Shown one piece after another: positions 1 to 64,000 of a DNA stretch of 64,000 nt. The notes below the pieces were generated by a model. It made no database searches, was not told the origin of the DNA, and saw only the letters and a program-made list of their open reading frames with translations. Numbering within the stretch: position 1 is the first letter of the stretch; each line of letters starts with the position of its first letter. The stretch is from assembly GCA_034667685.1 (NCBI GenBank), contig JAXDQU010000106.1:64001-128000 (forward strand), given 5' to 3'. The DNA comes from Thermoplasmata archaeon (GTDB taxonomy: Archaea > Thermoplasmatota > SW-10-69-26 > JACQPN01 > JAJPHT01). The translations under genes and the position numbers were made by a program.

Positions 1-392
1 GCGGTGAGGCGCCCGCTGAAGATGCCGCTGCCGCGCGGGTCGTTGTGGTTTTGATAGCGCACGCCCGCGGGATAGTCGGCGTGGCCGGGGCGCGGCGTGC
101 GGCGCAGGTCGGCGTAGTCCTGGCTTCGGGGGTCCTCGTTCGCGATCTCCATGAGGATCGGCGCGCCGGTGGTCTTGCCTTCGAAGACGCCGCTGCGGAT
201 CTTCACGCGGTCCGCCTCCTGGCGCTGCGTGGTAAGGAGGCTCTGGCCGGGGCGGCGGCGGTCCATCTGGGGCTGGACGTCGGCCTCGCTGAACGGGACG
301 CCGGGGGGCGCGCCGTCGACGACGACGCCCACCATCTCGCCGTGGCTCTCGCCGAGGACCGTGAGGCGGTAGCGGCGGCCGATCGTGTTCAT
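1..392 (-). CDS. aroC: chorismate synthase (3' part runs off the window)
   Basis: Manual translation MNTIGRRYRLTVLGESHG...RRRPGQS...GKTTGAP...PRPGHADY...SGRLT. ATG overlaps the aroA stop (ATGA). Not in the ORF track. Confidence 0.95.
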   Translation of the reverse strand, partial: MNTIGRRYRLTVLGESHGEMVGVVVDGAPPGVPFSEADVQPQMDRRRPGQSLLTTQRQEADRVKIRSGVFEGKTTGAPILMEIANEDPRSQDYADLRRTPRPGHADYPAGVRYQNHNDPRGSGIFSGRLT

Positions 393-1639
393 GATATCAC
401 CTGGAGGCTGGCGCCGAGGCGCTGGAAGTCGGTCAGGAAGGCGGGATAGCTGACGGCGTGCGCCTCGTGGTCGTCCAGCACGAGCGGGCCCTGCGCGGCG
501 AGGCCGCAGACGGCGAGCGCCATCTCGACGCGGTGGTCGCCTTCCGTGACGAGGCCGCCCGCGCCGTGGACCGGGCCGCCGCGGATGATGGCGCCATCCT
601 CGCGCTCGCGGGCGTCGACGCCCAGGCGCTGCAGGTTCGTCACCATCGCGCGGATGCGGTCGCTCTCCTTGAAGCGCAGGTGCGCCGCGCCGGATAGCAC
701 CGTCTCGCCCTGCGCATGGGCCGCGATCGCGCAGAGGATGGGGAAGAGGTCGGGCGTGTCGCTGAGATCGGCTTCGATCCCACGCAGCGGCGCCTTCGCG
801 ACCGTGACGCTCCGGCCGCGCGCCGCGACCCTGGCGCCGAAGCGCCGCAGCAGCTCCACGATGGCCCGGTCGCCCTGCGCGGTGCGCTCGGGCAGGTTCT
901 CCACCGTGACCTCGCCCGCAAGCGCGCCCGCCGCGAGCGGAAAGGCCGCGGTGCTGAAGTCGCCCGGCACCGGGTAGTCGCGCGCGCGGTAGCTCTGACC
1001 GCCGGGCACCGCGAGCCCATCCACGCGCGCCCCGAAGTCGCGCATCATCTCCCGGGTGATATCAACGTACGGCTCGCTCTTGAGCGCGCCCTCGATCTCC
1101 ACCGTGACGCCCTGCGGCGTCCGGGCGCCGGCGAGGAGCAACGCGCTCACGAACTGGCTCGACACATCGCCGGGAAGACGCGCGCGTCCCCCCTGGAGCG
1201 GCCCGCGGATGGCGAGCGGCGCATTGCCCTCGGCGCTCGTCGTCTTGGCGCCCAGCGACTCCAGCGCCGCGAGGAGCGGGCCCATCGGACGCTTGCGCAG
1301 CGAGGCGTCGCCCGTGAGCCGGACTTCCGCGCCCGAGAGCGCGACGATCGCGCTGAGCAGCCGCAGCGTCGTCCCGCTGTTGAGGCAATCGATCGTCTCG
1401 CGGGGCGCGCGCACGACGCCGTCGCTCGTGATCCGGATCGCCTCGCCGCGCTCGACCGTGGCGCCGAGCATCTCGACCGCCTGGAGCGTGGCGCGCGGGT
1501 CCTCCGAGAGGAGCGCGTCGCGCACCGTGGTCGTGCCCTCGGCGAGCAGGCCCAGGAGGAGCGCGCGGTGCGTGTAGGACTTGGAGGGCGCGGCCTTGAC
1601 CGTGCCGTGGACCGACGAGGGCGAGACGCGGAGGCTCAT
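389..1639 (-). CDS. aroA: 3-phosphoshikimate 1-carboxyvinyltransferase (EPSP synthase)
   Basis: SKSYTHRA, NSGTTLR, SSQFVSALL, LRFKESDR and DHR motifs. Start MSLRV overlaps the aroK stop. Confidence 0.95.
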   Translation of the reverse strand: MSLRVSPSSVHGTVKAAPSKSYTHRALLLGLLAEGTTTVRDALLSEDPRATLQAVEMLGATVERGEAIRITSDGVVRAPRETIDCLNSGTTLRLLSAIVALSGAEVRLTGDASLRKRPMGPLLAALESLGAKTTSAEGNAPLAIRGPLQGGRARLPGDVSSQFVSALLLAGARTPQGVTVEIEGALKSEPYVDITREMMRDFGARVDGLAVPGGQSYRARDYPVPGDFSTAAFPLAAGALAGEVTVENLPERTAQGDRAIVELLRRFGARVAARGRSVTVAKAPLRGIEADLSDTPDLFPILCAIAAHAQGETVLSGAAHLRFKESDRIRAMVTNLQRLGVDAREREDGAIIRGGPVHGAGGLVTEGDHRVEMALAVCGLAAQGPLVLDDHEAHAVSYPAFLTDFQRLGASLQVIS

Positions 1640-2523
1640 GATAGCACCTCGGCGCGCGCGTTGGTGGGGCGCGTCAGGAGGACCTGCGCGTTGGGGGCGA
1701 GGCTCCGCAGCGCGCTCTCGACGGCCTTGGTGTCGGCCTCGCGCGCGACCGCCGCGAACGCGGGGCCCTTGCCCGAGACGCCCGCGGCGAGCGCGCCCGA
1801 CGCAAGCGCGGCGCGGGTCCACCCGGGAGACGTGCCGTAGAGCGCGCCGCAGACGAGGCCGTTCATCGTCATCGCATCCGCCCAACGCCCGACCCGCGCG
1901 AGCGTGTGCGCCTCCAGCGCGAGCGGCGCGAAGGGCGCGTAAGGCAGGTCCTTGACCGAGAGAGTAGGAGTCTTGGTGGAGGGAACTAGGAGGATAACAC
2001 GGAGCGACTCGTCCACGTCCTCGCGGTGGAGCACCTTCCGCTGGCGGTTGTCCGTCACGACGAGGCCCCCCTGCATGGAAGCGCTCGCATCGTCGAACGC
2101 GCCCGTGATCGTGACGCCCGCGTCGAGCGCGGCCTCGATGGCGGCGTCGAGCAACGCCGCGCGATCCAGCGCGCGCCCCTCGTAGAGCTGGAAGGCGCGG
2201 TTCGCGGCCAACACGATGGCATTGGCCGCCGCGCTGCTGGATTTCAGCCCGCGGGTCGCGGGGATCGTGCTGGTCGTCTCGACGCGACCGCCCCAATCCG
2301 GCTCGCCCAGGCGCGCGACGACGGCCTTGAGCGCGAGACGCGCCAGCATCGGGTCCTCCGCCTCCTCCCCGTCGATCACGACCTCGACCTCGGGCACGTC
2401 CTCGAGCAGCGTCACCTTGGCCTCCGTGCGCAGGTCCACCGCGAACGCCGCCCCCGCGTGGCCCGTGACGATGGCGTTGACGACGCTCACCGCGCCCTGG
2501 GCGAACGCGCGCGCCACGCTCAT
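1636..2523 (-). CDS. aroK: archaeal shikimate kinase (GHMP family)
   Basis: GAVSVVNAI, GLKSSSAA, TITGAFDDA and SGKGPA motifs; lies in the aro operon. Confidence 0.93.
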   Translation of the reverse strand: MSVARAFAQGAVSVVNAIVTGHAGAAFAVDLRTEAKVTLLEDVPEVEVVIDGEEAEDPMLARLALKAVVARLGEPDWGGRVETTSTIPATRGLKSSSAAANAIVLAANRAFQLYEGRALDRAALLDAAIEAALDAGVTITGAFDDASASMQGGLVVTDNRQRKVLHREDVDESLRVILLVPSTKTPTLSVKDLPYAPFAPLALEAHTLARVGRWADAMTMNGLVCGALYGTSPGWTRAALASGALAAGVSGKGPAFAAVAREADTKAVESALRSLAPNAQVLLTRPTNARAEVLS

Positions 2524-3977
2524 GATAGCACGCTCCGCATCGCGTCGAGGGGCGCCTCGCGGCCCGTCCAGAGCTTGAACGCGCGCGCCCCCTGGTGCAG
2601 GAGCATCGCCCGCCCGTCCACCGCCACGAGACCGCGCGCGCGGGCCTCGCGGACCAGACGCGTGCCGCCCGGCCGGTAAACCGCATCGAGCAACGCCGCC
2701 CCGGACCCGAGACGCGCGACGTCGATCGGGCTTTCGTCCTGGTGGAGCCCCACCGTCGTGCAGTTCACGACGAGCGCAAAAGGAGCAGGGTCCGCGCCCC
2801 ACGGCAGCACGGCAAAGCCCAACGCCGCCGCCTTCTCGGCCGTCCGGTTGCTGACCGTCACGCGCGCCCCGGCGCCCGCCAACGCATGCGCCACGCCACG
2901 CGCCGCGCCCCCCGCGCCCAAAACGAGCGCACCGAGCCCGCGGACCGCGACACCCGCCTCGGCCAGCGCATCGAGCGCCCCCGCGCCATCCGTGTTGTGC
3001 GCCTCCACCTTGCCGTCGCGGAACACGAGCGCGTTGGCCGCGCCCGCCGCCCGCGCCTCCGGCGAGACGACGTCCACCAGGTCCAACGCCGCGACCTTGT
3101 GCGGCACCGTCAGGCTGACGCCCAAGGGCGGCGCGGCCCGAAAGCCCGCGATCGCCGCATCCAGGTTCTGCGGCGCGACGTCCAACGCAAGATAGCACGC
3201 ATCGAGACCGAGCGCGCGGAACGCCGCGTTGTGCATCGCGGGCGAAAGCGAATGCGAGACGGGATGGCCCACGACGTAGGCCGCGCGCGTCGCCGCGCCG
3301 AAGCTAGATCTGCTGAGATCTAGCTGGACCCGGCGCAGCGCGTCGAGGGGCACCTGCCCCGCGGTCGCGGCTGGCGCGCCGGGCACGCTGCCATACGCGA
3401 GCGCGAGGCCCAGCGCGGGCGCAAGCAGGCGCAGGAACGGATCGTTGACCGCCATGATCGCGCACGGGATCTTCTCCTGGCGGGCGCGTTGGGCGGCTTC
3501 GACGAGCGCGGCGGCGTCCTGCGGGCCCTGGACGAACGTGGCGATCTTGGCGACGTCGGCGCCCAGCGCGCGCATCTGACGCAGCGTGGCGAGGAGCGCG
3601 TCGGCGCTGGGCGTGCCGGCGAGGTCGTGCTGCGAGACGATCGCCTGGGCGTCCATGGCGTGGGCTTCGGCGACGAGGGCGCGCGCTTCGTCGTTGGCGA
3701 GCTCGACGTCGATCGCCTTGGCGCCGGCCCGGAGCGCGCGGCGGAGGATATCGTTCCGGGTCTTGTCGTCAGCATGGCTACGGCCGCCGTCGTCCGCGTG
3801 GCGCATGGTGGCGATGCAGGGCTTGGCGAAGCTGAAGAACGCGCGCAGGTCCCAGGGCAGGCCGCTGGGCCCGTCGAGGCGGATCTCGATCCAGTCGGCG
3901 TGGGCCTCGGCGGCCCGGGCGCGGGCGTAGAGCTCGTCGGGCGTCTCGCCGATGGCCGTCGCGACGAGGAGCGTCAT
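2520..3977 (-). CDS. aroD-aroE: fused type I 3-dehydroquinate dehydratase / shikimate dehydrogenase
   Basis: N-terminal EIRLD...TMR..DGG..DVEL..SQH..KIA (AroD). C-terminal GHPVSHSLSPAMHN, TVPHK, NTDG, GAGGAA, MLLHQG (AroE). Confidence 0.92.
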   Translation of the reverse strand: MTLLVATAIGETPDELYARARAAEAHADWIEIRLDGPSGLPWDLRAFFSFAKPCIATMRHADDGGRSHADDKTRNDILRRALRAGAKAIDVELANDEARALVAEAHAMDAQAIVSQHDLAGTPSADALLATLRQMRALGADVAKIATFVQGPQDAAALVEAAQRARQEKIPCAIMAVNDPFLRLLAPALGLALAYGSVPGAPAATAGQVPLDALRRVQLDLSRSSFGAATRAAYVVGHPVSHSLSPAMHNAAFRALGLDACYLALDVAPQNLDAAIAGFRAAPPLGVSLTVPHKVAALDLVDVVSPEARAAGAANALVFRDGKVEAHNTDGAGALDALAEAGVAVRGLGALVLGAGGAARGVAHALAGAGARVTVSNRTAEKAAALGFAVLPWGADPAPFALVVNCTTVGLHQDESPIDVARLGSGAALLDAVYRPGGTRLVREARARGLVAVDGRAMLLHQGARAFKLWTGREAPLDAMRSVLS

Positions 3978-3978
3978 G

Positions 3979-4980
3979 CTATCGCTCCGTGACCGTCTCG
4001 TCGACGCTCATGCCGAAGTGGCGGCCGCCCCGGTCGAGGCGCACGAGGATGATATCGCCTGGCGCGAGCGCGACGACGCTCTTGGTGCCTTGGGGGCCCA
4101 CGAGGCGGATGGTCTCGGCGTTCTGGACGAGGGTGGCGACGTGCTTGCCCTCGGGCGTCTGCGCCTCGATGAGCAGGAGGGGGCGGCGCTCGATCTTCAC
4201 GCGGCCCAGCACGACCTTGCGGGCGTGGCCGTCGCGTCCCACCGCGAGGACCTCGTCGCCGGCGCGCAGCTCGGAAAGATATCGCGTCCCGCCGCCCGGG
4301 ACGAGGCAGTAGGCGTGGACGGCGCCCGCGTTCACCCGGAACGGCCGCGCGGCGACGTAGCCGCTCTCGCGCGCCTCGGACGCGACGAGGAAGAGCGCGC
4401 CGCTCGCGTTGCCGCACAGGACACCCTCGTCCTCGGCCAGGAGGCTGGCGGTATCGAGGCAGGCGCGGTCGCCGGCGCCCACGGGGTGGATGCGCGTGAC
4501 GCGGGCCTCCACGAGGCTCTCTTGGGCGGCGGCCTTGAGCGCGTCGGCGGCCGCGCGCGCGTGCTTGGCCGGGAGGAGGACGACGTCGACGCCGCTCTCG
4601 AGCGTCTCCAGGAGCACCTTGGCGTCGGCGGCGTCGGCGGCGGTGGCGATCAGGCGCGTGCCCTGCCGGCGGTAGGCGGCGATGAGGTTCTCGTGCGGGA
4701 TCACGCGCCAGTCGCGCGCGTCGACGTGCACGGCCTCGTGCCGGCCGGCCATCTGGAGCGCGCGGGCCTGGTCGTCGGGCGTGCGGATCTCGACGCGCGG
4801 CGCGAGGAGCGCATCGCCTTCGCGCAGCCCCTGCTCGTCGAGGCGCAGCACGCGGACGCGCGCGAGGCCTTGCGGAAGCTCGCCCTGCGCGACGAAGGTG
4901 GTGAAGCCCGCCTCCAGCGCCTCGGTCATTGCCGCTTGGGGCGACTTGGCGGGGAGGAGGATCCAGACGCGCTCGATCAC
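3979..4980 (-). CDS. aroB': 3-dehydroquinate synthase II (archaeal type)
   Basis: WRVIPHENLIA, GDRACLDT, RPFRVNAGAVHAY, GRVKIERRPL, QNAETIRL and RHFG motifs. Confidence 0.93.
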   Translation of the reverse strand: MIERVWILLPAKSPQAAMTEALEAGFTTFVAQGELPQGLARVRVLRLDEQGLREGDALLAPRVEIRTPDDQARALQMAGRHEAVHVDARDWRVIPHENLIAAYRRQGTRLIATAADAADAKVLLETLESGVDVVLLPAKHARAAADALKAAAQESLVEARVTRIHPVGAGDRACLDTASLLAEDEGVLCGNASGALFLVASEARESGYVAARPFRVNAGAVHAYCLVPGGGTRYLSELRAGDEVLAVGRDGHARKVVLGRVKIERRPLLLIEAQTPEGKHVATLVQNAETIRLVGPQGTKSVVALAPGDIILVRLDRGGRHFGMSVDETVTER

Positions 4981-5765
4981 AGGTCGCGGACCACCTCGTC
5001 CAGCGTGGCCTTGCCGTGGACGAGGCGGCCCACGGCGCGCGTGATGCCGGCGACGTCCTTGTGCTGCCAGAGGTTGCGTCCGACCGAGACGCCCGCGCCG
5101 CCCGCGGCGAGCGAGCCGGCGACCATCTCCAGGAAGGCGCGGTCGGTGTCGGCCTTGGGGCCGCCGCTGATGACGACGGGCACGTCCACGGACCGCACGA
5201 CCTCGCGGAACGTGTCGGGCGAGCCCGTGTAGGGGACCTTGATGATATCAGCGCCCAGCTCGTAGCCTAGGCGCGCGACCTTCTTGACGAGCTTGAGGTC
5301 GTGCGGGTTGGTGATCTCGTGGCCGCGCGGGTACATCATGGCCAGGAGCGGGAGGCCGTAGCGGTCGCAGTCGTCCGAGAGACGGCCCACGTCCTCGATC
5401 ATGCGCGACTCCTCGGGGCTGCCGACGTTCACGTGGACCGAGAGCCCGTCCGCGCCCAGGCGGAGCGCCTCCTCGACCGACGCGACGACGCGCTTGTCGT
5501 TGGGGTCGGGGTTGAGGCCCGTGCTGGCGCTCACGTGGAGCCACACGCCCATCCCGCCGACGCTGCCCGCCAGCGAGCGCACGACGCCCTTGTGGACGAC
5601 GATGCTGTCGGCGCCGCCCCGCGCGACGGCGGCCGCGGTCTCGGCCGGCCGCTCCAGGCCGGGGAGGGGGCCGTCGCTGACGCCGTGGTCCATGGGGACG
5701 ATGACGCCCTTGCCTTCCGCACCGAGGAGGCGGCGGAGCCGGAGCCGCTTGCCAACGCTTGTCAT
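4977..5765 (-). CDS. aroA': 2-amino-3,7-dideoxy-D-threo-hept-6-ulosonate synthase (class I aldolase)
   Basis: GKRLRL, PMDHG, PLLAMMYPRG, ELGADIIK and GRNLWQH motifs; first gene of the operon, adjacent to aroB'. Confidence 0.9.
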   Translation of the reverse strand: MTSVGKRLRLRRLLGAEGKGVIVPMDHGVSDGPLPGLERPAETAAAVARGGADSIVVHKGVVRSLAGSVGGMGVWLHVSASTGLNPDPNDKRVVASVEEALRLGADGLSVHVNVGSPEESRMIEDVGRLSDDCDRYGLPLLAMMYPRGHEITNPHDLKLVKKVARLGYELGADIIKVPYTGSPDTFREVVRSVDVPVVISGGPKADTDRAFLEMVAGSLAAGGAGVSVGRNLWQHKDVAGITRAVGRLVHGKATLDEVVRDL

Positions 5766-5833
5766 GGTCTGTCGAGGGTGTATACGCGCGGGCATATCAA
5801 GACATTGCTCCGCAAGATTGGTCATCGCCACTG

Positions 5834-5854
5834 TCCAGAAGTCGCCATTCTGGA
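5834..5854. promoter_or_regulatory. inverted repeat TCCAGAA-N7-TTCTGGA in the divergent aro/regulator promoter (candidate operator)
   Basis: Perfect 7-bp arms immediately upstream of a TTTATG TATA-like box. Confidence 0.4.
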
Positions 5855-5893
5855 AGGATTTATGACTCCGCTGCGCATCCTCGATCATTGGCC

Positions 5894-6394
5894 ATGTGGG
5901 ACCTTCTCACGCGCTACTTCCAGCGCTTCCCCGCCCAGAGCCGCGTCGCCCAGACGCTCCTCACCCAGGGACTGAGCGTGCGCGACGACGGCGTCTACTC
6001 GGGAGAGGTCGCCATCAGCGACACGGCCCTCGCCCGCGCGTGCGGCGTCGACCGGCGCATCATCGCCGCCACGGTCGAGACCATCCGCCGCGAGCCGGAG
6101 CTCCAGAAGGTCTACTCGCGTCTCCAACCCACCGGCCTCCTCAAGGACGTCGCGCCGCAGCTGCGCTGGGGCGTCATCGAGATCGTCCCCAGCGACGCGC
6201 GCGAGCCCGGCATCCTCGCCCACGTCGCCACCGTCATCGCCAAGCGCGGGCTCTCCATCCGCCAGGCCATCGTCGACGACCCCGACCTCGTCGAGGAGCC
6301 GCGCCTCTACGTCATCACGGAAGCGCAGGTGCCCATGGACGTCATCAGCGAGATCCGCGAAGGGCACGGCATCAAGAGCGTCGTGATCTCGTAA
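5894..6394 (+). CDS. HTH + ACT-domain regulator of amino-acid metabolism (COG2150-like)
   Basis: FQRFPAQ..VA, ARACGVDRRII HTH, PGILAHVATVIA..LSIRQ ACT motif; divergent from the aro operon. Confidence 0.85.
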   Translation: MWDLLTRYFQRFPAQSRVAQTLLTQGLSVRDDGVYSGEVAISDTALARACGVDRRIIAATVETIRREPELQKVYSRLQPTGLLKDVAPQLRWGVIEIVPSDAREPGILAHVATVIAKRGLSIRQAIVDDPDLVEEPRLYVITEAQVPMDVISEIREGHGIKSVVIS

Positions 6395-6433
6395 CGGCGC
6401 GCGGACTTGTTTCCTGCAACGTGTTCCGTGCTT

Positions 6434-6575
6434 CCGTGCAACGTGAACGTGGAACGAACGCCGTGAACGAGAACGTGAACGACCGTCCCGGCTAGATCTG
6501 GCCAGATCTAGCCGAGCCGCGGCGCCGTCCTGCCGTTCACGTTCACGGCCAACGTTCACGTCGCACGTTGCACGG
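6434..6575. repeat. long imperfect inverted repeat with a central perfect 26-bp palindrome
   Basis: Ends CCGTGCAACGTG / CACGTTGCACGG; GTGAAC repeats versus GTTCAC repeats; palindrome CGGCTAGATCTGGCCAGATCTAGCCG at 6489-6514. Confidence 0.85.
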
Positions 6576-6651
6576 GACGCGCCCAAGTCGCCTGCGCCTG
6601 GAGCAAGCCATCATGTGCTCGCCGCGGGTTGAGGACGGCGTGCGCCCCCGC

Positions 6652-7104
6652 ATGGTCTGGTACCGCTACCGGCGCGAGTTCCCGCACGGCGCGCAGGAAT
6701 GCTATCGGTGGCTCACGGACTACCAAGACCACGACCCCGACCTGGCCAACCGGAACATCCTCCAGGAGCGGCAGGTCGAGTCGCGCAGCCCGGAGCGCGT
6801 CGTGATGCGCGTGCGCAACGACGTCCTGGGGCGCAGCATGGCCGGGCGCGCGGAGGTGCGCCTGTTCCCCGAGGAATTGCGCTACGAGGCGCGCCCGCTC
6901 GAAGGCGATGGCGGCGGCCTTCTCTACACCTATCGGCTCACGCCCCTGGGGCCCGGCCGCGCGCGGCTGGAGGTCGCCTACGGGCACCGCGCGCGGAAGC
7001 TGAAGCGCTGGCTTCAGCTGCAGCTCGCGCGCCTGGCCGCGCTGCGCCGCATCGCGCGCATGTGGGACGGGTTCGCCGACGCGATGGCGAAGGACCTGGG
7101 CTGA
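6652..7104 (+). CDS. SRPBCC/START-like hypothetical protein
   Basis: YRWLTDY..D pattern, alternating beta-strands and a C-terminal helix; host-like codon use. Confidence 0.6.
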   Translation: MVWYRYRREFPHGAQECYRWLTDYQDHDPDLANRNILQERQVESRSPERVVMRVRNDVLGRSMAGRAEVRLFPEELRYEARPLEGDGGGLLYTYRLTPLGPGRARLEVAYGHRARKLKRWLQLQLARLAALRRIARMWDGFADAMAKDLG

Positions 7105-7170
7105 ACGCCTGGCGCGCCGAAGCGGATTCGGGGGCAGGTTCATCTGATCCGGCGGCCAAGCACAGGCCAC

Positions 7171-7356
7171 ATGCCTGGCCGCAAGAACCCGTCGAGCCAC
7201 GACAACGAGGACCTGCGCGACTTCCGCCGCTTCCAGGCGCGCCTGCGCGGCGAAGGCGTCGTGGGCGACCAGGCGCCCGGCATGGACATCCTCGCCTCGC
7301 CGCGGCCGGACGCTGAAGTCCGGCGGTCGAAGCACCGCGAGAATTTTAGGCGATAG
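7171..7356 (+). CDS. small hypothetical protein (61 aa)
   Basis: ATG-start ORF with host-like codon use in an otherwise empty gap. Confidence 0.45.
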   Translation: MPGRKNPSSHDNEDLRDFRRFQARLRGEGVVGDQAPGMDILASPRPDAEVRRSKHRENFRR

Positions 7357-7422
7357 GGGGTTCGGGGGCGCAGCCCCAACGTCTGGACCTCGTCTCAACC
7401 TGGGGTTGAGATTCCGTTCGCG

Positions 7423-8193
7423 CTACGTGAAGCCCGCGCGACTCTCGATGACCACACTTTGGATGACCGTCTCAGGCACGAATCGCGCGTCCATGTCCGA
7501 CGCAGCCGGTCCGGTGAGGTCCCGGACGTAGAATCCGTCGGGCGTCTGAGCCACGAAGAAGAACGTCTGGTTGTCCAGGTCGGACGGGGCCGTCGTGTGG
7601 AGCGTGACTACCTTGTAGCTTGAGCGATGGGCAAGCGCGTCGTCGGCGGCGTTCCTGCCAAGCTCGGAGGCGCCGAACGTGACGAAAGCGACGACGAGGA
7701 ACACGCCGAGCGCGAGCATCCCAAGCGAGGACGCAGTCTCCGGGTCCTTCCGCTGCCACCTGCGGACGAGAAGAACGCCCACCACGCAAGCCACAATGAG
7801 CAGGAGCACCAGGCCGATGCCCCAATCCTGCGCGATGGGGCGCCCCGCAAGGGTCAGCGTGGTCACGGCGTGTGGCGTGAACGAGCTGAGCAGGAAGATG
7901 AACGCGACGATGATCGTCAACACAGCGATCTCGGCAGACGTTGCTTCACGAGGCAACCGTCGGAACTGGACGAAGAAGCGGCGGACCAGGATCGCGGCGC
8001 CGCCGAGGACCACCAACCACATCGACATGACGAAGCCTTGGATCACGAGGGTCTGCGGCGCACGGACGATGACGTTCTCGGGCACGCGCATTCGGACGTC
8101 GTAGGACGCGAACCAGAGCGTGCCCATGAACAGCCAAGCGCCCGTGACGAGGGCGACGAGGAATGCGCCATCGAGGGGGCGAGGCAACTTCAT
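7423..8193 (-). CDS. multi-pass membrane hypothetical protein
   Basis: About 5 hydrophobic segments plus a C-terminal soluble beta region; slightly lower GC. Confidence 0.7.
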   Translation of the reverse strand: MKLPRPLDGAFLVALVTGAWLFMGTLWFASYDVRMRVPENVIVRAPQTLVIQGFVMSMWLVVLGGAAILVRRFFVQFRRLPREATSAEIAVLTIIVAFIFLLSSFTPHAVTTLTLAGRPIAQDWGIGLVLLLIVACVVGVLLVRRWQRKDPETASSLGMLALGVFLVVAFVTFGASELGRNAADDALAHRSSYKVVTLHTTAPSDLDNQTFFFVAQTPDGFYVRDLTGPAASDMDARFVPETVIQSVVIESRAGFT

Positions 8194-8251
8194 GCCCGCC
8201 CAAGCTCCGCCGGCAGGCAAGAACTGCGCGGAACGCGTCGGCTGTTACGCG

Positions 8252-9898
8252 TCACGTCTCCGCCGGCGTGTCGGCGCCGCTGGGCGTGATCTGCACGTTC
8301 AGCTCGGCCCACGCGGGTCCGGCGAAGTAGCGCACCTGGCGGCCGTCCTTGACGCGCTTGACGAGGCCGACGCCTTCGAGCTTCTCGACGTGCCAGCTGG
8401 CGAGCGAGGGCTGGATGCCCACGGCGGCGCACAATTCCTTCTGGCTGCTGCCGGGGTGCTCGACGATGAACTCGGCGACCTTCTTGGCCGTCTCGTTGCG
8501 CAGCGCGCCGTAGACGTCCTTCTTCTTGGTGTACTCGCCGGTGTTCACGAAGAAGCGCTTGTAGCGGCCGCTCTTCTTGGAGACGACGAGGCCGTGGCTC
8601 TCCAGGAGCTTGAGGTGGTAGACGGTCGTGCCCCAGCCGATGAGCGCCTTCTCGCCGATCTCGTGGGCGTGGATGCCGGGCGTGGCGCGGATCAGCTCGT
8701 AGATCTCGTCGCGCTTGCCGTGCTCCAGGACGTCCTGGCGCTCGATGCGGCTGTAGAGCGGGAGGAGGAGCGCGGTGGCGGCGAAGCGGAGGCGCGGCCA
8801 GAAGTAGACCAGCGCGGCGAGGAGGCCCGCGCCGCCCGCGCCGGCGGCGCCCGCGGCGACGAGCGCGGCGGTGCCGCTCTTGGCGTCGGGGTGCGCGGGC
8901 GGGATGACGCGGAGCGTGTCGCTCACGGTGAAGACGATGCGCGCGGGGTTGCCCGCCTTGGCGCTGACGAGCCCGAGCGAGATGGGGCCGGGGAGCGTGA
9001 CGTCCTGGTTGGAGTTGACGACGACGGGCTGGCCGTTGAGCGTCGTGTGGCCGCTGGCCTGCGCGAGCTGCGCGGAGCCGTGGACGTCCGCGATCGCGAT
9101 GCCATAGCCCACGAAGGGGGCGTCGGACTGCGCCGCGAGGTCGCCGCGCGTGACGTCGACCACGAGGAACGTCTCGTCGCCGCCGTTCGTCGCGAGCGTG
9201 GTGGGGAGGACGGTGTCGACGGCCTTGCCGGTGGCGGCGGACGTGCCGCGCAGGTGGACCTTGACGCCCTGGAGCAGCACGCGCATGCCCTGGTCCGCGC
9301 TGACGCTGCCGCCCCCGTTGGCGGAGAGCGAGAAGCCGTTCGCGTCGGCCTGGTAGAAGGGCTCGCCGGGTGCGCGCGCGGTGCTCGACGACCAGCCCGG
9401 CTCGTAGCCGGAGAGGTGCTGGGCCTGCGGGTTGGTGCCCAGCGAGGAGGCGGGGCCGGTCGTCGCGACGAGGCTGCCGGGCGCGCCGAAGCTCGGGCTG
9501 GGCGTCGCCTGCGTGCGGTTGTTGGTGACCGCGACCTGGTAGGCACCGGTCGCGCCCTCGACCGTCAGCGTCGCGTCGCGCAGCGTGTCGCCCTCGCTCT
9601 TGGGCGCAGCATCCGCGCAGCCCGACGGAAGGGGCGAGCCGCCGCTGCACGAGGCGGGGGAGTACGTGGTCGTGTTGTACGCGAGCTCCTGGGCGTTCAG
9701 CGTGAGCGCGAGGGGCTCGCTCCCCTTGGTCGAGACCCAGGAGACGACGCCACCGACGTAAGCCGAGTCCACCTTGCCGTTCAGGTAGATGGGGTCGTTG
9801 GCCTCGAACGTGCTTCCGCCGAAGTCGGCGGCCAGCGCGAAAGGGGCCAGGAGGGCGACGAGGGCCAAGGATGTGACCGCTGCGGCTCGCATGCTCAT
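8252..9898 (-). CDS. membrane-anchored transcriptional regulator: signal peptide, extracellular domain, TM helix, tandem winged-HTH
   Basis: LYSRI...RDEIYELIRATPGIH...GTTVYHL..LE, second wHTH PGSSQKEL...SLASWHV..L; TATA-like TTATA about 20 bp upstream. Confidence 0.85.
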   Translation of the reverse strand: MSMRAAAVTSLALVALLAPFALAADFGGSTFEANDPIYLNGKVDSAYVGGVVSWVSTKGSEPLALTLNAQELAYNTTTYSPASCSGGSPLPSGCADAAPKSEGDTLRDATLTVEGATGAYQVAVTNNRTQATPSPSFGAPGSLVATTGPASSLGTNPQAQHLSGYEPGWSSSTARAPGEPFYQADANGFSLSANGGGSVSADQGMRVLLQGVKVHLRGTSAATGKAVDTVLPTTLATNGGDETFLVVDVTRGDLAAQSDAPFVGYGIAIADVHGSAQLAQASGHTTLNGQPVVVNSNQDVTLPGPISLGLVSAKAGNPARIVFTVSDTLRVIPPAHPDAKSGTAALVAAGAAGAGGAGLLAALVYFWPRLRFAATALLLPLYSRIERQDVLEHGKRDEIYELIRATPGIHAHEIGEKALIGWGTTVYHLKLLESHGLVVSKKSGRYKRFFVNTGEYTKKKDVYGALRNETAKKVAEFIVEHPGSSQKELCAAVGIQPSLASWHVEKLEGVGLVKRVKDGRQVRYFAGPAWAELNVQITPSGADTPAET

Positions 9899-9987
9899 CC
9901 ACCCGGAACCTCGACATATAAGGGTGCTGGGCTGGCCGTTGAAACGAGATTGAAACAACGCTTCAGGCCGCGATTTGACGATTGAAA

Positions 9988-10746
9988 TCAGGCGCGGCGC
10001 GCTTTCTGGACGGCGGCGATGACCTCGCCGAGCCGGTCGAAGTGGCCGTTCTCCGCGATGGTCCCGGTGACCAGGATGTCGGCTCCGGCGGCCAGGATCG
10101 CCTCGGCCTGGGCGCCGCTCCGGATGCCGCCCCCCACCACCAGGGGGATCTTGATCGCGGCGCGGACCGCGCGCACGATCTCGACGGGGCAGGGCTCGGG
10201 CGCGCCGGAGCCGCATTCGAGGTAGACGACACGCATGCCGAACATCTCGGCCGCCAGCGCCAGGCTCGCCGCCCGCGTGGCACCCGCCGCGTCCCGCGTG
10301 ATGAGATCCGCCTGGCTGACCTGGCCGACCTTCATGCCCGGCGCGACGATGAGATAGCCCATCGGGATCGCCTCGGTGCCCAAGGCGCGCAGGAGCGGGG
10401 CGCCGCGCGCCTGCTCGCCCACGATCATGCGCGGGTCGCGCGAGTTGAGCACGCTGAGGAACCAGATCGCGTCCACGTGCGGCGACATCGCGCTCGCCGT
10501 GCTCGGGAAGAGGATCACGGGCAGGTGCGTCTTCTCCCGGACGTGCAGGACGAGCTCGTCGAGGTTCTCGCTCGACACGTCGGTGCTCCCGCCCACCATG
10601 ATCGCGTCGGTGCCGGCCTCCGCCGCCAGCGTGGCGATGCGCTCGCCCGCCTTCCCGCTGGAGGTCGCCGGATCGAGCAGCGTCATGTGGACCGGGCCGC
10701 CGCGCAGGCGCTCCTCCACGTGGGCCCACACCCTCGCGCGCGTCAC
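9988..10746 (-). CDS. geranylgeranylglyceryl phosphate synthase
   Basis: HMTLLDP, DAIMVGGS, PVILFP, SVLNS, YLECGSG and VGGGIR motifs. Confidence 0.93.
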   Translation of the reverse strand: MTRARVWAHVEERLRGGPVHMTLLDPATSSGKAGERIATLAAEAGTDAIMVGGSTDVSSENLDELVLHVREKTHLPVILFPSTASAMSPHVDAIWFLSVLNSRDPRMIVGEQARGAPLLRALGTEAIPMGYLIVAPGMKVGQVSQADLITRDAAGATRAASLALAAEMFGMRVVYLECGSGAPEPCPVEIVRAVRAAIKIPLVVGGGIRSGAQAEAILAAGADILVTGTIAENGHFDRLGEVIAAVQKARRA

Positions 10747-11579
10747 CAACCCGCCACCACCTGCGCCCGCCCCGCCACGAGGGCCGCGAGCGCCAGCACC
10801 ATCCCGGCCTTCACGAGGCGCTGGGCCCGGTCCGGACGCGAGAAGCCCGTCGCCACCGCCGCCAAGAAAGCAGCATCGGCCAAGGCGACCGCGGGAACAT
10901 AGGCCCACCCTAAAACGTTTCCCCGCCACCACGGCCACGGCGAGAGCAGCACGGTGGCCACCAGGAACGCGCCCGCCACGAGCGCCGCGCCGCGCGCCCC
11001 GACGCGCATCGGCAACGTCCGCCGCGCGCCGCGATCCGCCTCGACGTCCTCCACGTCCTTGAGCACCTCGCGCCCCACCGTCGCCAACGCCGCGAGCGCC
11101 GCGACCACGAGGACGGGCCACGCGAGCCCGCCCGCCGCCAGGCCACCCACGAGGAACGGCGCGGCCGTCAACGCGCCGATGGCGAGGTTGCCCACGAGGC
11201 CCTGCGCCTTCAGCGCGCGCTCGTACCCTTCCATCAGCGGAAGCGCGACCAGCACGAGCAGGCCCACCCACGGCGCGATCAGGAAGCCCGCCGCGAGCGC
11301 GACCGCGTAGAGGGCGAGGGCCGCGACGTTCGCCGCGCGCGCCGAGACGAGCCCTCGGGGAAGCGGCCGCGACGGATGCGCCACGCGATCGACCTCGACG
11401 TCGAGCACGTCGTTGCGCAGGTTGCCCGCCGCCGCGAACGCGACCGACGCCAGGATCGCGAGCCCGACGCGCCACGCGGGAAGGAGCGCCGCGCCCGCCA
11501 GCAGCGAGCCGGCCCACGCCCCCGCGCCCGCGACGAGCACGTTGGCGGGGCGCGTCATGCGGACCAGCGGCGCGAGCAC
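10743..11579 (-). CDS. digeranylgeranylglyceryl phosphate synthase (UbiA family)
   Basis: RMTRPAN, NDVLDVEVDRVAHPSRPLPRG, REVLKDVEDVEAD; coupled to GGGPS. Start uncertain. Confidence 0.88.
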   Translation of the reverse strand: MLAPLVRMTRPANVLVAGAGAWAGSLLAGAALLPAWRVGLAILASVAFAAAGNLRNDVLDVEVDRVAHPSRPLPRGLVSARAANVAALALYAVALAAGFLIAPWVGLLVLVALPLMEGYERALKAQGLVGNLAIGALTAAPFLVGGLAAGGLAWPVLVVAALAALATVGREVLKDVEDVEADRGARRTLPMRVGARGAALVAGAFLVATVLLSPWPWWRGNVLGWAYVPAVALADAAFLAAVATGFSRPDRAQRLVKAGMVLALAALVAGRAQVVAGW

Positions 11580-11926
11580 GGGCGGCGAAGGCGCAGCGAG
11601 CGGATGAAGGCAGGGCAGGTGACCGGAGACGCCAGGAAGGCCCAAGCCTGAGCGACGACGACCGACGCCTTCAGCGAGGAAACCCCGCGGCTTGACGAAG
11701 GTCGATCGGCCCGCGAGCAGGGCGGGCGCCCGCGTCAAGGCCCTCCGCCCGGCGGGCCGCAGGGCGTGCACGGAGCGCGCGCGCTCGTGCCGGAGGCGGG
11801 TGGGGGCACGCGACCGCACAGCAGGCCGTCCACGCGTGGCGCGGTCCGGCCTGATCGTCACGGGCGCGGCCAACAGAAGCGCACGCAAGCCCGGCTGCCG
11901 CCCTTGCTCCGCCGAGCGACCCTGTG

Positions 11927-11944
11927 ATGTTAGGACCCTAACAT
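11927..11944. promoter_or_regulatory. palindrome ATGTTAGG-AC-CCTAACAT, candidate TrmB operator
   Basis: Perfect 8-bp arms, AT-rich, about 45 bp upstream of the first trmB-like gene. Confidence 0.5.
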
Positions 11945-11988
11945 GGTTGGGCTGACACAGATGGCCTCCCAGGGTGCCGGCTTGTAAC

Positions 11989-12762
11989 ATGACGGAGGCG
12001 ACGCTGCGGGCCGCGTTGGCCGTTCTGGGAATGGATGCCCGCGGCGCGAGCATCTACGAGCACCTCGGCGCGACGGGCTCCCAGGATGCCGCGAGCGTCG
12101 CGCTGGGCGTCGGCATCAGCAAGGGCCAAGCCTATCGCGCCCTCGATCAGCTCGTCCGCCGGGGGCAGGTCGCGGTGGAGGCGGCCGAGCCCGCGCGTTA
12201 TCGCGCGATCGACCTGACCCAGCAGGTGACGCTCGCTGCCGTGGACGAGGACTCCCGCGCGGCGGCATTGGCGGTCGCGCGGGTGGACTTCCGTGCCTTC
12301 ATCTCGACCGCGCAGGCGCCGCGCGCCCACGCGGCCGAGTGGAGGTTTCGGCCCGTCACGGGCCGGCACGCCTTCTACGTCGCCGCCCGGCGCCTCATCC
12401 TCAAAGCGAGGATCAGCGTCCTCGTCTCCCATGCGCGAGGCAGGCCGGGCCCTGACGACCGCGCGCGGAAGCTTCTCGATGCGGCCGCGGAGCAAAGGCG
12501 GAAGGAAGGCGTTCGCGTGAGCATCCTCACGCGGCCCTCCCCGACCGAGCTCGCGGGGAGTAACGCCAACGCGGTCCCAACCTTCTTCATCATCGACGCC
12601 CACGAGTGCTTGTTCCTCTCGCCCGCCGCGAACGCCGGCACGCGCGCGACGTGGACGAATGCGCTTCCCCTCGTCGCCATCGCCAAGATGCTCCACGACG
12701 AGCTACGGCAGGACGCGAGATCGCCAACGGCCGGTTCACAAGATGTTACGAGGAATCGCTAA
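11989..12762 (+). CDS. TrmB-family transcriptional regulator
   Basis: LGM...ASIYEHL...AASVA...ISKGQAYRALDQLVRRG.V...PARYRAI wHTH followed by a degenerate PLD-like effector domain (FFIIDAHECL). Confidence 0.85.
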   Translation: MTEATLRAALAVLGMDARGASIYEHLGATGSQDAASVALGVGISKGQAYRALDQLVRRGQVAVEAAEPARYRAIDLTQQVTLAAVDEDSRAAALAVARVDFRAFISTAQAPRAHAAEWRFRPVTGRHAFYVAARRLILKARISVLVSHARGRPGPDDRARKLLDAAAEQRRKEGVRVSILTRPSPTELAGSNANAVPTFFIIDAHECLFLSPAANAGTRATWTNALPLVAIAKMLHDELRQDARSPTAGSQDVTRNR

Positions 12763-12795
12763 GCCCCTGGCGACCATGCGCCTGCCGATGCGCTG

Positions 12796-13617
12796 TTGGT
12801 AGGTAACGCGCGCCCGAACGACGGTAACAACCGGAACGACCCCTCGGGGACGACGGGCGGACCCGGCGCGGCACGCGCGCTCGAAGCGCTTGGGCTCGAT
12901 CGTCGAAGCAGCGCCGTCTACGCGCATCTCTGCATCCACGGCGTCAGCAAGGCGGGCCCGATCGCGAGCGCCACGCGGCTTGGCCGCGGCGGCGTCTATC
13001 GCGCGCTGGAGGAGCTCACGAGGCGCGGTTTCGTCACCACAAGGCCGACGAGACCCAAGACGTACGAGGCCGTCGATCCGGAATCGATGTTCGCGCGCGC
13101 GATCGAGGAGAGCCAAGCGCGCAAGGCGACGATCATGGCGGCGGCCCCGGTCCTGGCCGCCTGGTGGGCGCAGGCTGCCGCTTCACGCGCATCCGACCAC
13201 GACGCGTTCCGTCTGGTCACGGGCGAGGCGAACGTCGACGCGACCGCGCGGAGGATGGCCCAGCGGGCGGAGCGCGTCCTCCGCATCTTCGACAAGAGGA
13301 CCCCGTCCGAGCGCGAGCCGGGCGCGCTGCGGGCCGATCGCATCCGCGACGCCGGGCCCCAGGCCGTCGAGCTCGACCTTGTGGACCACGCAGCGTCGGC
13401 CGCCCGCGAGGATCCCACGTCGCGGGGCGCCCACGATCCAGGCGCGCCCGCGTCATCCTGGTTCCTCGTCGCCGACGACAAGGAGGCCTTGTTCCTCGAA
13501 GACGCAGGATCGGCGCACGGCCCGATGCGGGCGACGTGGACGAACTCGCCCACGCTGGTGGCCATGGCCTCAGCCCTGCACGCGTCGCTTCGCGCCAAGA
13601 CCCGCCGACGCGCGTGA
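12796..13617 (+). CDS. TrmB-family transcriptional regulator (tandem paralog)
   Basis: LEALGLD..SAVYAHL...GVYRALEELTRRGFV...PKTYEAVDP; shares FLVADDKE and ATWTN motifs with its neighbour. Start uncertain (TTG). Confidence 0.83.
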   Translation: MVGNARPNDGNNRNDPSGTTGGPGAARALEALGLDRRSSAVYAHLCIHGVSKAGPIASATRLGRGGVYRALEELTRRGFVTTRPTRPKTYEAVDPESMFARAIEESQARKATIMAAAPVLAAWWAQAAASRASDHDAFRLVTGEANVDATARRMAQRAERVLRIFDKRTPSEREPGALRADRIRDAGPQAVELDLVDHAASAAREDPTSRGAHDPGAPASSWFLVADDKEALFLEDAGSAHGPMRATWTNSPTLVAMASALHASLRAKTRRRA

Positions 13618-13633
13618 GCCGCAGGGGCCGGGG

Positions 13634-14515
13634 TCAGAGGCGGCGCGTCAACACGAAGACGAAGATCGCCGTCCAAGCGAGGAAGAACACCCAGCCCGCG
13701 TTTTGGTGGAACACCTCGAGCGCGTGGATGCCCCAGCGCGCGCCGACGAGCGAGATGCTCACGAGACGCAGCACGTTGACGACGTAGACGCCCGCAAGCC
13801 CGACCACGCACCAGACGAGCCCCTTCCAGAAGGGCGGGCGCTCGACGGCGAGCAAGACCCCGACGAGGCCCGCGAAGAGCGCCATCGCCTGGACGCCCGA
13901 GCACGCGACGCCGACCTCCAGGGCGATCGGACCGCGCGGCGTCCCGTAGGTGATCACGCTGCCCTGGAGGCTGGGCGCATGGCCCAAGATCGATAGCACG
14001 CCGGCCAGGGGCAGGAGGAGGGCGTAGTGCGTGAAGGATTCCAAGGGCGTCGTGCCCCAGGCGGTCTTCATCGCGCCTTGGGCGGCCCACACGACGAGCG
14101 GCCCCCAAGCCAGCGGGATGGACCACAGGATCCAGGACGCCACGGGCGCCGCGCCGAGGATGCGACGGTCGCCCAGGCAGGTGGCGAGCGCGGTGCCCAA
14201 CCCGAGCCCGATGATGACGAGCTTGGGCGCGTCGAGCGGAGACGCCTTCCAGACGTCGTACGCGAGAACGCCCAGCGCGATGCCGGCCCCGAGCGCCGCG
14301 ACGAGCGCTTTCGCCGGCAGCCGTTCGAGGCGCGGCATGTTCGCGCGCCAGAGAAGAAGGACCCCGCCGAGGGCCAGGATGCTCCCGACGAGGAAGGATT
14401 CGTGGGGAACGACGCGCGTGACGATGAGGAGCCCCTGGCCGAGCGTCGCAAGCCCGATGACCGCGCGTGCGCGCGAGGCCAGGAGCGTCTTCATCATCCC
14501 TTGGTCATGGCTCAT
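13634..14515 (-). CDS. archaeosortase/exosortase family transpeptidase
   Basis: Multi-TM protein with the catalytic triad motifs [13 protein letters not shown] and FHQNAG; SD AGGAGG upstream. Confidence 0.92.
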
Positions 14516-14537
14516 CGTCGTTCCCCTCCTGCCTAAC

Positions 14538-16421
14538 TCACCCTTGCCGCTTCTTGCGCCAGACGACGACGCCGACCACCGCGATGGCGCCCAGGACGCC
14601 GATCGCGAGCGACGCGACGCTGGGGAAGAACGGCACTTGCGCCGTGGGCGGCGTAGACGTGCAGTTGTGCGTGCACGATCCCGGCGGGCCCTGCGGACCC
14701 GTCGGGCCCCTTTCGCCACGCGGACCCTGCGGCCCAGCGGGCCCGGTCGCGCCCGGCGGCCCGGGGGGACCCGCGGGGCCCGGCGGACCGGCAGGACCGA
14801 CCGCGCCATCTTGGCCGTTCGTGCCGTTCGTTCCGTTGACGCCGTTCTCGCCGGCAGGGCCAGGCGGACCGGCGGGGCCCATCGGACCCTGGGGGCCGGG
14901 CTGGCCGTCCGGGCCCGTGGAACCCTGGGGGCCGGGCGGGCCGGCGGGTCCAGGCGGACCCGCGGGGCCAGCAGGGCCGGCGGGACCGGCGGCGCCATCC
15001 GCGCCGTTCGTGCCGTTCATGCCGGCGGGTCCTGGGGGACCCGGAGGCCCGGCGGGACCGGTCTCACCCGGAGCGCCATTCGTACCGTTCGTGCCGGGCG
15101 GGCCAGCGGGGCCAGCAGGTCCAGCCGGGCCAGCGGGACCAGCAGGGCCGGTGGGTCCAGCAGGGCCGGTTTCACCAGGGGCACCGTTCGTGCCGTTTGT
15201 GCCCGCAGGACCAGCAGGACCAGCAGGACCAGCAGGACCAGCGGGTCCAGCCGGGCCAGCGGGACCAGTTTCACCAGGAGCGCCGTTCGTGCCATTCGTC
15301 CCGTTGGTGCCCGCGGGACCGGGGGGGCCGGCGGGTCCCGCAGGACCGGCCGGGCCTGCCGGGCCCGTGGCGCCGTCAGCTCCGTTCGTGCCGTTCGTGC
15401 CCGCCGGACCGGCCGGTCCCGGCGGACCTGCGGGACCCATGGGGCCCGTGGCGCCGTCGGTACCGTTGGTGCCGTTCGCGCCGGCGGGACCGGCCGGCCC
15501 GGGAGGACCTGCCGGGCCTTCGGGGCCCATCGGGCCCGTCGCGCCGTCCGTGCCGTTGGTCCCGTTGGTGCCTGCGGGGCCAGGCGGACCCATGGGACCC
15601 GCAGGGCCCGCAGGACCGGCCGGCCCGGGCGGGCCCTGCATGCATGAGCACGGGCAGTTGCATCCCTGGGGGAGGCTGACCGTGTTCGTGTCGAGCGTGA
15701 CCGCGCCCGTGCGCGCGAGGAGCCGTCCGTCGACGGTCGCGCCCGTGGTGGCCGTGATGCTGTCCTGGGCCATGACCGTGCCCACCATCGTGGAGGTCGT
15801 TCCCAGCGTGGCGGAGGACCCGACCTGCCAGAACACGTTGCACGCCGTGGCGTTCCCCACGAGCTGGACGACGCTCGCGCTCGCGGTCGTCAAGGCCGAG
15901 CCGACCTGGAAGATGAAGACGGCGTTGGGATCGCCGCCGCCATCGAGCGTGAGCGTGCCCGTGATGCCCAACGACGAGTTCGCCGTGTAGACGCCCGGCG
16001 TGAGCGTCTGGCCGCCGATGTCGCCCGAGACGTAGAAGTCCGTGGGCTGCGCGGCCGCGTCGAGGTACGCGTGCGTGAGGTCGGCTTGAGCTTGCGCGGC
16101 GACCGCGTCGCCGGCGAAGATCTTGCCGTTGACCACGACGCCGGGGCCGGCATCCACGGATTGGAATCCAGTGACGGCGGTGCCCGGACTCACGCCGAGG
16201 TTGCCGCTGACCACCGTGGGTCCCGTGTTCGTGACCGTGGATCCCCCGAGCACGGCGAAGGTGCGCGCGGTCCCGAGGTCCGGGGCCGTGCCGGAGGCTT
16301 GCGCGCCCGGCGAGGCCAGCACGAGAACGACCATGATGGTCGCGACCAACGCGAGGTTGAACGCGGCCCGCGTCCTGGCCGCGCGGTCTCCTGCTTCGCT
16401 TGATGCGTTCCTTGATATCAA
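14538..16421 (-). CDS. ice-binding (DUF3494) domain + collagen-like stalk + C-terminal sorting signal
   Basis: Signal peptide; [37 protein letters not shown] (DUF3494); 106 Gly-X-Y triplets; VPFFP-TM-RKKR tail. TTG start uncertain. Confidence 0.92.
14682..15635 (-). repeat. collagen Gly-X-Y coding repeat with 8 GxN-GTN modules
   Basis: Uninterrupted triplet periodicity in the translation. Confidence 0.95.
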
Positions 16422-16593
16422 ATGTCTCGACGTCCTGGGGCCCGAGGCCCACGGTCGCGCCCTCGTCCAGCGCCGAAGGAGCGTTGTGGGACACGAAACG
16501 CACCGCGATTCTGTCCGGGCCGGACGAAATCAGGGAAGAGCATCCGCAGGCGTCAAGCACAAAGCCTCACGCGGGAACCCTCCCCGGATTCTC

Positions 16594-16836
16594 ATGAAGA
16601 ACGTCGAGGAAGCCCGGCGCGTGTCCGCGAGCGTCGGCGCCAGCATGGGGCCGATCGTGCCGTTGACCGCAGCCGTAAGCGATCTGCGTCTGCACGTCGC
16701 GCGCGTTTGGGAAGGATTCTCCAAGGAAACCGAGGAAGGCGTCCGTCGGCAGGCCCACGTTCACCTCACGCAGCTGGACGCCGCAAGCTCGGATCTCGAA
16801 AGGCTCCTCGCGCTCATGGAGCCCAAGAAGAGGTGA
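16594..16836 (+). CDS. small helical-hairpin hypothetical protein (possibly degenerate HisKA-like)
   Basis: MKNVEEARR...PLTAAVSDL...LTQLDAASSDLERLL; converges on the response regulator gene. Confidence 0.5.
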   Translation: MKNVEEARRVSASVGASMGPIVPLTAAVSDLRLHVARVWEGFSKETEEGVRRQAHVHLTQLDAASSDLERLLALMEPKKR

Positions 16837-16849
16837 CCCGGGGCGCCGC

Positions 16850-16881
16850 CGGCGTCGAAGCGCAACGCGCCTTCGACGCCG
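16850..16881. terminator. hairpin between convergent genes
   Basis: CGGCGTCGAAG-N10-CTTCGACGCCG, 11-bp stem. Confidence 0.5.
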
Positions 16882-16895
16882 CGCTTGGGAGCAGC

Positions 16896-17711
16896 TCAGC
16901 CCGAGTCCTTCACCAGGCTCGTGATCTCGCGCGCGGCGACGTCCACCTCGCGCAGGTCCTCGCGCGCGTGGGCCTCGCGGTCGAACACGACCACGAGCGA
17001 GCCCACGTCCGGGACGCGGCGGTAGACGAGCGAGCCGCCCTTGTAGCGGACGACGCCGGTCTCCTGCTCTTCGAGGGCGAGGTTGCCGCCCACCATGTCG
17101 AGGTTGCGCAGGACGCTGCCGGTGACCATGGCGGCGAGCGGGTCGATGTCGCGGCCGCCTTCGGCGCGCTTGCTCACGGCGAGGGGGAGGCCGTCGGTGC
17201 TCGTGAGGAACGTGCCGCGCGCCTCGGGGAGCGACTCGCGCAGCGTGCCCAGGACGTCCTCCATGCTGTGGCGCAGGTTGGGGCGCGAGCGGATGCGCTC
17301 CTCGATCTCCTTGGCGCGGCGCTGGGCGTTGCTCTGGCCGTAGAGGCGTTCGAGCGTGCGGGGGATCTCCTCGCGGAAGTGGGGCGCGTCCTTGTTGACG
17401 TAGCCGATGGCGCCGACCTGGAGGCCGCGGGCGGCGACGTACTCGCTGCCGAAGCCGCTGACGATGACGACGGGCGTGCCGGGGGCCTTCTCGACGAGCT
17501 GGAGGAGGACCTCGAGGCCCGTCATGTCGGGGAGCGCGTAGTCGAGGAGGATGATATCATAGGTGGCGTCGGCGAGCTTCTGGAGCCCCTGCTGGCCGGT
17601 GGTGGCCCAGGTGATCTCGACGCCCGGCTCGTCGCGGAACGCGCGCTTCACGATGTAAGCGTCCGTCTCGGAGTCTTCGATGTGGAGGATGCGCCGGAAC
17701 GAGGACGGCAC
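16896..17711 (-). CDS. response regulator receiver domain fused to a Roadblock/LC7 (MglB-like) domain
   Basis: ILHIEDS, DIILLDYALPDMTG, IVSG, YVNK (REC). LPEARGTFLTSTDGLPLA...LAAM...GSLVVV (Roadblock). Confidence 0.85.
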   Translation of the reverse strand: MPSSFRRILHIEDSETDAYIVKRAFRDEPGVEITWATTGQQGLQKLADATYDIILLDYALPDMTGLEVLLQLVEKAPGTPVVIVSGFGSEYVAARGLQVGAIGYVNKDAPHFREEIPRTLERLYGQSNAQRRAKEIEERIRSRPNLRHSMEDVLGTLRESLPEARGTFLTSTDGLPLAVSKRAEGGRDIDPLAAMVTGSVLRNLDMVGGNLALEEQETGVVRYKGGSLVYRRVPDVGSLVVVFDREAHAREDLREVDVAAREITSLVKDSG

Positions 17712-17773
17712 GAGGATCGAACGTTCACGGGCCCCGGAGACAGAGACGGTTTCTGGTACAAGTCCCGAAGGGC

Positions 17774-18082
17774 TCACCCGAAGGCGGGGTCCCGCTCGTC
17801 GCGCGGCTTGGCCGGCGCGGGGCGGCGCTCGCGCAGCCTGGCGACCTCCTTGGCCGGGAGGCCCACGTGGGTCGCGCCCGCGCCGCTCAACGCCACGTAG
17901 GTCTCCTCGCCGAGCCGCTCGGCGACGACGAGCCCCTGCGCGACGAGGCGCTTCGTCTCGCGCTCGACCTGGTCCTGCCGCGTGGCCAGCGCCAGCGCGA
18001 CTTGCCTGGTCGTGATGGGCCAGCGCTCGCCCAGGAGCAGCAGGATGCGCGAGGCCAGCGAGCCGCCCTTGACCTGCGCCAC
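17774..18082 (-). CDS. small winged-HTH protein
   Basis: RILLLL...PITTRQVALAL...VERETKRLVAQGLV pattern. Confidence 0.65.
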   Translation of the reverse strand: MAQVKGGSLASRILLLLGERWPITTRQVALALATRQDQVERETKRLVAQGLVVAERLGEETYVALSGAGATHVGLPAKEVARLRERRPAPAKPRDERDPAFG

Positions 18083-18088
18083 GCGCGC

Positions 18089-19135
18089 TCACCGTCCGGG
18101 CCGCAGCAGGAGCAGGTCGCCCTCGTGGCGGAGCACCTTGACGGTCTCGCCCACGGCGTCGGTCCCCTCGGGGCGCAGCACGGTGACGGTCTGGTAGGTG
18201 ACGGGGTCGAGGAGCTGGAGCTCGGCGCCCAGGTCCGCGACGACGATGGCGTCGAGCGCGTCCTCGGCCTTCAGCACGAGCGCCTTGTCGACGGCGTCGC
18301 GGTCGAGGTGCTTCATGCGCCCGGTGCGCAGGTCGAGCGCCTGGACCGTGCGCGTGCCCACGCTGGTGATCTGCGCGGGCTCCTCCTTGACCACGACGAC
18401 GTCGCCCGTCTTGTACTCGGGCAGGCGCACGGCGAAGGTGAGGCGCACGAGGTCGAGGCCGTCCTTCTGGCCGACCGTCTTGGCATGTTCCGTGATCTTT
18501 CCGCCCCACGTTTGGGCGATCTCGCGTGCGAGCATGCGGCCCGCGTTCGTGGTGCCCATGTAGACGTCGAGGCCGCGGTCGATCTCCTCGTCGCGCAGCA
18601 CGAAAGCGTTGCGGTCGCCGTCGCCCACGACGCGCTCGATGAAGCGCGAGGCGAGCGCCTTGAGCGCGCGCATCTCGGCGCCCACGATGGCGCGCTTGGT
18701 GGCGCGGATCTGCACGATGGCCTCGTAGTAGCCGCCCTGGATGCGGCTGCACCGGACGCACGTGCCGTTCTTGACGCGGCTGCGCGTCTTCAGCTCGGTC
18801 TCGAAGGAGACGCCCTCGGCGGTTCCACGAGCGATCACGCGCACGCTGAAGTTGCGCTCGTCCTCGGGGACGATGTCGATCTGCGTGCGGGGCGCCTCGA
18901 CGACCTTGGCCCACTGGATGCCCTCGCGCACGGCGTCCTCGACGATGGGCTCCATGCGCCCGTGCCCCTCGATCCAGACCTCGCCCTTCTTGCGCGCGTG
19001 GCAGTGGACGCACACCTCGAGGTCGACGTGGTCGCGGACGGACGCCAGCGTGGTCTTGGCGACGTAGCAGGAGGCGCAGACGCCGCCGCGCAGCTCCTCG
19101 AAGGGCTTCTCCTGGCCGCAGACAACGCAGAACAT
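18089..19135 (-). CDS. nmd3: NMD3 family ribosome biogenesis protein
   Basis: Four CxxC pairs, CSRIQGGYYEAIVQIR, C-terminal SH3/OB regions. Confidence 0.93.
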   Translation of the reverse strand: MFCVVCGQEKPFEELRGGVCASCYVAKTTLASVRDHVDLEVCVHCHARKKGEVWIEGHGRMEPIVEDAVREGIQWAKVVEAPRTQIDIVPEDERNFSVRVIARGTAEGVSFETELKTRSRVKNGTCVRCSRIQGGYYEAIVQIRATKRAIVGAEMRALKALASRFIERVVGDGDRNAFVLRDEEIDRGLDVYMGTTNAGRMLAREIAQTWGGKITEHAKTVGQKDGLDLVRLTFAVRLPEYKTGDVVVVKEEPAQITSVGTRTVQALDLRTGRMKHLDRDAVDKALVLKAEDALDAIVVADLGAELQLLDPVTYQTVTVLRPEGTDAVGETVKVLRHEGDLLLLRPGR

Positions 19136-19172
19136 TGGGATTACCAACTCTTACTACCTTGGTATCAGATTG

Positions 19173-19484
19173 CTACGCCGTGCACATCTGGGCGTGGGGC
19201 ACGCCGTCGATGTCGAGCACGTTGTCGGGATCCACGTAGCCGTGCTGGATGGCGAGCGTGACGGCGCCGACACCCACGAGGTTCGCGATGGTGCACGAGG
19301 CCAGCCCGCGCAGCACGTCCTGCGCGTCGGCGTGGTCCGTGCCGTAGAAGTGCTCGCTCACGAGGAGGCGCATGTTGCCCTCCCGGAACTCCTTGCCCAC
19401 GAGGGTCGCGTCGCTCACGGCGACGAGGACCTCGCGGCCCTGCCGGTGGATGCGCATCCGGAAGGGGGGCGCCTCGGCCTGCAT
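19173..19484 (-). CDS. DUF424 family protein
   Basis: VLVAVSD..LVGK, VSEHFYG, IANLVG, IDGVPHAQ; conserved neighbour of nmd3. Confidence 0.9.
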   Translation of the reverse strand: MQAEAPPFRMRIHRQGREVLVAVSDATLVGKEFREGNMRLLVSEHFYGTDHADAQDVLRGLASCTIANLVGVGAVTLAIQHGYVDPDNVLDIDGVPHAQMCTA

Positions 19485-19546
19485 GGGGGCGCGTAGGCCC
19501 TCCGCCTTTTAAATGTCGCTTGCGGCCTGGCGGGCGTCCGACAGCT

Positions 19547-21994
19547 TTAGTTCGAGGAGGGCCGAGCGCGTTTCGGCGCGACGTCCTGCGGCTGATTCTC
19601 AGCCTCCCCAAACCGCCGCAGGGCGCTCGTGCCTGTTCTCGCGTTCTCCTCCGCCTCGCGGATCCACGCGCGGCCTTCGTCGTCGTCCAGGCGCGAGAGG
19701 GCGCGGGCCGCCAGTGGGGAAGGGCCGTCTTCCCGCAGGGCGAGCCCTTCGTCGAGGATGCGCGCGCGGAGCGCCTCGGCGCCGGCGAGGTCGAGCGCGT
19801 CGTGGAGCACCTCCTTCCAGGCCTCCTCGAGCATCGGGTGGTCGGGGCGCTCGCGCTCGACGAGGTCCAGGAGTTGCTCCTCGCGCCGCTGGCGCGCGAC
19901 GCGCCGCATGGGACCGTGCTTCTCGACGAGGAAGCTGCGCACGGCGACGTGGCGGAAGCGGCGCGCCAGGAGCGGAGAGCCGGCGAGCGCGCGGCGCAGG
20001 TCCTCCTCGATGGGCAGCGCGAGATGCCTGGCGAGGCTGCGCGCGGTGGGATGCCACGAGCGCGGGCCGAGGATCGCGAAGCCCAGGTCGCCCGCGCGCG
20101 GCGTGCCGCCCAGGCGGTGCGCGAGCGCGCGGGCGAGCGGCTCGTGCGCGCGCCGGCCGGCGACGCCGTGCACCACGAGCGCGCGGCGGCCGTCGTGGTG
20201 AAGGAACGTCTCGGCCGGGACGCCGTCGAGGAAAGCCGGTAGGGAAGCCCGCCAACGCAAGAACGCATTCCAAGCCTCGGCTGTATCGGTACTGACGTAA
20301 CCCGGTGAGCCGAATAGCATCTGGCGCGTGGCGTCGGCCACGAGCGGCGTCATGCCGAGCCCCTCGCCGCTCCACTCCGGGACCGTGGCCTCCTTCCCGC
20401 GCGCGGGCGCCACGTGTAGCGCGCGCCCCACGCGGGCGAGGTACGTCCAGTTGCGCCCGCCGAGGCGGAAGACGTCGCCCTCGTCGAGGAACGCGGCGAA
20501 GTCAGCCTCGATCTCGCCCACGAACCGCTCGCCTTCGAGCACGCGGACCCGCGCGTCGTCGGGGATCGTCCCCGCCTGCACGTGGTACGTCATGCGCGCG
20601 TTGCCGCGGCGCGCGAAGGTGGCGCCCTCGCGCCGCACGTAGGGCTCGCTCGCGAGCGCCCGGTCGTGGGATGCCGCGTCGAGCGCGCGGTAGGGCCACG
20701 CGCGGCGCACGAGCGCGCGCTCGGCCTCGACGTCGCGCGGGCCCGCGAGCGCGGCGCCCACGGCGTCCTGCGCGAGCACGTCGAGCGGCGTGGGCGGGAT
20801 GCGCAGGGGCTCCAGCGCGCGCTGGGCGACGAGCCGCTGGAGCGCGAACGCCTCCGCGAGGTCGGCCGGGTCCTCCACGAGGAGCGTGCCCTCGGGGCGC
20901 TCGCCCACGGCGTGGCGGCTGCGGCCGAGGCGCTGCACCGCGCGGGCGCACGAGCGCGGGCTTCCGAGCAGCACGACGTGGTCCACGGACTTGATATCGA
21001 GGCCGAGCTCCAGGCTGCTGCTCGCGACGACGCAGCGCAGCTCGCCCCGCGCGAGGCGCGCCTCCACGCGTTGCCGCTCCTCGCGGCTCATGCTGCCGTG
21101 GTGCGTCTCGACCTGCCGGGGCTCGTCCTCCTGGCCCAATGCCATCGCGATCTCCTCGGCGCGGGCGCGCGTGTTGGTGAAGACGATGGTGGTCGCGTGC
21201 GCGGCGACGATCGCGCGGAGCTTCGCCAGCAGCGCGTCCCTGGTCTCGCCGTCCCGCGCGCGCACCGGGTCCGGGTGGGCCAGCGCGACGTGCAGGAGCG
21301 GCGCCTGCGCGGCCGGGACGTGGACGATCCGGCAGGGCCGGCCGCCCGTGAGGAACGCGGCCGCCTCCTCCAGCGGGGTGACGGTGGCGGAGAGGCCGAT
21401 GCGCACCGGCGGCGCGGGCGTCATGGCCTCCAGGCGCTCCAGCGAGAGGGCGAGCTGCGCGCCGCGCTTCTTGGGCGCGAGGTCGTGCACCTCGTCCACG
21501 AGGACCCAGCGCACGCCCGCGAGCAGGTCGCGCCAGCGCGGCGAGACCAGCAGCAGCGCGAGCGACTCCGGCGTCGTCACGAGGACGTGGGGCGGCGCGC
21601 GGAGCATGCGGGCGCGCTCGCGGGGCTCGGTGTCGCCGGTGCGGATCGCCACGCGGACCTCCGGCGCGGGGAGGCCGTGCGCGAGGGCGTGGGCGCGGAT
21701 GCCCGCGAGCGGCGCCTCCAGGTTGCGCGCCACGTCGTTGACGAGCGCTTTCAACGGAGAGACGTAGATCGCCTGCGGGCCCGCGGGGAGCGCGTCGCCC
21801 TGGCGTGATAGCTCCGAGAGGAGCCAGAGGAAGCCCGCGAGCGTCTTGCCGCTGCCGGTGGGGCTCGCGATGAGCAGGTGCTCGCCCGCCGCCAGCGCGG
21901 GGATGGCCTGCGCCTGCGCGGGGGTCGGCGTGCCGAACGTCGCGCGGAACCACGAGGCGACCGGCGCGTGCAGCCGCGCGAGCGGGTCCTCCAT
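19547..21994 (-). CDS. lhr: Lhr-family ATP-dependent helicase
   Basis: PTGSGKT, YVSPLKAL, RTGDT, TTPESL, DEVH, LSAT, HHGS, LELGLD, QRLGRS, GTIPD. Confidence 0.92.
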   Translation of the reverse strand: MEDPLARLHAPVASWFRATFGTPTPAQAQAIPALAAGEHLLIASPTGSGKTLAGFLWLLSELSRQGDALPAGPQAIYVSPLKALVNDVARNLEAPLAGIRAHALAHGLPAPEVRVAIRTGDTEPRERARMLRAPPHVLVTTPESLALLLVSPRWRDLLAGVRWVLVDEVHDLAPKKRGAQLALSLERLEAMTPAPPVRIGLSATVTPLEEAAAFLTGGRPCRIVHVPAAQAPLLHVALAHPDPVRARDGETRDALLAKLRAIVAAHATTIVFTNTRARAEEIAMALGQEDEPRQVETHHGSMSREERQRVEARLARGELRCVVASSSLELGLDIKSVDHVVLLGSPRSCARAVQRLGRSRHAVGERPEGTLLVEDPADLAEAFALQRLVAQRALEPLRIPPTPLDVLAQDAVGAALAGPRDVEAERALVRRAWPYRALDAASHDRALASEPYVRREGATFARRGNARMTYHVQAGTIPDDARVRVLEGERFVGEIEADFAAFLDEGDVFRLGGRNWTYLARVGRALHVAPARGKEATVPEWSGEGLGMTPLVADATRQMLFGSPGYVSTDTAEAWNAFLRWRASLPAFLDGVPAETFLHHDGRRALVVHGVAGRRAHEPLARALAHRLGGTPRAGDLGFAILGPRSWHPTARSLARHLALPIEEDLRRALAGSPLLARRFRHVAVRSFLVEKHGPMRRVARQRREEQLLDLVERERPDHPMLEEAWKEVLHDALDLAGAEALRARILDEGLALREDGPSPLAARALSRLDDDEGRAWIREAEENARTGTSALRRFGEAENQPQDVAPKRARPSSN

Positions 21995-22018
21995 GCGCCG
22001 ATCCAGAGCGCTTCCGGG

Positions 22019-25000
22019 CTAAAGCCTTCTCCGGAGGTCGCCGCGAGTGCCCAGCGCGGCCAGCGCGAGCGCGGCCAGCGGCGCGAGGACGGGCATCGGC
22101 GCGTCGTGCGGGCTGGCCGGGGGTGGCGTGCCGTCCGTGCCCCAGCCCGAGAAGCGCGAGTCGCCCAGCGGGCGCACGATGCGGACGCTCCAGCCGCGGG
22201 CTTCGCTCGCCGCGCCCTCGGGGCCCACGGCGCGCAGGGCGACGTCGTGGTGCCCGGCCGGCAGGTCGCGGGTGGTGGCGTCGAGGCGCCATTCGCCGCC
22301 GCTGGCGTTGAGCGGGGTCCACGTGCCCGCGTCGAGGCGCCATTCGACGGTGCCGTTGTCCGCGAGGCGCCCCGCGGCGTGGACGAGGCCGTACGCGATG
22401 GGCGCGGGGGGCTCGTCGACGACGAGCGCGGGCGGGGGGCGCGCGACCTGGATCTCGACGCGCGCCTCCTTCTTGGCGTCGATGCCGTGGTAGGCGTCGA
22501 CGAGCGCGACGTGGAGGCCGGGCGTCATGCCGCGCAGCGGGACGGTGAAGGCGATCGGCTGGCCCACGACGTCCTGCCAGGGTCCCGCGTCGAGGCGCCA
22601 GCGGACGGCGGTGACGTTCTGCGGGTGGTAGGCGCTGCCCTGGAGGTCGTAGTCGGCGCCGACGGGGTCGAGGGGCGCGTTGGCCACGGTCAGGACGAGC
22701 GCCTGGTCCTGCGCGCCGTTGGCGATGGTGATCGGGACGCTGGCGAGGCCTTCGGCGCCGGCTTCGTCGACGACGCGGGCGACGAGCCGGTAGTCGCCGT
22801 CGGGGAACGCGGTGCTATCAAGGAGGAGCCGCCAGTTGGCGAGGCCCTGCGCGGGCATCCAGGGGGAGGGGCCCAGCGCGTAGGTGCGCGTGCCGGAGCG
22901 GAGCTGGACCTCCACCCGGGTGAGGTTGCGGGGGCCTTCGGCGTGGCCCAGGAGGGCGACGGAGCCGCGGAGCGGGTCGCTGGGGAGGGGTTTCCCGATG
23001 GCGATCGTGGGGGGCGCGAGGCTGGGCGGGGCGGGGTCGACCTGGATGGCGAGCTGGGCGGTGGCGGTGGCGCCTTCGTCGTCGAGGACGGTGAGCTTGG
23101 CGGCGTAGACGCCCGGCGCGGGGTAGACGAACGTGCAGCGGGTGGCGGCGCCGTCGCAGTCGGGGAGGCCGTCGCCGTCGGCGTCGAATTGATAGCGCGC
23201 GAGGCGGCCGTCGGGGTCGCGGCTCGCGTCGGCGACGAGCGTGAGGGGCCAGCCGGAGACGCCGGTGGGCGCGGTGAGGTTGGCCTGCGGGGGGACGTTG
23301 GCGATGCGCAGCGTGGTGTTGGCCTCCGCGGTGGCGCCGGCGGCGTTGCGCGCGACGAGGGAGACGACGTAGTCGCCCGCCCTGGCGTAGGCGTGCGTGG
23401 GCTCCAGCCCGGTCGCGTTCGTTCCGTCGCCGAAGTCCCACGCGAGCGAGGCGATCCCGCCCATGGCGTCGTTGCCCACGGCGCGGAACGAGACGGGCTC
23501 CAGCGCGCGCGGGTCGGCGGGCGCCGCGAGGATGGCGCGCACCTGCGGCGCGGCGTCGCCCACGAGGATTTGGCGGGTCAGGTTGGCGCTCAGGCCCCAG
23601 TCGTCGGTGATCGTGAGCGTCACGTCGTACGCGCCGGGGGCGGGGAAGGCGTGCGCGACGTCGCGCCCCCAGGCGCCGAAGCTCCACGACCAGTTGACGA
23701 TATCACCGTCGGGCTTGCGCGAGAGGTCGAGGAAGCCCACGGGCTCGCCGGCGCGCGGGGCCAGGGGCGCCCAGGTGAACGCCGGCGTGGGCGCGACGTC
23801 CTGCACGTCGACGAGCTGTGTCGCGGTCGCGGTGGCGCCGGGCGCGTCCTGCACGGTGAGGGAGACGACGTGCGGCCCGCGCGCGACGAAGCGGTGCGTG
23901 GGGCTCGCGTCCGCGCTGGCGGCTCCGTCGCCGAAATCCCAGTGGCGCGCCACGAGCTGCCCCTCGGGGTCGAACGAGTCGTCCTCGAAGCTCACCTCAT
24001 CGAGCAGCGTGGGCGCGGCGGGCGCGAGGCGGAGGCGCGCGACGGGCGGCGCGTTGGCGATGGCGACGAGCGCGCTGGCGACGGGGCTCGCGGCGCCGCG
24101 GTCGTCGTAGACGGTGAGGTTCGCGCGGTAGAGCCCCTCCTGCGCGTAGCGGTGCGCCACGCTTGGCGAGGCGCCGCTCGCGGTCGCGCCGTCGCCGAAC
24201 TGCCAGGCGTAGCGGACCACGCGCCCGTCGGCGTCGGAGGCGTCGGCCCGGAACGAGGTGTCCGCGACCGCGAGCCCCGCGTCGACGTGGAGCGCGGCGA
24301 TGGGGGCCCGGTTGAGGGCGACGAGCGAGGCGTCGAGCGTGGCGGCGCGGCCGTGGTCGTCGTGCGCGAGGACGCGCAGCGCGTGGCCGCCAGGCGAGGC
24401 GAGCGCGACCTGCGCGGTGGCGCCCCGCGCGACGTCGACGCCATCGAGCGTCCAATGCGCGTCGGGATCGGCGGGCGCCAGGGAGAACGACAGCGGCGTC
24501 CCGGTGGGGCGCGGCGCCTCGTCGCCCGCGATGCCGGCGGAGCGGGGCGTCCGCACCGCGAAGGCGGACTCGCGCGGCGCGCCCTGCTGGCCGGCGCCGT
24601 CCACGGGCGTCGCGCGGACGACGTGCGTGCCCGAAAGGAGGCCGTCGACCTGCACCTGCCACGTCCACGCGCCGCCGTGCGCGGGTGCCGAGACGGGGGG
24701 CGCATCGTCGAGCGAGACGAGCACGCGCGCCGTGGAGGGGGAGACGACGCCGCGCGCGAGGATGCACGGCCCGGGGCACGAAGGATCGCCCGCGGAGCCG
24801 AACGCGTCGCCAGGTTGGGGCGCCTGGATCGCGAGCGTGGGCGGCGGGGTCGCGCCCGCGGCGACGTCGGACAGGGCCGGGAGGCTCGTCGCGTCGTCGC
24901 GGTGCGCGATCGCCACGAGGCGCGTGAGGCCCGCGGGGAGGTCGACGCTCGCGCGCCAGGCGGAGCCCACGAGCGTCGCGGGGATCGTCCGGTCGCCGAC

Positions 25001-25540
25001 GCGCACCTCCACGCTCGTGGCGTTGAGCGCGAGCCCGGCGACCTCGGTGGGGCCCGCGGGAAGCCCCGCGCCGTCGGGGGGCGCCGCGATGCGCGCGGTG
25101 GGGGGCGCGTCCGGCGCGGCGCGGACGAGGGCGCGCGCGGGCAGGGAGAACGAGTCGCCGTCCCAGGCACGGACCTCGAGAAGATGGTCGCCCGCGTCGA
25201 GGTCGAGCGGCGCGAGGAAGGGGACCTCGGGCGCGCCGCGGACGACGTCGGGCAGGCTCTCCCAGCGGCCGCCATCGACGCGCAGCTCGACGTCGTGCAC
25301 CGTCTGGCCCGGAGCGGCGCGCGCGTCCCCCGCGAGCGTCACGTGGAGCGCCACGCCCTCGCCGTCCGCGGGCGCGTCGAGGCGGAGCGTGGGCGGCGCC
25401 GGAAGCGCATTGGCCGCGAGCGGATCCACGAGGAACGCCGCGAGGCGCGAGCCCTGGCCGATCACCAGCGGGATCGACGCGGCGAGGAGGACGCCCAGGA
25501 CGAGGAGCGCAATCCACCCCGGCCGCTTCAGAGGAGGCAC
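22019..25540 (-). CDS. large surface protein with multiple PKD/Ig-like domains and a C-terminal sorting-like tail
   Basis: Repeated W.FGDG...H.Y...G.Y.V.LTV.D PKD motifs; tail APMP-hydrophobic-RRR. Confidence 0.88.
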   Translation of the reverse strand: MPPLKRPGWIALLVLGVLLAASIPLVIGQGSRLAAFLVDPLAANALPAPPTLRLDAPADGEGVALHVTLAGDARAAPGQTVHDVELRVDGGRWESLPDVVRGAPEVPFLAPLDLDAGDHLLEVRAWDGDSFSLPARALVRAAPDAPPTARIAAPPDGAGLPAGPTEVAGLALNATSVEVRVGDRTIPATLVGSAWRASVDLPAGLTRLVAIAHRDDATSLPALSDVAAGATPPPTLAIQAPQPGDAFGSAGDPSCPGPCILARGVVSPSTARVLVSLDDAPPVSAPAHGGAWTWQVQVDGLLSGTHVVRATPVDGAGQQGAPRESAFAVRTPRSAGIAGDEAPRPTGTPLSFSLAPADPDAHWTLDGVDVARGATAQVALASPGGHALRVLAHDDHGRAATLDASLVALNRAPIAALHVDAGLAVADTSFRADASDADGRVVRYAWQFGDGATASGASPSVAHRYAQEGLYRANLTVYDDRGAASPVASALVAIANAPPVARLRLAPAAPTLLDEVSFEDDSFDPEGQLVARHWDFGDGAASADASPTHRFVARGPHVVSLTVQDAPGATATATQLVDVQDVAPTPAFTWAPLAPRAGEPVGFLDLSRKPDGDIVNWSWSFGAWGRDVAHAFPAPGAYDVTLTITDDWGLSANLTRQILVGDAAPQVRAILAAPADPRALEPVSFRAVGNDAMGGIASLAWDFGDGTNATGLEPTHAYARAGDYVVSLVARNAAGATAEANTTLRIANVPPQANLTAPTGVSGWPLTLVADASRDPDGRLARYQFDADGDGLPDCDGAATRCTFVYPAPGVYAAKLTVLDDEGATATAQLAIQVDPAPPSLAPPTIAIGKPLPSDPLRGSVALLGHAEGPRNLTRVEVQLRSGTRTYALGPSPWMPAQGLANWRLLLDSTAFPDGDYRLVARVVDEAGAEGLASVPITIANGAQDQALVLTVANAPLDPVGADYDLQGSAYHPQNVTAVRWRLDAGPWQDVVGQPIAFTVPLRGMTPGLHVALVDAYHGIDAKKEARVEIQVARPPPALVVDEPPAPIAYGLVHAAGRLADNGTVEWRLDAGTWTPLNASGGEWRLDATTRDLPAGHHDVALRAVGPEGAASEARGWSVRIVRPLGDSRFSGWGTDGTPPPASPHDAPMPVLAPLAALALAALGTRGDLRRRL

Positions 25541-25971
25541 GCCCCGTCGCCGCAGCCCGAGGAGAGGTCGGTGATCGTGAACGCCGCGGGCTCCTGGCCG
25601 CAGTCGACCTGATGGCCCGCGAGGCGGACCGTGATATCAAAACGCGCGCCCGCGATCGGGTCGACGCTCAGCGTCCACGCCCCCTCGTCGAGGATCGCGC
25701 CCTGGCCCGGGAGCGGAAGCGGGGAGGAGATCGTGCGCTCGCCGTGGGTGGCGCGCATCGCGAAGAGCGCCGGGCCCGCCTCGGTGGCATCGACGCAGAC
25801 CACGACGCCCGCGGGGACCTCGACGCGCCACGACGCGGCGTCGAGCGGGGTGGGGTCGGCCACGAGACCCCGGACGTGGCGCGTGGCGACCGAGGCGATC
25901 TCGCCGCCCGCGAGCGGAACGAGGAGCGCCGCGGCGACCAGGATGGGGACAAGCCTCGCGCTGGCTCGCAT
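25528..25971 (-). CDS. secreted hypothetical protein
   Basis: Signal peptide, 4 Cys, overlaps the start of the PKD gene. Confidence 0.6.
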   Translation of the reverse strand: MRASARLVPILVAAALLVPLAGGEIASVATRHVRGLVADPTPLDAASWRVEVPAGVVVCVDATEAGPALFAMRATHGERTISSPLPLPGQGAILDEGAWTLSVDPIAGARFDITVRLAGHQVDCGQEPAAFTITDLSSGCGDGACLL

Positions 25972-26266
25972 GCACGCCTCCACCCTGCCAGGCAGCCCGG
26001 ACGGGGATACGGTTTCGCGTGTCACGCCGAGGTGCACGCAGCTTGTACGTGACTTCGGTGACTCAGACCGGCAGAACCGGACTCGCTTAACTCAGGCTCA
26101 GGAATGCCCATTTCTTTTTCCTTTTCTCTGGAACCGCCCGAAGAATGCGCTTCAGGCACCGGCGATCTCGGCCCGGCATTCCTGGCTGGTCGGGGCGAGG
26201 GCCTCTGGGCCGCCGGAGGGGCGAAACGAGGCGTATTCTAGTGCGAAATCCAAACCGGCCAGATTT

Positions 26267-26308
26267 AACTAGGGAAGCAACTAGACGACCAACTAGGTGA
26301 GTCACTAG
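26267..26308 (+). promoter_or_regulatory. four (A/C)ACTAG direct repeats at exact 12-bp spacing abutting the start codon
   Basis: AACTAG at 26267, 26279 and 26291; CACTAG at 26303; ATG at 26309. Confidence 0.75.
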
Positions 26309-26626
26309 ATGGGGCTCGAAACGCGCGTCTGGCGCACCGGATTCGAATCCAACCTCCTCACGACCGTGCCGAAGGCCGTCCGCGTCCAGTTGAGCCTCGG
26401 GCCGGCGGACCGGCTGCGCTGGAACGTCGAGGGGGGTTACGCGCGGGTGACCAAGGCCGGGGCGGAGGAGGGGGAGGCCACCACCTACCGGCTCTACAAG
26501 CAGACGCGCGGGAACAGCCTCTACACCTCCCTCCCGGCCGCGGTCGCGGAGCAGCTCCGCATGAACGAGCGCTCCCGCGTCGAATGGGAGCTCCAGGGGA
26601 CGGCCGCCCATGTCCGCCGCGCTTGA
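26309..26626 (+). CDS. tandem AbrB/MazE/SpoVT-type DNA-binding protein
   Basis: Two repeats: SNLLTTVPKAVRVQLSLGPADRLRW and NSLYTSLPAAVAEQLRMNERSRVEW. Confidence 0.85.
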   Translation: MGLETRVWRTGFESNLLTTVPKAVRVQLSLGPADRLRWNVEGGYARVTKAGAEEGEATTYRLYKQTRGNSLYTSLPAAVAEQLRMNERSRVEWELQGTAAHVRRA

Positions 26627-27473
26627 CCGGCTCGGCAACGCCCCCGCCGTCCTCCTGGTCGAGGCGCCGCCCGACGCGAAGCGCTTCCGCGCGCTCACGC
26701 GCATCAGCGACGACAAGCTGCGCAGCATCCCGCAGCAGGCGCGCGAATGCGCCGCCTACGTCGAGGGCCTCGGCGCGCCCGCCGCGCTCGACGGCGTCTA
26801 CAACGTCGGCGAGCACAGCGGCTTCAGCATGACCCAGAGCCCCATCTACCAGCAGCTTCTCGCCGACGCGCGCAACGGCCGGTTCCACGCGCTGGTCGTC
26901 CGCGACAGCAGCCGCCTGGGGCGCGACTACTGGGAGAAGATGGGCACGCTGCGCGACCTGCGCGCCGCCAAGATCGAGTTCCACGTCATCGAGGACGGCG
27001 GCGCGTTCGACTTCGAGGACCGCCTCCACAAGGTCAAGAGCTGGGCGAGCACGTGGGCCGACGAGGAGAAGAAGCGCGAGGAGATCCGCAAGTCGCTGCG
27101 CGCCACGCAAGCCTTGCGTGACATGGGCCTTCCCACCGGCCGCCCGCCCTACGGCTACCGCAGCGCGAAGGACGCCAGGCTGGGCCGGCGCGTCTGGCGG
27201 GCGGAGCCGCGCGAGGCCGACGCCGTGCGCGCCCTCTACGCCGCGCTCCTGGCCGAGCCCGCCGCCAACCTCAGCGCGCTGGGCCGCGAGCACGACCTCA
27301 CGCCCAGCCAGGTCGACCGGATCCTCGGCAACCCGTGCTACCAGGGCGGTTTCCTCTGGGAGGGCGCATTCCGCGCCGCGGCGCCGGAGGTCGTGCCGGC
27401 GCTGGTGAGCCCGGAAGAGTTCGCGCGCGTCCAGGCCATCCGGGCCCAGCGTCGCCGCGCGCCGCGCGAGTGA
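26610..27473 (+). CDS. serine recombinase (resolvase catalytic + recombinase domain, no Zn ribbon)
   Basis: RIS catalytic Ser motif, SG, DSSRLGR, GRPPYGY, ILGNPCYQG, PALVS.EEF..VQ. Confidence 0.9.
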   Translation: MSAALDRLGNAPAVLLVEAPPDAKRFRALTRISDDKLRSIPQQARECAAYVEGLGAPAALDGVYNVGEHSGFSMTQSPIYQQLLADARNGRFHALVVRDSSRLGRDYWEKMGTLRDLRAAKIEFHVIEDGGAFDFEDRLHKVKSWASTWADEEKKREEIRKSLRATQALRDMGLPTGRPPYGYRSAKDARLGRRVWRAEPREADAVRALYAALLAEPAANLSALGREHDLTPSQVDRILGNPCYQGGFLWEGAFRAAAPEVVPALVSPEEFARVQAIRAQRRRAPRE

Positions 27474-27485
27474 ACGGCCGCGCCC

Positions 27486-28493
27486 TCACGGCGAGGGCTT
27501 CTGCTGCTGGAAGCCCAGGAGGACGTTCATGAGGTCCGGCGAGCGGATGCGTTGCGTCATCTCGCGGCGCTCCAGGATCTTCTGCACGTTCTCGAAGAGC
27601 GTCTCGTCGATGACGGGCGGGATCACGTGCGGCTCGGCGCGGACGAACTCGCCCTTCCAGTTGAATCCGCCCGTGTAAGCGCGGTTGCGGAGGATCTTGC
27701 GCAGCAATTGCCGCGAGACGCCGAAGCGGCGGCTCAGGCTGCTGAACTCCTCGTAGGGCTCCTCGACGAGCGAGGCGAAGATGGCGCGCACCTTGGCGGC
27801 CTCGGGCGTCTGGCGCCACACCTTCCGCCGGGAGACGGGGTCGATGGCGGGCTCGTAGCCGTACGGGAGCGAGGTGGTGGGGAAGCGCGCGTCGCGGATC
27901 GCCTGGGTGGCGCGCATGCTCTTGCGGATCTCCTCGAGCTTCTTGCCCTCGTCGCCCCACGTGTTGGCGAACGAGCGCACCTTGCTCATGCTGTCCTCGT
28001 AGTCGAAGAAGCCGCCGTCCTCCAGGATGTGCAGCTCGACCTTGGCGCGGCGCAGGTCGCGGATGGTGCCCATCTTCTCCCAGTAGTCGCGGCCCAGGCG
28101 CGCGCCGTCGCGGGCCACGAGCGCGTCGAACTGCCCGGCCTCCGCGTCGTGGAGGACCTGGCTCATGATGGGGCTCTGGTCGATCTTGAAGCCGCTGTGC
28201 TCGCCGAGGCTGTAGACGCGGTCGATGATGCCGCCGATCTCCTCGGCGTCGGCGCGGCGCGCGCCCGCGACGGCGTCGCCCCAGGCGTAGCGGACGCACT
28301 CCTTGACCTGCTGGGGGATCGAGAGCAGCTTGTCGTCGCTGATGCGCACGAGGACGCGGAAGACCTTCGAGCCGCGGGCCTTGAGCGCGGCGGTCTCTTC
28401 GGGACGGAGGAGGTCGATCACGCGCGGCTCACGGTCGTCGGCGTCCTTCAGGCGCCGGTCGACCTCCGCAAGAAACGCGTCCAGGGTGTGCAT
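27486..28493 (-). CDS. serine recombinase, convergent paralog
   Basis: RISDDKL.SIPQQ, GEHSGF, DGARLGRDYWEKMGT, PYGY, ILRNRAYTG, PPVIDE.LF..VQ. Confidence 0.9.
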   Translation of the reverse strand: MHTLDAFLAEVDRRLKDADDREPRVIDLLRPEETAALKARGSKVFRVLVRISDDKLLSIPQQVKECVRYAWGDAVAGARRADAEEIGGIIDRVYSLGEHSGFKIDQSPIMSQVLHDAEAGQFDALVARDGARLGRDYWEKMGTIRDLRRAKVELHILEDGGFFDYEDSMSKVRSFANTWGDEGKKLEEIRKSMRATQAIRDARFPTTSLPYGYEPAIDPVSRRKVWRQTPEAAKVRAIFASLVEEPYEEFSSLSRRFGVSRQLLRKILRNRAYTGGFNWKGEFVRAEPHVIPPVIDETLFENVQKILERREMTQRIRSPDLMNVLLGFQQQKPSP

Positions 28494-28541
28494 CCGAGGC
28501 TTAACACCCGGAGCGCGATGAAGAAGGTGCCGATGTTGAAA

Positions 28542-29060
28542 TCAGGCGACGCTCTCGGGCCGGCCCGCGAAGAGCGCGGCGAGCCCCCAGCCCAGCGGGA
28601 CGAGGACGTTGCCGAACATGAACGCGAAGACGCCTTCCTGCGCGTCGCCCACGAGCCAGAGGATGCCGGTGACGCAGGCGATGGCGAGGCCGGCGCGCGC
28701 CACGCTCAGCGTCGCCGCGCCGCGCCGGGCGCCGTAGGCCGCGATCGCGAGGCCGAGCGCGGAGCCGAGGGTGGCGAGGGTCACGGGCCCGACGTTGGTG
28801 AGGTGGCCCTGCGCGGCGTAGGCGACGATGTAGCCGACGTGCGCGGCGGCGGCGACGGCGAGGCCGACCGGGCTGGCGGCGTTCTGGCCCTCGGCGTCGG
28901 TGTAGAACCCGAACGCGGCGATGGCGAGGCCGATGCCCGCGACGAGGACCATCAACGCGGGAAAGAGGCCGTGGTCCACGCCCAGGAAGGCGATCGCCCA
29001 TTGGGCTTCGCCCACGCCGGCCAGCGCCAGCGCGATGGCCGTGAGAAGGCCCGTCCGCAT
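28542..29060 (-). CDS. small multi-pass membrane protein
   Basis: About 6 hydrophobic helices. Confidence 0.7.
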   Translation of the reverse strand: MRTGLLTAIALALAGVGEAQWAIAFLGVDHGLFPALMVLVAGIGLAIAAFGFYTDAEGQNAASPVGLAVAAAAHVGYIVAYAAQGHLTNVGPVTLATLGSALGLAIAAYGARRGAATLSVARAGLAIACVTGILWLVGDAQEGVFAFMFGNVLVPLGWGLAALFAGRPESVA

Positions 29061-29100
29061 GGGGGATATCCTTCTCCAGCCCCGCTTAAGCCAACCGGAA

Positions 29101-30420
29101 TTAGCCGAAGGCCGCGGCGGGGCTCTTCATCGCCTCGCGCAGCAGGCACGTGGCGTAGCTTCCCTTCAGCAGGAAGAAGCGGAGCAGGAGGCGCTCGCCG
29201 GCGTCGTCGGCGCCCGCGTCCCACGAGACGGGGCCCAGGGGAGCCAGAAGCTCGCGGCGGGTGCCGAAGCTGGCGACCTCCGGGAGGTGCGGGATGCGGA
29301 AGTCGCGCTGCCGATAGCCCGCCTCGGCGAGGACGTCGCGCTCGATCTCGCCCATGCGCCCTTCCGCCAGGCGCGAGCCGGTGCCCGCGATGGCGCCGGT
29401 GACGAGCGCCGCGCCCTTCGCGCACAGGCGCGCCACGCGCGCGTGGTTGAGCGGCGTGACGGCGTGCAGGCGCTCCTTGTCGGGACGCCCCTCCGCGTCG
29501 AGCCCCACGACGAGATCGCCGGGGCGCGGCTCGTTGAGGCCGATGCCTTCGCCCATGCGGCGGCTCACGATGCGGTTGAACAGGAGGCTCTGCGCGGCGT
29601 AGACGAACATGGTGCGCAGGTTGCTGGGCAGCGACAGGAGCGCGCCCTCGAAGTCGCGCGGGTGGCGCGCGAGGTGCTCCAGCATCGTGCGCTCGAAGCC
29701 CGCGTAGCGCGGGAAGCGCGCGAAGCTGGACTCGGCGTCGCGCGTGGCGTCGTAGTGCGCGCGCGCCTCGCGCAGCTCGTCGGACTCGGCCGGCTGCGGG
29801 TTGCCCACGTAGAGGCGCACGGCCTCCTCCAGGTCGCCCCGGACGATCTGCTCGCCCACGAGGTGCGTCACGGGGCGCACGACGCCGAAGCGCTGCACGC
29901 CGAAGTAGTTGGGGAAGCCCCCCTCGGCCTCGATGCGCGCGAGGATCGCGTGCAGGCTCTCCGCGGCCTCCTTGAGGGGGACGTCCGTCTCGCGCAGCGC
30001 GATGACGAAGCGGTTGCCCACCAGCTCGCCGATCTTGGGCGCGCGGTCCACGCGGCGCGTCTCCAGCACCTCGACGTCCTTGAGGTCCAGCGCGCGCACG
30101 CGCTCCTCGGGGGCGCGGAGGCTGACGTACTGCGTCGTGACGGCGCGCTTGTCCTTCGTTCCGGCGAAGAAGATCGTCTCGCGCGGCACGTTCAGGACGC
30201 GCGCCAGCTCGCCCATGAGGCGGTTGGTCTCCCAGTTGCGCACGCGCAGCGCGGCCACCGTGTACTTGCCCTCCGCCACGGGCGCGGGGAAGGCGAGCGG
30301 GACCTCCTCGACGACGAAGTCCTCGGGGCGGCTCTTCAGCCGGCCGCCGGTGCCGGGCAACGCCGCGGTGAGGTAGCGTTCGAGCCCGAGCGCCTTCTCA
30401 AAATCGCCGGGCTCGATCAT
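29101..30420 (-). CDS. truD: tRNA pseudouridine(13) synthase
   Basis: EDFVVEE, AGTKDKRAVTTQ, GNRF, PNYFGVQRFG, KGSYAT.LLRE. Confidence 0.95.
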   Translation of the reverse strand: MIEPGDFEKALGLERYLTAALPGTGGRLKSRPEDFVVEEVPLAFPAPVAEGKYTVAALRVRNWETNRLMGELARVLNVPRETIFFAGTKDKRAVTTQYVSLRAPEERVRALDLKDVEVLETRRVDRAPKIGELVGNRFVIALRETDVPLKEAAESLHAILARIEAEGGFPNYFGVQRFGVVRPVTHLVGEQIVRGDLEEAVRLYVGNPQPAESDELREARAHYDATRDAESSFARFPRYAGFERTMLEHLARHPRDFEGALLSLPSNLRTMFVYAAQSLLFNRIVSRRMGEGIGLNEPRPGDLVVGLDAEGRPDKERLHAVTPLNHARVARLCAKGAALVTGAIAGTGSRLAEGRMGEIERDVLAEAGYRQRDFRIPHLPEVASFGTRRELLAPLGPVSWDAGADDAGERLLLRFFLLKGSYATCLLREAMKSPAAAFG

Positions 30421-30429
30421 CGCATCGGC

Positions 30430-30708
30430 TCACTGGCCGGACGCGCGGACCAGCAGGGTCTCGAGCTCGTCGAACTGGGCGCGCAGCTCCTTGGCCGCGG
30501 TCTTGAGGGCCGCATCGGGCTTGCCGTTCTTGGTCTCGACGACGAAGAGCGGGTTGTCGAGGTACGGGTGGCCCATGACGTAGGTCGCGGTCTCGACGCT
30601 GGGGTCCTGGAGGAGCTTCTGCTTGAGGAGGTTCAGCAGCGTGTCGTTCTCGCCGATGACCTCGATCTCGAGCTTGTTGGCGGTCTTGTTGCGGAGGCGG
30701 AGTTCCAT
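30430..30708 (-). CDS. rpoL: DNA-directed RNA polymerase subunit Rpo11/L
   Basis: GENDTLLNLL...V..ATY.MGHP; next to csl4. Confidence 0.92.
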   Translation of the reverse strand: MELRLRNKTANKLEIEVIGENDTLLNLLKQKLLQDPSVETATYVMGHPYLDNPLFVVETKNGKPDAALKTAAKELRAQFDELETLLVRASGQ

Positions 30709-30717
30709 GAAGAGACC

Positions 30718-31287
30718 TCAGAGGATGGTGCCGACGCCGAAATCCTCGGCGAGCTTCTTGGTGTCCTTCCAGTCGCACTCGGGGCAGACGACGCCGCGGC
30801 CCTTCCGGGCCATGACGCTGCCGCAGCGCGGGCAGTAGGACTTCAGGACCCCGAGGTTCGGGGCCTTGGTGGTGAGCTGGATGGCGGGATCGGACTCGAT
30901 CACCTTGGCGCGGATGATATCACGGATGCGGAACGCGCTCTCCATGCTCTCGACGTACTGGTCGCTGCTCTTGGAGACGTGGAGCGTGCCGTTGGTGTCG
31001 CCGCCGATGCCGCGGTTGGGGTGGCTGGCCAGCGCCTTGACCTCGACGATCGCCATGCTGGGGCGCGTGGCGTGCACGACGCCGAGCACGATGTCGCCGG
31101 GCTTGACGACGGCGGGCTGCGCGACCAGCGGGTGGACGCGCGCCACGAAGTCCGAGGTGTCCAGCGTGAGCGTGCCGAACGTCGCGGCGTAGACCTCGCC
31201 GTTCTCCTCGTAGGTGCCGGGCCCGGGAACCCATTCCTCGGCGACGCCGACGGAATCCCCGGGGTAGACGAGACGCCGCTCCGCCAT
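30718..31287 (-). CDS. csl4: exosome subunit Csl4
   Basis: VYPGD, GPGTYE, S1 domain, LGVLKSYCPRCG...CPEC; TTTATA box about 30 bp upstream. Confidence 0.93.
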   Translation of the reverse strand: MAERRLVYPGDSVGVAEEWVPGPGTYEENGEVYAATFGTLTLDTSDFVARVHPLVAQPAVVKPGDIVLGVVHATRPSMAIVEVKALASHPNRGIGGDTNGTLHVSKSSDQYVESMESAFRIRDIIRAKVIESDPAIQLTTKAPNLGVLKSYCPRCGSVMARKGRGVVCPECDWKDTKKLAEDFGVGTIL

Positions 31288-31361
31288 GAAAACCTGCGGC
31301 GAGCAAAGGGGCACCCCTATAAAGCCGCTCCGGGCCAAGACTTAGGAACGTGAGTACGGGA

Positions 31362-31459
31362 CTACGGTGACAGAGAACCGAAACGCTCGTCTACGGGCTG
31401 GACTCCCGTAAGCAAGGATTGGTTCTCCGTAGAAGGCATGACTGGCTTACGGGAGAGCC
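31362..31459. ncRNA. putative structured RNA with crossed (pseudoknot or switch) helices
   Basis: CTACG..GAGAACC pairs with GGTTCTCCGTAG; GGCT..CTCCCGTAAGC pairs with GCTTACGGGAGAGCC; the helices interleave; lower GC than the flanks. Confidence 0.45.
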
Positions 31460-32042
31460 GAAGCGCCACGACGTCGACCTCGTGGACGGCCTTCTCGTGG
31501 TGCCGGTACTGATGCCGCAGCGCGAACCGGAGCGCCCAGGCGTGCGTGGGATGGAACCCCGCCGCCTCGGCGTAGGACTCCACGAAGGCGCGCGTCGCCG
31601 CGTTGTGCAGCGTGTAGACGACGGGCGCCGCGCGGAAGGCGGCGTTGAGGAAGACGCGATCCGCGCCCCGCTGCTGCGCGCCGAAAGGCGGGTTCATCAC
31701 GATCGTGTCGGCCGCGCCACGCCACGCCGCGACGTCGGCCTCCACCCACGCGACCCCGGCGCCCAAGCCTTGCGCAGCGCGCCGCGCGACGGCGAGCGCC
31801 TCCGGGTCCACGTCGACGCCCACCGTCTCCGCCGCGCCCAGGAGCGAGGCGCCGATCGCGAGGACGCCCGTGCCGCAGCCCAGATCCGCCACGCGGCGGC
31901 CCGTGATATCACCGAGCGCCAGCGCCTCGTGCAGCAGCGGCGCCGCCAGATCGGCGGGCGTCGCGTACTGCTCCAGGTGCAGCTTCGGCTTCGGATGCGG
32001 TGGCACTTTTGATAGTATGCGCTCAAGATCGCGCAAGCGCAA
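31362..32042 (-). CDS. METTL5-family RNA methyltransferase
   Basis: LEQYATP, DLGCGTG and MNPPFG motifs; about 25-aa atypical C-terminal extension. Confidence 0.9.
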   Translation of the reverse strand: MRLRDLERILSKVPPHPKPKLHLEQYATPADLAAPLLHEALALGDITGRRVADLGCGTGVLAIGASLLGAAETVGVDVDPEALAVARRAAQGLGAGVAWVEADVAAWRGAADTIVMNPPFGAQQRGADRVFLNAAFRAAPVVYTLHNAATRAFVESYAEAAGFHPTHAWALRFALRHQYRHHEKAVHEVDVVALRLSRKPVMPSTENQSLLTGVQPVDERFGSLSP

Positions 32043-32043
32043 T

Positions 32044-32091
32044 CGCTATCACCAAGAAATGATAGCGCGATAGCAATAACAGTTAGCTATC
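32044..32091. promoter_or_regulatory. AT-rich spacer with two adjacent inverted repeats built from GCTATC/GATAGC boxes
   Basis: CGCTATCA-N8-TGATAGCG followed by GATAGC-N11-GCTATC. Confidence 0.55.
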
Positions 32092-32524
32092 ACATGACCT
32101 CGGGTCCGTGGATGGCCCCCTTCTGCTGCGCAGGCTGCTGCGGCGTGAAATTCACCTGCGGAAGCGGGATCGGCGGCGGAAGCTGCAGATCCTTCGCGAT
32201 CCCCACCGCCTGCGGCACGCAAACGCGCATCACCGTGCTGTGGATCTCCGTCGCCGCGTCAGGCGCCATCTGGTTCGTCGTGCGCCACGCCGCCTCGAAA
32301 GCCTTCGCATCGCACGTGAAGTTCATGTTCCCCTCGATCCGGATCACGCCCACCGCCCCATAGGCCGCCGTGTAGCGGAACTCCACGTTGACCTCCTGCG
32401 GCGTGACCTCCTTCACAAGCGTCACCGTCGACGAATGGTCGATCCGGATGTTGGGCAGCCGCTCGTTGGTCTTCGAGTACCGCTTGGCCTCGATCCCAGT
32501 GAGCTCCAGACGCGTGACGGGCAC
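32090..32524 (-). CDS. conserved archaeal hypothetical protein (possibly SecB-like fold)
   Basis: VEFRYTAAY...IRIEG...IAKDLQLPPPIPLP; TATA box about 28 bp upstream of the GTG. Confidence 0.7.
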   Translation of the reverse strand: MPVTRLELTGIEAKRYSKTNERLPNIRIDHSSTVTLVKEVTPQEVNVEFRYTAAYGAVGVIRIEGNMNFTCDAKAFEAAWRTTNQMAPDAATEIHSTVMRVCVPQAVGIAKDLQLPPPIPLPQVNFTPQQPAQQKGAIHGPEVM

Positions 32525-32599
32525 GATGCGGGGGACGCGGCGAGGCCGCCTTATAGGTGACGCCGCCCGACGCGGCACCTGCACGCTCGCCCCGACGCC

Positions 32600-32720
32600 T
32601 GGTCGCGCCAGCCGGCGCCGGGCGCCGCCGCGAAGAACGCTCTAGAGCATTGTTGGGCAAGGTGGCGCAAGGTAGCGCGAGGCGGCGCCGGGTCGGTGCA
32701 GCCAGCGCCGCGTGCCGCAT
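32600..32720. repeat. dispersed TCTAGA-centred element, copy 1, with about 10-bp periodic GC-rich flanks
   Basis: ACGCTCTAGAGCATTGTTG (32637-32655) matches 40971-40989 at 18/19 positions. Confidence 0.6.
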
Positions 32721-32963
32721 GGCGCCACTTTCGGGCACCTCCGTTGCGCATTGCCTTCCTCGGGTGCCGTCGTCGGGTGGTTTGGCGCTTCTCCCGTGGA
32801 GTCCCTGGCGTGCCGTTCTTCGTCGTCGTGTCGCGTGTGTGAGCATGCGCTGGCGGGTGGGGGGTGCGCGTTGGAGGAGGCGGTGGATGTGGCGCTTGCG
32901 CCGCGGCTTCCTGTGGCGGTGCGTGTGGTGGGGCCTTTCGCAGCTTCGTCTTGATTCAGGGAT

Positions 32964-34079
32964 TTAGCCCAGTTTCTTTTTGATGCTGTCGAAGAGGCCT
33001 TTGTTTTTGGGTTCGCGTCCTTCGAGGCGGGCGAGGTCTTCGAAGAGTTTGCGTTCTTCGGGGCTGAGTTTGGCGGGCGTGTAGAGGCGGGCGTGGGCGA
33101 GGAGGTCGCCGCGGCGGTTGCCGTGGAGGCTGGGGAGTCCTTTGCCGCGGAGGCGGAAGGTTTCGCCGGATTGGGTGCCGGGTGGGATGGTGAGGGTGTC
33201 GCGTTTGCCGTCGAGGAGGGGGACTTCGACTTCGTCGCCGAGGGCGGCTTGGCTGAAGGTGAGGGGGATGGGGACGTGGAGGTCGTCGCCTTCGCGGGTG
33301 AAGACGGGGTGGGGTTTGATGCGGACGCGGACGTAGAGGTCGCCGTCGGGGAATCCGTCGGGGCCGGCTTCGCCTTCGCCGCGGAGTCGGAGGGCGCCTC
33401 CGTCGGGGACGCCTTCGGGGAGGTGGATGGTGAGGGTGCGTTGGCGTTGGAGGCGTCCGGCGCCTTTGCAGGCGGGGTCGGGGGTGGCGACGGTCTCGCC
33501 GCGGCCGTTGCATTGGGGGCAGGGGCCGGCGGTCTGGACGAGGCCGAAGGGGGTGCGCATCTGGCGGGCGACTTGGCCGTGTCCTTTGCAGGTGGGGCAG
33601 CGGGTGGGGCGGGTGCCGGGTTTGGCGCCGTTTCCGCCGCAGGTTTCGCAGCGTTCGAGGCGGGCGATGCGCAGCTCTTTTTCGGCGCCTCGGGCGACTT
33701 CTTCGAGCGTCACTTCGACTTGGGTTTGGAGGTCGCGTCCGCCTTGGGGTCCGCCGAAGCCGCCGCCGAAGAGGTTGCGGAGGATGCTTCCCATGTCGAA
33801 GCCCATGTCGCCGAAGTCGGCGCCGCGGAAGATGTCTTCCTGGGTGTAGCGTTCGTCGAATCCGGCGTGGCCGTATTGGTCGTAGGTGCGGCGCTTCTCG
33901 TCGTCGCTGAGGACGGCGTAGGCTTCGCTGATCTCCTTGAAGCGTTCTTCGGCGCCCGGCTCCTTGTTGCGGTCGGGGTGGTATTGGAGGGCGAGCCTGC
34001 GGTAGGCTTTCTTGATGTCGTCGGCGTTGGCGTCCTTCGGCACGCCGAGCAATTCGTAGTAGTCGGCCTTCGTCGCCAT
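32964..34079 (-). CDS. dnaJ: chaperone DnaJ
   Basis: J domain HPD, G/F region, CxxCxGxG repeats. Confidence 0.97.
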
Positions 34080-34155
34080 GGCGCGCGAGCTTCCCAGCGG
34101 GGCCCTGCGCTTGAACCTAGCTACCCTTTTGGGCCTGGCGCGCGTGCCCGGCCGC

Positions 34156-34524
34156 ATGGGTCTCGTCAAGATCGTCCTGACGCTGGTGGGCGTGCTGATC
34201 CTCGCCGTCGTGGGGCTGGCCGCTTATCTCTATTTCACGGACTATGGCGCGCAGGCCTCGATCACAGGCAAGGGGAGCGACGCGCAGGGCGACTACGTGC
34301 TCGTGACGCCGAAGCTTTGGCCGAGCTATCATCTGACGCAGCGCCTCGACGCCAACACGGCGGCGTTCGTCTGCACGGGCTATCAGGTGACGTTCCACGT
34401 GAACACGCACCACACGCTCGTGTATGACGGGGCGGGGACGCTCGTCTACGACAGCGCGAAGAGCGGCGTCCAGAATCCTGGCGCCGTCGCGCGCTGCGCC
34501 GCCTCGAGCGGTGGAGTTCTGTAG
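34156..34524 (+). CDS. membrane-anchored hypothetical protein
   Basis: N-terminal TM helix, small beta domain, 2 Cys. Confidence 0.65.
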
Positions 34525-34736
34525 CGCCGGAGCCGAGCGCGCCCCGCGCGCTCGGGCGCAGGCGCCCGCCCGGCGCGGTGTCGCAGGCCCGCGCCGCACG
34601 GCGCGGAGCCGGAGACCGCCCGCGCAGCGGGCGATTCGCGCCGGGCGGAGTTGAGAACTAGAGTTGTCCTCTGTCGCTGCTTGGGTGCACGCAAAAGGCT
34701 TTCAATGCCCGGGGCTACGCGGCGGCGGGGAGCGCC

Positions 34737-37700
34737 GTGCGCCAGCCAGCCGTTTCGAGGATCGCCGTCATCTGGATCTCCGCGCTCACGCTGACGCCCG
34801 TCGTGGGCGGCGCTTGGGCCGATGCCCAGCTTCTCCCCGCGCCGACGGGCTTCTCCGCCGTCGCGCTTTCCCCGAGCGCCATCGCCCTTTCGTGGGACGC
34901 CGTGGACGGCGCGCACTCGTACCACGTCGAGCGTTTCGCGGGCGAGTCGTGGACGCCCGTCGCGGACGTCAACGCGACGAACGTCACCGACGCGGGCCTT
35001 GAGGCCAACACGTCCTACACGTACCACGTCTGCGCGTGGGACGGCTCCGCCTGCGGCGTCGTCTCGGAGAGCGCGAGCGCGACCACGCTCCCCACTCCGC
35101 CGCCCGCCGCGCCCGCCTCCCTCGTCGCCACGCGCGGCTCGGGCAGCGCCTACGCCGACGTCCACCTGGCATGGAGCGCCGTCGAGGGCGCGACCGGCTA
35201 CACGCTCTCGCGCGCCGACGCGGCGAACGAGACCACCCTCGTCTACGCGGGCAACGCCACGGGCTTCGACGACCTCGCGCTCGCCGGCGGCGCGTACGTC
35301 TGGAGCGTCGCCGCGACGTCGGACGCCGGGACCAGCGCGCCCACGGCGAGCAGCTCCCTCGTGGTCCCCGCGGGTCCGCCCGTCACGGACCTGCGCGCGA
35401 CGGGGCTCACGAGCACCTCGCTCTCGCTCGTCTGGGACGCGCCGCAGGGCGCCGCCGGCTTCCTCGTCAACGGCACGCCCGTCGAGGCCGCGCAGCTTGA
35501 CCTCGCGGACCTCGTGGCGTGCGGCTCGTACTCGTTCGACGTCGTCGCGCGGTACGAGGGCGGCGTGAGCGACCCCGTCACGCTCCGCGTCGCGCTGCCA
35601 GGCTGCATGCTCTGGTACGACGCCGCCTCGCCCGCCAACTCGGCCACGCAGCTCGCCGACCTGAGTGCCGCGGGCGACGACGGCGCGCTCCTGAACATGG
35701 CCGCGGGCCCCGCCAACGGCACGCTCGCCTTCGACGGCGTCGACGACCTCGTCGCGGGCGGCGCGCTCTTCCACGCGCCCGACTCCTTCACCGAGGCCGT
35801 CCGCTTCCGCACCACGAGCGCCTCCGGCATCCTCGTCTCGTTCCAGGACTCGCGCGACCTCGCCCCGTCGCGCTTCGACCGGCGCCTCTTCCTCGACGGC
35901 CAGGGGCGCGTCGGGTTCGGCGTCTGGGCGGACGGCGCGCCCGATGACCCGCGCGTGATCCGCAGCGACGCGCGCTTCGACGACGGCCAGTGGCACACCG
36001 CGGTCGCCACGATCGGCGCCACCGGCTCCGACGCGGGCGCGATGCTCTACGTCGACGGCACGCTCGTCAACCAGACCCCGAGCAACGACAAGCAGGTCTA
36101 CGACGGCTACTGGGTCGTGGGCGGCAGCCGCAACACGTACTGGGAGAGCGTCCTCCCGCAGCCCATGTTCCGCGGCGAGATCGCGATGGTGAAGGTCTAC
36201 GACGGCATCGTCCCGCCCGCGCCCGCCGCGCTGGGCCCCGCCACGCACCTCGCCGTCTCGCGCGGCCCCGCGCTGGGCGAGGCGAGCCTGTCCTGGTGGC
36301 CCGCGCCCGGCGCCGAGCGCTACGCGGTCAACCTCACCGGCCCCTCCTTCCCCAACGGCACCGAGGTCGACGCGGGCCCCGCGCGCACGGCCGACTTCCC
36401 GGACCTCCTCGCGGGCGACTACGCGTTCACCGTGCTATCGTTCCAGGGCGACGCCTCGGCCGCGAGCGAGCCCGTCACCGGCCAGCCCGCCACCGCGCCC
36501 GGCGCGCCCGCGAGCGTCACCGCCACGCCGGTCTCGCCTGGCGTGGTCCGCGTCGCGTGGAGCGCGCCCGACGACACGGGCGGCGTGCCCGTCCAGCATT
36601 ACGAGGTCTCCGCGGACGGCGAGCCGCGCACCACCACGCTGGGCACCACGTTCGGCGTCAACCTCGCGGTGCCCGAGGACGGCGCCGTCCACGTCTTCGG
36701 CGTCCGCGCCAACACCAGCGCCGCGGCGGGCCCGGAAGCGCTCGCCAACGCCACCGCCGCCTGGGCGCCCAGCCCCGTCGCCTCGCTCTGGAGCGAGCCG
36801 GGCGCCGAGGTCGGCGAGGTCAACCTCACGTGGCTGGCGCCCGCCACGCACGCCGCGCCCCTCGCGGGCTATCACGTCTGGCGCGACGGCGCCATCGTCG
36901 CCACCACCAACGCCACGCGCTTCGTCGACGCCAACCGCACGCCCGGCGCGCGTTCCTCCTACAACGTCACCGCCGCGAGCGACGCGGGCGAGAGCGCCGC
37001 GGGCCTCACCGTGACCGAGGTCGCGCGCCCCGCGCTCGTGGGCTGCCCGACCAGCACGAGCGTCTCGGTCTACGCCTGCCAGCAGGTGCCCTTCGGGCTC
37101 TACGCGCTGCCGGCCAACGCCTCCTCGCCCACGAGCATGCGGTGCGACGACTGCGTCAGCTCGCCGCTCGCGCTCCCCTTCGCGTTCCCGATGTTCGGGC
37201 GTCTCTACACGCAGGTCAACGTCACGACCAACGGCCTGCTCCTTTTCGGGAGCACCGACTACGGATGGAGCTACTCGCCCGTCGGCATCCCCACCGATGG
37301 CTCGCCCGCCGGCATGATCGCCGGCTACTGGAGCGACCTCGACGGCCGCGCCATCGGCAACGTCCGCTACGCGACGCTCGGCGAGGCGCCCCACCGCCTT
37401 TTCGTAGTCTCGTGGGAGCGCATGGGCGAGTACAGCTGTTACTACCTTCCCTACTGCGGTCCCGGCAACGCCACGTTCCAGGTCGCGCTCCACGAGGACA
37501 GCGGCGCCGTCGAATACCAGATCGCCTTCGCGGCGATGGACCACCACTACGCCACCGTCGGCCTCGAGGATGAGACGGGAACCTACGGCCTGACGATCTT
37601 CCACGGCACCGCGCCTCTCGCGCGCCAGGGCTTCCTCCTGATCCCGCCCAATGCGCCGCCCGTCGGAGCGCCCACCGGCGTCTCCGTCCACGCGACCGCG

Positions 37701-40700
37701 CCGCTCACCCTTGATGTCAACTGGACGCCGCCCGCGGACGCGACCTCGAGCGCCGTCTTCGGCTACCGCGTCTACCGCGACGGGACGCTGATCGCCACGC
37801 CTGATGGCACGAGCTACGCCGACGAGCTCTCCGCGCCCGGCAACCACACCTACCAGGTCGCGGCGCTCAACGCGCGCGGTGAAGGTCCGAGCAGCGCGCC
37901 CGTCAACGGCACCGCCTACCAGGACGTCGCGCCGCCCACGCTGACGCTCGACCCCGAGGCGCCCGACGGATTGGGCGGCGTCTACAACCACACGCCCGCC
38001 GCCACCGCGATCCCAGGCGGCGCCCCGCCCAACCCCTCCGAGTCGCCCTGCGATTGCGTCGTCCGCGAGGTCGCCTCCGGGCCCAGCGTGGACGTCCTCG
38101 ACTCGTTCGACGGCGCCGCGCACGCCTCTCCCTACACGGTGACGGGCGAGGGCGAGCACACGCTCACGGCGCGCACGTTGGACGCGAACGGGAACGTCGT
38201 CGCGCAATCCGAGCCGCGGACCCTCACGCTCGACACGACGGCGCCCACCGCCACCGTCTCGACCGGCGCCGAGGGAAGCGCGCTCTCCGTCACGTTCGCG
38301 TTCAGCGAGCCCATGTCGCCCGACGCCACGCTCGCCGCGCTCGCGGCGCCCGCCGGCTGGACCGCCGCGCTCGCCAAGGACGCGCGGAGCCTCGTCGTCT
38401 CGGGCACCGGCGCGCCAGGCGCCGCGTACGACGTCACGCTCTCCTCCGCCGCCACGGACGCGCACGGCACTCCCCTCGCCGCGCCCGCGACGGGCCACGT
38501 CGAGGGCCCCGCGCCGCCGCCTCCGCCCCCGCCGCCCGCTCCGCCGGCGCCGCGCGTGCCCGGCGCGCCCGGCGCGCCCAGCGTCTCGTTCCACGACGGC
38601 CGCGTCGACGTCGCGTGGTCCGCCCCCTCCGACGCGGGCACCTCGCCCGTCTTCCGCTACACGCTGCTGCGCAACGGCCAGGCGATCTCCACGCAGCCCG
38701 GCACGAGCTACCAGGACGCGGCCGTGACGCCCGGCGCGACGTACGCCTACAGCGTCGCCGCCACCAACACGCAGGGCACCGGCCCCGCGAGCGGCGCCAC
38801 GAGCGTCACGATCCCCGGCGCCGCGCCCACGAGCGTCCTCGCGCTCAGCGGCGCGCCCCAGGATGGCTGGTACGGCGCGAGCCCGACCGCGAGCTTCAGC
38901 GCCACGCCCGCCGACGCGCAGGTGAGCTATCAATTGGACGGCGGCCCCGCCGCGACGTACGCCTCGCCCTTCGCCATCCCTGCCGGCCGCCACACGCTGA
39001 GCTGGCACGCCACGCGCCCCGGCTCGCCCGACGAGGCCGCGCGCTCGCAGACGATCGACGTGGACCCTGACGCGCCAATCATCGCTGGCGCGGGGCTCTC
39101 GGGCTCCAGCGTGCACGCCCGCGTCACCGACGCGCTCTCCGGCGTCGCCAGCGTCGCGGCGCTGCTGCCCGACGGCACGAGCGTCCCCCTCGCCGCGAGC
39201 GGCGACGACTACGCCGGCACGCTCTCGCCCACCGCGCCCGGCGTCCATGCGATCTCGATCATTGCGCGCGACCACGCGGGCCACGAGTCGCGCGCCTCGG
39301 CCGGCACGCTCACGATCGCCGCGCCGCCCGCCGCGGACAACGCGACGACCAACGGCACCGCCACCAACGCGACGACGTCCGGCCCCACGCCCAGCTCGCC
39401 CACGCCGCCCACGGGCGGCGGCAGCGGCACCAGCGGCGGGAGCAGCGGCGGCAGCGGTTCCGGCGGCGCGCCCCTGGAGCAGGCCAGCGTCACCCCCTCG
39501 TCGAGCACGCCGGCCCCCGGCGCCCCCTCGCCCACGCCGGCGCTCACCGTCACGCAGGACCCCAACGAGACGGCCCCGCTGGACGCCGGCGCGCGTGGTC
39601 AGGTGCGCCTGCACGTGAGCAACGTGGACGACCCCTCGCTCGTGCGCCTCGTCGTCGTCGACGAGAACGGCCACGAGACGCCGCTGGGCTCGGGCACCGA
39701 CGCGACGTGGGACACCACGCGCAGCGACGACGGGTACTACACCGTCGAGGCGCGCGAGGGCAACGTCACGCTCGCCAGCACGCGCGTCCTCGTGCGCAAC
39801 GCCTTCCTCAGCGGCGCCGAAGCCGCGGGCGGCGTCGCGCTGGGCGTGGGCGCGGCCGCACTCACCAGCGTCGCGAGCAACGCGCTCACCTCGAGCGCCC
39901 TGGGCGCGGCCTCCGCGACGGCCAGCAGCGCCACGAGCGCGGCCTCCGGCGCCGCCACCAGCACCGGCGGAAGCCAAGGCTTCAGCCTCTCGCAGTACCT
40001 CAAGGACCTCTTCACCGACGCGGGCAGCGACGCGCTGCGCGACAAGACGAAGAACGTCGCCTCCATCGAGCGCCGCCGCCGCATCGCCAGCAGCATCGCG
40101 CTGGTCGCCACGGTCTCGCTCATCGCCGTGTTCTACAGCGTCGCCGAATCGAGCGCCTACACGTGGCGCGCGTTCCTCGGCGTGCTCCCCCTCGTGGGCG
40201 CGGCCGCCGTCATCCTCGCGCTCCAGAAGTACGGCAGCGAGTCGCTCATCGCCCACCTCTCAGGCGCGCGCGTCCGCTTCCGCATCTGGATCGCCGGCGT
40301 CGCCTCGCTCCTCGTCTCCACGCTCGCGTTCCACCAGCCCTTCGGCTACCCCGGCTACGTCGACAACGGCGTCGAGACCACCGAAGCCGAGAAGCGCCTC
40401 GCGGGCCACCGCGCCCTCGCCATCCTGGGCATCACGAGCGCGTGGAGCCTCGTCTTCGTCCTCGCCGGCCACCTCGGCCTCTACGGCTTCGGCAGCATCG
40501 GCGTCGCGATGGCCGTAAGCGCCCTCGCCACCGCCGCGATGCCCTTCGGCCCCCTCCCCGGCAAGGAGGTCTGGCGCTGGAGCAAGCTCGCCTCCCTCGC
40601 GGCGGCCGTGGGCGCCCTCGCGCTCTACGTCACCTACGAGATGGCGCTCCTCCCCGAGTGGGCGCTCATCACGGTTGGCCTCGTGGGCGCCACCGGCTAC

Positions 40701-40811
40701 GCCGCGACCGCCGTGAGCTTCCGTCGCCGCGAGCCCCCCGCCCGCAGCGTGCCCGTCCAGGACATGGACGCGGAGCGCCGAACGAAACGCGAGGCGGAAC
40801 GCGAGGCGTGA
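34737..40811 (+). CDS. 2024-aa surface protein: FN3 repeats, LamG-like domain, nidogen-like domain, Ig-like domains, C-terminal degenerate M50-like membrane domain
   Basis: FN3 (L.W.AP..Y.V.R.G...Y.V.A), LamG (FDGVDD, DGQWHT, LYVDG), LPFAFPMFG...TNG...IAGYWSDLD...TFQV, multi-TM tail ending MPFGPLPGKEVWRWSK. Confidence 0.88.
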   Translation: MRQPAVSRIAVIWISALTLTPVVGGAWADAQLLPAPTGFSAVALSPSAIALSWDAVDGAHSYHVERFAGESWTPVADVNATNVTDAGLEANTSYTYHVCAWDGSACGVVSESASATTLPTPPPAAPASLVATRGSGSAYADVHLAWSAVEGATGYTLSRADAANETTLVYAGNATGFDDLALAGGAYVWSVAATSDAGTSAPTASSSLVVPAGPPVTDLRATGLTSTSLSLVWDAPQGAAGFLVNGTPVEAAQLDLADLVACGSYSFDVVARYEGGVSDPVTLRVALPGCMLWYDAASPANSATQLADLSAAGDDGALLNMAAGPANGTLAFDGVDDLVAGGALFHAPDSFTEAVRFRTTSASGILVSFQDSRDLAPSRFDRRLFLDGQGRVGFGVWADGAPDDPRVIRSDARFDDGQWHTAVATIGATGSDAGAMLYVDGTLVNQTPSNDKQVYDGYWVVGGSRNTYWESVLPQPMFRGEIAMVKVYDGIVPPAPAALGPATHLAVSRGPALGEASLSWWPAPGAERYAVNLTGPSFPNGTEVDAGPARTADFPDLLAGDYAFTVLSFQGDASAASEPVTGQPATAPGAPASVTATPVSPGVVRVAWSAPDDTGGVPVQHYEVSADGEPRTTTLGTTFGVNLAVPEDGAVHVFGVRANTSAAAGPEALANATAAWAPSPVASLWSEPGAEVGEVNLTWLAPATHAAPLAGYHVWRDGAIVATTNATRFVDANRTPGARSSYNVTAASDAGESAAGLTVTEVARPALVGCPTSTSVSVYACQQVPFGLYALPANASSPTSMRCDDCVSSPLALPFAFPMFGRLYTQVNVTTNGLLLFGSTDYGWSYSPVGIPTDGSPAGMIAGYWSDLDGRAIGNVRYATLGEAPHRLFVVSWERMGEYSCYYLPYCGPGNATFQVALHEDSGAVEYQIAFAAMDHHYATVGLEDETGTYGLTIFHGTAPLARQGFLLIPPNAPPVGAPTGVSVHATAPLTLDVNWTPPADATSSAVFGYRVYRDGTLIATPDGTSYADELSAPGNHTYQVAALNARGEGPSSAPVNGTAYQDVAPPTLTLDPEAPDGLGGVYNHTPAATAIPGGAPPNPSESPCDCVVREVASGPSVDVLDSFDGAAHASPYTVTGEGEHTLTARTLDANGNVVAQSEPRTLTLDTTAPTATVSTGAEGSALSVTFAFSEPMSPDATLAALAAPAGWTAALAKDARSLVVSGTGAPGAAYDVTLSSAATDAHGTPLAAPATGHVEGPAPPPPPPPPAPPAPRVPGAPGAPSVSFHDGRVDVAWSAPSDAGTSPVFRYTLLRNGQAISTQPGTSYQDAAVTPGATYAYSVAATNTQGTGPASGATSVTIPGAAPTSVLALSGAPQDGWYGASPTASFSATPADAQVSYQLDGGPAATYASPFAIPAGRHTLSWHATRPGSPDEAARSQTIDVDPDAPIIAGAGLSGSSVHARVTDALSGVASVAALLPDGTSVPLAASGDDYAGTLSPTAPGVHAISIIARDHAGHESRASAGTLTIAAPPAADNATTNGTATNATTSGPTPSSPTPPTGGGSGTSGGSSGGSGSGGAPLEQASVTPSSSTPAPGAPSPTPALTVTQDPNETAPLDAGARGQVRLHVSNVDDPSLVRLVVVDENGHETPLGSGTDATWDTTRSDDGYYTVEAREGNVTLASTRVLVRNAFLSGAEAAGGVALGVGAAALTSVASNALTSSALGAASATASSATSAASGAATSTGGSQGFSLSQYLKDLFTDAGSDALRDKTKNVASIERRRRIASSIALVATVSLIAVFYSVAESSAYTWRAFLGVLPLVGAAAVILALQKYGSESLIAHLSGARVRFRIWIAGVASLLVSTLAFHQPFGYPGYVDNGVETTEAEKRLAGHRALAILGITSAWSLVFVLAGHLGLYGFGSIGVAMAVSALATAAMPFGPLPGKEVWRWSKLASLAAAVGALALYVTYEMALLPEWALITVGLVGATGYAATAVSFRRREPPARSVPVQDMDAERRTKREAEREA

Positions 40812-40869
40812 GGCGCCTGGACGAGCGACCCGGCGCCGGCCCGAAGAAGGAGGCGCCGCGTAGGCCCAA

Positions 40870-41000
40870 CCGGCGCCGCGTGCCTGCGCCAGGCACCACG
40901 TCGATGCACCAGGCGCCGGGTCGCGCAACGGGGCGCCGGGTGGCGCGACCTTGCCGCACCTTCACCATCGACGCTCTAGAGGATTGTTGCATTCGCGCGG
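40870..41000. repeat. dispersed TCTAGA-centred element, copy 2
   Basis: Reverse complement of 40931-40980 aligns ungapped to 32641-32690 at 38/50 positions. Confidence 0.6.
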
Positions 41001-41075
41001 CGCCTGGCGCGAGCGCTTCGTGATATCAGAATCGGGCGTCGCTGGATTGTTCTCGCGTTCGCTCGGGCGGAGGAG

Positions 41076-41148
41076 TGCGGCGTGGGGGATTCGAACCCCC
41101 GGAGGGCAGCTTGGGAAGCTGCTGCGATAACCGCTACGCGAACGCCGC
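41076..41148 (-). tRNA. tRNA-Gly(CCC), intronless, CCA not encoded
   Basis: Acceptor stem GCGGCGT/ACGCCGC, anticodon arm GCAGC-TTCCCAA-GCTGC, T arm GGGGG-TTCGAAT-CCCCC. Confidence 0.95.
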
Positions 41149-41296
41149 GGACGAGGCGGACGAGACGGCTTCTCCCGGATAAGCCCTGCGCCGGTCCGGC
41201 CGTCGCGGGGCTCGGCGCGAGCCGTAGTCCGGGCGCGTTCGGCTTCGTTGGCCGAACCAACAACTCTTAACTATGGGGGCGCTGACGGGAGGCTGG

Positions 41297-41398
41297 ATGC
41301 AAGAGGAGACGACGTTCCTGACGCTGTGCAAGTCGTGCGGCACCGAGTTCCTCGCTCCTGGCAATTGCCCCGAGTGCGGCGCCGCGTTCCACTTCTAG
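41297..41398 (+). CDS. 33-aa CPxCG-type zinc-finger microprotein
   Basis: MQEETTFLTLCKSCGTEFLAPGNCPECGAAFHF; SD GGGAGG and a TTAA box upstream. Not in the ORF track. Confidence 0.75.
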   Translation: MQEETTFLTLCKSCGTEFLAPGNCPECGAAFHF

Positions 41399-41436
41399 GC
41401 GAACGTCTTTTCCTGCTGCTGGCGTTTCGCGCCGGC

Positions 41437-42150
41437 ATGGACATCCGCTGGCACGGCCACTCGTTCTTCTCGCTGACGTGCAAGGATGGCACGAAGGTGC
41501 TCGTCGATCCGTTCGTGGAGAACGGCATGACGCGCAGGCGCGTCGCGGACTTCCAGCCCGACTTCATCCTTGTCTCGCACGCGCATGCCGACCACGTGGG
41601 GAGCGCGCCCGAGTGGGGCGTGCCGTGCATCGCGACCTACGAGCTGGCCGGGATCCTGGAGGCGCGGGGGGCGCGCGGCAGCGTCGGGCTCAACACGGGT
41701 GGATTCTGGCGCCACGGCAAGCTCAAGGTCTGGTGCGCGCCCGCGCTCCACAGCAGCGGCTTCCACCGTGAGGGCGACCACTTCCAGGGCTATGGCGGGG
41801 TCGCGTGCGGCTTTGTGGTGGACGACGGCGAGACGCGCTTCTACCACGCGGGCGACACGGGGCTCTTCGGCGACATGCGGACGGTGATCCGCGACCTGCT
41901 CCAGCCGCACGTCGCGGCGGTGCCCATCGGCGACCTCTTCACCATGGGACCGGAGCACGCGGCGCGCGCGGTCGAGTGGCTCGGCGTCAACCTCGCGATC
42001 CCGATGCACTACGACACCTTCCCGCCGATCCACGCGGATCCGCACGAGTTCGCCAAGCGCGTGGGGACCGCGGCGCGCGTGCTGGTTCCGCCGGTGGATG
42101 GCGGCATCGAGGTCCACGGCCCGAAGGTCGGCCGCGAGCTGGCGCCCTGA
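41437..42150 (+). CDS. metal-dependent hydrolase (UPF0173, metallo-beta-lactamase fold)
   Basis: W.GHS, VDPF, SHAHADH, YHAGDT, PIGD.FTMG, PMHYDTF. Confidence 0.92.
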   Translation: MDIRWHGHSFFSLTCKDGTKVLVDPFVENGMTRRRVADFQPDFILVSHAHADHVGSAPEWGVPCIATYELAGILEARGARGSVGLNTGGFWRHGKLKVWCAPALHSSGFHREGDHFQGYGGVACGFVVDDGETRFYHAGDTGLFGDMRTVIRDLLQPHVAAVPIGDLFTMGPEHAARAVEWLGVNLAIPMHYDTFPPIHADPHEFAKRVGTAARVLVPPVDGGIEVHGPKVGRELAP

Positions 42151-42195
42151 GCACCAAAGCTATTTCATCCCGCCCCCCGTGGCGCAGCGCAGCCG

Positions 42196-42975
42196 ATGCA
42201 CGAGATCAAGGACCGCGTCGGCGACGCCGTCGCGAAGACCGTGGAGGCGACGCTGATGCGCGAGGTGCGCGCCGACCCCGTCCCGCGCCACGTCGGCATC
42301 ATCATGGACGGCAACCGTCGCTTCGCGGAGGCCTTGGGCGAGCCCGCGCTGAAGGGGCACGAGTACGGCCGCGACACGCTGGAGAACGTGCTCGACTGGT
42401 GCCTGGAGCTGGAGGTCAAGCACCTCACCGTCTACGCCTTCTCCAGCGAGAACTTCAACCGCAACCCCATCGAGGTCAAGCGCCTCATGGAGCTCTTCGA
42501 GGAGAACTTCCTCAAGATGGCGGCGGACGACCGCGTGCACAAGAATCGCATCCACATCCGCGCCATCGGCCAGCTCGACCGGCTCCCCAAGCGCGTGCGC
42601 GAGGCCATCCGCTTCGCCGAGGAGCGCACGCGCGACTATGACCAGTACTTCTACACCATCGCCGTCGCGTACGGCGGCCGCCAGGAGATCCTCGACGCGA
42701 TCAAGGGCATCGCCGAGGACGTGAAGGCCGGGCGCGTGAAGCCCGCCGACATCGACGAGGCGCTCGTCGCCAAGCACCTCTACACCGCGCACCTGCCCGA
42801 CCCCGACCTGATCTTGCGCACCAGCGGCGAGGAGCGCATCAGCAACTTCCTCCTCTGGCAGATGGCGTACAGCGAGCTCTACTTCACCGACGTCTACTGG
42901 CCGGGCTTCCGGCGCGTCGACTTCCTGCGCGCGATCCGGACCTACCAGCTCCGGCAGCGGCGGTATGGAAAGTAG
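42196..42975 (+). CDS. uppS: cis-polyprenyl (undecaprenyl-type) diphosphate synthase
   Basis: HVGIIMDGNRR, YAFSSENF, YGGRQEI, RTSGEERISNFLLWQ. Confidence 0.96.
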   Translation: MHEIKDRVGDAVAKTVEATLMREVRADPVPRHVGIIMDGNRRFAEALGEPALKGHEYGRDTLENVLDWCLELEVKHLTVYAFSSENFNRNPIEVKRLMELFEENFLKMAADDRVHKNRIHIRAIGQLDRLPKRVREAIRFAEERTRDYDQYFYTIAVAYGGRQEILDAIKGIAEDVKAGRVKPADIDEALVAKHLYTAHLPDPDLILRTSGEERISNFLLWQMAYSELYFTDVYWPGFRRVDFLRAIRTYQLRQRRYGK

Positions 42976-43436
42976 GGGAAGAAAGGCCGAGGACCCGACG
43001 CTTCTTGAGGGTCTCTCTCCGACAACGATAGCCCGGGTCTCGTCACCGTCGCCACGCATGGCGCGGTCCGACGTTCTGCTCGGTCTTCGCGGCTCTCGGC
43101 GAAGGGCGATTTGGGGGCTCGCTCAGTTGAGAGAGGCTCGCGTCCTCCGGCGTTCCAGAGGTTCTCGCGTGGGTCCTCGCACCATCCTTGGCGCGCGGAA
43201 TGCTTACCTCTTTCGCCGCGCCGGAAACTCAACCGTGCAAGCGGAGCCGTCCTCGACGCGGCTTTTGGAGGGTTCCCTGTCGGGGGCGCGCAGGCGAGCG
43301 CCGCAGCGCGAGCCAAAGCGCCCCCGGTAGGGCAGCAACCAAAAGGCGCGGCGAGGACGGCTCTCCAGGGCCCCGAAGGGGCCCTTTCCGGAGAGCTCGG
43401 ACGCGCGAAGCGCGAGTGCCTGAAGGACGAAGTCCT

Positions 43437-44186
43437 TCAGCCGTACATGTTCGGCACTTCGTCGCCGTGCGCGGCCTGGGCCGGCGCCGCCTGCTTCTGC
43501 ATCATGCGGAGCGTCTTCTCGATGTTCTCCGCCTCGGTGTAGAGCGGCTTGACGTCGATCTTCAGGTGGGGAAGCAGCTTGTCGATGGCCTCGATGACCT
43601 TGGCCGCGGCGCGCGCGTCGGGGTAGTTCGGGTTGGCCTCGGCGAGGATGCTGATCGCGTCGAGGTTCTCCTTCTTGCCGAGGTTCAGCAGGACGCCGCT
43701 GACGCCCGTGATGATGCCGTTGCCGAACTGCTCGATCTTGTGGTGCGAGAGCATCTCGCGCGTGCCCGACGTGGAGCCCAGCGCGTAGACCTGCACCTCC
43801 TGCTCGCCCTCGCCTTCCTGGTCGAGGACGAGGCCTTCGGGGCTGATGATGGTCTTGGCGCCCTTGCGCTTGGCGAAGGCGAGGATCGCCTCCGCGATGG
43901 GGCGGATGAGCTTGGGCGCGGGCTGGAACTCGCTGATGAAGACGCAGACGCCCTTGCCCGCGTAGATGCGGACGGGGTAGAGCGGCACGCCGTTCCGCAC
44001 GATGCTGACCGTGGGGAAGAACTTCGAGTCCATGATGCCAATCTGCTGGAGCTCGAGCACGTCGATGAGGTAGTTCGCCGTGATGGTGCTCACGAGGCCG
44101 ACGCTGGGGAAGCCGTCGATGATGGTGGCGCCCTTGAGGTCCACGTCCTCGAACTCGTGCACCTGAAGCTCGGACTCGTCCGCCAT
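43437..44186 (-). CDS. proteasome assembly chaperone (PAC2 family)
   Basis: GFPSVGLVS, GIITGVSGVLL, PDARAA, C-terminal MYG (HbYX-type). Confidence 0.92.
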   Translation of the reverse strand: MADESELQVHEFEDVDLKGATIIDGFPSVGLVSTITANYLIDVLELQQIGIMDSKFFPTVSIVRNGVPLYPVRIYAGKGVCVFISEFQPAPKLIRPIAEAILAFAKRKGAKTIISPEGLVLDQEGEGEQEVQVYALGSTSGTREMLSHHKIEQFGNGIITGVSGVLLNLGKKENLDAISILAEANPNYPDARAAAKVIEAIDKLLPHLKIDVKPLYTEAENIEKTLRMMQKQAAPAQAAHGDEVPNMYG

Positions 44187-44294
44187 GGTGGTCGGGCTGG
44201 CCTAAGCCGCGCCCCGTTTACATAGCTTGGGACTTGGGGCTCCGGGACGGCCTGCACCGATACGGGCTTAAGCCTGGGGCGCAGAGCATCCAAG

Positions 44295-44525
44295 GTGGCT
44301 TCCACCACGGAGAAGGTCGTCGCGGCCGCGGGCGGCTTCACCGGCCTCTGGGCGCTCACCTGGCTGGGCACGAGCGCCGTCGACCCCAGCTCCGCCGTCA
44401 CGGGCGGGTTCGCGGTGGGCGGCGTGATGGCGAGCTCCGGCCTGACCGCGCTCTGGTGGAAGGCGCAGCGGATGCGGCACCTCAGCGAGCAGGCGGACGC
44501 CGCGGAAGCGCGCGAGCGGGCCTAG
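44295..44525 (+). CDS. small 2-TM membrane protein
   Basis: Two hydrophobic helices, GTG start, TTAA box upstream. Confidence 0.55.
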   Translation: MASTTEKVVAAAGGFTGLWALTWLGTSAVDPSSAVTGGFAVGGVMASSGLTALWWKAQRMRHLSEQADAAEARERA

Positions 44526-44555
44526 CGCTTTGCCCCCGCGCCGGCATCCGGCCGC

Positions 44556-44939
44556 GTGCGCCTCGACCACTGCTGCCTCAACGTGCGCGACCTGGACGCC
44601 GCGGTCCGCTTCTACGAGCGGTCGTTCGGGATGAAGCTCCTCAGCCGCCGCGAGATCCGCGAGACGAACGCCGAGATCGCCTTCGTGGGCTACGGCGACG
44701 ACCAGATGAAGCTGGAGCTCACGCACTGGCGCGGCTGGAAGCCCGAGGATTACGTCGAGGGCTCGACCTTCGACCACGTGGCGCTCGTGGTCGAGGACGT
44801 GCGCGGCCTGGTGGAGACGCTGCGCGCCCAAGGCGTCCGCGTCGCCAAGGAGCCCTACTCGCTCTCGGGCTCCACGAGCGCCATCGCGTTCGTCCACGAT
44901 CCGGATGGGAACTGGGTCGAGCTCATCCAGCGGGCTTGA
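44556..44939 (+). CDS. gloA: VOC/glyoxalase I family protein
   Basis: LDH..LNV.DLD, IAFVGY, LELTH, FDHVAL, DPDGNWVELI. Confidence 0.85.
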   Translation: MRLDHCCLNVRDLDAAVRFYERSFGMKLLSRREIRETNAEIAFVGYGDDQMKLELTHWRGWKPEDYVEGSTFDHVALVVEDVRGLVETLRAQGVRVAKEPYSLSGSTSAIAFVHDPDGNWVELIQRA

Positions 44940-44964
44940 AGAGCAGCCCGCGGCATGCGCGCGC

Positions 44965-45963
44965 GTGCACGGCCCGCTGGCGTACCTGCGCGAGCACCGC
45001 GTGGCGGTGGAGTCCGCCCTGGCGGCGCGCGACCTGGCGCCGCGCATCCTGACGCGCTCCGCGGAGAGCATGCCCGAGGTCGCGGACGCGAGCGTGCACC
45101 TGGTCGTCACCTCGCCCCCCTATCCGATGATCGAGATGTGGGACGCGCAGCTGGCCGCGCAGACCGGCGTGGCGCCCACGGCCCAGGGCGGCTTCGCGGC
45201 GAGCCACGCGATGCTCGCGCGCGTCTGGGCCGAGTGCTGGCGCGTGCTATCACCGGGCGGGATGCTCGCGATCAACGTGGGGGACGCGACGCGCTCGGTC
45301 GAGGGCGACTTCCGCTGCGCGCTCAACCACGTGCAGGTGGCGCGCGACTGCGAGGCGCTGGGCTTCGCGAGCCTCGTGCCGATCCTCTGGAAGAAGCCGA
45401 CCAACAAGCCCAACGCGTTCCTGGGCAGCGGCTTCCTCCCGACGAACGCCTACGTGACGCTCGACTGCGAGTTCATCCTGCTCTTCCGCAAGGGCTCCGC
45501 GCGCGCCTTCCCCGCGAAGGACCCGCTGCGCTACGCGAGCCAGATGAGCAAGGCGGAGCGCGACGTCTGGTTCAGCCAGCTCTGGGACGTGCGCGGCGCG
45601 GCGCAGGACGCGGAAGGCACGGCGCCCTTCCCGCCGGAGATCCCCTACCGGCTCGTGCGCATGTTCTCCTGCCTGGGCGACACGGTCCTCGACCCCTTCG
45701 CCGGCACCGGCACGACGCTCGCCATCGCCCGCGCGCTGGGGCGCAAGGCCATCGGCTGCGAGATCAACCCGGACCTCGCGCTCGCGAAGCGCATCCCGGC
45801 CGAGGCGCCCTTGGCGTCCGCCGTGCTCGACGCGCTCGACGCGCACTATGCGGCCACGAGCGGCGCGGCGGAGAAGCCCAACGACGCGCCGGCGCGCTTC
45901 CTCACGTGGGCCGGTGCAGCCGCTTCCGGTACTCGTCCACCAGGCAGTGCGCCTGCTGCGTGA
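44965..45963 (+). CDS. orphan beta-class N4-cytosine DNA methyltransferase, Zim (CTAG)-like
   Basis: VTSPPYPMIEMWD, INVGDATRS, GSGFLPTNAYVTL, LDPFAGTGTT; resembles haloarchaeal Zim from recall; no cognate nuclease adjacent. Confidence 0.85.
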   Translation: MHGPLAYLREHRVAVESALAARDLAPRILTRSAESMPEVADASVHLVVTSPPYPMIEMWDAQLAAQTGVAPTAQGGFAASHAMLARVWAECWRVLSPGGMLAINVGDATRSVEGDFRCALNHVQVARDCEALGFASLVPILWKKPTNKPNAFLGSGFLPTNAYVTLDCEFILLFRKGSARAFPAKDPLRYASQMSKAERDVWFSQLWDVRGAAQDAEGTAPFPPEIPYRLVRMFSCLGDTVLDPFAGTGTTLAIARALGRKAIGCEINPDLALAKRIPAEAPLASAVLDALDAHYAATSGAAEKPNDAPARFLTWAGAAASGTRPPGSAPAA

Positions 45964-46606
45964 GCTGGCCGTAGACGAAGCGCGCCTCCTGCAGCGAGGC
46001 GGGCCGCTCGGGCTCCACGCGCCAGAGGTGGATGCGCTTGCCGCGATAGCTTTCCGGCAGCCGCGGCACGTCGCCCACCTGCACGACGACCTCGGCGCAC
46101 GCGGCTTCCGCGATGCTCCGCGGCGGCTCGTCGGGCACGGAGACGCCGTGCGCCCTGAGCGTCTCGTCGAGCAGCGGCGGCGCCTGGCGCTGGGGCGTCT
46201 CGGCGGCGCGCGCCACTTCCATGGCGCGGGGGACGGCGGCGCGGAGCACGGCCTGCGCGAGGCGCGGCGCCAGGCCATCGGTGCGGGAGACGACGGCGAC
46301 GCCCACCTTGGGATGGCCCGGGGGCAGCTCGAGGTCCGGCGCGTGCGCGGGGCGCGAGGGCATGGGCGCGCCCAGGAGCGCGTGGGGCGCGAGGTCGCGG
46401 CGCTGGAGCCACCACGAGGCCTTGCGCTGGGAGGCAAGCTCCACGAGCGCGGGGCCATGCTGGGGCAGGCGGCCGTGGGCCGCGCGTTGCAGGAGCTCCG
46501 CGGGCGGGAGCCCGAAGTGCATCGCCAGGCGGTGGAGCGCCTCGCGCCGGATCGCCAGCGCGGCGCGGACCTCGCCTTGGGTGCCCTCCAGAGGGACGGG
46601 CTGCAT
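45902..46606 (-). CDS. hypothetical protein with a degenerate LMW-PTP/ArsC-like domain
   Basis: VAVVSRTDGLAPRLAQA in place of the CX5R loop; L...GVSV..E.PRSI, VVVQVG and LWRVE follow the ArsC layout. Confidence 0.55.
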   Translation of the reverse strand: MQPVPLEGTQGEVRAALAIRREALHRLAMHFGLPPAELLQRAAHGRLPQHGPALVELASQRKASWWLQRRDLAPHALLGAPMPSRPAHAPDLELPPGHPKVGVAVVSRTDGLAPRLAQAVLRAAVPRAMEVARAAETPQRQAPPLLDETLRAHGVSVPDEPPRSIAEAACAEVVVQVGDVPRLPESYRGKRIHLWRVEPERPASLQEARFVYGQLTQQAHCLVDEYRKRLHRPT

Positions 46607-46660
46607 GGCGCCAACATGCGGCACGGCGGGAGAGCCATGAAGCTTTCGCGCCACGCCGGG

Positions 46661-47554
46661 TTACGCACGCACCAAATGTGCGCCTTCGCGCCGCCATCCC
46701 GGCCGCCCCGGCGCGAGGTGGACGCCGCCGATCCAGCGCTCGCGCGCCGGCGCCGCCCCCTCGCCTCCCGCCACGCGGACGCCCTCCGGCGTCAGCGCGA
46801 TGCGGCCCTCCGCGAGCTTGACCAGCGCGGGCATGGCGCGCAGCGCCGCCTCGACCTGCGCGTCGCCGAAGCCGCACGCGCCTCCAAGCTCGGTCTGCGC
46901 CCAGGCGGGGAAAAGCTCCGCCATCTCGGTGGGCCCGCGCGATAGCAATCCGAGGAGCGTCGACTCCACGCCGCTCAGGTCCCGCGCGTCGGGGAAGCGC
47001 TGGACCTGCGCGCGCAGCCCGCGGGCCAGGCCCGGCCACGCGGAAAGGTCGGCCGCGAGCAGGCGCGTCAGGCCGGAGGCGTCCGGGCTCGCGATCGCGT
47101 TCCAGAACGCCCGCGCCAGCGCGCGCCGCGGCGGCGTGACGGGCTCGCGCTCGGCGAGCAATTCCTTGAGCCCGCCCACGGGCGCGGTCCCCGCGTCGAG
47201 CACGAGCGACACCCCCGCGTCGGGCGCCGCGCGGGCGAGCCAATCCAAAAGATGGCAGCAGTTGGCCTGGCAGAACAGCTCGTCGTCGAACCAGAGCACG
47301 ATCGCGTGGCTTGCGGCCGCCGCCTCGATGCGCTGGAGCCGTTGCGCCGCGTCCGCGACGTACGCGTCCGCGTCGAGGGCGTAGACCTGCGCCAGCCACG
47401 CGGCGCGGGCGCGCCAGTCCGCTTCGTCCCGCAGCGCGTTGGGGATCGGGCCCTCGCAGAGCATGTCGCGCCAGGGCAGGATCTCGCCCTCGATCCGGGC
47501 CTCGCGCAGCGACATGGCCTGCGCGTCGCCGCTGGTGACGTGGAGCATGAGCAT
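46661..47554 (-). CDS. DUF1835 domain protein
   Basis: LHVTSGD, PWRDMLCEGP, IVLWFDDELFCQ, FGDAQ, RWIGG. Confidence 0.8.
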   Translation of the reverse strand: MLMLHVTSGDAQAMSLREARIEGEILPWRDMLCEGPIPNALRDEADWRARAAWLAQVYALDADAYVADAAQRLQRIEAAAASHAIVLWFDDELFCQANCCHLLDWLARAAPDAGVSLVLDAGTAPVGGLKELLAEREPVTPPRRALARAFWNAIASPDASGLTRLLAADLSAWPGLARGLRAQVQRFPDARDLSGVESTLLGLLSRGPTEMAELFPAWAQTELGGACGFGDAQVEAALRAMPALVKLAEGRIALTPEGVRVAGGEGAAPARERWIGGVHLAPGRPGWRREGAHLVRA

Positions 47555-47593
47555 CGGGAGCAGGCGCGCCCGGATCATCATTGCGCGGGGACC

Positions 47594-47680
47594 GGCCGCC
47601 TCCGGCGGGGAAAATCCCGAATCACGTCCCGCCGGGATTCGGAGATTCGTGATTCGGGTTTTTCCCCGCCGGAGGCGGCC
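47594..47680. repeat. long inverted repeat (33-bp arms, 1 mismatch)
   Basis: GGCCGCCTCCGGCGGGGAAAATCCCGAATCACG versus CGTGATTCGGGTTTTTCCCCGCCGGAGGCGGCC. Confidence 0.9.
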
Positions 47681-47694
47681 AGAATCGGGAGGCC

Positions 47695-49956
47695 TTACTG
47701 CTGCGCCTCCACGACCGCAATCGCCGCCATATTCACAACGTCCCGCACGTCGTCGCCGCGCTGGAGGATGTGGACCGGCTTCGCCATGCCCGCGAGGATC
47801 GGCCCGGTCATCTCGGCCTCGGAGAGGCGCTGGAGCAGCTTGTAGGCGATGTTCGCGCTCTGGAGGTCGGGGAAGACCAGCACGTTGGCGGGCTCGCGCA
47901 GCTTGCTGAAGGAGTATTCCGCGAGCAGCTCCGGGACCACGGCGGTGTCGGCCTGCATCTCGCCATCCACCTCGAGGTCGGGCGCCTTCTGCTTCACGAT
48001 CTCGACGGCGCGCGCGACCTTCTCCGCGAAGGGGTGGCGCGTGCTGCCGAAGTTGCTGAACGAGAGCATGGCGACGCGCGGGGCGACGTCGAACTGGCGC
48101 GCGACCTTGGCCGTCTCGATCGCGATGTCGGCCAGGTCCTCCGCCGTGGGGTCGATGTTGACCGTCGCGTCGGCCAGGAAGAAGACGCGGTTCTTGAGCG
48201 TCATCATGTACATGCCCACCGCGCGGCGCGCGCCCTTCCTGGTGCCGATGATCTGGAGCGCGGGCCGGAGCGCGTCGGGGTAGTGCGTGGTCAGGCCGCC
48301 CACGAGCGCGTCGGCCTCGCCCAGGCGCACCATCATGGCGCCCCAGGCGTGGCGCGTGCGCAGGGTGATATCAGCTTCCGAGCGCGTGACGCCCTTGCGC
48401 CCGCGCATCTTCCAGAGCTCCTCGACGTAGCGCGCGCGGTCGGGGCTCGTGCGCACGTCCACGACCTGCGCCGGGAAGTCGAGGTGCAGCTCCTTCTTCT
48501 TGGCCTCGACGAGGACGGGATCGCCCAGGAGGATCGGGATCGCCACGCCCTCGTCGTGGAGGATCTGGCAGGCGCGCAGGATCTTCTCGTCCTGGCCTTC
48601 AGGGAAGACGACGCGCTTGGGCTGGCGCTTCGCCTTGTTGAGCACGATGCGCATCATCTCGCGCGCCTTGCCCAGCCGCGCCTCCAATTCCTCGGTGTAC
48701 TTCACGAGGTCGATCTGCTTGCGCGCGACGCCCGATTCCATGGCCGCGCGGGCGACGGCCGGCGCCACGTGGAGCAGCACGCGCGGATCGAACGGCTTGG
48801 GGATCACGTAGTCGGGCCCGAACGCGATCGGATCGCCGCCGTACGCGCGGATCACCTCGTCGGGCACGTCGGTCTTCGCGAGGTCGGCGAGCGCCTTGGC
48901 CGCCGCGACCTTCATCGCCTCGTTGATCGCCTTCGCGCGGACGTCCAGCGCGCCGCGGAAGATGTACGGGTAGCCCAGCACGTTGTTGACCTGGTTGGGG
49001 AAGTCGCTCCGGCCCGTGCCCACGATGGCGTCGGGCCGCGCGCGCTTCGCGTCGTCGTACGGGATCTCCGGGTCGGGGTTCGCCAGCGCGAAGATCACCG
49101 GGCGGGGCGCCATGCCCTTGAGCATCTCGGGCGTCACGAGCCCCTTCACCGAGAGGCCCACGAAGACGTCGGCGCCCTGGAGCGCGTCCGCGATCGTGCG
49201 GCGCCCGTCGTCGGCCTGCGCGAACTCCTCCTTGTAGGGGTTCATGCCCTCCTTGCGCCCGCGGTACACGACGCCCTTGGAGTCCACGAGCGTGATGCGC
49301 TCGCGCCTGCACCCCAGCTCGACGTAGAAGCGCGCGCACGCGATGCTCGCCGCCCCCGCGCCGCTCACGACGATGCGCACCTGGTCGAGCCGCTTGCCGG
49401 TGATGCCCATCGCGTTGACGATGCCCGCACCGCTGATGATGGCCGTGCCGTGCTGGTCGTCGTGGAAGATCGGGATCTCGCAGATGCCGCGCAGCTTCTC
49501 CTCGATGTAGAAGCACTCGGGCGCTTTGATATCTTCGAGGTTCACGGCGCCGAAGGTGGGCGTGAGGTTCTTCACGACGTTGACGAACTCGTCGGGGTCC
49601 TGCGTGCTGACCTCGATGTCGAAGACGTCGATGTCGGCGAACTTCTTCATCAGCACGCCCTTCCCCTCCATCACGGGCTTGCCGGCCGCCGCGCCGATGT
49701 TGCCCAGCCCGAGCACCGCCGTGCCGTTGCTGATGACGGCCACGAGGTTGCCCTTCGCCGTGTAGCGGTACGCGAGGTCCGCGTCCTTCGCGATCTCCAG
49801 GCAAGGAATGGCAACGCCCGGCGAGTACGCGATCGAGAGGTCGCGCTGCGTCGCGGTGGGCTTGGTGGGCACGACGCTGATCTTGCCGCGCGGCTCGCGG
49901 CTGTGATAGTCGAGGACTTCCTGGTCGGTGAACCGGCGCGGGCCGTGCTCGGTCAT
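47695..49956 (-). CDS. maeB: NADP-dependent malic enzyme with a phosphotransacetylase-like domain
   Basis: [51 protein letters not shown]. Confidence 0.96.
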
Positions 49957-50037
49957 GGGGAACGCTGCGGCACTCGCCGCCGCGGGAAAATAGGTGTTGG
50001 GTGCTCCCGCGCTCCGCATGCGGAGCCAAAAGGGGGG

Positions 50038-50757
50038 CTATTCCTCCCCCTCGTACTTCATCAGCTCGCGCCACTCGGACGAGCGCCCCTCGCCCTGGCC
50101 CCAGCCCAGCCAGTATTGCAGCTCGCTGTCGTTGCGCTCGGCCTCGACGAACGGGTTCCAGAGGAGCGTGGTCAGGCCGTTGGGCAGCAGGAGCAGGATG
50201 CCCATGAGACGCGCGAAGGCCTCCTCGCGCAGGAGGAGCCCCTGGTGCTCGTCGAGGACGACCAGCGAGCGGCCCGGCAGCAGGTTGTGCTCCTTGAGCG
50301 TCTTGGCCCAGCCGCGCTCGCGGGCGGCGTCGACGCGCGTGTCGGCGCTCTCGGGGACGGGCGTTCGGTGCTCGAAGAGCGTGACGCGCCCGTAGATCGC
50401 GTGCACGATGTCGAACTCGCGCAGGCCCGTGGCGCGCGCGTCGACCGCGAGCAGCACGTGCCCGGTGGCGGCGCGGGAGAGGTGCGCGCGCAGCACGCCT
50501 GCGAGGTCGTCCCCCGGCTGCATCCTCACGTAGGCGACGCGCATCGTGATCTTGGCGTCGGCCGCGAGGAACGCCGGATCGTCCCACGTGAACGCGGGGA
50601 ACGAGACGCGCTTGCGGTGCTCCGCCACGAAGAGGGCGAAGTCCAGCAGGCCCTGGAGGCTCGCGGGATCGCCCTCGCGCGGCGCGTCCTCGACGCCCTG
50701 CTCGGCCAGGGAGGCGAGAAGCTCGTCGGGCGGGGGAAGGGCGCGCTGGCGGACCAC
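50038..50757 (-). CDS. hypothetical protein
   Basis: ORF with host-like codon use filling the gap between maeB and truA. Confidence 0.65.
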   Translation of the reverse strand: MVRQRALPPPDELLASLAEQGVEDAPREGDPASLQGLLDFALFVAEHRKRVSFPAFTWDDPAFLAADAKITMRVAYVRMQPGDDLAGVLRAHLSRAATGHVLLAVDARATGLREFDIVHAIYGRVTLFEHRTPVPESADTRVDAARERGWAKTLKEHNLLPGRSLVVLDEHQGLLLREEAFARLMGILLLLPNGLTTLLWNPFVEAERNDSELQYWLGWGQGEGRSSEWRELMKYEGEE

Positions 50758-50813
50758 GGCGCGGGCAGGACGGCCAGGCTCCTATTTGTTGCGGGAGCCC
50801 GCTCCGGGCGCGC

Positions 50814-51590
50814 TTGCGGTACGCGGTCAGGGTGGCCTACGACGGGACACGCTTCGCCGGCAGCCAGGTCCAGCCGGGTATGCGCACGGTCCACGGCGAG
50901 GTCGCCCGCGCGCTGCGCGAGATCGACCCGGAGGCGCCGCTCGGGCTGCGCTGGGCCGGCCGCACCGACGCGGGCGTCTCCGCGCGCGGCAACGTCGTCG
51001 CGTTCGAGACGACCCACCCGGCGGAGTCGCTCTGCGCGGCGCTCACCTTCCGCATGGAGGACGCATGGTGCTGGGCCCTCGCGCCCGTGGACGCCGCGTT
51101 CGAGCCGCGCCACGCCAGGCTGCGCCTCTACCGCTACTTCCTGCGCAGCGGCGCCGACGCGGCCGCGGTCGGGAAGGCGCTGCGCCCGTTCGTGGGCACG
51201 CACGACTTCACCGCGTTCTGCCGCCTCGAAGAGGGCGTCAACCCGACGCGCACCGTGCGCGAGGTCGCCGCGTGGCGCGACGGCCCCTTCCTCGTGCTGG
51301 ACATCGCGGGCGAGTCCTTCCTCTGGAACCAGGTGCGCCGCATGGTGGAGGCCGCGCGCCGCGAAGCCGCGGGCGAGATCGCACCCGGAAGGATCGCGGA
51401 CGCCTTGGCCGCGGGGAAGCCCGCGGACCTCGGCACCGCCGCGCCCGAAGGCCTCGTCCTGCTCGACGTGCGGTACGACGGCCTCGCATGGACGCCGGCG
51501 CCCGCGAAGGTCACGGCGCGCATGGCGGCGCACTTCGAGCCCGCTGAGCTGGCGGTGGCGCGCGGCCGCGCGATGCGGGAGGGCGCCTGA
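50814..51590 (+). CDS. truA: tRNA pseudouridine(38-40) synthase
   Basis: YDGTRF.GSQ.QP, GRTDAGVSA, GTHDF, SFLWNQVRRMV, PEGL.L. Confidence 0.94.
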   Translation: MRYAVRVAYDGTRFAGSQVQPGMRTVHGEVARALREIDPEAPLGLRWAGRTDAGVSARGNVVAFETTHPAESLCAALTFRMEDAWCWALAPVDAAFEPRHARLRLYRYFLRSGADAAAVGKALRPFVGTHDFTAFCRLEEGVNPTRTVREVAAWRDGPFLVLDIAGESFLWNQVRRMVEAARREAAGEIAPGRIADALAAGKPADLGTAAPEGLVLLDVRYDGLAWTPAPAKVTARMAAHFEPAELAVARGRAMREGA

Positions 51591-52063
51591 TGCGCGTCGG
51601 CCTCATCTCGGACACCCATGACAACGCCCCGGCGGTGCGCCACGCGGCGCGCTTCTTCCTGGAGCAGGGCGTGGACCTCGTGCTGCACCTGGGCGACGTG
51701 TGCGAGCCCGAGACGTTCGCGCTCCTCGAAGGGCTCCCCGTGCAGGCCGTGCGCGGCAACAACGACGTCGCCCTCGCGCGCCTCCCCGACTCGTGGCAAT
51801 CCAACCTCGCGGGCATCGACGTCTTCGCGACGCACGGCCACATCCCCGGCATGATCCGCGGCGCCGTCGGGCGCGTCGACCTGATCCTGCACGGCCACAC
51901 GCACAAGCGCCGCCTCACGAGATTCGACCGCTCGCTCGTCGTCAACCCGGGCGCGTTGTGGCGCTGCAAGGAAAGGACCATCGCGATCCTGACGCTGCCT
52001 AGCCTGGAGGTCGCGTTCTTCCCCGTGGGGGAGGACGGCGTCCGCCCCGCGCTGGCTGAGTAA
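51590..52063 (+). CDS. YfcE-family metallophosphoesterase
   Basis: SDTH, HLGD, GNND, THG, GHTH and NPG motifs. Confidence 0.9.
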   Translation: MRVGLISDTHDNAPAVRHAARFFLEQGVDLVLHLGDVCEPETFALLEGLPVQAVRGNNDVALARLPDSWQSNLAGIDVFATHGHIPGMIRGAVGRVDLILHGHTHKRRLTRFDRSLVVNPGALWRCKERTIAILTLPSLEVAFFPVGEDGVRPALAE

Positions 52064-52094
52064 CATTCAGGACCCCTCGTGCCTACCCGCCCGC

Positions 52095-53591
52095 GTGCGA
52101 AGGCTTCTCCCGACCCTTCTCGTCGCGATCCTGGCCGGGTGCGTGCACGCCGCCGCCCCGCCCGCCACGCCGAGCCCCGAACCCCTCGCGGCCGCCGTGA
52201 CCCCCGCCGCGCCCGACGCGGTCGTGACGTGCTGGCTCCTCGACGCGAACGAGACGCCGCTGGACGAGGGCACGTGCGGCTTCGGCTGGGACGGCCAGGA
52301 GCGCGAGCTGCGCGTCGACGCGCGGGGCGAGGCCAACGTCTCCCTCGCGCCTGGCACCAGGCTGGCCCTCACGGGACGGGCCCCGGGCTACGCGGAGCTG
52401 CGCCTCGCGTTCGTGGCCAACGCCAGCCGCGTCGTGCCGCTCCACCTCGTCCGCAACCTCACCGGGGCGCCGGTCGCCGCGCCGCCCCCGTCCGTGCCCG
52501 CCCTCGACCCGCGCGCATGGCTTCCCCCGGTCGTCGTGGCTGAAGGCGTCAACGAGCCTTTCCTCGCGGTCGCGCCCGACGGCACCCTCTACGACGCGCC
52601 GCTGAACAGCCTCTACGCGAGCCGCGACGGGGGCGCGACGTGGCGCGACGTGAGCCCCTCCACGGCGCTCCCCACCCTGGCGAGCGACGCGAGCTTCAGC
52701 GTCGCGCCCGACGGCACGCTCTGGTACGCGCGGCTCTGGGGCTACGCCGGAGGCACGCTCGCGTGCGCGAGCCACGACGCGGCGGCGAGCTGGTCCTGCA
52801 ACAACCTCGCGCTGCCGGGCCTGACCGACCGGATGGCCATCCTGGGCCTCGGGGGCGATGCCGCCGACCTCCAGAGCAACGAGGGCACGGAGCAGGCCGT
52901 CTGGGCCCAGACCACCAACGGCGGCCTCACCTTCGTCCCCTACGCCACCGACGCGGGGGGCGTCGAGAGCACGAGGCTGGGCAACATGGCCTACGACGCG
53001 ACGCACCGCGCAGCCTGGCAAGTCGGGTACGCCTCCACGGGCGTCGTGCTCGTGCCGCTGGGCCAGGGGCCCCTCGTCACCGCGGCGTGCGCGACGGGCG
53101 TCCCCGCCGGCCTCGCCCTGCCGAGCCTCGCGGAGAGCCGTGGAGTCCTCTGGGTCGCCGAGGAATCGGACGCGGGCCTCCAGATCGCCAGGAGCGGGGA
53201 CGGCTGCGCGCGCTGGGACCACTGGACCGTCCCCGTGCAGCCCGCGCGGACCGCCCTGGCCGCCGTCGCCGCGCGCGGTCCCGACGTCGCCGTGGCGTTC
53301 TATGGGAGCGACGGGGCCACCTGGAGCGTCTACGTCGTGCGCACGCAGGACGCACTCGACGCCTCCCCCACGTGGGTCGAGGAGCGGGTGGTCCGCGGCG
53401 TCCACTCGGGCGACCTCTGTATCGCGCTCAACTGCGATCCCACCGGCGCGACGGGCGACCGCTTCGCGGGCGACTTCATGGGCGTCGCCATCGCCAGGGA
53501 CGGCAGCGCGCTGGTGGCCTACAACGACGACCTCTCGCGGCCCGGCCACGATCCCACGATGTTCGTGCGCGAGGCGCCGCGCGGCCGATAG
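52095..53591 (+). CDS. lipoprotein with a BNR/sialidase-like beta-propeller
   Basis: Lipobox LAGC, Asp-boxes (SRDGGATW), C-terminal GDFMGVAI. Confidence 0.8.
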   Translation: MRRLLPTLLVAILAGCVHAAAPPATPSPEPLAAAVTPAAPDAVVTCWLLDANETPLDEGTCGFGWDGQERELRVDARGEANVSLAPGTRLALTGRAPGYAELRLAFVANASRVVPLHLVRNLTGAPVAAPPPSVPALDPRAWLPPVVVAEGVNEPFLAVAPDGTLYDAPLNSLYASRDGGATWRDVSPSTALPTLASDASFSVAPDGTLWYARLWGYAGGTLACASHDAAASWSCNNLALPGLTDRMAILGLGGDAADLQSNEGTEQAVWAQTTNGGLTFVPYATDAGGVESTRLGNMAYDATHRAAWQVGYASTGVVLVPLGQGPLVTAACATGVPAGLALPSLAESRGVLWVAEESDAGLQIARSGDGCARWDHWTVPVQPARTALAAVAARGPDVAVAFYGSDGATWSVYVVRTQDALDASPTWVEERVVRGVHSGDLCIALNCDPTGATGDRFAGDFMGVAIARDGSALVAYNDDLSRPGHDPTMFVREAPRGR

Positions 53592-53621
53592 CGCCATCCA
53601 CCGCGGCCACGATCCCCGCGC

Positions 53622-54083
53622 ATGGACCTGGAGAACCCGCCCGAGAACCCCTGCTTCGGCTGCGGTCCGCAGCACGCGCGGGGCCTGCGCCTCGCCTTCC
53701 GCCGCGAAGGGGACGAGCTCGTCACGACGCACGCCCCGCAGCCCGACGAGGTCGGGTGGCCCGGCCTCTTCCACACCGGGCTGCACTTCACGCTGCTCTA
53801 CGAGGTCAGCTACTGGGCCGCGCTGGAGCTGACGGGCAAGGTCATGACCAGCTTCGGCCCCGCGACGTTCGACCAGGAGCGCCTTCCGCGGGTGGGCGCG
53901 GCCACGACGGCCCGCGCGCGCATCGTGGCGACCGATCCGCTCACCGTCGAAGCCCGCACCACGAGCGCCGAAGGCAAGACGCAAGCCACGCTGCGGACGA
54001 CGTGGCGGGCGGCGAGCCGCGCGAGGACCGAACGCGCCGGCATCGCGCTGCCGGGTTATCTGACTGATAGCATGGAGCCGTGA
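53622..54083 (+). CDS. hotdog-fold (PaaI-like) thioesterase family protein
   Basis: CFGCG...GL.L.F, GWPG..H.G...LL.E. Confidence 0.8.
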   Translation: MDLENPPENPCFGCGPQHARGLRLAFRREGDELVTTHAPQPDEVGWPGLFHTGLHFTLLYEVSYWAALELTGKVMTSFGPATFDQERLPRVGAATTARARIVATDPLTVEARTTSAEGKTQATLRTTWRAASRARTERAGIALPGYLTDSMEP

Positions 54084-54290
54084 TCAGCGGGGCGGCTCCG
54101 GCAGGAACCAGTGGATGAATCCGCACCTGGCGCAGACGTAGCACGTGCCGCTCGCGTTCGCCCAGTCGAAGCCGAAGAAGGTCGCCGTGGAGGTGTTGAG
54201 CTGCGCCTCGCGGTCCCAGAACTCGTCGTGCCCGCAGTGGTGGCACAGGAGGGGCTTCCCGATCGTGACTTTCCGGGCAAGCGGGGGCAT
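54084..54290 (-). CDS. small Zn-ribbon protein
   Basis: MPPLARK...CHHCG.DEF...LNT...TFFGFDWAN...C.RCGFIHWF. Confidence 0.8.
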   Translation of the reverse strand: MPPLARKVTIGKPLLCHHCGHDEFWDREAQLNTSTATFFGFDWANASGTCYVCARCGFIHWFLPEPPR

Positions 54291-54328
54291 GCGCTCCGAT
54301 GCGCAGGATCCTGCTTCAGCGTTGGCGG

Positions 54329-56326
54329 TCACCCGAACGCGACCTTCTTCTCCTTCTCCGCGCGCGCCGCCGCGTCCTCCGCGAGCAGCCGCGCGATCTC
54401 GCCACGGTTGAACACGTTGCTCTCTTCGGCGAGGACGAGGTTCTGGTCCGCCTCCTTCCTGAGCAGGATCTTCACCATGCGCTCGTCGATCGTCTCGGGC
54501 GTGACGAAGAATTCCACCTGCACGGGGCGGTCCTGGCCGATGCGGTGGACGCGGTCCATGGCCTGCGCGTGCACGGCGGGCGTCCAACCCAGGTGGACGA
54601 AGAGGACGAAGCGCGCCGCGGTGAAGTTGAGGCCGATGCCGCCGGCCTCCATCTGCGCGAGGAGGATCTTCGGGCCGTGCTCGCTGCCGAAGGTCGTCGC
54701 CAATTCCTGGCGCTTGCGCGGGGGCGTGGAGCCATCGAGCATCGCGGCGACCTCCGGAAAGGCGTCCTTCAATTGGCGCAGCGGCTCCAGGTAGTGGCTG
54801 TAGACGACGACGCTCTCGCCCGCGTCCAGAAGCTCCTGGACGCGCTCCTTGACGGGCTCGACGCGCGTGAGGGCGAGGTGCTGGCGGAGGCTGTGGATGG
54901 CGGCGAAGACGGCGACGTCGCTCTGCGCCTTGCGCATCGTCTCGGCGGCCTGCGCCTCGAGCTGACGGTACGCGCTCGCGTCGCGCGGCGCCATCTCGTG
55001 CTTGGTGATCGTGATCGTGCGCGGCGGAAGCTCGGCGAGCACCTCGTCCTTGCGCCGGCGCAGGAGCACGTCGCGCGTGGCGCGCTGGAGGAAATCCGCC
55101 GCGAGGTTGCGGACGGCGCCGTAGCGGTTGAAGAGGCTCGCGTCGACCTTCCACGTGCGGCTGAACTCGGCGCGGCTCTGGAAGCGGCGCGGGTCGACCT
55201 GCTCCAGCAATTCGTAGTAGTCCTCGATGCCGTTGACGAGCGGCGTGCCGGTGAGCAGGAGGCGGCGCTTCTGGGGGAGCGCCTTGACGAGCTTGGCGCG
55301 CTGCGTCTCGGGGTTGCGGATGTAGTGCGCCTCGTCGAGGATCAGCACGTCGCGGTGCGCCACGTGCGGGTCGCCGGCGTCGAGGTTGCGCAGCGCGTCG
55401 TACGTCGTGAGCAGGAATCGCCCGTGCGGGTTGCCGATCCAGCGCTGCTGGTGGTAGACGAGCGGCGCCTCGTCGGTGAAGCGCGACACCTCGTCGGCCC
55501 AGTTGTAGAGCACGTTGGCGGGCCCGACGACCAGGGCGCGCGCGTCCGCCGCCAGCACGGCCGCGATGGTCATGACGGTCTTGCCCAGGCCCATCTCGTC
55601 GGCGAGGATCGCGTCCAGGCCGCGGCCCACGAGGAAGCGCACGCCCTCCTCCTGGTAGTGGCGCAGCTTGCCCTGGAAGTGCGGGATCGGGTCGGGCAGC
55701 ACGGCCTCCTTGATATCACGGTGCTCGAAGGCGTCGGCGCGCTGCTTGAGCGCGGTGAGCTCCTTCTGCGCCTTCCAGAGGTCGTCCGCGCCGATGCCGC
55801 GCAGCGCGGCGCTGATCTCGCGCGCCTCGTCGCGCTGCTGCGCCTTGGCGGCCTCGCGCTCGCGCTGCTTGAGGCGGTCGAGCGCCTCGTCGAGCGCGAT
55901 CAGGTCCTTGCGCGACTCGACGGCGAACTCGGGGCGATCGCGCGCCCAGACGGCCAGCTCGGTGCGCCCCGCGCGCAGCGCCGCGAGCGCTTCGGCCGGC
56001 TCCGCGTCGAGGAGCTTCAGCAGCGCGGGCACGTCGACCGGGCGCGCCTTGGCGTACGCCTCGCCCGCGCGGCCCAGCGTCACGGGCGCCTCGCCCGGCT
56101 CCGGCTCCAGCGTGGCGCGCAGGAGCATCGCGGCCTTCTGGAGCCTGGCGAAGGCCGGCTCGCGCACGAAGCGCGACCAGGAGAGCGCGCGCGGGTCGCG
56201 GTCCACCTCGATGGGCGCGCCCATCATGGCGAGCGACTTCCAGACGCGTGACTCGTCGGCCACGTCGTCCACGATGCGGACGTAGTAGCGGTCGGCCACC
56301 TTGCGGTAGCGCAGCTTCACGGGCAC
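54329..56326 (-). CDS. SNF2-family helicase/translocase
   Basis: LRHYQ, LADEMGLGKT, DEAH, LTGTP, LRRRK, GIGLN, QAMDRVHRIGQ. GTG start chosen to avoid overlap with the + strand peptide gene. Confidence 0.92.
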   Translation of the reverse strand: MPVKLRYRKVADRYYVRIVDDVADESRVWKSLAMMGAPIEVDRDPRALSWSRFVREPAFARLQKAAMLLRATLEPEPGEAPVTLGRAGEAYAKARPVDVPALLKLLDAEPAEALAALRAGRTELAVWARDRPEFAVESRKDLIALDEALDRLKQREREAAKAQQRDEAREISAALRGIGADDLWKAQKELTALKQRADAFEHRDIKEAVLPDPIPHFQGKLRHYQEEGVRFLVGRGLDAILADEMGLGKTVMTIAAVLAADARALVVGPANVLYNWADEVSRFTDEAPLVYHQQRWIGNPHGRFLLTTYDALRNLDAGDPHVAHRDVLILDEAHYIRNPETQRAKLVKALPQKRRLLLTGTPLVNGIEDYYELLEQVDPRRFQSRAEFSRTWKVDASLFNRYGAVRNLAADFLQRATRDVLLRRRKDEVLAELPPRTITITKHEMAPRDASAYRQLEAQAAETMRKAQSDVAVFAAIHSLRQHLALTRVEPVKERVQELLDAGESVVVYSHYLEPLRQLKDAFPEVAAMLDGSTPPRKRQELATTFGSEHGPKILLAQMEAGGIGLNFTAARFVLFVHLGWTPAVHAQAMDRVHRIGQDRPVQVEFFVTPETIDERMVKILLRKEADQNLVLAEESNVFNRGEIARLLAEDAAARAEKEKKVAFG

Positions 56327-56414
56327 CCGACTTTCGGCGCCGGCTTCAACGTTTGTCCCAGGAGGAATCTTCTTGGACCCCCGCGGGCCTGGCGCCGCCG
56401 GAGGCGCGGCCCCC

Positions 56415-56552
56415 ATGCTGAAGACCACCCTCGTCACCCTCTCGCTCGCCTTGGGCACGCTCACGTTCGCCGGCATCGCCCTCGCTCAGGACCCGCTGCA
56501 TGGCGCCTGGACCTGCGGCGAGTGCGAGGCCTGCGGCAACCCGATCGTGTGA
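56415..56552 (+). CDS. 45-aa secreted Cys-rich peptide
   Basis: MLKTTLVTLSLALGTLTFAGIALA-QDPLHGAWTCGECEACGNPIV; clean signal peptide with an ALA cleavage site. Not in the ORF track. Confidence 0.6.
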   Translation: MLKTTLVTLSLALGTLTFAGIALAQDPLHGAWTCGECEACGNPIV

Positions 56553-56559
56553 TCCCGCG

Positions 56560-57060
56560 ATGGCCGACCTCGGCTTCGATCTTCTCGCGCAGCCCAGCGT
56601 CGCGACGCTCCCCCCGTTTCGCTTCGCGCACCACCGCGTCCGGGGGCCCTACGTGCCGTGGGCGCGCGTGGCGACGCTCGACGCCCTCGCCGAGGCGCTG
56701 GAGCGCGCCGGCGTCGACCGCGTGGGGCCCGCCTTCGGTGTCTACCACGACATGCCCTACAGCCCGCGCGAGGCGACGCACTGGACCGCCGACCTGGGCT
56801 ACCCCATCGCGGACGACGCCACGCTCCCCCCGCAGCCCGCCCTGCGCGTGCGCGACCTGCCCGCCGCGCGCGTCGTGGGCCTGCGCTACCGCGGCGACCT
56901 GGGCAGCTTCCCCGAGGCGTTGCAATACCTGCTCGAATGGAGCATGACGCGCGGCATCCCGCTGGAGGGTCCGTTGATGGAGCGCTTCCACGTCTCGAAC
57001 GCGCTCACCGGCGAGGAGGAGCGCGACGTGTACGTGGCGCTCGCGCCGCTCGACGCCTAG
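56560..57060 (+). CDS. GyrI-like small-molecule binding protein
   Basis: GPAFGVYHD.P, LPAARVV..RYRG....P.A...L.EW, GPLMERF. Confidence 0.82.
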   Translation: MADLGFDLLAQPSVATLPPFRFAHHRVRGPYVPWARVATLDALAEALERAGVDRVGPAFGVYHDMPYSPREATHWTADLGYPIADDATLPPQPALRVRDLPAARVVGLRYRGDLGSFPEALQYLLEWSMTRGIPLEGPLMERFHVSNALTGEEERDVYVALAPLDA

Positions 57061-57662
57061 CCACTATTCGCAGCGCGATAGAACACACGTTCAGCGTCCT
57101 GGACGATCGAAGCGAGGTCATGCGCTTCAGAAACCGATGCGTGATAAAGAATGGGATCCTCGGAGACGGGGGAATGTTTCAGGTAGTACCACTGGGTCGT
57201 CGTCCTCTCAAGACCTGGATCCGAGTATGTGACGTTCAGTACGTAGTAGATTGGTAGAGTGGTGTAGGTGACACCAAAGTCAACGTGGCCGCTGATTGGG
57301 GTCCCCGCGGGAATCTCATTGGCGTCCTCAAAACTGCCCGGAGTTTCCAAATTCGCTTTCTGAACGGAATCTATGGAAAGAACAGTCACCGTGAAATTGC
57401 CTGCGGCTCGCCCCCCGGTGTTCATGACCGAATAGTCGAGCCCGCGCGGACCGTTTGCAGTTGCGTTCCCTAGCAGATCAGACTGGAGTGAAAAGTACGG
57501 GCGCTGTTGGGCAAAGGCGCTGGCTTGGGTCTCCGCATTCTGCTTAATCGCGTCCTTGGCCACCGAAGCAGCTTGCCACGCGAATACTGCTGCCGCGACC
57601 GTAGCGGCGGCGACTGCGAGGTTCAGAACGACTTTGAGGCCATGTTCCCAGCGTGAAGCCAT
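57057..57662 (-). CDS. membrane-anchored hypothetical protein, lower GC
   Basis: N-terminal TM helix, QRPY...NTG..AA..F beta domain; atypical codon use. Confidence 0.6.
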   Translation of the reverse strand: MASRWEHGLKVVLNLAVAAATVAAAVFAWQAASVAKDAIKQNAETQASAFAQQRPYFSLQSDLLGNATANGPRGLDYSVMNTGGRAAGNFTVTVLSIDSVQKANLETPGSFEDANEIPAGTPISGHVDFGVTYTTLPIYYVLNVTYSDPGLERTTTQWYYLKHSPVSEDPILYHASVSEAHDLASIVQDAERVFYRAANSG

Positions 57663-57866
57663 TCGGCAGCGAAACCCCCATGCCGCCATAGTCTCTGCGC
57701 AAATCTCGCTGATGTTGCCACTGTTTCGAATGGAACTAAAAGAGAAATTGACCGCCACCGCCCTCGCGACCCGAGCATGCGGCGTACACCCCGCGGCGTC
57801 CGAACGCCGCCATGCGTAGCGCGGCTCCCACAACGCTTATCGCCGGAGGCGGGCGCTCGCCGCCCC

Positions 57867-59378
57867 ATGCGCCTGTTGCCGCTCGTCCTCCTCACGGCCC
57901 TCGTGGTCGGCTGCGTCTCGCCCTCGGCCACGACGCCCTCCCCGGGCGCGGCCGCGGCGCAGACGATGGGCGGCTGGACCCTCGACTGCGCGCCCAGCGC
58001 CGCCGAGCAGGCGCGCAACCCCTCCTGGCCGCAGGCGTGCGAGGCGCGCGCGAGCCACACGGCGGGCGCCAAGCAGGAGATCTGGACCGCGATCAACCCG
58101 AAGAACCCCGACAACGTCGTCATCGCGGCGAAGGACGACGACCCCGAGTCGTCGGCGAGCTGCGTCTGGAACGGCGTGTTCGTGACGCTGGACGGCGGCA
58201 AGACGTGGAAGGACGTCGTGATCGGCGGCAAGTACGCCGACCGCGATCCGACCTCGCCCTACTACGGCTACGCGTGCAACACCGACCCGGACTTCCGCTT
58301 CACGAGCGACGGGCTGCTCCACTACGGCGTCGAGATGTACAACCTCGCCGCGCAGAGCGCATGGGGCCCCGGCCCTGACAACCCGGTCTACCACATGCTG
58401 CCCGGGGGCGAAGGCATCCCGATGGACGGCTACAAGATCCTCCTCGCCACGAGCGCCGATGGCGGGCTCACGTGGCCCACGGTCATCACGTTCCAGCCCG
58501 ACGAGTTCGTGACCACCGACTTCAGCCGCATGACGGTGAACCCGGTGGACGATGCGATCCTCGAGGCCATCGGCTCCGACGGCGGGCAGGGGTGCCACGT
58601 GCTCCGCTCGCTGGACGACGGCAAGAGCGCGCAGCCCCCCGTCGAGGTCGTGACGCCGCTGGGCCTGCCGTGCAACTCCGGCGCGCAGACGGCCATCGCG
58701 GCCTCGCCCAAGGGCACCATCGTCCTGATGGGCGGGAGCGTGACGGACCCCACGTCGAGCAGCGCGAACGACACGCCCATCGTCGTGCGCTCCACCGACG
58801 ACGGCGCGACGTGGATGGACTACAACGCCGGGTTCGGCTTCGCGCAGATCCCGCAGTTCAAGGAGAGCCAGGCGCGCGACGAGTCGCTGGTCGAGATCGC
58901 CTATGACCTCTCCAACGGCACGCGCCGCGGCACGCTCTACGCCGTCTACGCCGCGCAGGATGGCAAGGACGAGTCCGACATCCTCCTGCGCGCCTCGCCC
59001 GACGACGGCAAGACGTGGACGCCCGCGGTGCGCGTCAACCAGGACGGCACGGAGGCCCACCACTGGATGCCCAACCTCGCCGTCGCGGGCGACGGGAGCG
59101 TCCACGTCTTCTTCCTCGACAAGACGTACGACCCCGCGCGCAAGCTCATCGACGTCACGCACGCCGTGAGCCTCGACGGGGGCAAGACGTGGCAGACGCA
59201 GCGCGTCTCCAGCGTCCCCTTCGACGGTGACCTGGGCGTCCACCAGAACGGCTTCCCGTTCGTCGGCGACTACCTGGGCGTCGCATGCGGTGCCACCGAC
59301 TGCTGGGCCGGGTTCCCCGACGCCAGCAACGGACAGGTCACGGTCGTCGCCGCGGCCCACGTCACGAAGACGGGCTGA
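57867..59378 (+). CDS. lipoprotein with a sialidase-like BNR beta-propeller
   Basis: Lipobox VVGC, AINPKNPDN, repeated S.DGG.TW, FVGDYLGV. Confidence 0.85.
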   Translation: MRLLPLVLLTALVVGCVSPSATTPSPGAAAAQTMGGWTLDCAPSAAEQARNPSWPQACEARASHTAGAKQEIWTAINPKNPDNVVIAAKDDDPESSASCVWNGVFVTLDGGKTWKDVVIGGKYADRDPTSPYYGYACNTDPDFRFTSDGLLHYGVEMYNLAAQSAWGPGPDNPVYHMLPGGEGIPMDGYKILLATSADGGLTWPTVITFQPDEFVTTDFSRMTVNPVDDAILEAIGSDGGQGCHVLRSLDDGKSAQPPVEVVTPLGLPCNSGAQTAIAASPKGTIVLMGGSVTDPTSSSANDTPIVVRSTDDGATWMDYNAGFGFAQIPQFKESQARDESLVEIAYDLSNGTRRGTLYAVYAAQDGKDESDILLRASPDDGKTWTPAVRVNQDGTEAHHWMPNLAVAGDGSVHVFFLDKTYDPARKLIDVTHAVSLDGGKTWQTQRVSSVPFDGDLGVHQNGFPFVGDYLGVACGATDCWAGFPDASNGQVTVVAAAHVTKTG

Positions 59379-59399
59379 GGGCTGCCGCGCTTCTTCCGA

Positions 59400-59505
59400 G
59401 TGACCCCGAGAGGAAACCCGACGAACCCGAGGACCCGGGAACCCGCGTTCTTGCGCCTCGGGTATGCGGGGTCCTCGGGTTCATCGGGTTTCCTCTCGGG
59501 GTCAC
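59400..59505. repeat. long inverted repeat (37-bp arms, 1 mismatch) between convergent genes
   Basis: GTGACCCCGAGAGGAAACCCGACGAACCCGAGGACCC and its reverse complement at 59469-59505. Confidence 0.92.
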
Positions 59506-59639
59506 GCACGGAGCCCAGCGCCAGGGCTGGAGCAGAGCACGTGGAAAAAGGAAAGGAGCGCGCCGCGGCGCGCCCAAGGGCGAGCTTACAGCTGCGCTTC
59601 GACACGGCCGGGCTGCGGCCCGGCCTGTCTCGACTCAGC

Positions 59640-60269
59640 TTACAGCTGAGCCTCGAAGTCGTCGACGGTCAGCGTGAAGTCGCTGTCCGAGGCGAGCTTG
59701 CCCTGCGCCTTGAGGACCTCGCGGGTGAGGATCCAGTAGACGAGCGCGAGGCTGCGGCGACCCTTGTTGTTCGTGGGGATCACGACGTCGACGTTGCGCG
59801 TCTCGTTGTTCGTGTCCGCCAGCGCGATGATCGGGATGCCGATGTTGAGCGCCTCGCGCATCGACTGCGCGTCGCCCGCGGGGTCCGTGAGCACGATGAG
59901 CTCGGGCTCGATGAACTGCGAGGTCTGCGGGTTCGTGAGCGTGCCGGGCATGAAGCGGCCCGCGATCGCCACGGCGCCCACCTGCTTGGCGAGCATGCGG
60001 ATCGGCTTCTGGCCGTACTGGCGCGCGGAGACGAAGAGGACCTTGCCCGGGTCGTAGCGCGCGATCATCTTGGCGGCGGCGCGGAGGCGCTCGTCGGTCT
60101 TCTTGACGTCGAGGACGAAGAGGCCGTCGTTGCGGACGCGGTAGATGAACTCCTCCATGTCCGCGTTCTTCTGCTGCGTGCCGATGTGGACGCCGCACGA
60201 GAGGTACTGGTCCTCCGGGACGAGGCTCTCGTAGCCGGCGAGGCTCTGCTCGATCTCCTGCTGGGGCAT
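59640..60269 (-). CDS. rps2: 30S ribosomal protein S2
   Basis: GVHIGTQQK, GRFMPGTLTNP, VVIPTNNKGRRSL. Confidence 0.97.
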   Translation of the reverse strand: MPQQEIEQSLAGYESLVPEDQYLSCGVHIGTQQKNADMEEFIYRVRNDGLFVLDVKKTDERLRAAAKMIARYDPGKVLFVSARQYGQKPIRMLAKQVGAVAIAGRFMPGTLTNPQTSQFIEPELIVLTDPAGDAQSMREALNIGIPIIALADTNNETRNVDVVIPTNNKGRRSLALVYWILTREVLKAQGKLASDSDFTLTVDDFEAQL

Positions 60270-60946
60270 TCTGGGTCTCACCTCAATGCGCCACGGGCGC
60301 AGCCCGCAGCGGGTATCGCCCGGGGACCGGGCTGGAATGCTGCGGCGATGCGAGGCGCCCTATTTAACGGCTGGGGCCACCGGCTCAGACCAGGTCCTGG
60401 ATCCTCTCGCGCATCTCCTGCGCGCCGGGCCTTGCGCGGCCCGCCCCCCTCACGCACCAACAATGCCTTCCGGCCGCGCGAGGTCGTGCTGCTCCAGGCG
60501 CTTGACGCCCCAGCGGTCGCGCCACCCGTGGGGACGAGCAGGCCAGCGTCAGCCCCGCGATGGCAAGGATGGCGACCGCGAGCCCCACGAACGGCCCCAG
60601 CCCGCTGCCCGTCGCGGCCGCGGAGGCCAGCGAGGCGCCGAACCACGCGAGGATGCTGCCCGAGACGAACGCCACGCGCCAGCGCCGCGAGGGATCGCGG
60701 ACGCGCGTAGGTGAGCACCGCCACGAAGAGGGGCGCGTCGACGTTGAGCGTGAACGACTGCCCGCCCGTGGGCATCGGGCCGGGCTTCTCCGGGAAAGCC
60801 CACAAGCCCATTTCGGGTTTCCGCGCGGACAACGCCCGTCCTAGGCCTCGTCGTCCAAACTCGATTCCGGATGCGAAACGCGATGTCCCCCGCGGCCACC
60901 CAACGTCTCGTGCCCCGCCACGCGCGGAGCACGAGAGTGCTGAGAC

Positions 60947-61156
60947 ATGAAGACCATCCTCCTGACGCTCGCCGCCCTGCTCGCGATCTCCGGCTCCGCC
61001 GCCGCCGACATCCAGGCCCACGCGGTCGCGACCCTGCCCGACGGCTCCACGCACACCCTCGACGCGACGATCGGCGACGACGGCACCGCCACCGTCCTCG
61101 TCGACGGAGCGCCCGTCGGCGCGCCTGCCGTGCCGGCCCTCCCCGTCCTTCCCTGA
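60947..61156 (+). CDS. small secreted protein (69 aa)
   Basis: Signal peptide MKTILL...AAA and a Pro-rich tail. Confidence 0.65.
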   Translation: MKTILLTLAALLAISGSAAADIQAHAVATLPDGSTHTLDATIGDDGTATVLVDGAPVGAPAVPALPVLP

Positions 61157-61233
61157 AGCCAAGGACACAGACAGCATAGCTCCCGCTGCGGGCGCAGGCT
61201 TGGGTGCCGGCCCGCGGCTTCGGGGCAGCGGCG

Positions 61234-62595
61234 TCAGACGCCGACGCAGCTGCCGATGCCCCGCACGAAGCTGCCTACGCACGACCCAGCGTGGACCGCC
61301 CCCGCCTCGTCCCGCGTCAGGCTCGCCGATTCCTGGGTCCAGCCGGTGTTGTGGTAGATCGAGGCCCCGGTGGCGTCACCCGTCGCGACGGAGACGTCTT
61401 CGCAGGTGAAGATCGCGACGCCCGAGGCGCAGTTCCATGCGTCGGAGCCGCGAGCGCCCAACGCGGAGTACCCATCTGTCGGGCCGATCCGGTCGTGCCC
61501 CTCGCTGACCCCGCCCGTGTCGAAGCTGTGGAAGCCGCCTCCCACCGGGTACTCGGCGAACCAGGCCCAGCCCGTGACCCGACCGTCGGACGAGCGGTCC
61601 ACGTGGCCCATCTGGTACCAGACGAGGGGAGCGGCGCTGCCCCCGTCGAGGCTGCCGCTCGTGTCGTCGCGCAGCGTCAGCCATTCGTATGCCGCGAGCG
61701 TGCCAGCGCCGGCGGTCGTCGCCCCCTGCCCCCGGTGGACGTAGGTCGATCCGGCCACGAGATACGCGTAGGCTCCGGCGCCCCCGCCGCCGTAGGAGGT
61801 GCTCACGAGGAGGGCGTTGGCGTTGAGCAGGTCGACCCCCACGGGCGCTGCGACGACGTGATCCACGTCGAGGGAGAGGGCGTCGTCGCTCGTGTCCAGG
61901 TCGTCGCCGATCCTCGCCCAGAGCGTGGACCCGCCGACCTCGCCGGTGGAATCCCATGGAATCGTGAACGTCCGGGTCTCGCCGACCCCAAGGGCGAACG
62001 CGGAGGAGAAGAGATCGCGGTAGCCGTTGGAGACCTTCGCGCTCACGTAGACGTCGAGGCGCGCTTGCGCCGCCGCGGCCGTGCCGTGGTTGTCCACGAC
62101 GAGCGTGACGTTGCGGACTTCCGTGGCCGTCGTGCCCGTCGGGGCGCTCACGTCCAGCGAGACGACCCTCAGGTCGGGTACCGCGAGCTCCGCTGCGGAG
62201 AAGGCGTAGGAGCCCGCCTCGCCTCCGGGGCTGAAGACGCCGAGCCGGATCGCCCCCGTCTGGCTCTCCACGGTGGTGCGCGGACTCTCGCCGAGGTACG
62301 CTCCATCCGAGTCATAGAAGGCGAGCACGAAGTCCGCGTGGGTTTGGAACTCCACGCGCAGGGCCATGCCCGGATGGGGGAAGACCTGGTACCAATCCTG
62401 CGCATCGCCGTGGGCCGGGTCGAGCGCGCCCGAATCATTTCCGAAGGTGAGGTTGAGCGGAGCCTCGGCCGTCTCGGGCGCGTCGCCCCCCGTGCCGGCA
62501 TCGTTCGCCGGAGCCGCGGCCGCGAGCCCCAAGAACGGCGTCAGCGAGAGCGCAAGGGCCGCAAGGACACAGCGCGTGCCAAAGGATCGGCGCAT
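61234..62595 (-). CDS. secreted protein with PPC-like and CARDB-like domains
   Basis: NDAGTGGDAP...DWY; PDLRV...V.NHG..AA...FTIPWD. Confidence 0.7.
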   Translation of the reverse strand: MRRSFGTRCVLAALALSLTPFLGLAAAAPANDAGTGGDAPETAEAPLNLTFGNDSGALDPAHGDAQDWYQVFPHPGMALRVEFQTHADFVLAFYDSDGAYLGESPRTTVESQTGAIRLGVFSPGGEAGSYAFSAAELAVPDLRVVSLDVSAPTGTTATEVRNVTLVVDNHGTAAAAQARLDVYVSAKVSNGYRDLFSSAFALGVGETRTFTIPWDSTGEVGGSTLWARIGDDLDTSDDALSLDVDHVVAAPVGVDLLNANALLVSTSYGGGGAGAYAYLVAGSTYVHRGQGATTAGAGTLAAYEWLTLRDDTSGSLDGGSAAPLVWYQMGHVDRSSDGRVTGWAWFAEYPVGGGFHSFDTGGVSEGHDRIGPTDGYSALGARGSDAWNCASGVAIFTCEDVSVATGDATGASIYHNTGWTQESASLTRDEAGAVHAGSCVGSFVRGIGSCVGV

Positions 62596-62656
62596 GGCGC
62601 TGGCATAAGACGCCCCACCATAAGCATTCGGGACGCCAACTCCAGAGGCCTTTGGC

Positions 62657-63856
62657 TTACAGCTCCTCTTCGATCCGGATCAGCTCATTCAGCTTCGCGA
62701 TGCGCTCGCCTCCGACCGCGCCCGTCTTGATCCCGAAGCATCCGAACGCGGCGCCGATGTGCGCGATGGCGTCGTCGGTCGTCTCGCCGCTGCGGTGGCT
62801 GATGATCGTCTTGTAGCCGTTGTCGTGGGCGAGCTGGATCGTCTCGACGGTGCGCGAGAGCGTGCCGATCTGGTTGGGCTTCACGAGGATGGCGTTGGCG
62901 GCGCCCAGGTCGATGCCCTTGCGGAGGCGCTCGGGGCTGGTGGTGAAGAGGTCGTCGCCCACGAGGAGCGTCTTGGCGCCGATCTTCTTGGTGATCGCGA
63001 CCCAGCCGTCCCAGTCGTCTTCGGCGAGGCCGTCCTCGATGCTCACGATGTTGAAGCGTTTGGCGAGGTCGGCGAGGTACTCGACCTGGTCCGCGCTCGT
63101 CTTCTTGCCGTCCTTGTAGCCGTAGGCCTTGCCGTCCCACAGCTCGGTGGCGGCGACGTCGAGCGCGAGGCGCACCTCGAAGCCGAACTTGTCCTGCGCG
63201 AGGCCGCAGGCATGGTGGACGAGCTCCGCCGCGTCGGTGTTGCCGATGGGCGCGGTCCAGGCGCCCTCGTCCCCCTTGCCCAGGCTCTGGCCGGGGTACT
63301 TCTCCTTGAGAAGGCGCTTGACCTCCTTGTGGACGAACGCATTGGCGAAGACGCTCTCTTCGACCGTGGGCCCGAGCGCGACCGCCATGTACTCCTGGAT
63401 GTCGGTGCCGCCCACGGCGTGCGCGCCGCCGCCGAGCACGTTGCCGAACGGCCGGGGCAGCTTGCCCACGAACGCGCCGCCCAGGTACGCGTAGAGCGGG
63501 AGGTCGAGCGAGTGCGCGGCGCAGCGCGCGACGGCCAGGCTGGTCGCGACGGCGAGGTTGCCGCCGATCCGCGCGAAGTTGTCCGTCCCGTCGAGCTCCA
63601 CGAGCACGTCGTCGATCTCGCGCTGGAGGAGCACGTCGACGCCGACCAGCTCCGCCGTGACCTGCTCGCTCCCCAGGCGGACGCTCTCCTCGACGCCGCC
63701 GGGCGCCCACGCCGCGACCTCGTGCGCGCCCGTGGAGGCGCCGCTGGGCGCGGCCGCGCGGCCGAAGCCGTCCTCCGCCACGACGTCGACCTCGACGGTG
63801 GCGTTGCCGCGCGAGTCCAGGATCCTGCGGAAGAATACCTCTTGGATGGCGCCCAT
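62657..63856 (-). CDS. eno: enolase
   Basis: ILDSRGNATVE, PSGASTG, IQEY, GDEG, VGDDLF, KPNQIG, SHRSGET. Confidence 0.97.
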   Translation of the reverse strand: MGAIQEVFFRRILDSRGNATVEVDVVAEDGFGRAAAPSGASTGAHEVAAWAPGGVEESVRLGSEQVTAELVGVDVLLQREIDDVLVELDGTDNFARIGGNLAVATSLAVARCAAHSLDLPLYAYLGGAFVGKLPRPFGNVLGGGAHAVGGTDIQEYMAVALGPTVEESVFANAFVHKEVKRLLKEKYPGQSLGKGDEGAWTAPIGNTDAAELVHHACGLAQDKFGFEVRLALDVAATELWDGKAYGYKDGKKTSADQVEYLADLAKRFNIVSIEDGLAEDDWDGWVAITKKIGAKTLLVGDDLFTTSPERLRKGIDLGAANAILVKPNQIGTLSRTVETIQLAHDNGYKTIISHRSGETTDDAIAHIGAAFGCFGIKTGAVGGERIAKLNELIRIEEEL

Positions 63857-63955
63857 GCGATTCGACCTACGGCGCGGCGAGCGCCACGAGGCGCATAATC
63901 CTGACGCCGAGACGCGAGGATCCATGTGACGTCGGGAGGCCGGAAGAGGGGAAGG

Positions 63956-64000
63956 GAGGAAGAGAGGAACCGGACGACCCGCCCGGTTTCCTCTCTTCCT
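63956..64000. repeat. inverted repeat truncated by the window end, related to the 59400 element
   Basis: AGGAAGAGAGGAACCGG...CCGGTTTCCTCTCTTCCT; shares GAGAGGAA and GGTTTCCTCTC with 59400-59505. Confidence 0.65.

Follow-up and report, generated by a model that had tools for sequence, protein, structure and literature searches.

Highly iterated palindromes (HIPs) have been known from cyanobacteria for about 30 years, with no agreed function or origin. Among other dispersed DNA words, the uptake sequences USS (Pasteurellaceae) and DUS (Neisseriaceae) are asymmetric 9-12-mers that occur about once per kb and are tied to known uptake machinery, whereas the sites matS, parS and those of Noc and SlmA number tens of copies within chromosomal regions. 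Restriction sites are normally avoided in genomes. For HIPs, the available part of Xu et al. (PMC5861425) gives an over-representation of 15- to 300-fold and, for HIP1, a periodic distribution (periods of 10-90 kb) and a proposed chromosome-organising role.

In this study, we analyzed a 64,000-nt stretch of DNA (the window) from a Thermoplasmata archaeon together with its source genome (G000; 3.48 Mb, 71% GC, 124 contigs, longest 167 kb) and related genomes. Based on this analysis, we assign a probability of roughly 55% to the reading of TG(A/C)TATCA as a hyper-abundant DNA word of one lineage, an archaeal counterpart of the cyanobacterial HIPs.

Comparison with described DNA words

The word TGATATCA is a perfect 8-nt palindrome (its own reverse complement) with 75% A+T. 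HIP1 (GCGATCGC) and its alternates are likewise 8-nt palindromes, hugely over-represented in genes and spacers, with unconserved flanks and a lineage-specific occurrence. The excess of TGATATCA, 192-fold over a Markov-2 model and 47- to 61-fold over codon shuffles, lies within the 15- to 300-fold range of HIPs. With the A/C twin set aside, most one-off deviations affect the two outermost positions of the word, as described for HIPs in the available part of PMC4390886. In line with the available part of PMC5861425, some sites may be kept between genomes above controls (seen from the congener G003 to G000 but not significantly in the reverse direction, in a small sample). An analogy with HIP1 as a genome-wide signal, put forward in the original prediction, is borne out by a palindromic 8-mer in about 60-190-fold excess, at a codon and amino-acid cost, in one lineage. 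However, the host is archaeal, the word is AT-rich in a 71% GC genome, its density is about one per 9 kb (one per 5 kb with its twin) as opposed to about one per kb for HIP1, and an equally common non-palindromic twin, TGCTATCA, accompanies it. Cyanobacterial HIPs also have a matching methyltransferase (PMC4390886, available part), whereas none was found tracking the word here, and spacing is Poisson at 10 kb, with a longest contig of 167 kb, in contrast to the HIP1 periods of 10-90 kb.

USS and DUS share the genome-wide, lineage-specific distribution, the substitution within genes and the enriched one-off variants, but TGATATCA is palindromic and ten-fold sparser. The matS, parS, Noc- and SlmA-binding sites are palindromic chromosomal words as well; the suggested analogy with matS and parS is not supported, as the 378 + 329 sites (707 copies) are Poisson-spread over all 124 contigs and not few and regional. 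Chi and KOPS/AIMS are also over-represented octamers within genes, but strand polarity is impossible for TGATATCA because it is a palindrome. A polar word of the Chi or KOPS type was ruled out on this ground and because the orientation of the twin follows gene direction; its link to GC skew is weak (70:45 versus 63:78, odds ratio 1.9). With EcoRV-type sites the word has the GATATC core in common, the degenerate base being the first A of that site; unlike restriction sites, the full word is enriched, whereas GATATC outside the octamer is not.

Abundance in the window and the genome

All 11 predicted positions of TGATATCA in the window are exact (Table 1); 100 dinucleotide-preserving shuffles average 0.04 copies and never exceed one. 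The five predicted variant sites were also recovered, reading TGATAGCA on the + strand at 1639, 2523 and 54065 and TGCTATCA at 22813 and 45245 (shuffles: mean 0.24, maximum 2). GC content per 4-kb bin ranges between 0.685 and 0.760 across the window. Eight of the 11 palindromes have the frame nnT GAT ATC Ann (Asp-Ile; rare codons NNT and GAT), two are intergenic and one (392) lies at a gene junction. The anticipated forcing of the rare codons ATA, CTA and TCA holds for three of the five variants (CTA TCA) and for the palindrome at 392 (ATA TCA), but most sites use other codons.

Table 1. Copies of the word, its variant and an array of related boxes in the window
Feature	Position	Strand	Context
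TGATATCA	392..399		Gene junction; upstream EPSP synthase (389-1639, - strand) ends GTG ATA TCA TGA, overlapped by next ATG
TGATATCA	1057..1064		EPSP synthase, GTT GAT ATC ACC (V-D-I-T)
Variant, TGCTATCA on - strand	1639..1646	-	Gene junction GTG CTA TCA TGA, next ATG overlaps
Variant, TGCTATCA on - strand	2523..2530	-	Gene junction GTG CTA TCA TGA, next ATG overlaps
TGATATCA	5243..5250		DeoC-type aldolase gene, GCT GAT ATC ATC (A-D-I-I)
TGATATCA	16413..16420		Intergenic by our own gene calls
TGATATCA	17552..17559		Response-regulator gene, TAT GAT ATC ATC (Y-D-I-I)
Variant	22813..22820	-	PKD-domain surface protein, CTT GAT AGC ACC (L-D-S-T); G003 orthologue CTG GAC ACC (D-T)
TGATATCA	25632..25639		TTT GAT ATC ACG (F-D-I-T)
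TGATATCA	30915..30922		Exosome Csl4-like gene, CGT GAT ATC ATC (R-D-I-I)
TGATATCA	31904..31911		METTL5-like methyltransferase gene, GGT GAT ATC ACG (G-D-I-T); G003 GGC GAC GTC GAG (G-D-V-E)
Array of five to six 7-of-8 boxes (TGATAGC / GCTATCA, two adjacent 8-mers included)	32007..32092	-	Intergenic
TGATATCA	41021..41028		Intergenic
Variant TGCTATCA	45245..45252	+	N6_N4 DNA methylase gene, GTG CTA TCA (V-L-S)
TGATATCA	48366..48373		Malic enzyme/PTA gene, GCT GAT ATC ACC (A-D-I-T)
Variant TGATAGCA	54065..54072	+	ACT GAT AGC ATG (T-D-S-M)
TGATATCA	55711..55718		SNF2-family helicase gene, CGT GAT ATC AAG (R-D-I-K)

Across the genome, TGATATCA occurs 378 times where the Markov-2 model expects about two, and TGATAGCA/TGCTATCA adds 329 copies. 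Within genes, taken from a crude in-house caller (87% coding), 30 codon- and protein-preserving shuffles gave 6.4 +/- 1.9 copies of TGATATCA (maximum 11) and a second synonymous-codon shuffle 4.9, compared to 304 observed (z-score 123); for the variant, 303 copies face 9.4 +/- 2.7 in the codon-preserving shuffle. Ranked against the codon shuffle, TGATATCA and TGCTATCA are the first and second of all coding 8-mers. Other AT-rich octamers that are enriched under the Markov model are accounted for by codon usage (TCTACTAC, 120 versus 85 expected; TCTACAAC, 144 versus 104). Neither of the outcomes that the original prediction named as refuting it was observed. Of 745 GATATC genome-wide, 378 lie inside the octamer and 245 in 7-mers.

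Among the one-off variants, only A to C at position 3 is strongly enriched (303 versus 7.9 expected), in contrast to G (3 versus 2.1) and T (5 versus 1.6) at the same base; variants at the outer positions are enriched 2-10-fold and those at the centre 1-2-fold, and the double variant was seen once (0.8 expected).

The sites are scattered randomly along the DNA, with an index of dispersion of 1.03 over 283 ten-kb bins. An architectural role would predict even spacing, of which this Poisson pattern shows no sign. Spacers hold about 7 sites per 100 kb (32 sites) and genes about 11, and counts correlate with GC (Spearman rho = 0.26); low-GC contigs, probably recently acquired, are poorer in copies, one of them (C42) carrying a single site versus 6.8 expected. 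Flanks are unconserved beyond codon periodicity, and hairpin-like regions lie near a site in 29/1198 cases versus 42 +/- 6 under random placement; a dispersed repeat of the REP or MITE type was ruled out on these two grounds. The box array at 32007..32092, with a conserved gene of 144 aa on one side and the METTL5-like gene on the other, is the sole intergenic cluster of its sort genome-wide.

Coding cost and restriction to one genus

The word acts at the DNA level and not on protein or codon usage. The frame nnT GAT ATC Ann accommodates 295/378 palindromes, the remainder, apart from the intergenic copies, lying at gene ends. GAT makes up 8% of Asp codons overall, but 295/329 where the flanks are T and A, and 30/32 Cys-Tyr-(His/Gln) tripeptides are written TGC TAT CA. 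Altogether, the word is present in 295/646 x-D-I-a contexts and 201/1128 (L/M/V)-L-S contexts, and the odds of the word-completing rare codon are multiplied by 279, 505 and 177 (about 180-500-fold). Amino acids shift to accommodate the word, residues with A-starting codons being enriched 1.8-2.3-fold after D-I. Copies arise by point substitution wherever coding permits: the word-making changes are mostly C-to-T or G-to-A at silent positions, with additional conservative swaps (V to I, A to S and E to D, among others) and use of AGG, a rare codon for Arg.

The gene set of the host is archaeal. The trait is restricted to one genus of soil Thermoplasmatota and arose at the base of that genus. Five genomes of the genus (four of them 86-94% complete) hold 378, 210, 141, 111 and 53 copies of TGATATCA (17-109 per Mb), compared to 2-5 each (about 1 per Mb) in four sister genera of similar GC, and the variant is enriched in all four congeners too (63-229 versus 0-24 for controls). 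Its confinement to one genus, against about one copy per Mb in the sister genera, marks the word as recent.

Orthologues were compared in a small sample of 245 kb of aligned sequence with 47 G000 and 22 G003 sites. Where G000 has the word, the orthologues of congeners and sister genera have GAC ATC or GAC GTC in most cases; at the Csl4-like site (30915), for instance, orthologues have CGC GAC ATC GTG (G003) or other non-word spellings. G003 coding sites are retained in G000 in 7/16 cases versus 8-12% of matched controls (p = 0.0017), while G000 sites are retained in G003 in 7/43, not significantly above matched controls (p = 0.16), both in this small sample. Judged from these alignments, site positions turn over between species.

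Explanations and significance

As part of the main reading, the word would be a two-fold-symmetric target for a homodimer, gained or re-specified by the genus, that binds or modifies DNA. Such a protein would be strict on G2, T4 and their mirror positions and loose on the outer T1/A8, and would take A or C, the bases with a major-groove amino group, at position 3 in one half only. Copy number rather than position may be upheld, whether through selection for a large number of sites or through a directional process of biased fixation tied to the reader. The word-completing final step is favoured about 180-500-fold in odds. A bolder reading, at less than even confidence, is that the genus evolved TG(A/C)TATCA as its own recognition word for a dimeric protein contacting or flipping base 3 by way of its amino-bearing bases; the word would be strongly maintained (odds about 200-500-fold per completing step) and would constitute the first archaeal iterated palindrome.

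It is possible, though we consider it rather improbable, that the copies are a by-product of biased repair or fixation, as in the ratchet modelled by Elhai (PMC4390886, available part), in which a sequence-specific modification or repair activity fixes mutations of near-cognate sites toward the word, so that copies accumulate without function. The Poisson spacing, a saturation that falls from 94% to 0.4% as the word becomes costlier for the coding sequence to reach, an odds multiplier that is alike (177-505) whichever half needs completing and the scarcity of copies in low-GC, probably recently acquired contigs agree with such a ratchet, but all these features are equally expected if copy number is selected. 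Furthermore, no genus-specific methylase was found, Vsr is absent from G000 and MutS gave weak matches only, in all five genomes searched, with no canonical MutS; NucS occurs on both sides of the divide between word-rich and word-poor genomes. Known very-short-patch effects are merely few-fold, compared to about 60-190-fold here.

We consider it doubtful that the copies are selected as docking sites of an abundant protein of chromatin or chromosome organisation. Copy number is strongly kept regardless of position, G003 sites are retained in G000 above controls (7/16 versus about 10%), and the conserved box array is operator-like in look. The extended word GTGATATCAC is made up of GTGATA/TATCAC, which we take to be the half-sites of the TrmB-type motif of Thermococcales, a resemblance that stands beside 13 TrmB-like paralogues in G000. 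However, spacing is neither even nor periodic at the 10-kb scale (the contigs being too short for periods of 10-90 kb), and the two TrmB-like genes of the window have no orthologue in the congeners (best match 29-32% identity).

A methylation word, accumulating in a HIP-like manner as the target of an orphan exocyclic-amino methyltransferase able to flip base 3 and to accept A (N6) and C (N4) there, much as in the methylation of GATATC, is unlikely. Position 3 does tolerate only A or C, and within the GATATC core it corresponds to the first A. This is the base that EcoRV-type enzymes methylate, and N6-adenine methylases are also able to methylate C at N4 there. In cyanobacteria, HIPs accompany matching methylases (PMC4390886, available part). 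Nevertheless, none of the D12, N6_N4, C5 and N6 methylases combines presence in all five genomes rich in the word with absence from the sister genera, and a methylase, as originally proposed, is not supported so far; this comparison is one of families, as sequence does not reveal specificity, and four of the five genomes are 86-94% complete. No D12 (EcoRV/Dam-class) enzyme was found in the four congeners and G000 has a weak match at the family cut-off (21.8 bits); the N6_N4 methylase of the window is just as well conserved where the word is lacking (58-66% identity in sister genera versus 61-75% within the genus), a second N6_N4-like gene is confined to G000, and the word-bearing G002 (88% completeness) has no PF01555 match. 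A literature search for archaeal GATATC methylomes yielded nothing related.

It is very improbable that the word marks DNA as 'self' for uptake or recombination, akin to USS and DUS: the word is genus-specific, genome-wide and substituted into genes, with enriched one-off variants and fewer copies in atypical low-GC DNA, but the uptake sequences described in bacteria lack symmetry and are about 10x denser, and we know of no sequence-specific DNA uptake in archaea. Finally, although naive expectations are of little use at such a GC content and codon bias, an artefact of composition, codon pairs or peptides, or a dispersed repeat element, is refuted and retains no surviving support, given 5-6 copies in codon- and protein-preserving shuffles versus 304, an Asp-Ile dipeptide that is not enriched (observed/expected 0.90, rank 291/400), unconserved flanks and just 2-5 copies in sister genera at similar GC.

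The A/C degeneracy at position 3 leads to a concrete prediction, m6A or m4C at base 3. The sharp genus boundary implies that the cause is findable: the word should trace back to a single node at which a gene was gained or re-specified. If a genus-specific reader exists, comparative genomics and a methylome could reveal it and hence the function of HIP-type words. Our literature search, which retrieved cyanobacterial or methodological work, found no iterated palindrome in archaea; the word would provide an independent, archaeal case in which an AT-rich sequence stands against a very strong bias in GC and codons. It illustrates how far codon choice, and even the protein encoded, can yield to a process at the DNA level, which is of relevance for annotation, codon-usage models and the detection of horizontal transfer.

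Abundance, lineage range and turnover

All 11 copies of the octamer TGATATCA claimed for the window in the original prediction are exact, and 100 dinucleotide-preserving shuffles of the sequence gave a mean of 0.04 copies and never more than one. Likewise, the five sites claimed for the one-base variant were recovered (three TGATAGCA and two TGCTATCA on the plus strand; shuffles: mean 0.24, maximum 2), in a window with a GC content of 68.5-76%. In the whole assembly (3,481,428 bp, 124 contigs, 71.1% GC), where the window corresponds to C106:64001-128000, TGATATCA occurs 378 times and the variant 329 times (on the plus strand, 156 times as TGATAGCA and 173 times as TGCTATCA). By comparison, the 6-mer TGATCA occurs only 358 times, and five other NNATATNN-type palindromes 0-42 times. 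Based on a second-order Markov model, which expects about two copies, no other 8-mer of the genome deviates as strongly as the palindrome (ratio 192), and the next most deviant words either overlap it or represent the variant.

The codon null was obtained by shuffling synonymous codons within each gene (30 shuffles), preserving every protein and the codon usage per gene, and was applied to 3479 genes (87% coding) predicted with our own crude codon-likelihood caller, whose start sites are approximate. Within these genes, we found 304 copies of TGATATCA where 6.4 ± 1.9 were expected (maximum 11), and 303 copies of the variant where 9.4 ± 2.7 were expected. When all 8-mers were ranked against this null, the two highest z-scores were those of TGATATCA (123) and TGCTATCA (75), in this order. 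Other AT-rich octamers owe their excess under the Markov model to codon usage, as illustrated by TCTACTAC (120 vs 85 expected) and TCTACAAC (144 vs 104). The over-representation reported in the original prediction thus stands, because it outlasts the codon shuffle and because codon usage explains the other AT-rich octamers.

A survey of 31 genomes, all of them metagenome assemblies, located the word in a single genus. Its five genomes carry 378, 210, 141, 111 and 53 copies (109 down to 17 per Mb), the four other genera of the family 2-5 copies (0.6-1.6 per Mb), and relatives in the order and class 0-9 copies. In the four congeners the variant occurs 72, 229, 151 and 63 times, compared to 5, 24, 2 and 0 for the controls. 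The small low-GC genomes of the phylum contain 8-52 copies, with controls raised as well. One further genome (G030) with 215 copies was considered as a second case; in 187 kb of contigs picked for holding sites (48.7% GC), 23 copies were observed vs 9 expected, at most about 2.5-fold above expectation, and this is explained by composition. The gene content of the window is archaeal (DHQ synthase II, PcrB, NMD3, Rpo11, Csl4, TruD, PAC2). In the public database, the closest congener is entered as Proteobacteria bacterium, although its genes are archaeal and its TruD is 84% identical to that of the window, suggesting a taxonomic mislabel.

Two window sites could be aligned, one with eight and the other with six related loci; there, congeners as well as sister genera have CGACATCG, GGACGTCA, CGACGTCG and similar sequences, and one congener has the 7-of-8 match CGATATCA. 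We compared 392 kb of the closest congener (G003) with the focal genome, of which 245 kb aligned at 78% identity, yielding a few dozen sites from this one congener. Identity was seen for 26-32% of coding 8-mers in general, but for only 8-12% of those matched in composition (two A/T third positions). Conservation in orthologues, which the original prediction proposed as a check, was apparent in one direction only: word sites of the congener are retained in the focal genome (7/16 coding, 10/22 overall; p = 0.0017 vs 12%), but those of the focal genome are not significantly retained in this single congener (7/43 coding, 10/47 overall; p = 0.16, small sample). Therefore, the focal genome, in which sites are twice as dense, retains old copies alongside many private ones. 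What persists is the number of copies; most individual positions do not.

Placement in genes and along the genome

Apart from a three-base periodicity, which fixes the frame, no conservation is apparent around the 378 sites. According to our own gene calls, 295/378 palindromes read nnT GAT ATC Ann (Asp-Ile, on either coding strand), 7/378 read nTG ATA TCA, 32/378 are intergenic and 44/378 lie at gene boundaries, where TGA is the stop codon or the last A opens ATG (17/44 at the junction of two genes). Within the window, 8/11 are Asp-Ile sites and 2/11 intergenic. Site densities are similar in spacers and genes, with about 7 and about 11 per 100 kb, respectively. All gene classes carry the word, and gene class and position within the gene have only mild effects.

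In the shikimate operon (see table), three consecutive junctions have the form GTG (A/C)TA TCA TGA with the next ATG overlapping; the genes ending in the word encode an aroDE fusion, a GHMP-type shikimate kinase and EPSP synthase, so that the word is reused as a stop/start junction. A Shine-Dalgarno role was rejected: the word meets ATG 81 times, with GAGG upstream in just 4/81. Long hairpins just past gene ends, of which the table lists examples, are built of short tandem units such as AGTCCAGA / TCAGGACT; in some cases, a word serving as stop codon is only a few bases away. Overall, these elements are not associated with the word (29/1198 hairpin-like regions near a site vs 42 ± 6 at random).

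The word overrides codon preference. GAT represents 8% of Asp codons and T only 2.5% of third positions in this genome. Among Asp-Ile pairs, GAT ATC is used in 295/329 cases with T before and A after, but in 28/928 without either flank (odds ratio 279); the corresponding values are 66/72 vs 10/469 for GAT AGC (odds ratio 505) and 4/28 vs 4/4252 for GCT ATC (odds ratio 177). The apparent asymmetry between x-A-I-a (4/1012) and x-D-S-a (66/508) vanishes against these baselines, since GCT before ATC is used at 0.1% and the multiplier of 177 resembles the others. Saturation of the possible contexts tracks the cheapness of the route: the word occupies 30/32 Cys-Tyr-(His/Gln) contexts, 295/646 x-D-I-a, 201/1128 (L/M/V)-L-S read as nTG CTA TCA (about one third of all CTA and TCA codons), 66/508 x-D-S-a, and 9/273 and 2/856 of the contexts requiring ATA. 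This codon accounts for just 95 of the roughly 34,000 Ile codons, and words requiring it almost never form.

At the protein level, the Asp-Ile dipeptide is not enriched (observed/expected 0.90), but it is followed 1.8-2.3-fold more often by I, T, K and N, residues encoded exclusively by codons beginning with A. Many word sites in orthologue pairs of the focal genome and G003 differ by amino-acid as well as silent changes (D-I-I/D-I-V, D-I-T/D-V-E, L-S-R/L-A-R, D-S/E-S, CGC vs the rare AGG), all of these being pairwise, unpolarised differences.

Along the genome, counts in 283 ten-kb bins follow a Poisson distribution (mean 1.13, variance 1.17; histogram 91/106/55/21/9 vs 91/103/59/22/6 expected), and counts of palindrome and twin variant per bin are uncorrelated. 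Despite the AT-rich word, density increases with local GC (Spearman 0.26, p = 8.5e-6), and lower-GC contigs are poor in it (C42, 1 vs 6.8 expected; C118, 4 vs 8.8), as expected if resident DNA gains the word over time. The orientation of the asymmetric twin tracks gene direction, with a weak link to GC skew (odds ratio 1.9).

Coordinates of the features discussed (window positions unless a contig of the focal genome, C, or a locus of a relative, L, is named)
Feature	Location	Positions	Remarks
Shikimate operon	window	389-3977	word at junctions 392, 1639 and 2523
Two adjoining TrmB-family regulator genes	window	11974-13617	mutual identity 34%; low codon scores
MazE/AbrB-like gene and two serine-recombinase (Resolvase domain) genes	window	26309-28493	flanked by core genes; possibly a small module, mobile or invertible
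Internal DNA match	window	26677-27384 vs 27629-28369	within the recombinase cluster
Box array	window	32007-32092	spacer
Box array in relatives	L005	4576-4670	
Box array in relatives	L006	2973-3047	
Box array in relatives	L007	12384-12434	
Gene for 144-aa protein	window	32093-32524	no Pfam family; 90% identity in G003, 62% in one sister genus
N6_N4 methylase gene	window	44965-45963	58-75% identity across the order
Hairpin past gene end	C8	33967-34034	
Hairpin past gene end	C34	3634-3721	
Hairpin past gene end	C41	2521-2612	

Specificity and the search for a reader

One-off variants of the word were scored against the synonymous-codon shuffle.

Specificity profile of the palindrome
Positions	Change	Result
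1/8	T to A	9.8-fold
1/8	T to C	3.3-fold
1/8	T to G	2.3-fold
2/7	any	0 observed (expected total <=0.7)
3/6	A to C	303 vs 7.9 expected, 38-fold
3/6	A to G	3 vs 2.1 expected
3/6	A to T	5 vs 1.6 expected
4/5	any	0.9-2.3-fold
3 and 6	double variant TGCTAGCA	1 vs 0.8 expected

If the twin were a decay product of the palindrome, the transition A to G would dominate. It does not, and therefore TGCTATCA is favoured independently of the palindrome. TG(A/C)TATCA, in which C is allowed no more than once, is the best notation for the word. Among TGATATCA, TGCTATCA, TGGTATCA and TGCTAGCA, this profile predicts that a reader would bind the first two only. Base 3, which corresponds to the first A in the core GATATC, is the base that EcoRV-type enzymes methylate; N6-adenine methylases can methylate C at N4 in this place, and A and C have a major-groove amino group in common. 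Set beside this general background, the A/C tolerance at base 3 offers a lead toward methylation.

Among the families searched, in genomes of the family that are 72-100% complete, no reader candidate tracks the word-rich trait. The D12 (Dam/EcoRV-class) methylase has no match in the four congeners and only a weak one in the focal genome (21.8 bits, at the family cut-off, inside a 1090-aa frame). PF01555, PF00145 and PF02384 have no genus-specific member across 9 genomes of the family. The N6_N4 methylase of the window was rejected as reader, sister genera without the word having it at 58-66% identity, a conservation on a par with that inside the genus; a Pfam scan of its neighbours gave no obvious partner endonuclease. 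Since it is conserved beyond the genus and CTAG reaches only 0.22 of the frequency expected for the focal genome, it may represent a conserved orphan methylase with a different specificity. The focal genome alone has a second N6_N4-like gene (contig C97). The pattern (D/N/S)PP(Y/F/W/H) was found in 33/3479 proteins, and Pfam searches with 18 of these 33 and one C5-like candidate gave, besides the C97 gene, enzymes acting on RNA or small molecules. Of the repair proteins, Vsr is not encoded by the focal genome and is present in G003 only, adjoining C5 methylases, MutS_V gave only weak matches in all five genomes searched, and NucS occurs in 4/5 searched, on both sides of the word-rich/word-poor divide. 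The TrmB-like regulators of the window are strain-specific paralogues without orthologues in the congeners, from a family of 6-13 members per genome (13 in the focal genome), and were likewise rejected.

A possible pointer to the reader lies in the exosome/Rpo11 cluster, in the spacer that separates a METTL5-like methyltransferase gene from a conserved 144-aa gene. This spacer contains five to six 7-of-8 boxes (TGATAGC/GCTATCA/TGATATCA type), two of which are adjacent 8-mers, and is the sole intergenic cluster of this kind in the focal genome. The array is found in 4/5 genomes of the genus: the same spacer has five to six boxes in G001 (with TGATATCATGATATCA), G003 and G004, one box in G002, and none in the three sister-genus genomes G005, G006 and G007. 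The stop codon of the 144-aa gene directly upstream is the TGA of a box. The array upstream of the METTL5-like gene may be an operator for the reader of the word. MetJ-type ribbon-helix-helix repressors bind adjacent 8-bp boxes, and by analogy the adjacent boxes suggest a reader of this class.

Relation to iterated palindromes and possible origin

The word lacks a defining feature of polar words, of repeat elements and of restriction-site avoidance, and likewise of parS- and matS-type sites, with which the original prediction drew an analogy. Its comparison to HIP1 proved apt, the closest kind being the cyanobacterial highly iterated palindromes (Elhai 2015, PMC4390886; Xu et al. 2018, PMC5861425). 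Both share a palindromic 8-mer, the scale of enrichment, dispersal without conserved flanks, lineage specificity, one-off variants biased to outer positions and, in one direction of a small sample, some retention above controls. In contrast, the present word differs in its archaeal host, its AT-rich composition in a GC-rich genome, a density about ten times lower, its A/C twin, the finding of no methylase to match it in the families searched, and Poisson spacing at ten-kb bins. Our literature search found no iterated palindrome in archaea; matches to the text of the octamer were essentially primers, irrelevant among the matches listed.

A genus-specific process at the DNA level favours completion of TG(A/C)TATCA, the odds of which it raises by two to three orders of magnitude. 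It writes the word by silent and conservative substitutions throughout resident DNA, and keeps its number rather than its place. We assign a rough probability of 0.55 to the general reading of a DNA-level, HIP-like word with a dimeric reader; a methylation-linked version of it appears rather improbable. A dimeric protein would read the word, which would accumulate either by selection, as docking sites or a self tag, or as a by-product of biased fixation tied to modification or repair, and within the general reading we give such drive and selection roughly equal weight.

What the first reader, a model, noticed from the sequence alone, without database searches (positions are those of the whole stretch)
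11927..16421. Dedicated archaeosortase plus ice-binding collagen fibre cassette with a non-canonical VPFFP sorting signal
Seen: the substrate gene (signal peptide, DUF3494, Cys cluster, collagen, Cys pair, VPFFPS, TM helix, RKKR) is followed 22 bp later by an archaeosortase with an intact Cys/Arg/His triad, and the pair converges on two TrmB paralogues. Known: archaeosortases process tripartite tails (PGF-, PEF-, PIP-, VPXXXP-CTERM), and dedicated enzymes are often adjacent to their substrates; DUF3494 binds ice. VPFFP matches none of those motifs exactly and is closest to PEF-CTERM (VPEFP). Inference: a new sortase/signal pair displaying a trimeric ice or surface adhesin above the archaeal envelope.
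Basis: partly seen in the sequence, partly recalled or inferred. Interest (0 to 1): 0.85.

Follow-up and report, generated by a model that had tools for sequence, protein, structure and literature searches.

The report
Archaeal sortase cassette with ice-binding collagen stalk
A soil archaeon encodes a surface protein with an ice-binding-type head on a long collagen stalk, next to its own membrane sorting enzyme; the pair belongs to an uncatalogued cousin of a known archaeal protein-anchoring system.

Summary
At 14538-16421(-) lies a 627-aa gene with a signal peptide, a DUF3494 head, a CNCPCSC cluster, 107 unbroken Gly-X-Y triplets, CTHNC, VPFFPS, a TM helix and RKKR. After a 22-bp gap comes a 293-aa archaeosortase (13634-14515). 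It converges on two TrmB-like genes.

The enzyme's best match is archaeosortase C, at 68 bits against a cut-off of 100. The tail matches no curated C-terminal sorting model, PEF-CTERM included. The pair is not a one-off. Homologous sortases in uncultured Thermoplasmatota sit directly after genes ending in [VI]P[FV]F + TM + basic tails. In a 301-genome phylum sample, 18 genomes have both enzyme clade and tail, 1 has only the enzyme, 2 have only the tail and 280 have neither. A true ArtC genome carries [VI]PEF tails instead, and the two tail models do not cross-hit.

"Dedicated" is only partly right, because this genome has two such sortases and four such tails. The collagen stalk is unique to this locus in the data searched. 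Ice binding is untested, and the TrmB link is not conserved.

This scan had already noted the same family on other DNA (IPVFP cassette, e1-1231915). Verdict: a new variant of a known kind, of moderate interest.

The parts
14538..16421 (-). Cargo gene, 627 aa: signal peptide, DUF3494 head, collagen stalk and tripartite C-terminal sorting tail
   Evidence: ORF. Pfam PF11999 scores 225.3 bits and PF01391 168.6 bits.
16296..16421 (-). Signal peptide, aa 1-42: basic n-region, hydrophobic core, AQA|SG
   Evidence: Read from the sequence. The cleavage site is inferred; no predictor was run.
15678..16253 (-). DUF3494 / ice-binding-like beta-solenoid head, aa 57-248
   Evidence: The closest solved chain is 6eio_A 'Antifreeze protein', 181.5 bits over aa 45-251. 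It is the only PF11999 match in the genome.
15642..15662 (-). Cys cluster CNCPCSC, aa 254-260, at the head/stalk junction
   Evidence: C194 and C254 align with Cys in the two-domain ice-binding protein 5uyt. That leaves C256, C258 and C260 as candidates for interchain disulfides (inference).
14673..15635 (-). Collagen-like domain: 107 uninterrupted Gly-X-Y triplets, aa 263-583, with 12 N-G-T sequons
   Evidence: Pro fills 67 of 107 X positions; Ala fills 40, Pro 19 and Asn 19 of the Y positions. The DNA shows imperfect 81-99 nt repeats.
14661..14675 (-). Cys pair CTHNC, aa 583-587, at the stalk/tail junction
14619..14636 (-). Sorting motif VPFFPS, aa 596-601
   Evidence: It is the conserved core of tail alignment A1, where Pro is invariant.
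14559..14618 (-). C-terminal hydrophobic helix, aa 602-621
14547..14558 (-). Basic cluster RKKR, aa 622-625
14516..14537 (-). 22-bp intergenic spacer with a Shine-Dalgarno-like AGGAGGGG
   Evidence: Co-transcription is inferred.
13634..14515 (-). ArtC-like archaeosortase, 293 aa, about 8 TM helices. Conserved C205 (13901-13903), R250 (13766-13768) and H270 (13706-13708).
   Evidence: AlphaFold2 model has pLDDT 87.3 and pTM 0.79.
12796..13617 (+). TrmB-HTH regulator-like gene 2, convergent with the sortase (16 bp between stop codons)
   Evidence: PF01978 49.7 bits. NCBIfam TrmB equivalogs score 20-26 bits against cut-offs of 500-650. A link to the cassette is not supported.
11974..12762 (+). 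TrmB-HTH regulator-like gene 1, paralogue of gene 2 (31.6% identity over 247 aa)

Best explanation
This is a two-gene operon for an archaeosortase-sorted surface fibre.

Inferred sequence of events:
- The cargo is exported by its N-terminal signal peptide.
- It is held transiently in the membrane by its C-terminal helix, with RKKR on the cytoplasmic side.
- Three chains zip into a collagen triple helix about 90 nm long. This follows from 321 residues at the canonical rise of 0.286 nm.
- Cys clusters at both ends staple the helix.
- The stalk is probably N-glycosylated at its 12 N-G-T sequons.
- It carries three DUF3494 beta-solenoid heads at the distal end.

Sorting step:
- The downstream enzyme is an ArtC-like archaeosortase with conserved Cys205, Arg250 and His270.
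- It recognises the [VI]P[FV]F motif at the outer membrane face, cleaves off the helix and transfers the protein to an acceptor.
- For ArtA the proposed acceptor is archaetidylethanolamine; here it is unknown.

Family placement:
- Enzyme and signal belong to an uncatalogued, Thermoplasmatota-restricted sister system of ArtC/PEF-CTERM. In it the acidic Glu of [VI]PEF is replaced by Phe, Val or Thr.
- The window copy is a fast-evolving paralogue that has the collagen-stalked DUF3494 protein as its neighbouring cargo.

Shown versus inferred:
- Shown: domain content, gene order, conservation of the pairing, co-occurrence, and separation from the ArtC/PEF models.
- Inferred: cleavage, anchoring, trimerisation, glycosylation and the ligand of the head. 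I put ice at about 40% and another solid surface at about 45%.
For: Enzyme:
- It passes TIGR04178 (60.9 bits against a cut-off of 23). ArtC is its best specific model but falls below the cut-off, 68.2 against 100.
- 20 of 20 scanned relatives also fall below it, at 38.7-82.7 bits.
- 0 of the 150 nearest 50%-cluster representatives reach ArtC at E<=1e-28.

Tail:
- No CTERM model is over its cut-off. TIGR03024 found 6 weak matches in the genome, none of them a PFF tail.
- Positive control: genome G069 has a true ArtC (361.1 bits) and 11 PEF-CTERM tails over the cut-off that read [VI]PEF. My PFF tail model A1 finds 0 tails there.

Adjacency of a [VI]P[FVT]F + TM + basic tail gene to the sortase:
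- 14 of 17 clade loci from relatives.
- 7 of 12 metagenome loci.
- 13 of 18 species-genome loci.
- Some loci recur between these sets.

Co-occurrence in 301 Thermoplasmatota genomes:
- 18 genomes have both, 1 has only the sortase (G270, 89% complete), 2 have only the tail (G014 at 76% and G020 at 72% complete), and 280 have neither.
- Five of the 18 (G142, G190, G201, G237, G288) lie outside the class and outside the training tails.

Phylogeny:
- PFF-linked sortases form two supported clades (91/96 and 93/94), apart from the PEF-linked clade (91/81).
- Holding the two PFF clades together as one is not rejected (AU p=0.33).

Other:
- Catalytic-type residues are conserved (for 150 representatives).
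- A congener has a DUF3494 protein with an FN3-like spacer and a VPFFPG tail, so the head is a recurring client of this signal.
- The ArtA mechanism is taken from passages of PMC6098224, PMC7157517 and PMC9263693.
Against: - There is no experimental evidence of cleavage or anchoring for any member of this clade, or for ArtC itself in the papers I read.
- 3 of 17 clade loci showed no tail within 1.5 kb, and 5 of 18 showed none directly upstream.
- G270 has the enzyme but no tail hit.
- The tree backbone is unresolved. The free tree needs 2 changes for the PFF label, and only 4% of bootstrap trees show a single change.
- The signal differs from PEF-CTERM by a single core residue and ArtC is the best model. 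A curator could therefore lump this clade as divergent ArtC. JGI names a 47%-identical homologue 'archaeosortase C (PEF-CTERM variant)'.
- The tail model was built from tails chosen because they lie next to the sortase, so the within-class co-occurrence is partly circular.
- Which of the genome's two paralogous sortases serves which of the four tails cannot be told.
- Ice: DUF3494 proteins occur in many non-freezing habitats, where their function is unknown (passages of PMC11645318).
- The head's nearest sequence relatives include soil Arthrobacter and Cryobacterium proteins.
Confidence: 0.7

Rival explanations
1. Ordinary archaeosortase C with PEF-CTERM. The enzyme is simply a divergent ArtC and VPFFP is within the natural spread of the PEF-CTERM signal, so nothing needs a new name.
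For: - ArtC is the top specific NCBIfam hit.
- The motif differs from [VI]PEF at one position.
- Other Thermoplasmatota sortases that also score below the ArtC cut-off sit next to TPEFP, IPEYP and IPELP tails. The ArtC model therefore clearly under-covers the phylum.
- JGI labels one homologue as ArtC.
Against: - The score is 68.2 against a cut-off of 100, and 20 of 20 relatives are also below it.
- The tail models do not cross-hit in either direction.
- PFF-linked and PEF-linked enzymes fall in separate supported clades.
- The acidic-to-hydrophobic change at the third core position holds in all 17 tails of A1.
- The clade has its own conserved residues that other sortases lack, for example G26, E39, P97 and W275.
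Confidence: 0.15
2. The tail is only a permanent transmembrane anchor. The protein stays helix-anchored, and the neighbouring sortase acts on other substrates or has another role.
For: - No processing data exist.
- Two of the four PFF-tailed genes in this genome are not next to a sortase.
Against: - A plain anchor does not need a conserved [VI]P[FV]F motif at a fixed distance from the helix.
- It also would not track one enzyme clade across 301 genomes.
- The cargo-then-sortase gene order recurs in many lineages.
Confidence: 0.07
3. The head is not an ice binder in nature. The DUF3494 solenoid adheres to another solid or polymer (mineral, polysaccharide, another cell), and the fibre is a general soil adhesin.
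For: [quoted passage not shown]
- The two runs that hold most of the stretch are soil metagenomes.
- Close homologues occur in soil Actinobacteria.
- NCBIfam's IBP equivalog scores 114.1 bits against a cut-off of 400.
Against: - The closest solved chains are deposited as antifreeze or ice-binding proteins: 6eio_A at 181.5 bits and 5uyt_A at 168.8 bits. The alignment covers the whole domain.
- Seasonally frozen soil is compatible with ice binding.
- DUF3494 + collagen is listed among ice-associated architectures in Arctic metagenomes (PMC9957290 main-text table and discussion passage).
Confidence: 0.45

Closest known systems
Archaeosortase C (TIGR03762) with PEF-CTERM (TIGR03024), as described by Haft, Payne and Selengut 2012 (paper not held here; cited through PMC6098224 and PMC5244752)
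   Same: - Same superfamily and the same conserved Cys, Arg and His positions.
- ArtC is the best specific model.
- Tripartite tail with a [VI]P-x-F core, a helix and a basic cluster.
- Enzyme often encoded next to a client.
   Different: - Scores below the ArtC cut-off (68.2 against 100).
- The core reads [VI]P[FVT]F instead of [VI]PEF, and the tail models do not cross-hit.
- Separate clades in the tree.
- Restricted to uncultured Thermoplasmatota in the collections searched.
Archaeosortase A / PGF-CTERM of Haloferax volcanii (the only experimentally studied archaeosortase)
   Same: - The mechanism proposed here is borrowed from it: Cys-dependent cleavage of a tripartite C-terminal signal, then covalent anchoring.
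- This genome also has a true ArtA (145.1 bits against a cut-off of 75) with a PssD homologue right after it.
   Different: - Different subfamily and a different motif.
- No pssA/pssD-type gene lies beside the window sortase, so the acceptor is unknown.
Streptococcal Scl1/Scl2 'lollipop' adhesins (LPXTG-anchored collagen-like proteins; NCBIfam NF038329 and NF038330)
   Same: - Same overall design: N-terminal globular head, collagen triple-helix stalk and a C-terminal sortase-type anchor.
- The collagen region scores 167.6 and 118.7 bits against these models.
   Different: - Both scores are below the cut-offs (325 and 400), and the match covers the collagen region only.
- The head is DUF3494.
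- The anchor is archaeosortase-type rather than LPXTG/sortase A.
- The host is an archaeon.
DUF3494 ice-binding proteins and ice adhesins (e.g. PDB 6eio, 5uyt; the DUF3494+collagen architecture listed in PMC9957290)
   Same: - Full-length DUF3494 domain.
- The pfam11999_pfam01391 architecture has been seen before in Arctic metagenomes.
- The tethered-head logic of ice adhesins.
   Different: - Anchored by an archaeosortase-type signal.
- Soil archaeal host.
- Activity untested.
- None of the best 120 length-matched homologues of the head carries PF01391.

Membership tests
Exosortase/archaeosortase superfamily (TIGR04178, PF09721) | Signature domain scores over the curated cut-off | tested here: met
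   TIGR04178 scores 60.9 bits against 23, and PF09721 scores 45.2 against 25.7.
Exosortase/archaeosortase superfamily (TIGR04178, PF09721) | Conserved Cys and Arg (plus His) in the C-terminal half | tested here: met
   C205, N247, R250 and H270 are conserved in at least 95% of clade rows and at least 85% of other rows. Cys, Arg and His are at least 90% conserved in the 150 representatives.
Exosortase/archaeosortase superfamily (TIGR04178, PF09721) | Polytopic membrane protein (about 8 TM) | tested here: met
   About 8 hydrophobic segments. The AlphaFold2 model has 8 long helices at pLDDT 87.3. No solved homologue exists in the PDB copy: 0 matches at E<=0.001.
Archaeosortase C (TIGR03762) | Score of at least 100 bits | tested here: not met
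   68.2 bits. The paralogue scores 73.0. 20 of 20 relatives score 38.7-82.7.
Archaeosortase C (TIGR03762) | Genome encodes PEF-CTERM clients (TIGR03024, at least 23 bits) | tested here: not met
   0 matches over the cut-off in the genome; the best is 16.6 bits, on a different protein. The control genome G069 has 11.
Archaeosortase C (TIGR03762) | Groups with true ArtC in a tree | tested here: inconclusive
   True ArtC (L035) groups with the PEF-linked L037 and L043 (91/81), not with the window clade. The backbone is unresolved.
PEF-CTERM sorting domain (TIGR03024) | Tripartite tail: motif, hydrophobic helix, basic cluster | tested here: met
   VPFFPS, a 20-residue helix and RKKR.
PEF-CTERM sorting domain (TIGR03024) | Model score over the cut-off, with a Pro-Glu-Phe core | tested here: not met
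   Not reported even at E<=10. The core is Pro-Phe-Phe.
DUF3494 / ice-binding-like (PF11999) | Domain scores over the gathering cut-off | tested here: met
   225.3 bits against 28.7. There are 25 PDB relatives at E<=1e-5.
DUF3494 / ice-binding-like (PF11999) | Ice-binding activity (thermal hysteresis, recrystallisation inhibition) | not testable with these tools
   Homology only. NCBIfam IBP_CFB scores 114.1 against a cut-off of 400.
Collagen triple-helix repeat (PF01391) | Long uninterrupted Gly-X-Y run, Pro-rich | tested here: met
   107 triplets with Pro at 67 of 107 X positions. PF01391 scores 168.6 bits. Trimer formation was not tested.
TrmB sugar-sensing regulators | Equivalog score, meaning the N-terminal HTH plus the C-terminal sensing domain | tested here: not met
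   Only the HTH (PF01978) passes. NCBIfam TrmB, TrmBL1 and TrmBL2 score 20-26 bits against cut-offs of 500-650.

The most novel reading that the evidence does not exclude
The window sortase is a fast-evolving private paralogue: terminal branch 1.12, against 0.14-0.34 for its clade mates. On this reading it has specialised in processing a trimeric, glycosylated collagen fibre whose three DUF3494 heads bind ice. A soil archaeon would then wear a fur of ice adhesins about 90 nm long. That would be the first archaeal ice adhesin and the first sortase-anchored archaeal collagen. The PEF-to-PFF switch would be a natural one-residue specificity code that keeps five sorting systems in one cell apart.
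Probability: 0.15. Interest if true: 0.8.

Novelty: new variant of a known kind. Interest (0 to 1): 0.5.

Why it matters
- Only ArtA has been studied experimentally among archaeosortases, so what sets their substrate specificity is open.
- This genome carries five family members: a true ArtA, two of the PFF type, one ArtB-like and one Xrt-like. It also shows at least three tail classes.
- The PFF and PEF signals differ at one core residue. This gives a clean natural system for asking how a sorting enzyme reads its signal, testable by motif swaps.
- The family could be given its own enzyme and tail models. Those would re-annotate dozens of 'hypothetical' surface proteins in uncultured soil and groundwater Thermoplasmatota.
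- The cargo shows that archaea reuse the bacterial head-stalk-anchor adhesin design with a collagen stalk. It is also a candidate for a cell-tethered ice or surface binder in soil.

Tried and rejected
- Complex prediction of the sortase (A3) with the 40-aa tail (A1): no verdict, score 0.29 against a mark of 0.32, controls not run. This is not evidence either way.
- The look-up of sequencing runs listed no RNA holder.
The assembly of the repeat region is therefore not independently verified.
- The first metagenome scan with the single protein found nothing. The second, with alignment A3, gave 12 loci.
- The Haft 2012 paper (PMC3256604) is not held, so its definitions are cited second-hand.
- TrmB link: phmmer with both paralogues found no hit even at E<=10. 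The target was 867 ORFs from 10 other cassette neighbourhoods plus contig C92 and the first 8 kb of contig C68.
- The best TrmB relatives in 5 related genomes are about 32% identical and belong to a large family with 4-8 matches per genome. I reject a conserved regulatory link.
- Fold search of the sortase model against the PDB gave no match at E<=0.001.
- Pfam scan of 10 neighbouring cargos from other loci gave none over a cut-off.
- A conserved Cys just upstream of the motif is seen in most class-level tails. It is missing from many tails, which have Thr/Ser/Pro-rich linkers instead. I do not count it as part of the signal.
- Literature: searches for PFF-CTERM, IPFF-CTERM, 'archaeosortase C', ArtC and Thermoplasmatota and for PEF-CTERM and archaeosortase found no description of this variant. 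Only these two searches back that statement.

Full report
**Observation**

The window is part of contig C106 of a 3.48-Mb, 99%-complete genome. GC content around the locus is 0.68-0.78.

On the minus strand, 14538-16421 encodes a 627-aa protein:
- A signal peptide ending AQA|SG.
- A DUF3494/Ice_binding domain (PF11999, 225.3 bits, aa 57-248).
- The cluster CNCPCSC.
- 107 uninterrupted Gly-X-Y triplets, aa 263-583. Pro fills 67 of 107 X positions, and 12 N-G-T sequons lie in the run.
- CTHNC, then VPFFPS, a 20-residue hydrophobic helix and RKKR.

After a 22-bp spacer with a Shine-Dalgarno-like AGGAGGGG starts a 293-aa protein at 13634-14515. It passes the exosortase/archaeosortase signature models.
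- It has about 8 hydrophobic helices.
- It keeps C205, N247, R250 and H270, positions conserved across the family.
- Its stop lies 16 bp from the stop of the second of two convergent TrmB-HTH genes, which are 31.6% identical to each other.

**Is it ArtC/PEF-CTERM?**

The enzyme's best specific NCBIfam model is archaeosortase C, at 68.2 bits against a curated cut-off of 100.
- Twenty of twenty relatives that I scanned are also below it, at 38.7-82.7 bits.
- None of the 150 nearest representatives from 1.84 billion proteins reaches ArtC at E<=1e-28.
- The tail alone hits no C-terminal sorting model above its cut-off.
- A whole-genome search with PEF-CTERM (TIGR03024) at E<=10 returns six weak matches, none of them this tail.

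As a positive control, one of 301 Thermoplasmatota genomes (G069) has a true ArtC at 361.1 bits.
- It has 11 PEF-CTERM tails over the cut-off, and they read [VI]PEF.
- My model of the present tails finds none there.

So the nearest known signal is PEF-CTERM, one core residue away, but enzyme and tail both fall outside the curated families.

**It is a family, not a one-off**

The genome has five archaeosortase-family genes:
- A true ArtA (145.1 bits against a cut-off of 75).
- An ArtB-like gene, already noted by this scan as e1-929594.
- An XrtA-like gene.
- Two ArtC-like paralogues, the window copy and one on contig C122.

The C122 copy also follows a gene ending in IPFFPS + helix + RRRT. Two more VPFFPT tails lie on contigs C92 and C68, away from any sortase. 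The C68 one is in an apparently frame-shifted ORF.

In relatives, a gene ending in [VI]P[FVT]F + helix + basic cluster lies beside the homologous sortase in:
- 14 of 17 clade loci.
- 7 of 12 metagenome loci.
- 13 of 18 species-genome loci, directly upstream on the same strand.

All 18 species-genome records are uncultured MAGs. Most are labelled Thermoplasmata or Thermoplasmatota, and a few carry other labels.

**Co-occurrence**

I used the window sortase at E<=1e-20, a threshold that separated clade from non-clade hits. I used tail model A1 (17 tails) at E<=1e-5. Both were run over the same 301-genome phylum sample.
- 18 genomes have both enzyme and tail.
- 1 has only the enzyme (G270, 89% complete).
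- 2 have only the tail (G014 at 76% and G020 at 72% complete).
- 280 have neither.

The within-class part is partly circular, because A1 was built from sortase-adjacent tails. However, five genomes outside the class and outside the training set (G142, G190, G201, G237, G288) also show both. Kin are not independent, so I give no p-value.

Genomes carry 1-10 tail matches per 1-3 sortases. The system is therefore small and multi-client, not strictly one enzyme to one cargo.

**Phylogeny**

A 36-row tree puts PFF-linked sortases in two supported clades.
- Clade A (91/96) holds the window copy, its C122 paralogue and three relatives.
- Clade B (93/94) holds 14 rows.
- Enzymes whose neighbours end in PEF-type tails, including true ArtC, form another clade (91/81).

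The backbone is open. One origin of the PFF clades is not rejected (AU p=0.33) but is not shown either.

The window sortase has a long terminal branch, 1.12 against 0.14-0.34 for its clade mates. It has no orthologue among the species genomes. Its closest proteins are metagenomic, at 67-71% identity, and I could not read their neighbours.

**The cargo**

The head aligns over its full length with the solved chain 6eio_A ('Antifreeze protein', 181.5 bits) and with both domains of 5uyt_A ('Ice-binding protein'). C194 and C254 align with Cys residues of 5uyt. That suggests an intradomain disulfide and leaves three Cys per chain at the stalk's start (inference).

It is the only DUF3494 domain in the genome, and 4 of 21 class genomes have one. 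Its best homologues are bacterial, at 43-65% identity. This points to horizontal acquisition (inference).

A congener has the same head with an FN3-like spacer and a VPFFPG tail, far from its sortase. The head is thus a recurring client, while the collagen stalk is particular to this genome.
- No collagen was seen in any other cassette.
- None of the best 120 head homologues carries PF01391.
- The DUF3494 + collagen architecture as such has been listed from Arctic metagenomes (PMC9957290, discussion passage and main-text table row).
- Collagen-like proteins in archaea are known (PMC11923368 passages).
- Neighbouring cargos elsewhere are small proteins with no Pfam match over a cut-off (0 of 10).

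**Mechanism**

This is by analogy with ArtA (passages of PMC6098224, PMC7157517 and PMC9263693).
- Export through the Sec pathway.
- Transient helix anchoring.
- Cys-dependent cleavage at the motif.
- Transfer to an acceptor.

This genome's PssD homologue sits right after ArtA, not near the window sortase, so the acceptor here is unknown. Earlier notes of this scan (e1-2610832, e1-5055998) propose an aminoacyl-sugar acceptor for ArtC systems; I did not test that.

Three chains would form a triple helix of about 90 nm (321 residues at 0.286 nm), stapled at both ends, holding three heads away from the membrane. This is the design of the streptococcal Scl 'lollipop' adhesins, whose models match the collagen part below their cut-offs.

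Whether the head binds ice is open. DUF3494 proteins also occur in non-freezing habitats, where their function is unknown (PMC11645318 passages).

**TrmB genes and surroundings**

The two TrmB-HTH genes pass only the HTH model.
- They have no counterpart near 10 other cassettes.
- They have no close orthologue in 5 related genomes.
- Their convergence on the cassette is real, but nothing supports a functional link.

Flanking genes are housekeeping or unrelated: PcrB, UbiA, a membrane HTH regulator, a response regulator and NMD3.

**Limits**
- No expression data were found.
- The read-level check of the collagen repeat assembly could not be run.
- The complex prediction gave no verdict.
- Only one true ArtC sequence was available for the tree.
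- The founding paper on archaeosortases was not held.

**Verdict**

It is overstated on three points: uniqueness, 'dedicated', and ice binding. This scan had already met the same family elsewhere (e1-1231915, IPVFP tails), and I re-found such tails. It is a new variant of a known kind, of moderate interest.

Noticed in passing
G000 contig C122:54179-56183 (locus L026): A paralogous cassette: a 216-aa secreted protein with PPPCT-x-DC repeats and an IPFFPS tail, then a small ORF, then an ArtC-like sortase (73.0 bits to ArtC, 49% identical to the window copy).
   Followed up: partly
L026:2330-2638(-) and L007:1149-1415(+): A small ORF lies between cargo and sortase in the C122-type cassette of two species. 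It ends in ESLGLC + helix + LLARRA, 69% identical over 32 aa. It may be a third component and is absent from the window cassette.
   Followed up: partly
G000 contigs C92:2856-3389(-) and C68:248-334(-): Two further VPFFPT-tailed genes lie away from any sortase. The C68 gene seems split between two reading frames, either a frameshift or an assembly error.
   Followed up: partly
G000, many contigs: About a dozen PGF-CTERM-type tails and five [VL]PGPxP tails (VPXXXP-like) occur in the same genome. That makes at least three tail classes for five sortase-family enzymes.
   Followed up: no
G000 contig C34:4882-6657: The true ArtA is followed directly by a phosphatidylserine-decarboxylase homologue (PF02666, 136.9 bits). 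This is the artA-pssD linkage described for Methanosarcina.
   Followed up: partly
L037, L043, L024 (other Thermoplasmatota): Sortases that score below the ArtC cut-off (63.9-82.3 bits) sit next to genes ending in TPEFP, IPEYP and IPELP tails. The curated ArtC model seems to under-cover PEF-type systems in this phylum.
   Followed up: no
window 8252-9898(-): A 548-aa protein with a signal-like start, a large extracytoplasmic part, a membrane helix and two cytoplasmic winged-helix domains (HVO_0163 N-terminal HTH, MarR-like). It looks like a membrane-tethered transcription regulator.
   Followed up: partly
window 9988-11558(-): PcrB-family (GGGP synthase-type) and UbiA prenyltransferase genes lie in tandem, about 0.4 kb beyond the TrmB-like pair. 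They make the archaeal lipid core. No link to the cassette was shown.
   Followed up: no
L090, L092, L096, L097, L100, L104: Public MAG records labelled Proteobacteria, Halobacteriales or 'bacterium' carry this Thermoplasmatota-type cassette. The labels look unreliable.
   Followed up: no

Follow-up and report, generated by a model that had tools for sequence, protein, structure and literature searches.

The question raised by this locus is what a chromosome does with two serine recombinases that have no visible cargo. In the window (the whole 64,000-nucleotide stretch of Thermoplasmata archaeon DNA that was analysed), a gene for an AbrB-like DNA-binding protein is followed by two paralogous recombinase genes, designated here recA and recB. 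The three genes, referred to below as the module, could be part of a mobile element, the wreck of one, or a unit that belongs to the host.

Organisation of the locus

The features of the locus are collected in Table 1. The open reading frame coordinates agree with the preliminary description, which had reported two short serine recombinases of 287 and 335 aa ending 12 bp apart. The genes are convergent and lie tail to tail, with the recA stop codon (TGA) facing that of recB (TCA on the reverse complement). At its other end recA begins within the AbrB gene, the two overlapping by 17 nt, and its translation is predicted to be coupled to that of AbrB. The genome holds exactly two copies of the recombinase, side by side, and the long inverted repeats at the locus are these two genes, paralogues set face to face.

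Table 1. Genes and predicted control elements of the module and its immediate surroundings.
Feature	Position	Strand	Remarks
GAAACGAGG element	26223-26231	+	~35 nt upstream of the AbrB TATA-like box
AbrB-recA promoter and putative operator	26264-26308	+	TTTAAC TATA-like box, four repeats, Shine-Dalgarno-like motif
Tandem AbrB/MazE-type DNA-binding protein gene	26309-26626	+	105 aa; two halves, linker of variable length
recA, serine recombinase	26610-27473	+	287 aa; catalytic domain, alphaE, recombinase domain
Spacer between recA and recB stop codons	27474-27485	.	12 bp; left junction of the putative historical recB inversion
recB, serine recombinase	27486-28493	-	335 aa; paralogue of predicted ancestral type
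recB's own promoter region	28494-28544	-	function predicted from sequence
Predicted membrane protein gene, no family	28542-29060	-	172 aa; neighbour, outside the module core

The neighbours of the module encode Lhr helicase, NMD3, DUF424, a PKD surface protein, TruD, RpoL, Csl4, a methyltransferase and DnaJ. The gene for the 172-aa membrane protein, which sits between the recB promoter and TruD, is found only in G000, G003/L043 and L044. No transposase or viral genes were seen among the neighbours and no att repeats around the module, as had been reported initially; the housekeeping surroundings and the conserved synteny described below agree with this. The two tRNA genes closest to the module lie at distances of 11 kb and 13 kb, and an Rfam scan of positions 25500-29500 gave one chance-level C/D-box match (E 0.53) and nothing else.

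The recombinases

Both recombinases score above the Pfam cut-offs for the Resolvase domain (PF00239; recA 43.3 bits, recB 35.6 bits, cut-off 23.3) and for the Recombinase domain (PF07508; 25.6 and 28.0 bits, cut-off 21.1), and neither has a Pfam match to Zn_ribbon_recom (PF13408). Both end within 40 aa of the recombinase domain, where the model contains just two short helices. These results bear out the original assignment of a catalytic and a recombinase domain with no zinc ribbon or coiled coil. The C-terminal helix-turn-helix of the small resolvase/invertase subfamily (Tn3, Hin) likewise has no Pfam match, the corresponding region being PF07508.

The two proteins are 51% identical over 279 columns (BLASTP, E 6e-95) and have in common the motifs RISDDKL.SIPQQ, GEHSGF, RLGRDYWEKMGT and EEIRKS.RATQA. 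Identity is 63% in the catalytic region (73/116) and 70% in alphaE (23/33), against 41% in the recombinase domain (39/95) and 30% in the C-terminal part (6/20). Thus the DNA-binding part diverges more, whilst the catalytic and E-helix regions are nearly colinear, a contrast that the preliminary description had drawn. It had also stated that the RIS and RLGR catalytic motifs are kept in both enzymes. In an alignment of 46 sequences (recA, recB and 44 of 76 matches), R50, S52, R128, D129, R132, G134 and R135 are indeed invariant across both paralogues, and the RLGR block aligns with TRLSR of the SPbeta integrase. We take the serine of R-x-S to be the nucleophile and the R-x-x-R block to supply the usual catalytic arginines. 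Both recombinases are apparently intact in their catalytic residues and active.

In recB the N-terminal extension (residues 1-41) is structured and the C-terminal tail is conserved. For an AlphaFold2 model of recB (pLDDT 87.7), Foldseek ranks the SPbeta, Bxb1 and phiC31 integrases highest (E 1.6e-10 to 2.7e-8), among them the phiC31 N-terminal plus recombinase-domain fragment 4bqq and cryo-EM integrase structures; matches to resolvases are weaker (E 1e-6 to 1e-4). At the sequence level, a phmmer search of recB against PDB sequences gave no match, and the recombinase profile gave marginal PDB matches to serine integrases only (E 0.0014-0.004). Only 4 of 1.84 billion cluster representatives match at E <= 1e-30, with the next scores near 1e-20. 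The recombinase family is lineage-specific and isolated in sequence.

The AbrB-like protein

The first gene had been described as a tandem-AbrB regulator, a reading with which the domain matches agree. MazE_antitoxin (PF04014) matches residues 68-96 with 28.3 bits (cut-off 24.7), and PrlF matches residues 18-55 with 22.4 bits, below its cut-off of 32; the protein can thus be divided into two AbrB-type halves. The proposed internal repeat is based on these Pfam matches and on secondary structure, beta-alpha-beta elements being repeated twice in the AlphaFold2 model (pLDDT 72.5). When compared with known folds by Foldseek, this model gave no match at E <= 0.001, so that the assignment to the AbrB family comes from Pfam alone. 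There are 97 homologues, at 59-93% identity, all from the module's lineage. The protein ends with its two DNA-binding halves, and no further C-terminal tail is present in the alignment. A complex prediction for recB with AbrB scored 0.00, where the mark is 0.32, and so gave no answer.

Distribution and inheritance

Within one Thermoplasmatota family the module is present in 7 of 9 genomes; among the other genomes of the class it was found in 0 of 12. In all five genomes of the window's genus recA and recB are adjacent, and two further genera have a single copy; a search for loci from P0034 gave a single unrelated bacterial match and no extra single-copy locus. The family genomes in which the module is missing are G005 (72% complete) and G008 (87% complete). 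All loci with enough flanking sequence have the same order, in which a PKD protein and a small secreted protein are followed by AbrB-rec and then by TruD-RpoL-Csl4. Between G007 and G000 the recombinase is 53% identical, TruD 57% and RpoL 64%, so that the module has diverged in step with the host genes. Within the genus recB is 82-92% identical.

Codon use had been called host-like, and GC3 is in keeping with this, at 0.92, 0.95 and 0.94 for AbrB, recA and recB against 0.93-0.97 for the neighbours. By the NG86 method dN/dS is 0.08-0.34 for recB, 0.11-0.26 for AbrB, 0.28-0.57 for recA and 0.26-0.48 for TruD; as extreme GC3 depresses dS, the ratios are too high in absolute terms and are meaningful only relative to those of neighbours. 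By that comparison, purifying selection on the module is estimated to be at least as strong as on the neighbouring TruD. No frameshifts or in-frame stops were found in the open reading frames extracted from 9 loci, the flagged stops falling at gene ends. Synteny in three genera, host-like GC3 and purifying selection all favour the earlier view of a domesticated, vertically inherited host module, and it is very probable that the module is a host-fixed functional unit.

The preliminary description had named an ordinary element remnant at the empty site of a relative as the contrary case. In G008 the same slot is occupied by an HNH-AP2 and tyrosine-integrase remnant of low GC (57-61%), which shows what an ordinary insertion in the slot looks like; the module itself is syntenic in seven of the nine family genomes. 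The G008 remnant gives a hint of old integration at this slot, and an element may originally have brought the module there, although the module in its present form is still no ordinary remnant.

Origin of the gene pair and its layout

The recombinase tree has three groups: a single-copy outgroup, a recA clade (support 100/100, stem 0.78) and a recB clade. G007 and G006 have single-copy genes that are nearer to recB than to recA, and the sister genera have AbrB and one recB-like gene. The ancestral state is best read as AbrB with one recombinase, as in G007 and G006, with recB the ancestral type and recA a derived, faster-evolving duplicate.

The preliminary description had drawn attention to the convergent arrangement; the wider comparison does not support reading it as a design feature of the system. 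The ancestor would have had one recombinase, most species of the genus have the two genes in tandem (G001, G002, G004/L046, L047 and L049, making five or six related lineages), and convergence is confined to one subclade (G000, G003/L043 and L044). Only in this G000 subclade is recB flipped together with its promoter. The inversion looks like one fixed event and the convergent layout like a derived state. The spacer between the convergent genes is 86 bp in G003 as against 12 bp in the window.

Promoters and cis elements

Four (A/C)ACTAG repeats lie over the AbrB promoter, starting at 26268, 26280, 26292 and 26304, with a period of 12 bp. The last abuts the AbrB ATG, before which there is a GGTGA Shine-Dalgarno-like motif. 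The array is conserved in all six loci of the genus and partly in G007, and in the 3.48-Mb genome it is the sole cluster of at least three CTAG within 45 nt that is not a simple repeat.

A second element, GAAACGAGG, marks both the AbrB-recA and the recB promoters. Upstream of the recB promoter its reverse complement is found as CCTCGTTTC in tandem-type relatives and as the degenerate CCTGATTTC in the window. The element is invariant in five of the six aligned loci of the genus, L044 carrying GAAACAAGG. Across the genome this 9-mer occurs at chance frequency (14 occurrences against an estimated ~16 expected), and one pair, on contig C110, is an unrelated long hairpin. In G007 a full palindrome, AACGAGG-N5/6-CCTCGTT, is found just twice in the genome, flanking AbrB. 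The spacers of the two copies differ (6 and 5 nt), a feature unlike that of a pair of crossover sites. The window's genus keeps only half-sites of this palindrome, the recB-side copy being degenerate in the window, and half-sites of the GAAACGAGG type may be ordinary transcription-factor sites.

The promoter of recB has a (C)GTTTC-type element and a BRE/TATA-like box, TCGGnGCCTTCTT(A/C)ATC, with ~26 nt to the ATG, and its mRNA is probably leaderless. This region is conserved in 7 of 7 loci, in either orientation of the gene, and from this conservation the promoter is judged to have travelled with recB in the inversion. Of the two recombinases, only recA belongs to the AbrB operon, whilst recB has its own conserved predicted promoter; the suggestion that one subunit is under AbrB control is upheld to this extent.

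A working model

The best overall explanation, which is held with moderate confidence, is that of a vertically inherited, host-fixed module of one soil Thermoplasmatota family, neither a mobile element nor its wreck, for which a resolvase-like action at its own locus is proposed. The recombinase gene would have been duplicated in the window's genus, recB keeping the ancestral sequence type and promoter. The new copy, recA, would have been inserted between AbrB and recB and coupled to AbrB, with faster change mostly in its DNA-binding part. Later recB and its promoter would have been flipped once and fixed in the window's subclade, giving the tail-to-tail layout.

In this model AbrB-recA would be autoregulated through binding of the AbrB protein to the ACTAG array, whose four repeats, 12 bp apart, cover the promoter and start codon of AbrB. 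That AbrB is an autoregulator at this array is fairly probable. The recombinases would act on cis sites at their own locus, the GAAACGAGG/CCTCGTTTC elements beside both promoters, in a resolvase-like reaction of the kind seen at the res sites of transposons or plasmids, for resolution or for autoregulation, in which AbrB could serve as an accessory or architectural factor. After the duplication recA and recB may have come to cooperate on diverged half-sites. An obligate A/B heteromer is possible but doubtful, and resolvase-like action at these particular sites is offered tentatively, as a rather unlikely proposal.

Alternative explanations

Of the other readings, the one that survives best is that the pair is an XerCD-like heteromeric resolvase of chromosome dimers or multimers, acting at one site beside its genes, which was the main reading of the preliminary description. 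In plasmid multimer-resolution systems a serine recombinase gene adjoins its site, and the putative layout here matches; the candidate cis sites are confined to a single locus, the G007 palindrome being found nowhere else in the genome, and the module is fixed, cargo-less, strongly constrained by purifying selection and, within the genus, paired. However, the genome does not lack Xer. When its presence was checked, a full-length Xer-like tyrosine recombinase was found on contig C34 (301 aa, E 2e-54 to 6e-61 against XerA/XerC/XerD models, below the equivalog cut-offs); the enzymes of the module are of the serine type. With a single recombinase in the ancestral system, a heteromer is not intrinsic to it, and the module was not found in any of the 12 other genomes of the class. 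Nor is there a replication-terminus signal on the contig, GC skew over its 148 kb indicating neither origin nor terminus. An XerCD-like role is thus improbable.

Lower still is the standing of a live programmed inversion switch, in which recB or the AbrB-recA segment would flip reversibly in the population and change gene expression. Among species recB and its promoter do occur in both orientations, the promoter-side breakpoint lies within ~10 bp of the conserved CGTTTC element, and the two half-sites of tandem-type genomes bracket P-AbrB-recA as inverted repeats. Yet orientation follows phylogeny perfectly, with one change among 8-9 lineages, recB is not flanked by short inverted repeats, and selection alone would hold breakpoints just outside the promoter-gene unit. 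Orientation was also checked in Logan assembled contigs from four soil runs (four studies) out of six matching runs, none of them of RNA; all contigs from the four have the reference form, although contigs cannot reveal rare forms. Among them, record 19 of X3, from a strain 97-98% identical, spans the recA/recB junction, and record 13 of X2 bridges both recB borders. None of the 15 joints listed, out of 24, in the Logan contigs changes strand; as each side spans only 21-24 nt at 90% likeness and the soil metagenomes are GC-rich, the joints were treated as noise. It is decidedly improbable that such a switch operates here.

The recombinases might also form a host-encoded integrase or gene-capture platform for unlinked or transient partner DNA, with insertion at sites flanking recB. 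The spacers on both sides of recB vary greatly among species. That between recA and recB measures ~70, 168, 265-295 and 610 bp in four lineages; in L049 it reaches ~2.2 kb and carries a PETase-like hydrolase gene. That between recB and TruD ranges from 41 bp to 3.3 kb. Its contents are a glyoxalase-like gene in L050, a PolB operon of three genes in G001 and G002 (G000 and G003 have this operon on a different contig) or, in other loci, a membrane-protein gene. However, insertions are in any case tolerated in such spacers, which are operon boundaries. GC3 of the inserted genes is host-like, no common repeat or att-like motif was seen at them, and there is no known episome that carries a matching site. 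Gene capture of this kind is very unlikely.

A related idea is that of a host-owned rearrangement platform, an archaeal serine-recombinase analogue of the integron or shufflon in which the flanks of recB would be the recombination sites; it is given an equally slight chance. On such a reading the hydrolase, the glyoxalase, the PolB operon and the membrane protein would have been exchanged at the recB flanks, and recB would have been flipped by the same activity.

Least likely of all is an immobile selfish or addiction pair (an AbrB/MazE-like antitoxin with a DNA-cleaving toxin) or a decaying element remnant: the layout does resemble that of a toxin-antitoxin system, with a small AbrB gene first, an overlapping second gene and operator-like repeats over the promoter, one source labels the AbrB homologues MazE antitoxin, and the slot in G008 contains an integrase remnant, but the reading frames are intact at 9 loci, synteny extends across three genera with host-like GC3, no PADLOC, Pfam or NCBIfam match to a toxin or defence family was found in the module, the partner of AbrB being a serine recombinase, the AbrB protein has no C-terminal tail beyond its two DNA-binding halves, and the recB promoter is outside the AbrB operon.

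Comparison with known systems

The module enzymes are like the serine integrases (SPbeta SprA, Bxb1, phiC31, TP901-1, A118) in their catalytic domain, long E-helix and PF07508. They differ in having ~290-335 aa instead of 450-700 and in lacking the zinc ribbon and coiled coil by which integrases control directionality; there is no phage or element, no attP/attB pair and no known RDF, and the similarity in sequence is marginal.

In the Tn3/gamma-delta resolvase at res, and in Sin, beta and ParA, the recombinase gene lies beside cis sites that overlap its own promoter and is autoregulated, a gene-beside-site layout that matches the one proposed for the module. These systems need accessory sites or an architectural DNA-binding protein. 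Their enzymes have a small C-terminal helix-turn-helix, whereas those of the module carry the recombinase domain, and they are found on mobile or extrachromosomal replicons. Candidates for res- or hix-like sites at the module are the locus-specific palindromes and half-sites, and binding to them by the module enzymes is putative.

CcrA and CcrB of SCCmec are also two paralogous serine recombinases that lie side by side and act together. They are, however, full-length LSRs in a mobile cassette, while the module pair is a lineage-specific duplication in a host locus; the NCBIfam CcrB model gives 16.7 bits against a cut-off of 900.

For the AbrB-like protein the closest parallel is MraZ, whose tandem AbrB-like domains bind direct repeats in its own promoter. 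Both are single chains with two AbrB-type halves and have a short direct-repeat array over their own promoter, a likeness of layout. MraZ regulates a cell-division cluster, whereas the module AbrB adjoins a recombinase.

Serine recombinases in the service of the host and inherited with the chromosome include Hin, Pin, SpoIVCA and XisF (PMC8987985). Each has an identifiable invertible or excisable segment beside its gene and, in the portion of that source available, none is archaeal and none has an AbrB-type partner.

Significance

A soil archaeon keeps this module at one fixed chromosomal spot that is common to its relatives. The host-domesticated serine recombinases known to us are all bacterial, each with an obvious invertible or excisable segment. 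The module differs in its single chromosomal slot across genera, its strong constraint, its dedicated AbrB-type partner, its retained duplicate and the absence of a visible substrate. Within the available text of PMC8987985, the host-domesticated examples named are likewise bacterial and have such a segment; archaeal serine recombinases are described in a review of archaeal recombinases (PMC8371274) as seen in transposons but ‘never fully investigated’. A literature search covering the main articles found no paper on a module of AbrB with twin serine recombinases.

The target, once found, would reveal the use that the cell makes of a cargo-less serine recombinase. It would also reveal how the core of a large serine recombinase is controlled without the coiled-coil directionality device, and a compact enzyme of 290-335 aa could be of interest to genome engineers.

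Module genes and their surroundings

The AbrB-recombinase module, which consists of a tandem-AbrB gene and the serine recombinase genes recA and recB, lies within a 148-kb contig of a 3.48-Mb, 99%-complete MAG (GC ~72%), whose database homologues carry the label Thermoplasmatota archaeon. An ORF call confirmed the reading frames, sizes, strands and 12-bp tail-to-tail gap of the preliminary description. The neighbouring genes encode Lhr helicase, NMD3, DUF424, a 1173-aa PKD surface protein, a small secreted protein, TruD, RpoL, Csl4, a methyltransferase and DnaJ. GC3 is 0.92-0.95 in AbrB, recA and recB, the same as in these neighbours, in line with the host-like codon use described earlier. In the AbrB-like protein the first half gives a sub-threshold PrlF match and the second a MazE/AbrB match above threshold; the linker between the halves differs in length among homologues.

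Coordinates of the module and of features in related genomes
Feature	Location	Strand	Remarks
AbrB-like gene	window 26309-26626	+	ORF call
recA, 287 aa	window 26610-27473	+	ORF; 17-nt overlap with AbrB gene
recB, 335 aa	window 27486-28493	-	ORF; stop codon 12 bp from recA stop codon
recB C-terminal tail	window 27486-27590		
2049-aa open reading frame	window 34662-40811	+	after DnaJ; high GC3
recA-recB spacer, G001	L021 4617-5227		610 bp
PolB operon, G001	L021 6194-9413		
PolB operon, G002	L020 2376-3977		reverse-complemented
PolB operon, G000 (own genome)	contig C21 (L058 7272-10752)		
Insertion between recA and recB	L049 378-2330		2.2 kb
Low-GC block, G008	L071 (contig C43) 3000-5100		between TruD and Lhr, in the slot of the PKD gene and AbrB-recombinase module in other genera
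Inverted arms, G000	contig C110 19505-19680		outside window

Recombinase architecture

Both recombinases score above the Pfam cut-offs for Resolvase and Recombinase. Neither has a Pfam zinc-ribbon match, as had been described, and both zinc ribbon and coiled coil are absent from the AlphaFold2 model of recB. This model is confident (pLDDT 87.7), its best structural matches being the SPbeta, Bxb1 and phiC31 integrases. In it a catalytic and a recombinase domain are accompanied by a long E-helix (residues 169-201); the N-terminus bears a structured extension (residues 1-41) and the C-terminus two short helices. By predicted fold, recA and recB are truncated large serine recombinases. Across 46 sequences covering both paralogues, the R-x-S and R-x-x-R blocks do not vary. 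Serine integrases carry a zinc ribbon with a coiled coil, belong to a mobile element and use att sites, none of which applies to recA or recB, whilst small resolvases have a C-terminal helix-turn-helix that these proteins lack. Bacteria also have clusters of short Resolvase-plus-Recombinase proteins (277-293 aa), so the architecture by itself is not unique; no study of it was found in the literature.

The C-terminal tail of recB (R-I-R-S-P-D-L-M-N-V-I/L-L-G-F) is strongly conserved among recB orthologues and missing in recA. The model shows this tail as a helix of its own (residues 319-330), with confidence below that of the core domains, and it may be a protein-interaction peptide.

Distribution and inheritance

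The genome contains no recombinase copies of this kind other than these two. Among 41 relatives' genomes strong matches occur only in seven, all of the same family, the remaining four matches having 27-31% identity. The module is present in seven of the nine family genomes and three of the five genera, the two genomes without it being 72% and 87% complete; class-wide the count is 7 of 21, with none of the 12 genomes outside the family. A word-indexed search returned 76 recombinase homologues (at least 47% identity) and 97 AbrB homologues (at least 59%), all from this lineage. When 1.84 billion cluster representatives were searched with a profile, four scored E <= 1e-30 and the next ~1e-20. Taken together, these searches show a family that is narrow and isolated in sequence.

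Wherever the contig is long enough, the module is flanked on one side by the genes for the PKD protein and the small secreted protein and on the other by the TruD-RpoL-Csl4 operon. In G007, from another genus, the order is AbrB, one recombinase, TruD, and identity to the studied genome is 53% for the recombinase, 57% for TruD and 64% for RpoL. The synteny check that had been proposed between vertical and sporadic inheritance thus came out as vertical, with the same flanks across genera and a recombinase divergence that tracks TruD and RpoL, as vertical descent predicts. Pairwise dN/dS (NG86, seven genus loci) is 0.08-0.34 for recB, 0.11-0.26 for AbrB, 0.28-0.57 for recA and 0.26-0.48 for TruD, values meaningful only gene against gene since extreme GC3 compresses dS.

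The record JAJPHT010000029.1 (L039/L018, a contig of the same-genus genome G003) is titled Proteobacteria bacterium, a label that looks wrong; the contig bears archaeal RpoL-Csl4-TruD synteny, and its orthologues of the window's genes are 84-92% identical.

History of the pair

recA and recB stand side by side in all five genus genomes. G007 and G006, from other genera, each have a single recombinase, closer to recB (54% and 49%, respectively) than to recA (50% and 43%). A maximum-likelihood tree of 31 rows, made up of 16 locus sequences and 15 of the 76 word-search homologues, separates a single-copy outgroup, a recB clade and a recA clade, the last on a long stem (0.78, support 100/100); the pair is accordingly traced to a single-copy ancestor. 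Layout tracks clade: recA(+) recB(-), with a 172-aa membrane-protein gene beside TruD, is found in G000, G003 (on one contig with L043) and L044, and recA(+) recB(+) in G001, G002, G004 (L046 is apparently the same sequence), L047 and L049; L045, L050 and L051 are too short to call. Because ~50 bp upstream of recB are kept in 7 of 7 loci in either orientation, a promoter-plus-gene unit of ~1.07 kb appears to have flipped once. By sequence comparison, this flip dates to the ancestor of the G000 subclade, and the convergent layout is derived and no feature of the system's design.

The insertion in L049 encodes a secreted PETase/chlorophyllase-like hydrolase of 610 aa, in which an N-terminal stretch of ~40 residues is duplicated. 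In G001 and G002, recB is immediately followed by a three-gene operon for a 228-248-aa protein without family, an 80-aa protein and a family B DNA polymerase (~850 aa). In G000 and G003 the operon is on other contigs; the same block is thus placed differently in closely related species.

Promoters and cis elements

The AbrB promoter has TTTAAC followed by four (A/C)ACTAG repeats with a 12-bp period, the last reaching the ATG. All six of six genus loci retain the array, and G007 retains part of it. CTAG is rare (768 sites in the 3.48-Mb genome), and this is the only non-simple-repeat cluster of at least three CTAG within 45 nt. MraZ is a tandem-AbrB protein acting on direct repeats and offers an analogy for the module's protein on ACTAG. 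On balance, the array would seem to be an operator for the tandem-AbrB protein, with autoregulation of AbrB-recA. The conserved stretch upstream of recB reads (C)GTTTC..TCGGnGCCTTCTTAATC, ~26 nt, ATG, and is presumably recB's own promoter, probably a leaderless one. The claim that one recombinase is under AbrB control agrees with this predicted arrangement, recA being in the AbrB operon and recB alone.

About 35 nt upstream of the AbrB TATA-like box is the element GAAACGAGG, unchanged in 5 of 6 loci. Tandem-type genomes carry its reverse complement, CCTCGTTTC, ~20 nt before the recB box; in all three convergent-type loci this copy is degenerate. The G007 genome has exactly two copies of the full palindrome AACGAGG-N5/6-CCTCGTT, one upstream of the AbrB promoter and the other, 430 bp away, between AbrB and the recombinase gene; a reversed control pattern gave no match, nor did four other genomes. 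The two palindromes are module-specific sites, candidate operators or crossover sites, and their unequal spacers argue against a simple crossover-site pair.

In the recA-recB spacer of G001, the region immediately before the recB promoter contains several CCACGTGG-type palindromes; the spacer is much shorter in G002, G004 and L047. On contig C110, ~100 nt downstream of a gene end are bracketed by two perfect 25-nt inverted arms (GAACCCGTTTCACGCCCTCGTTTCG and its complement); this feature, which contains the GAAACGAGG 9-mer, may be a structured RNA or large hairpin.

Origin of the slot

G008, the 87%-complete family genome without the module, has the same flanks (TruD ... Lhr) around a 2-kb block of 57-61% GC, against 65-70% in the flanks, with an HNH-AP2 endonuclease-like gene and a weak tyrosine-integrase ORF. 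This block, in the slot that the module fills elsewhere, is what remains of an ordinary insertion. Its presence suggests an old integration site downstream of TruD, by which the AbrB-recombinase pair may originally have arrived. An element remnant at the site in relatives, which the preliminary description held against domestication, is found in G008, but the present module is not one, given its host composition, intact genes and genus-to-genus conservation.

Function

recA and recB are 51% identical, with 70% in the E-helix, 63% in the catalytic domain, 41% in the recombinase domain and 30% at the C-terminus, which bears out the greater divergence described for the DNA-binding regions. That both paralogues are kept in all genus genomes, and that the E-helix is the most conserved part and the DNA-binding part the most diverged, lends some support to a heteromer acting on diverged half-sites, a tentative reading for which CcrAB supplies an analogy as a paralogue pair. 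It is conceivable, if doubtful, that the recombinases would act resolvase-like at sites in their own locus with AbrB in an accessory role; the nearest working analogies include res/resolvase and plasmid multimer-resolution systems with an accessory protein. An Xer-like role in resolving dimers is unlikely, as the genome already has an Xer-type tyrosine recombinase. A live inversion switch is quite improbable: contigs from four soil runs, assembled and so blind to rare variants, have the reference layout only, one (X2 record 13) spanning both recB borders and another (X3 record 19, a strain of ~97.5% identity from a different study) the recA/recB junction. A platform for capture or integration would fit the wide variation of the spacers to either side of recB, which carry different host-type genes in different species, and is nonetheless most improbable. 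A TA-like or remnant module is hardly credible for intact, conserved genes.

Archaeal serine recombinases usually occur on plasmids and integrated elements, as a plasmid paper shows (PMC2926602), and have never been fully investigated according to a review (PMC8371274). Judged from sequence, the module described here is host-fixed, under selection and catalytically intact, with cis elements of its own.
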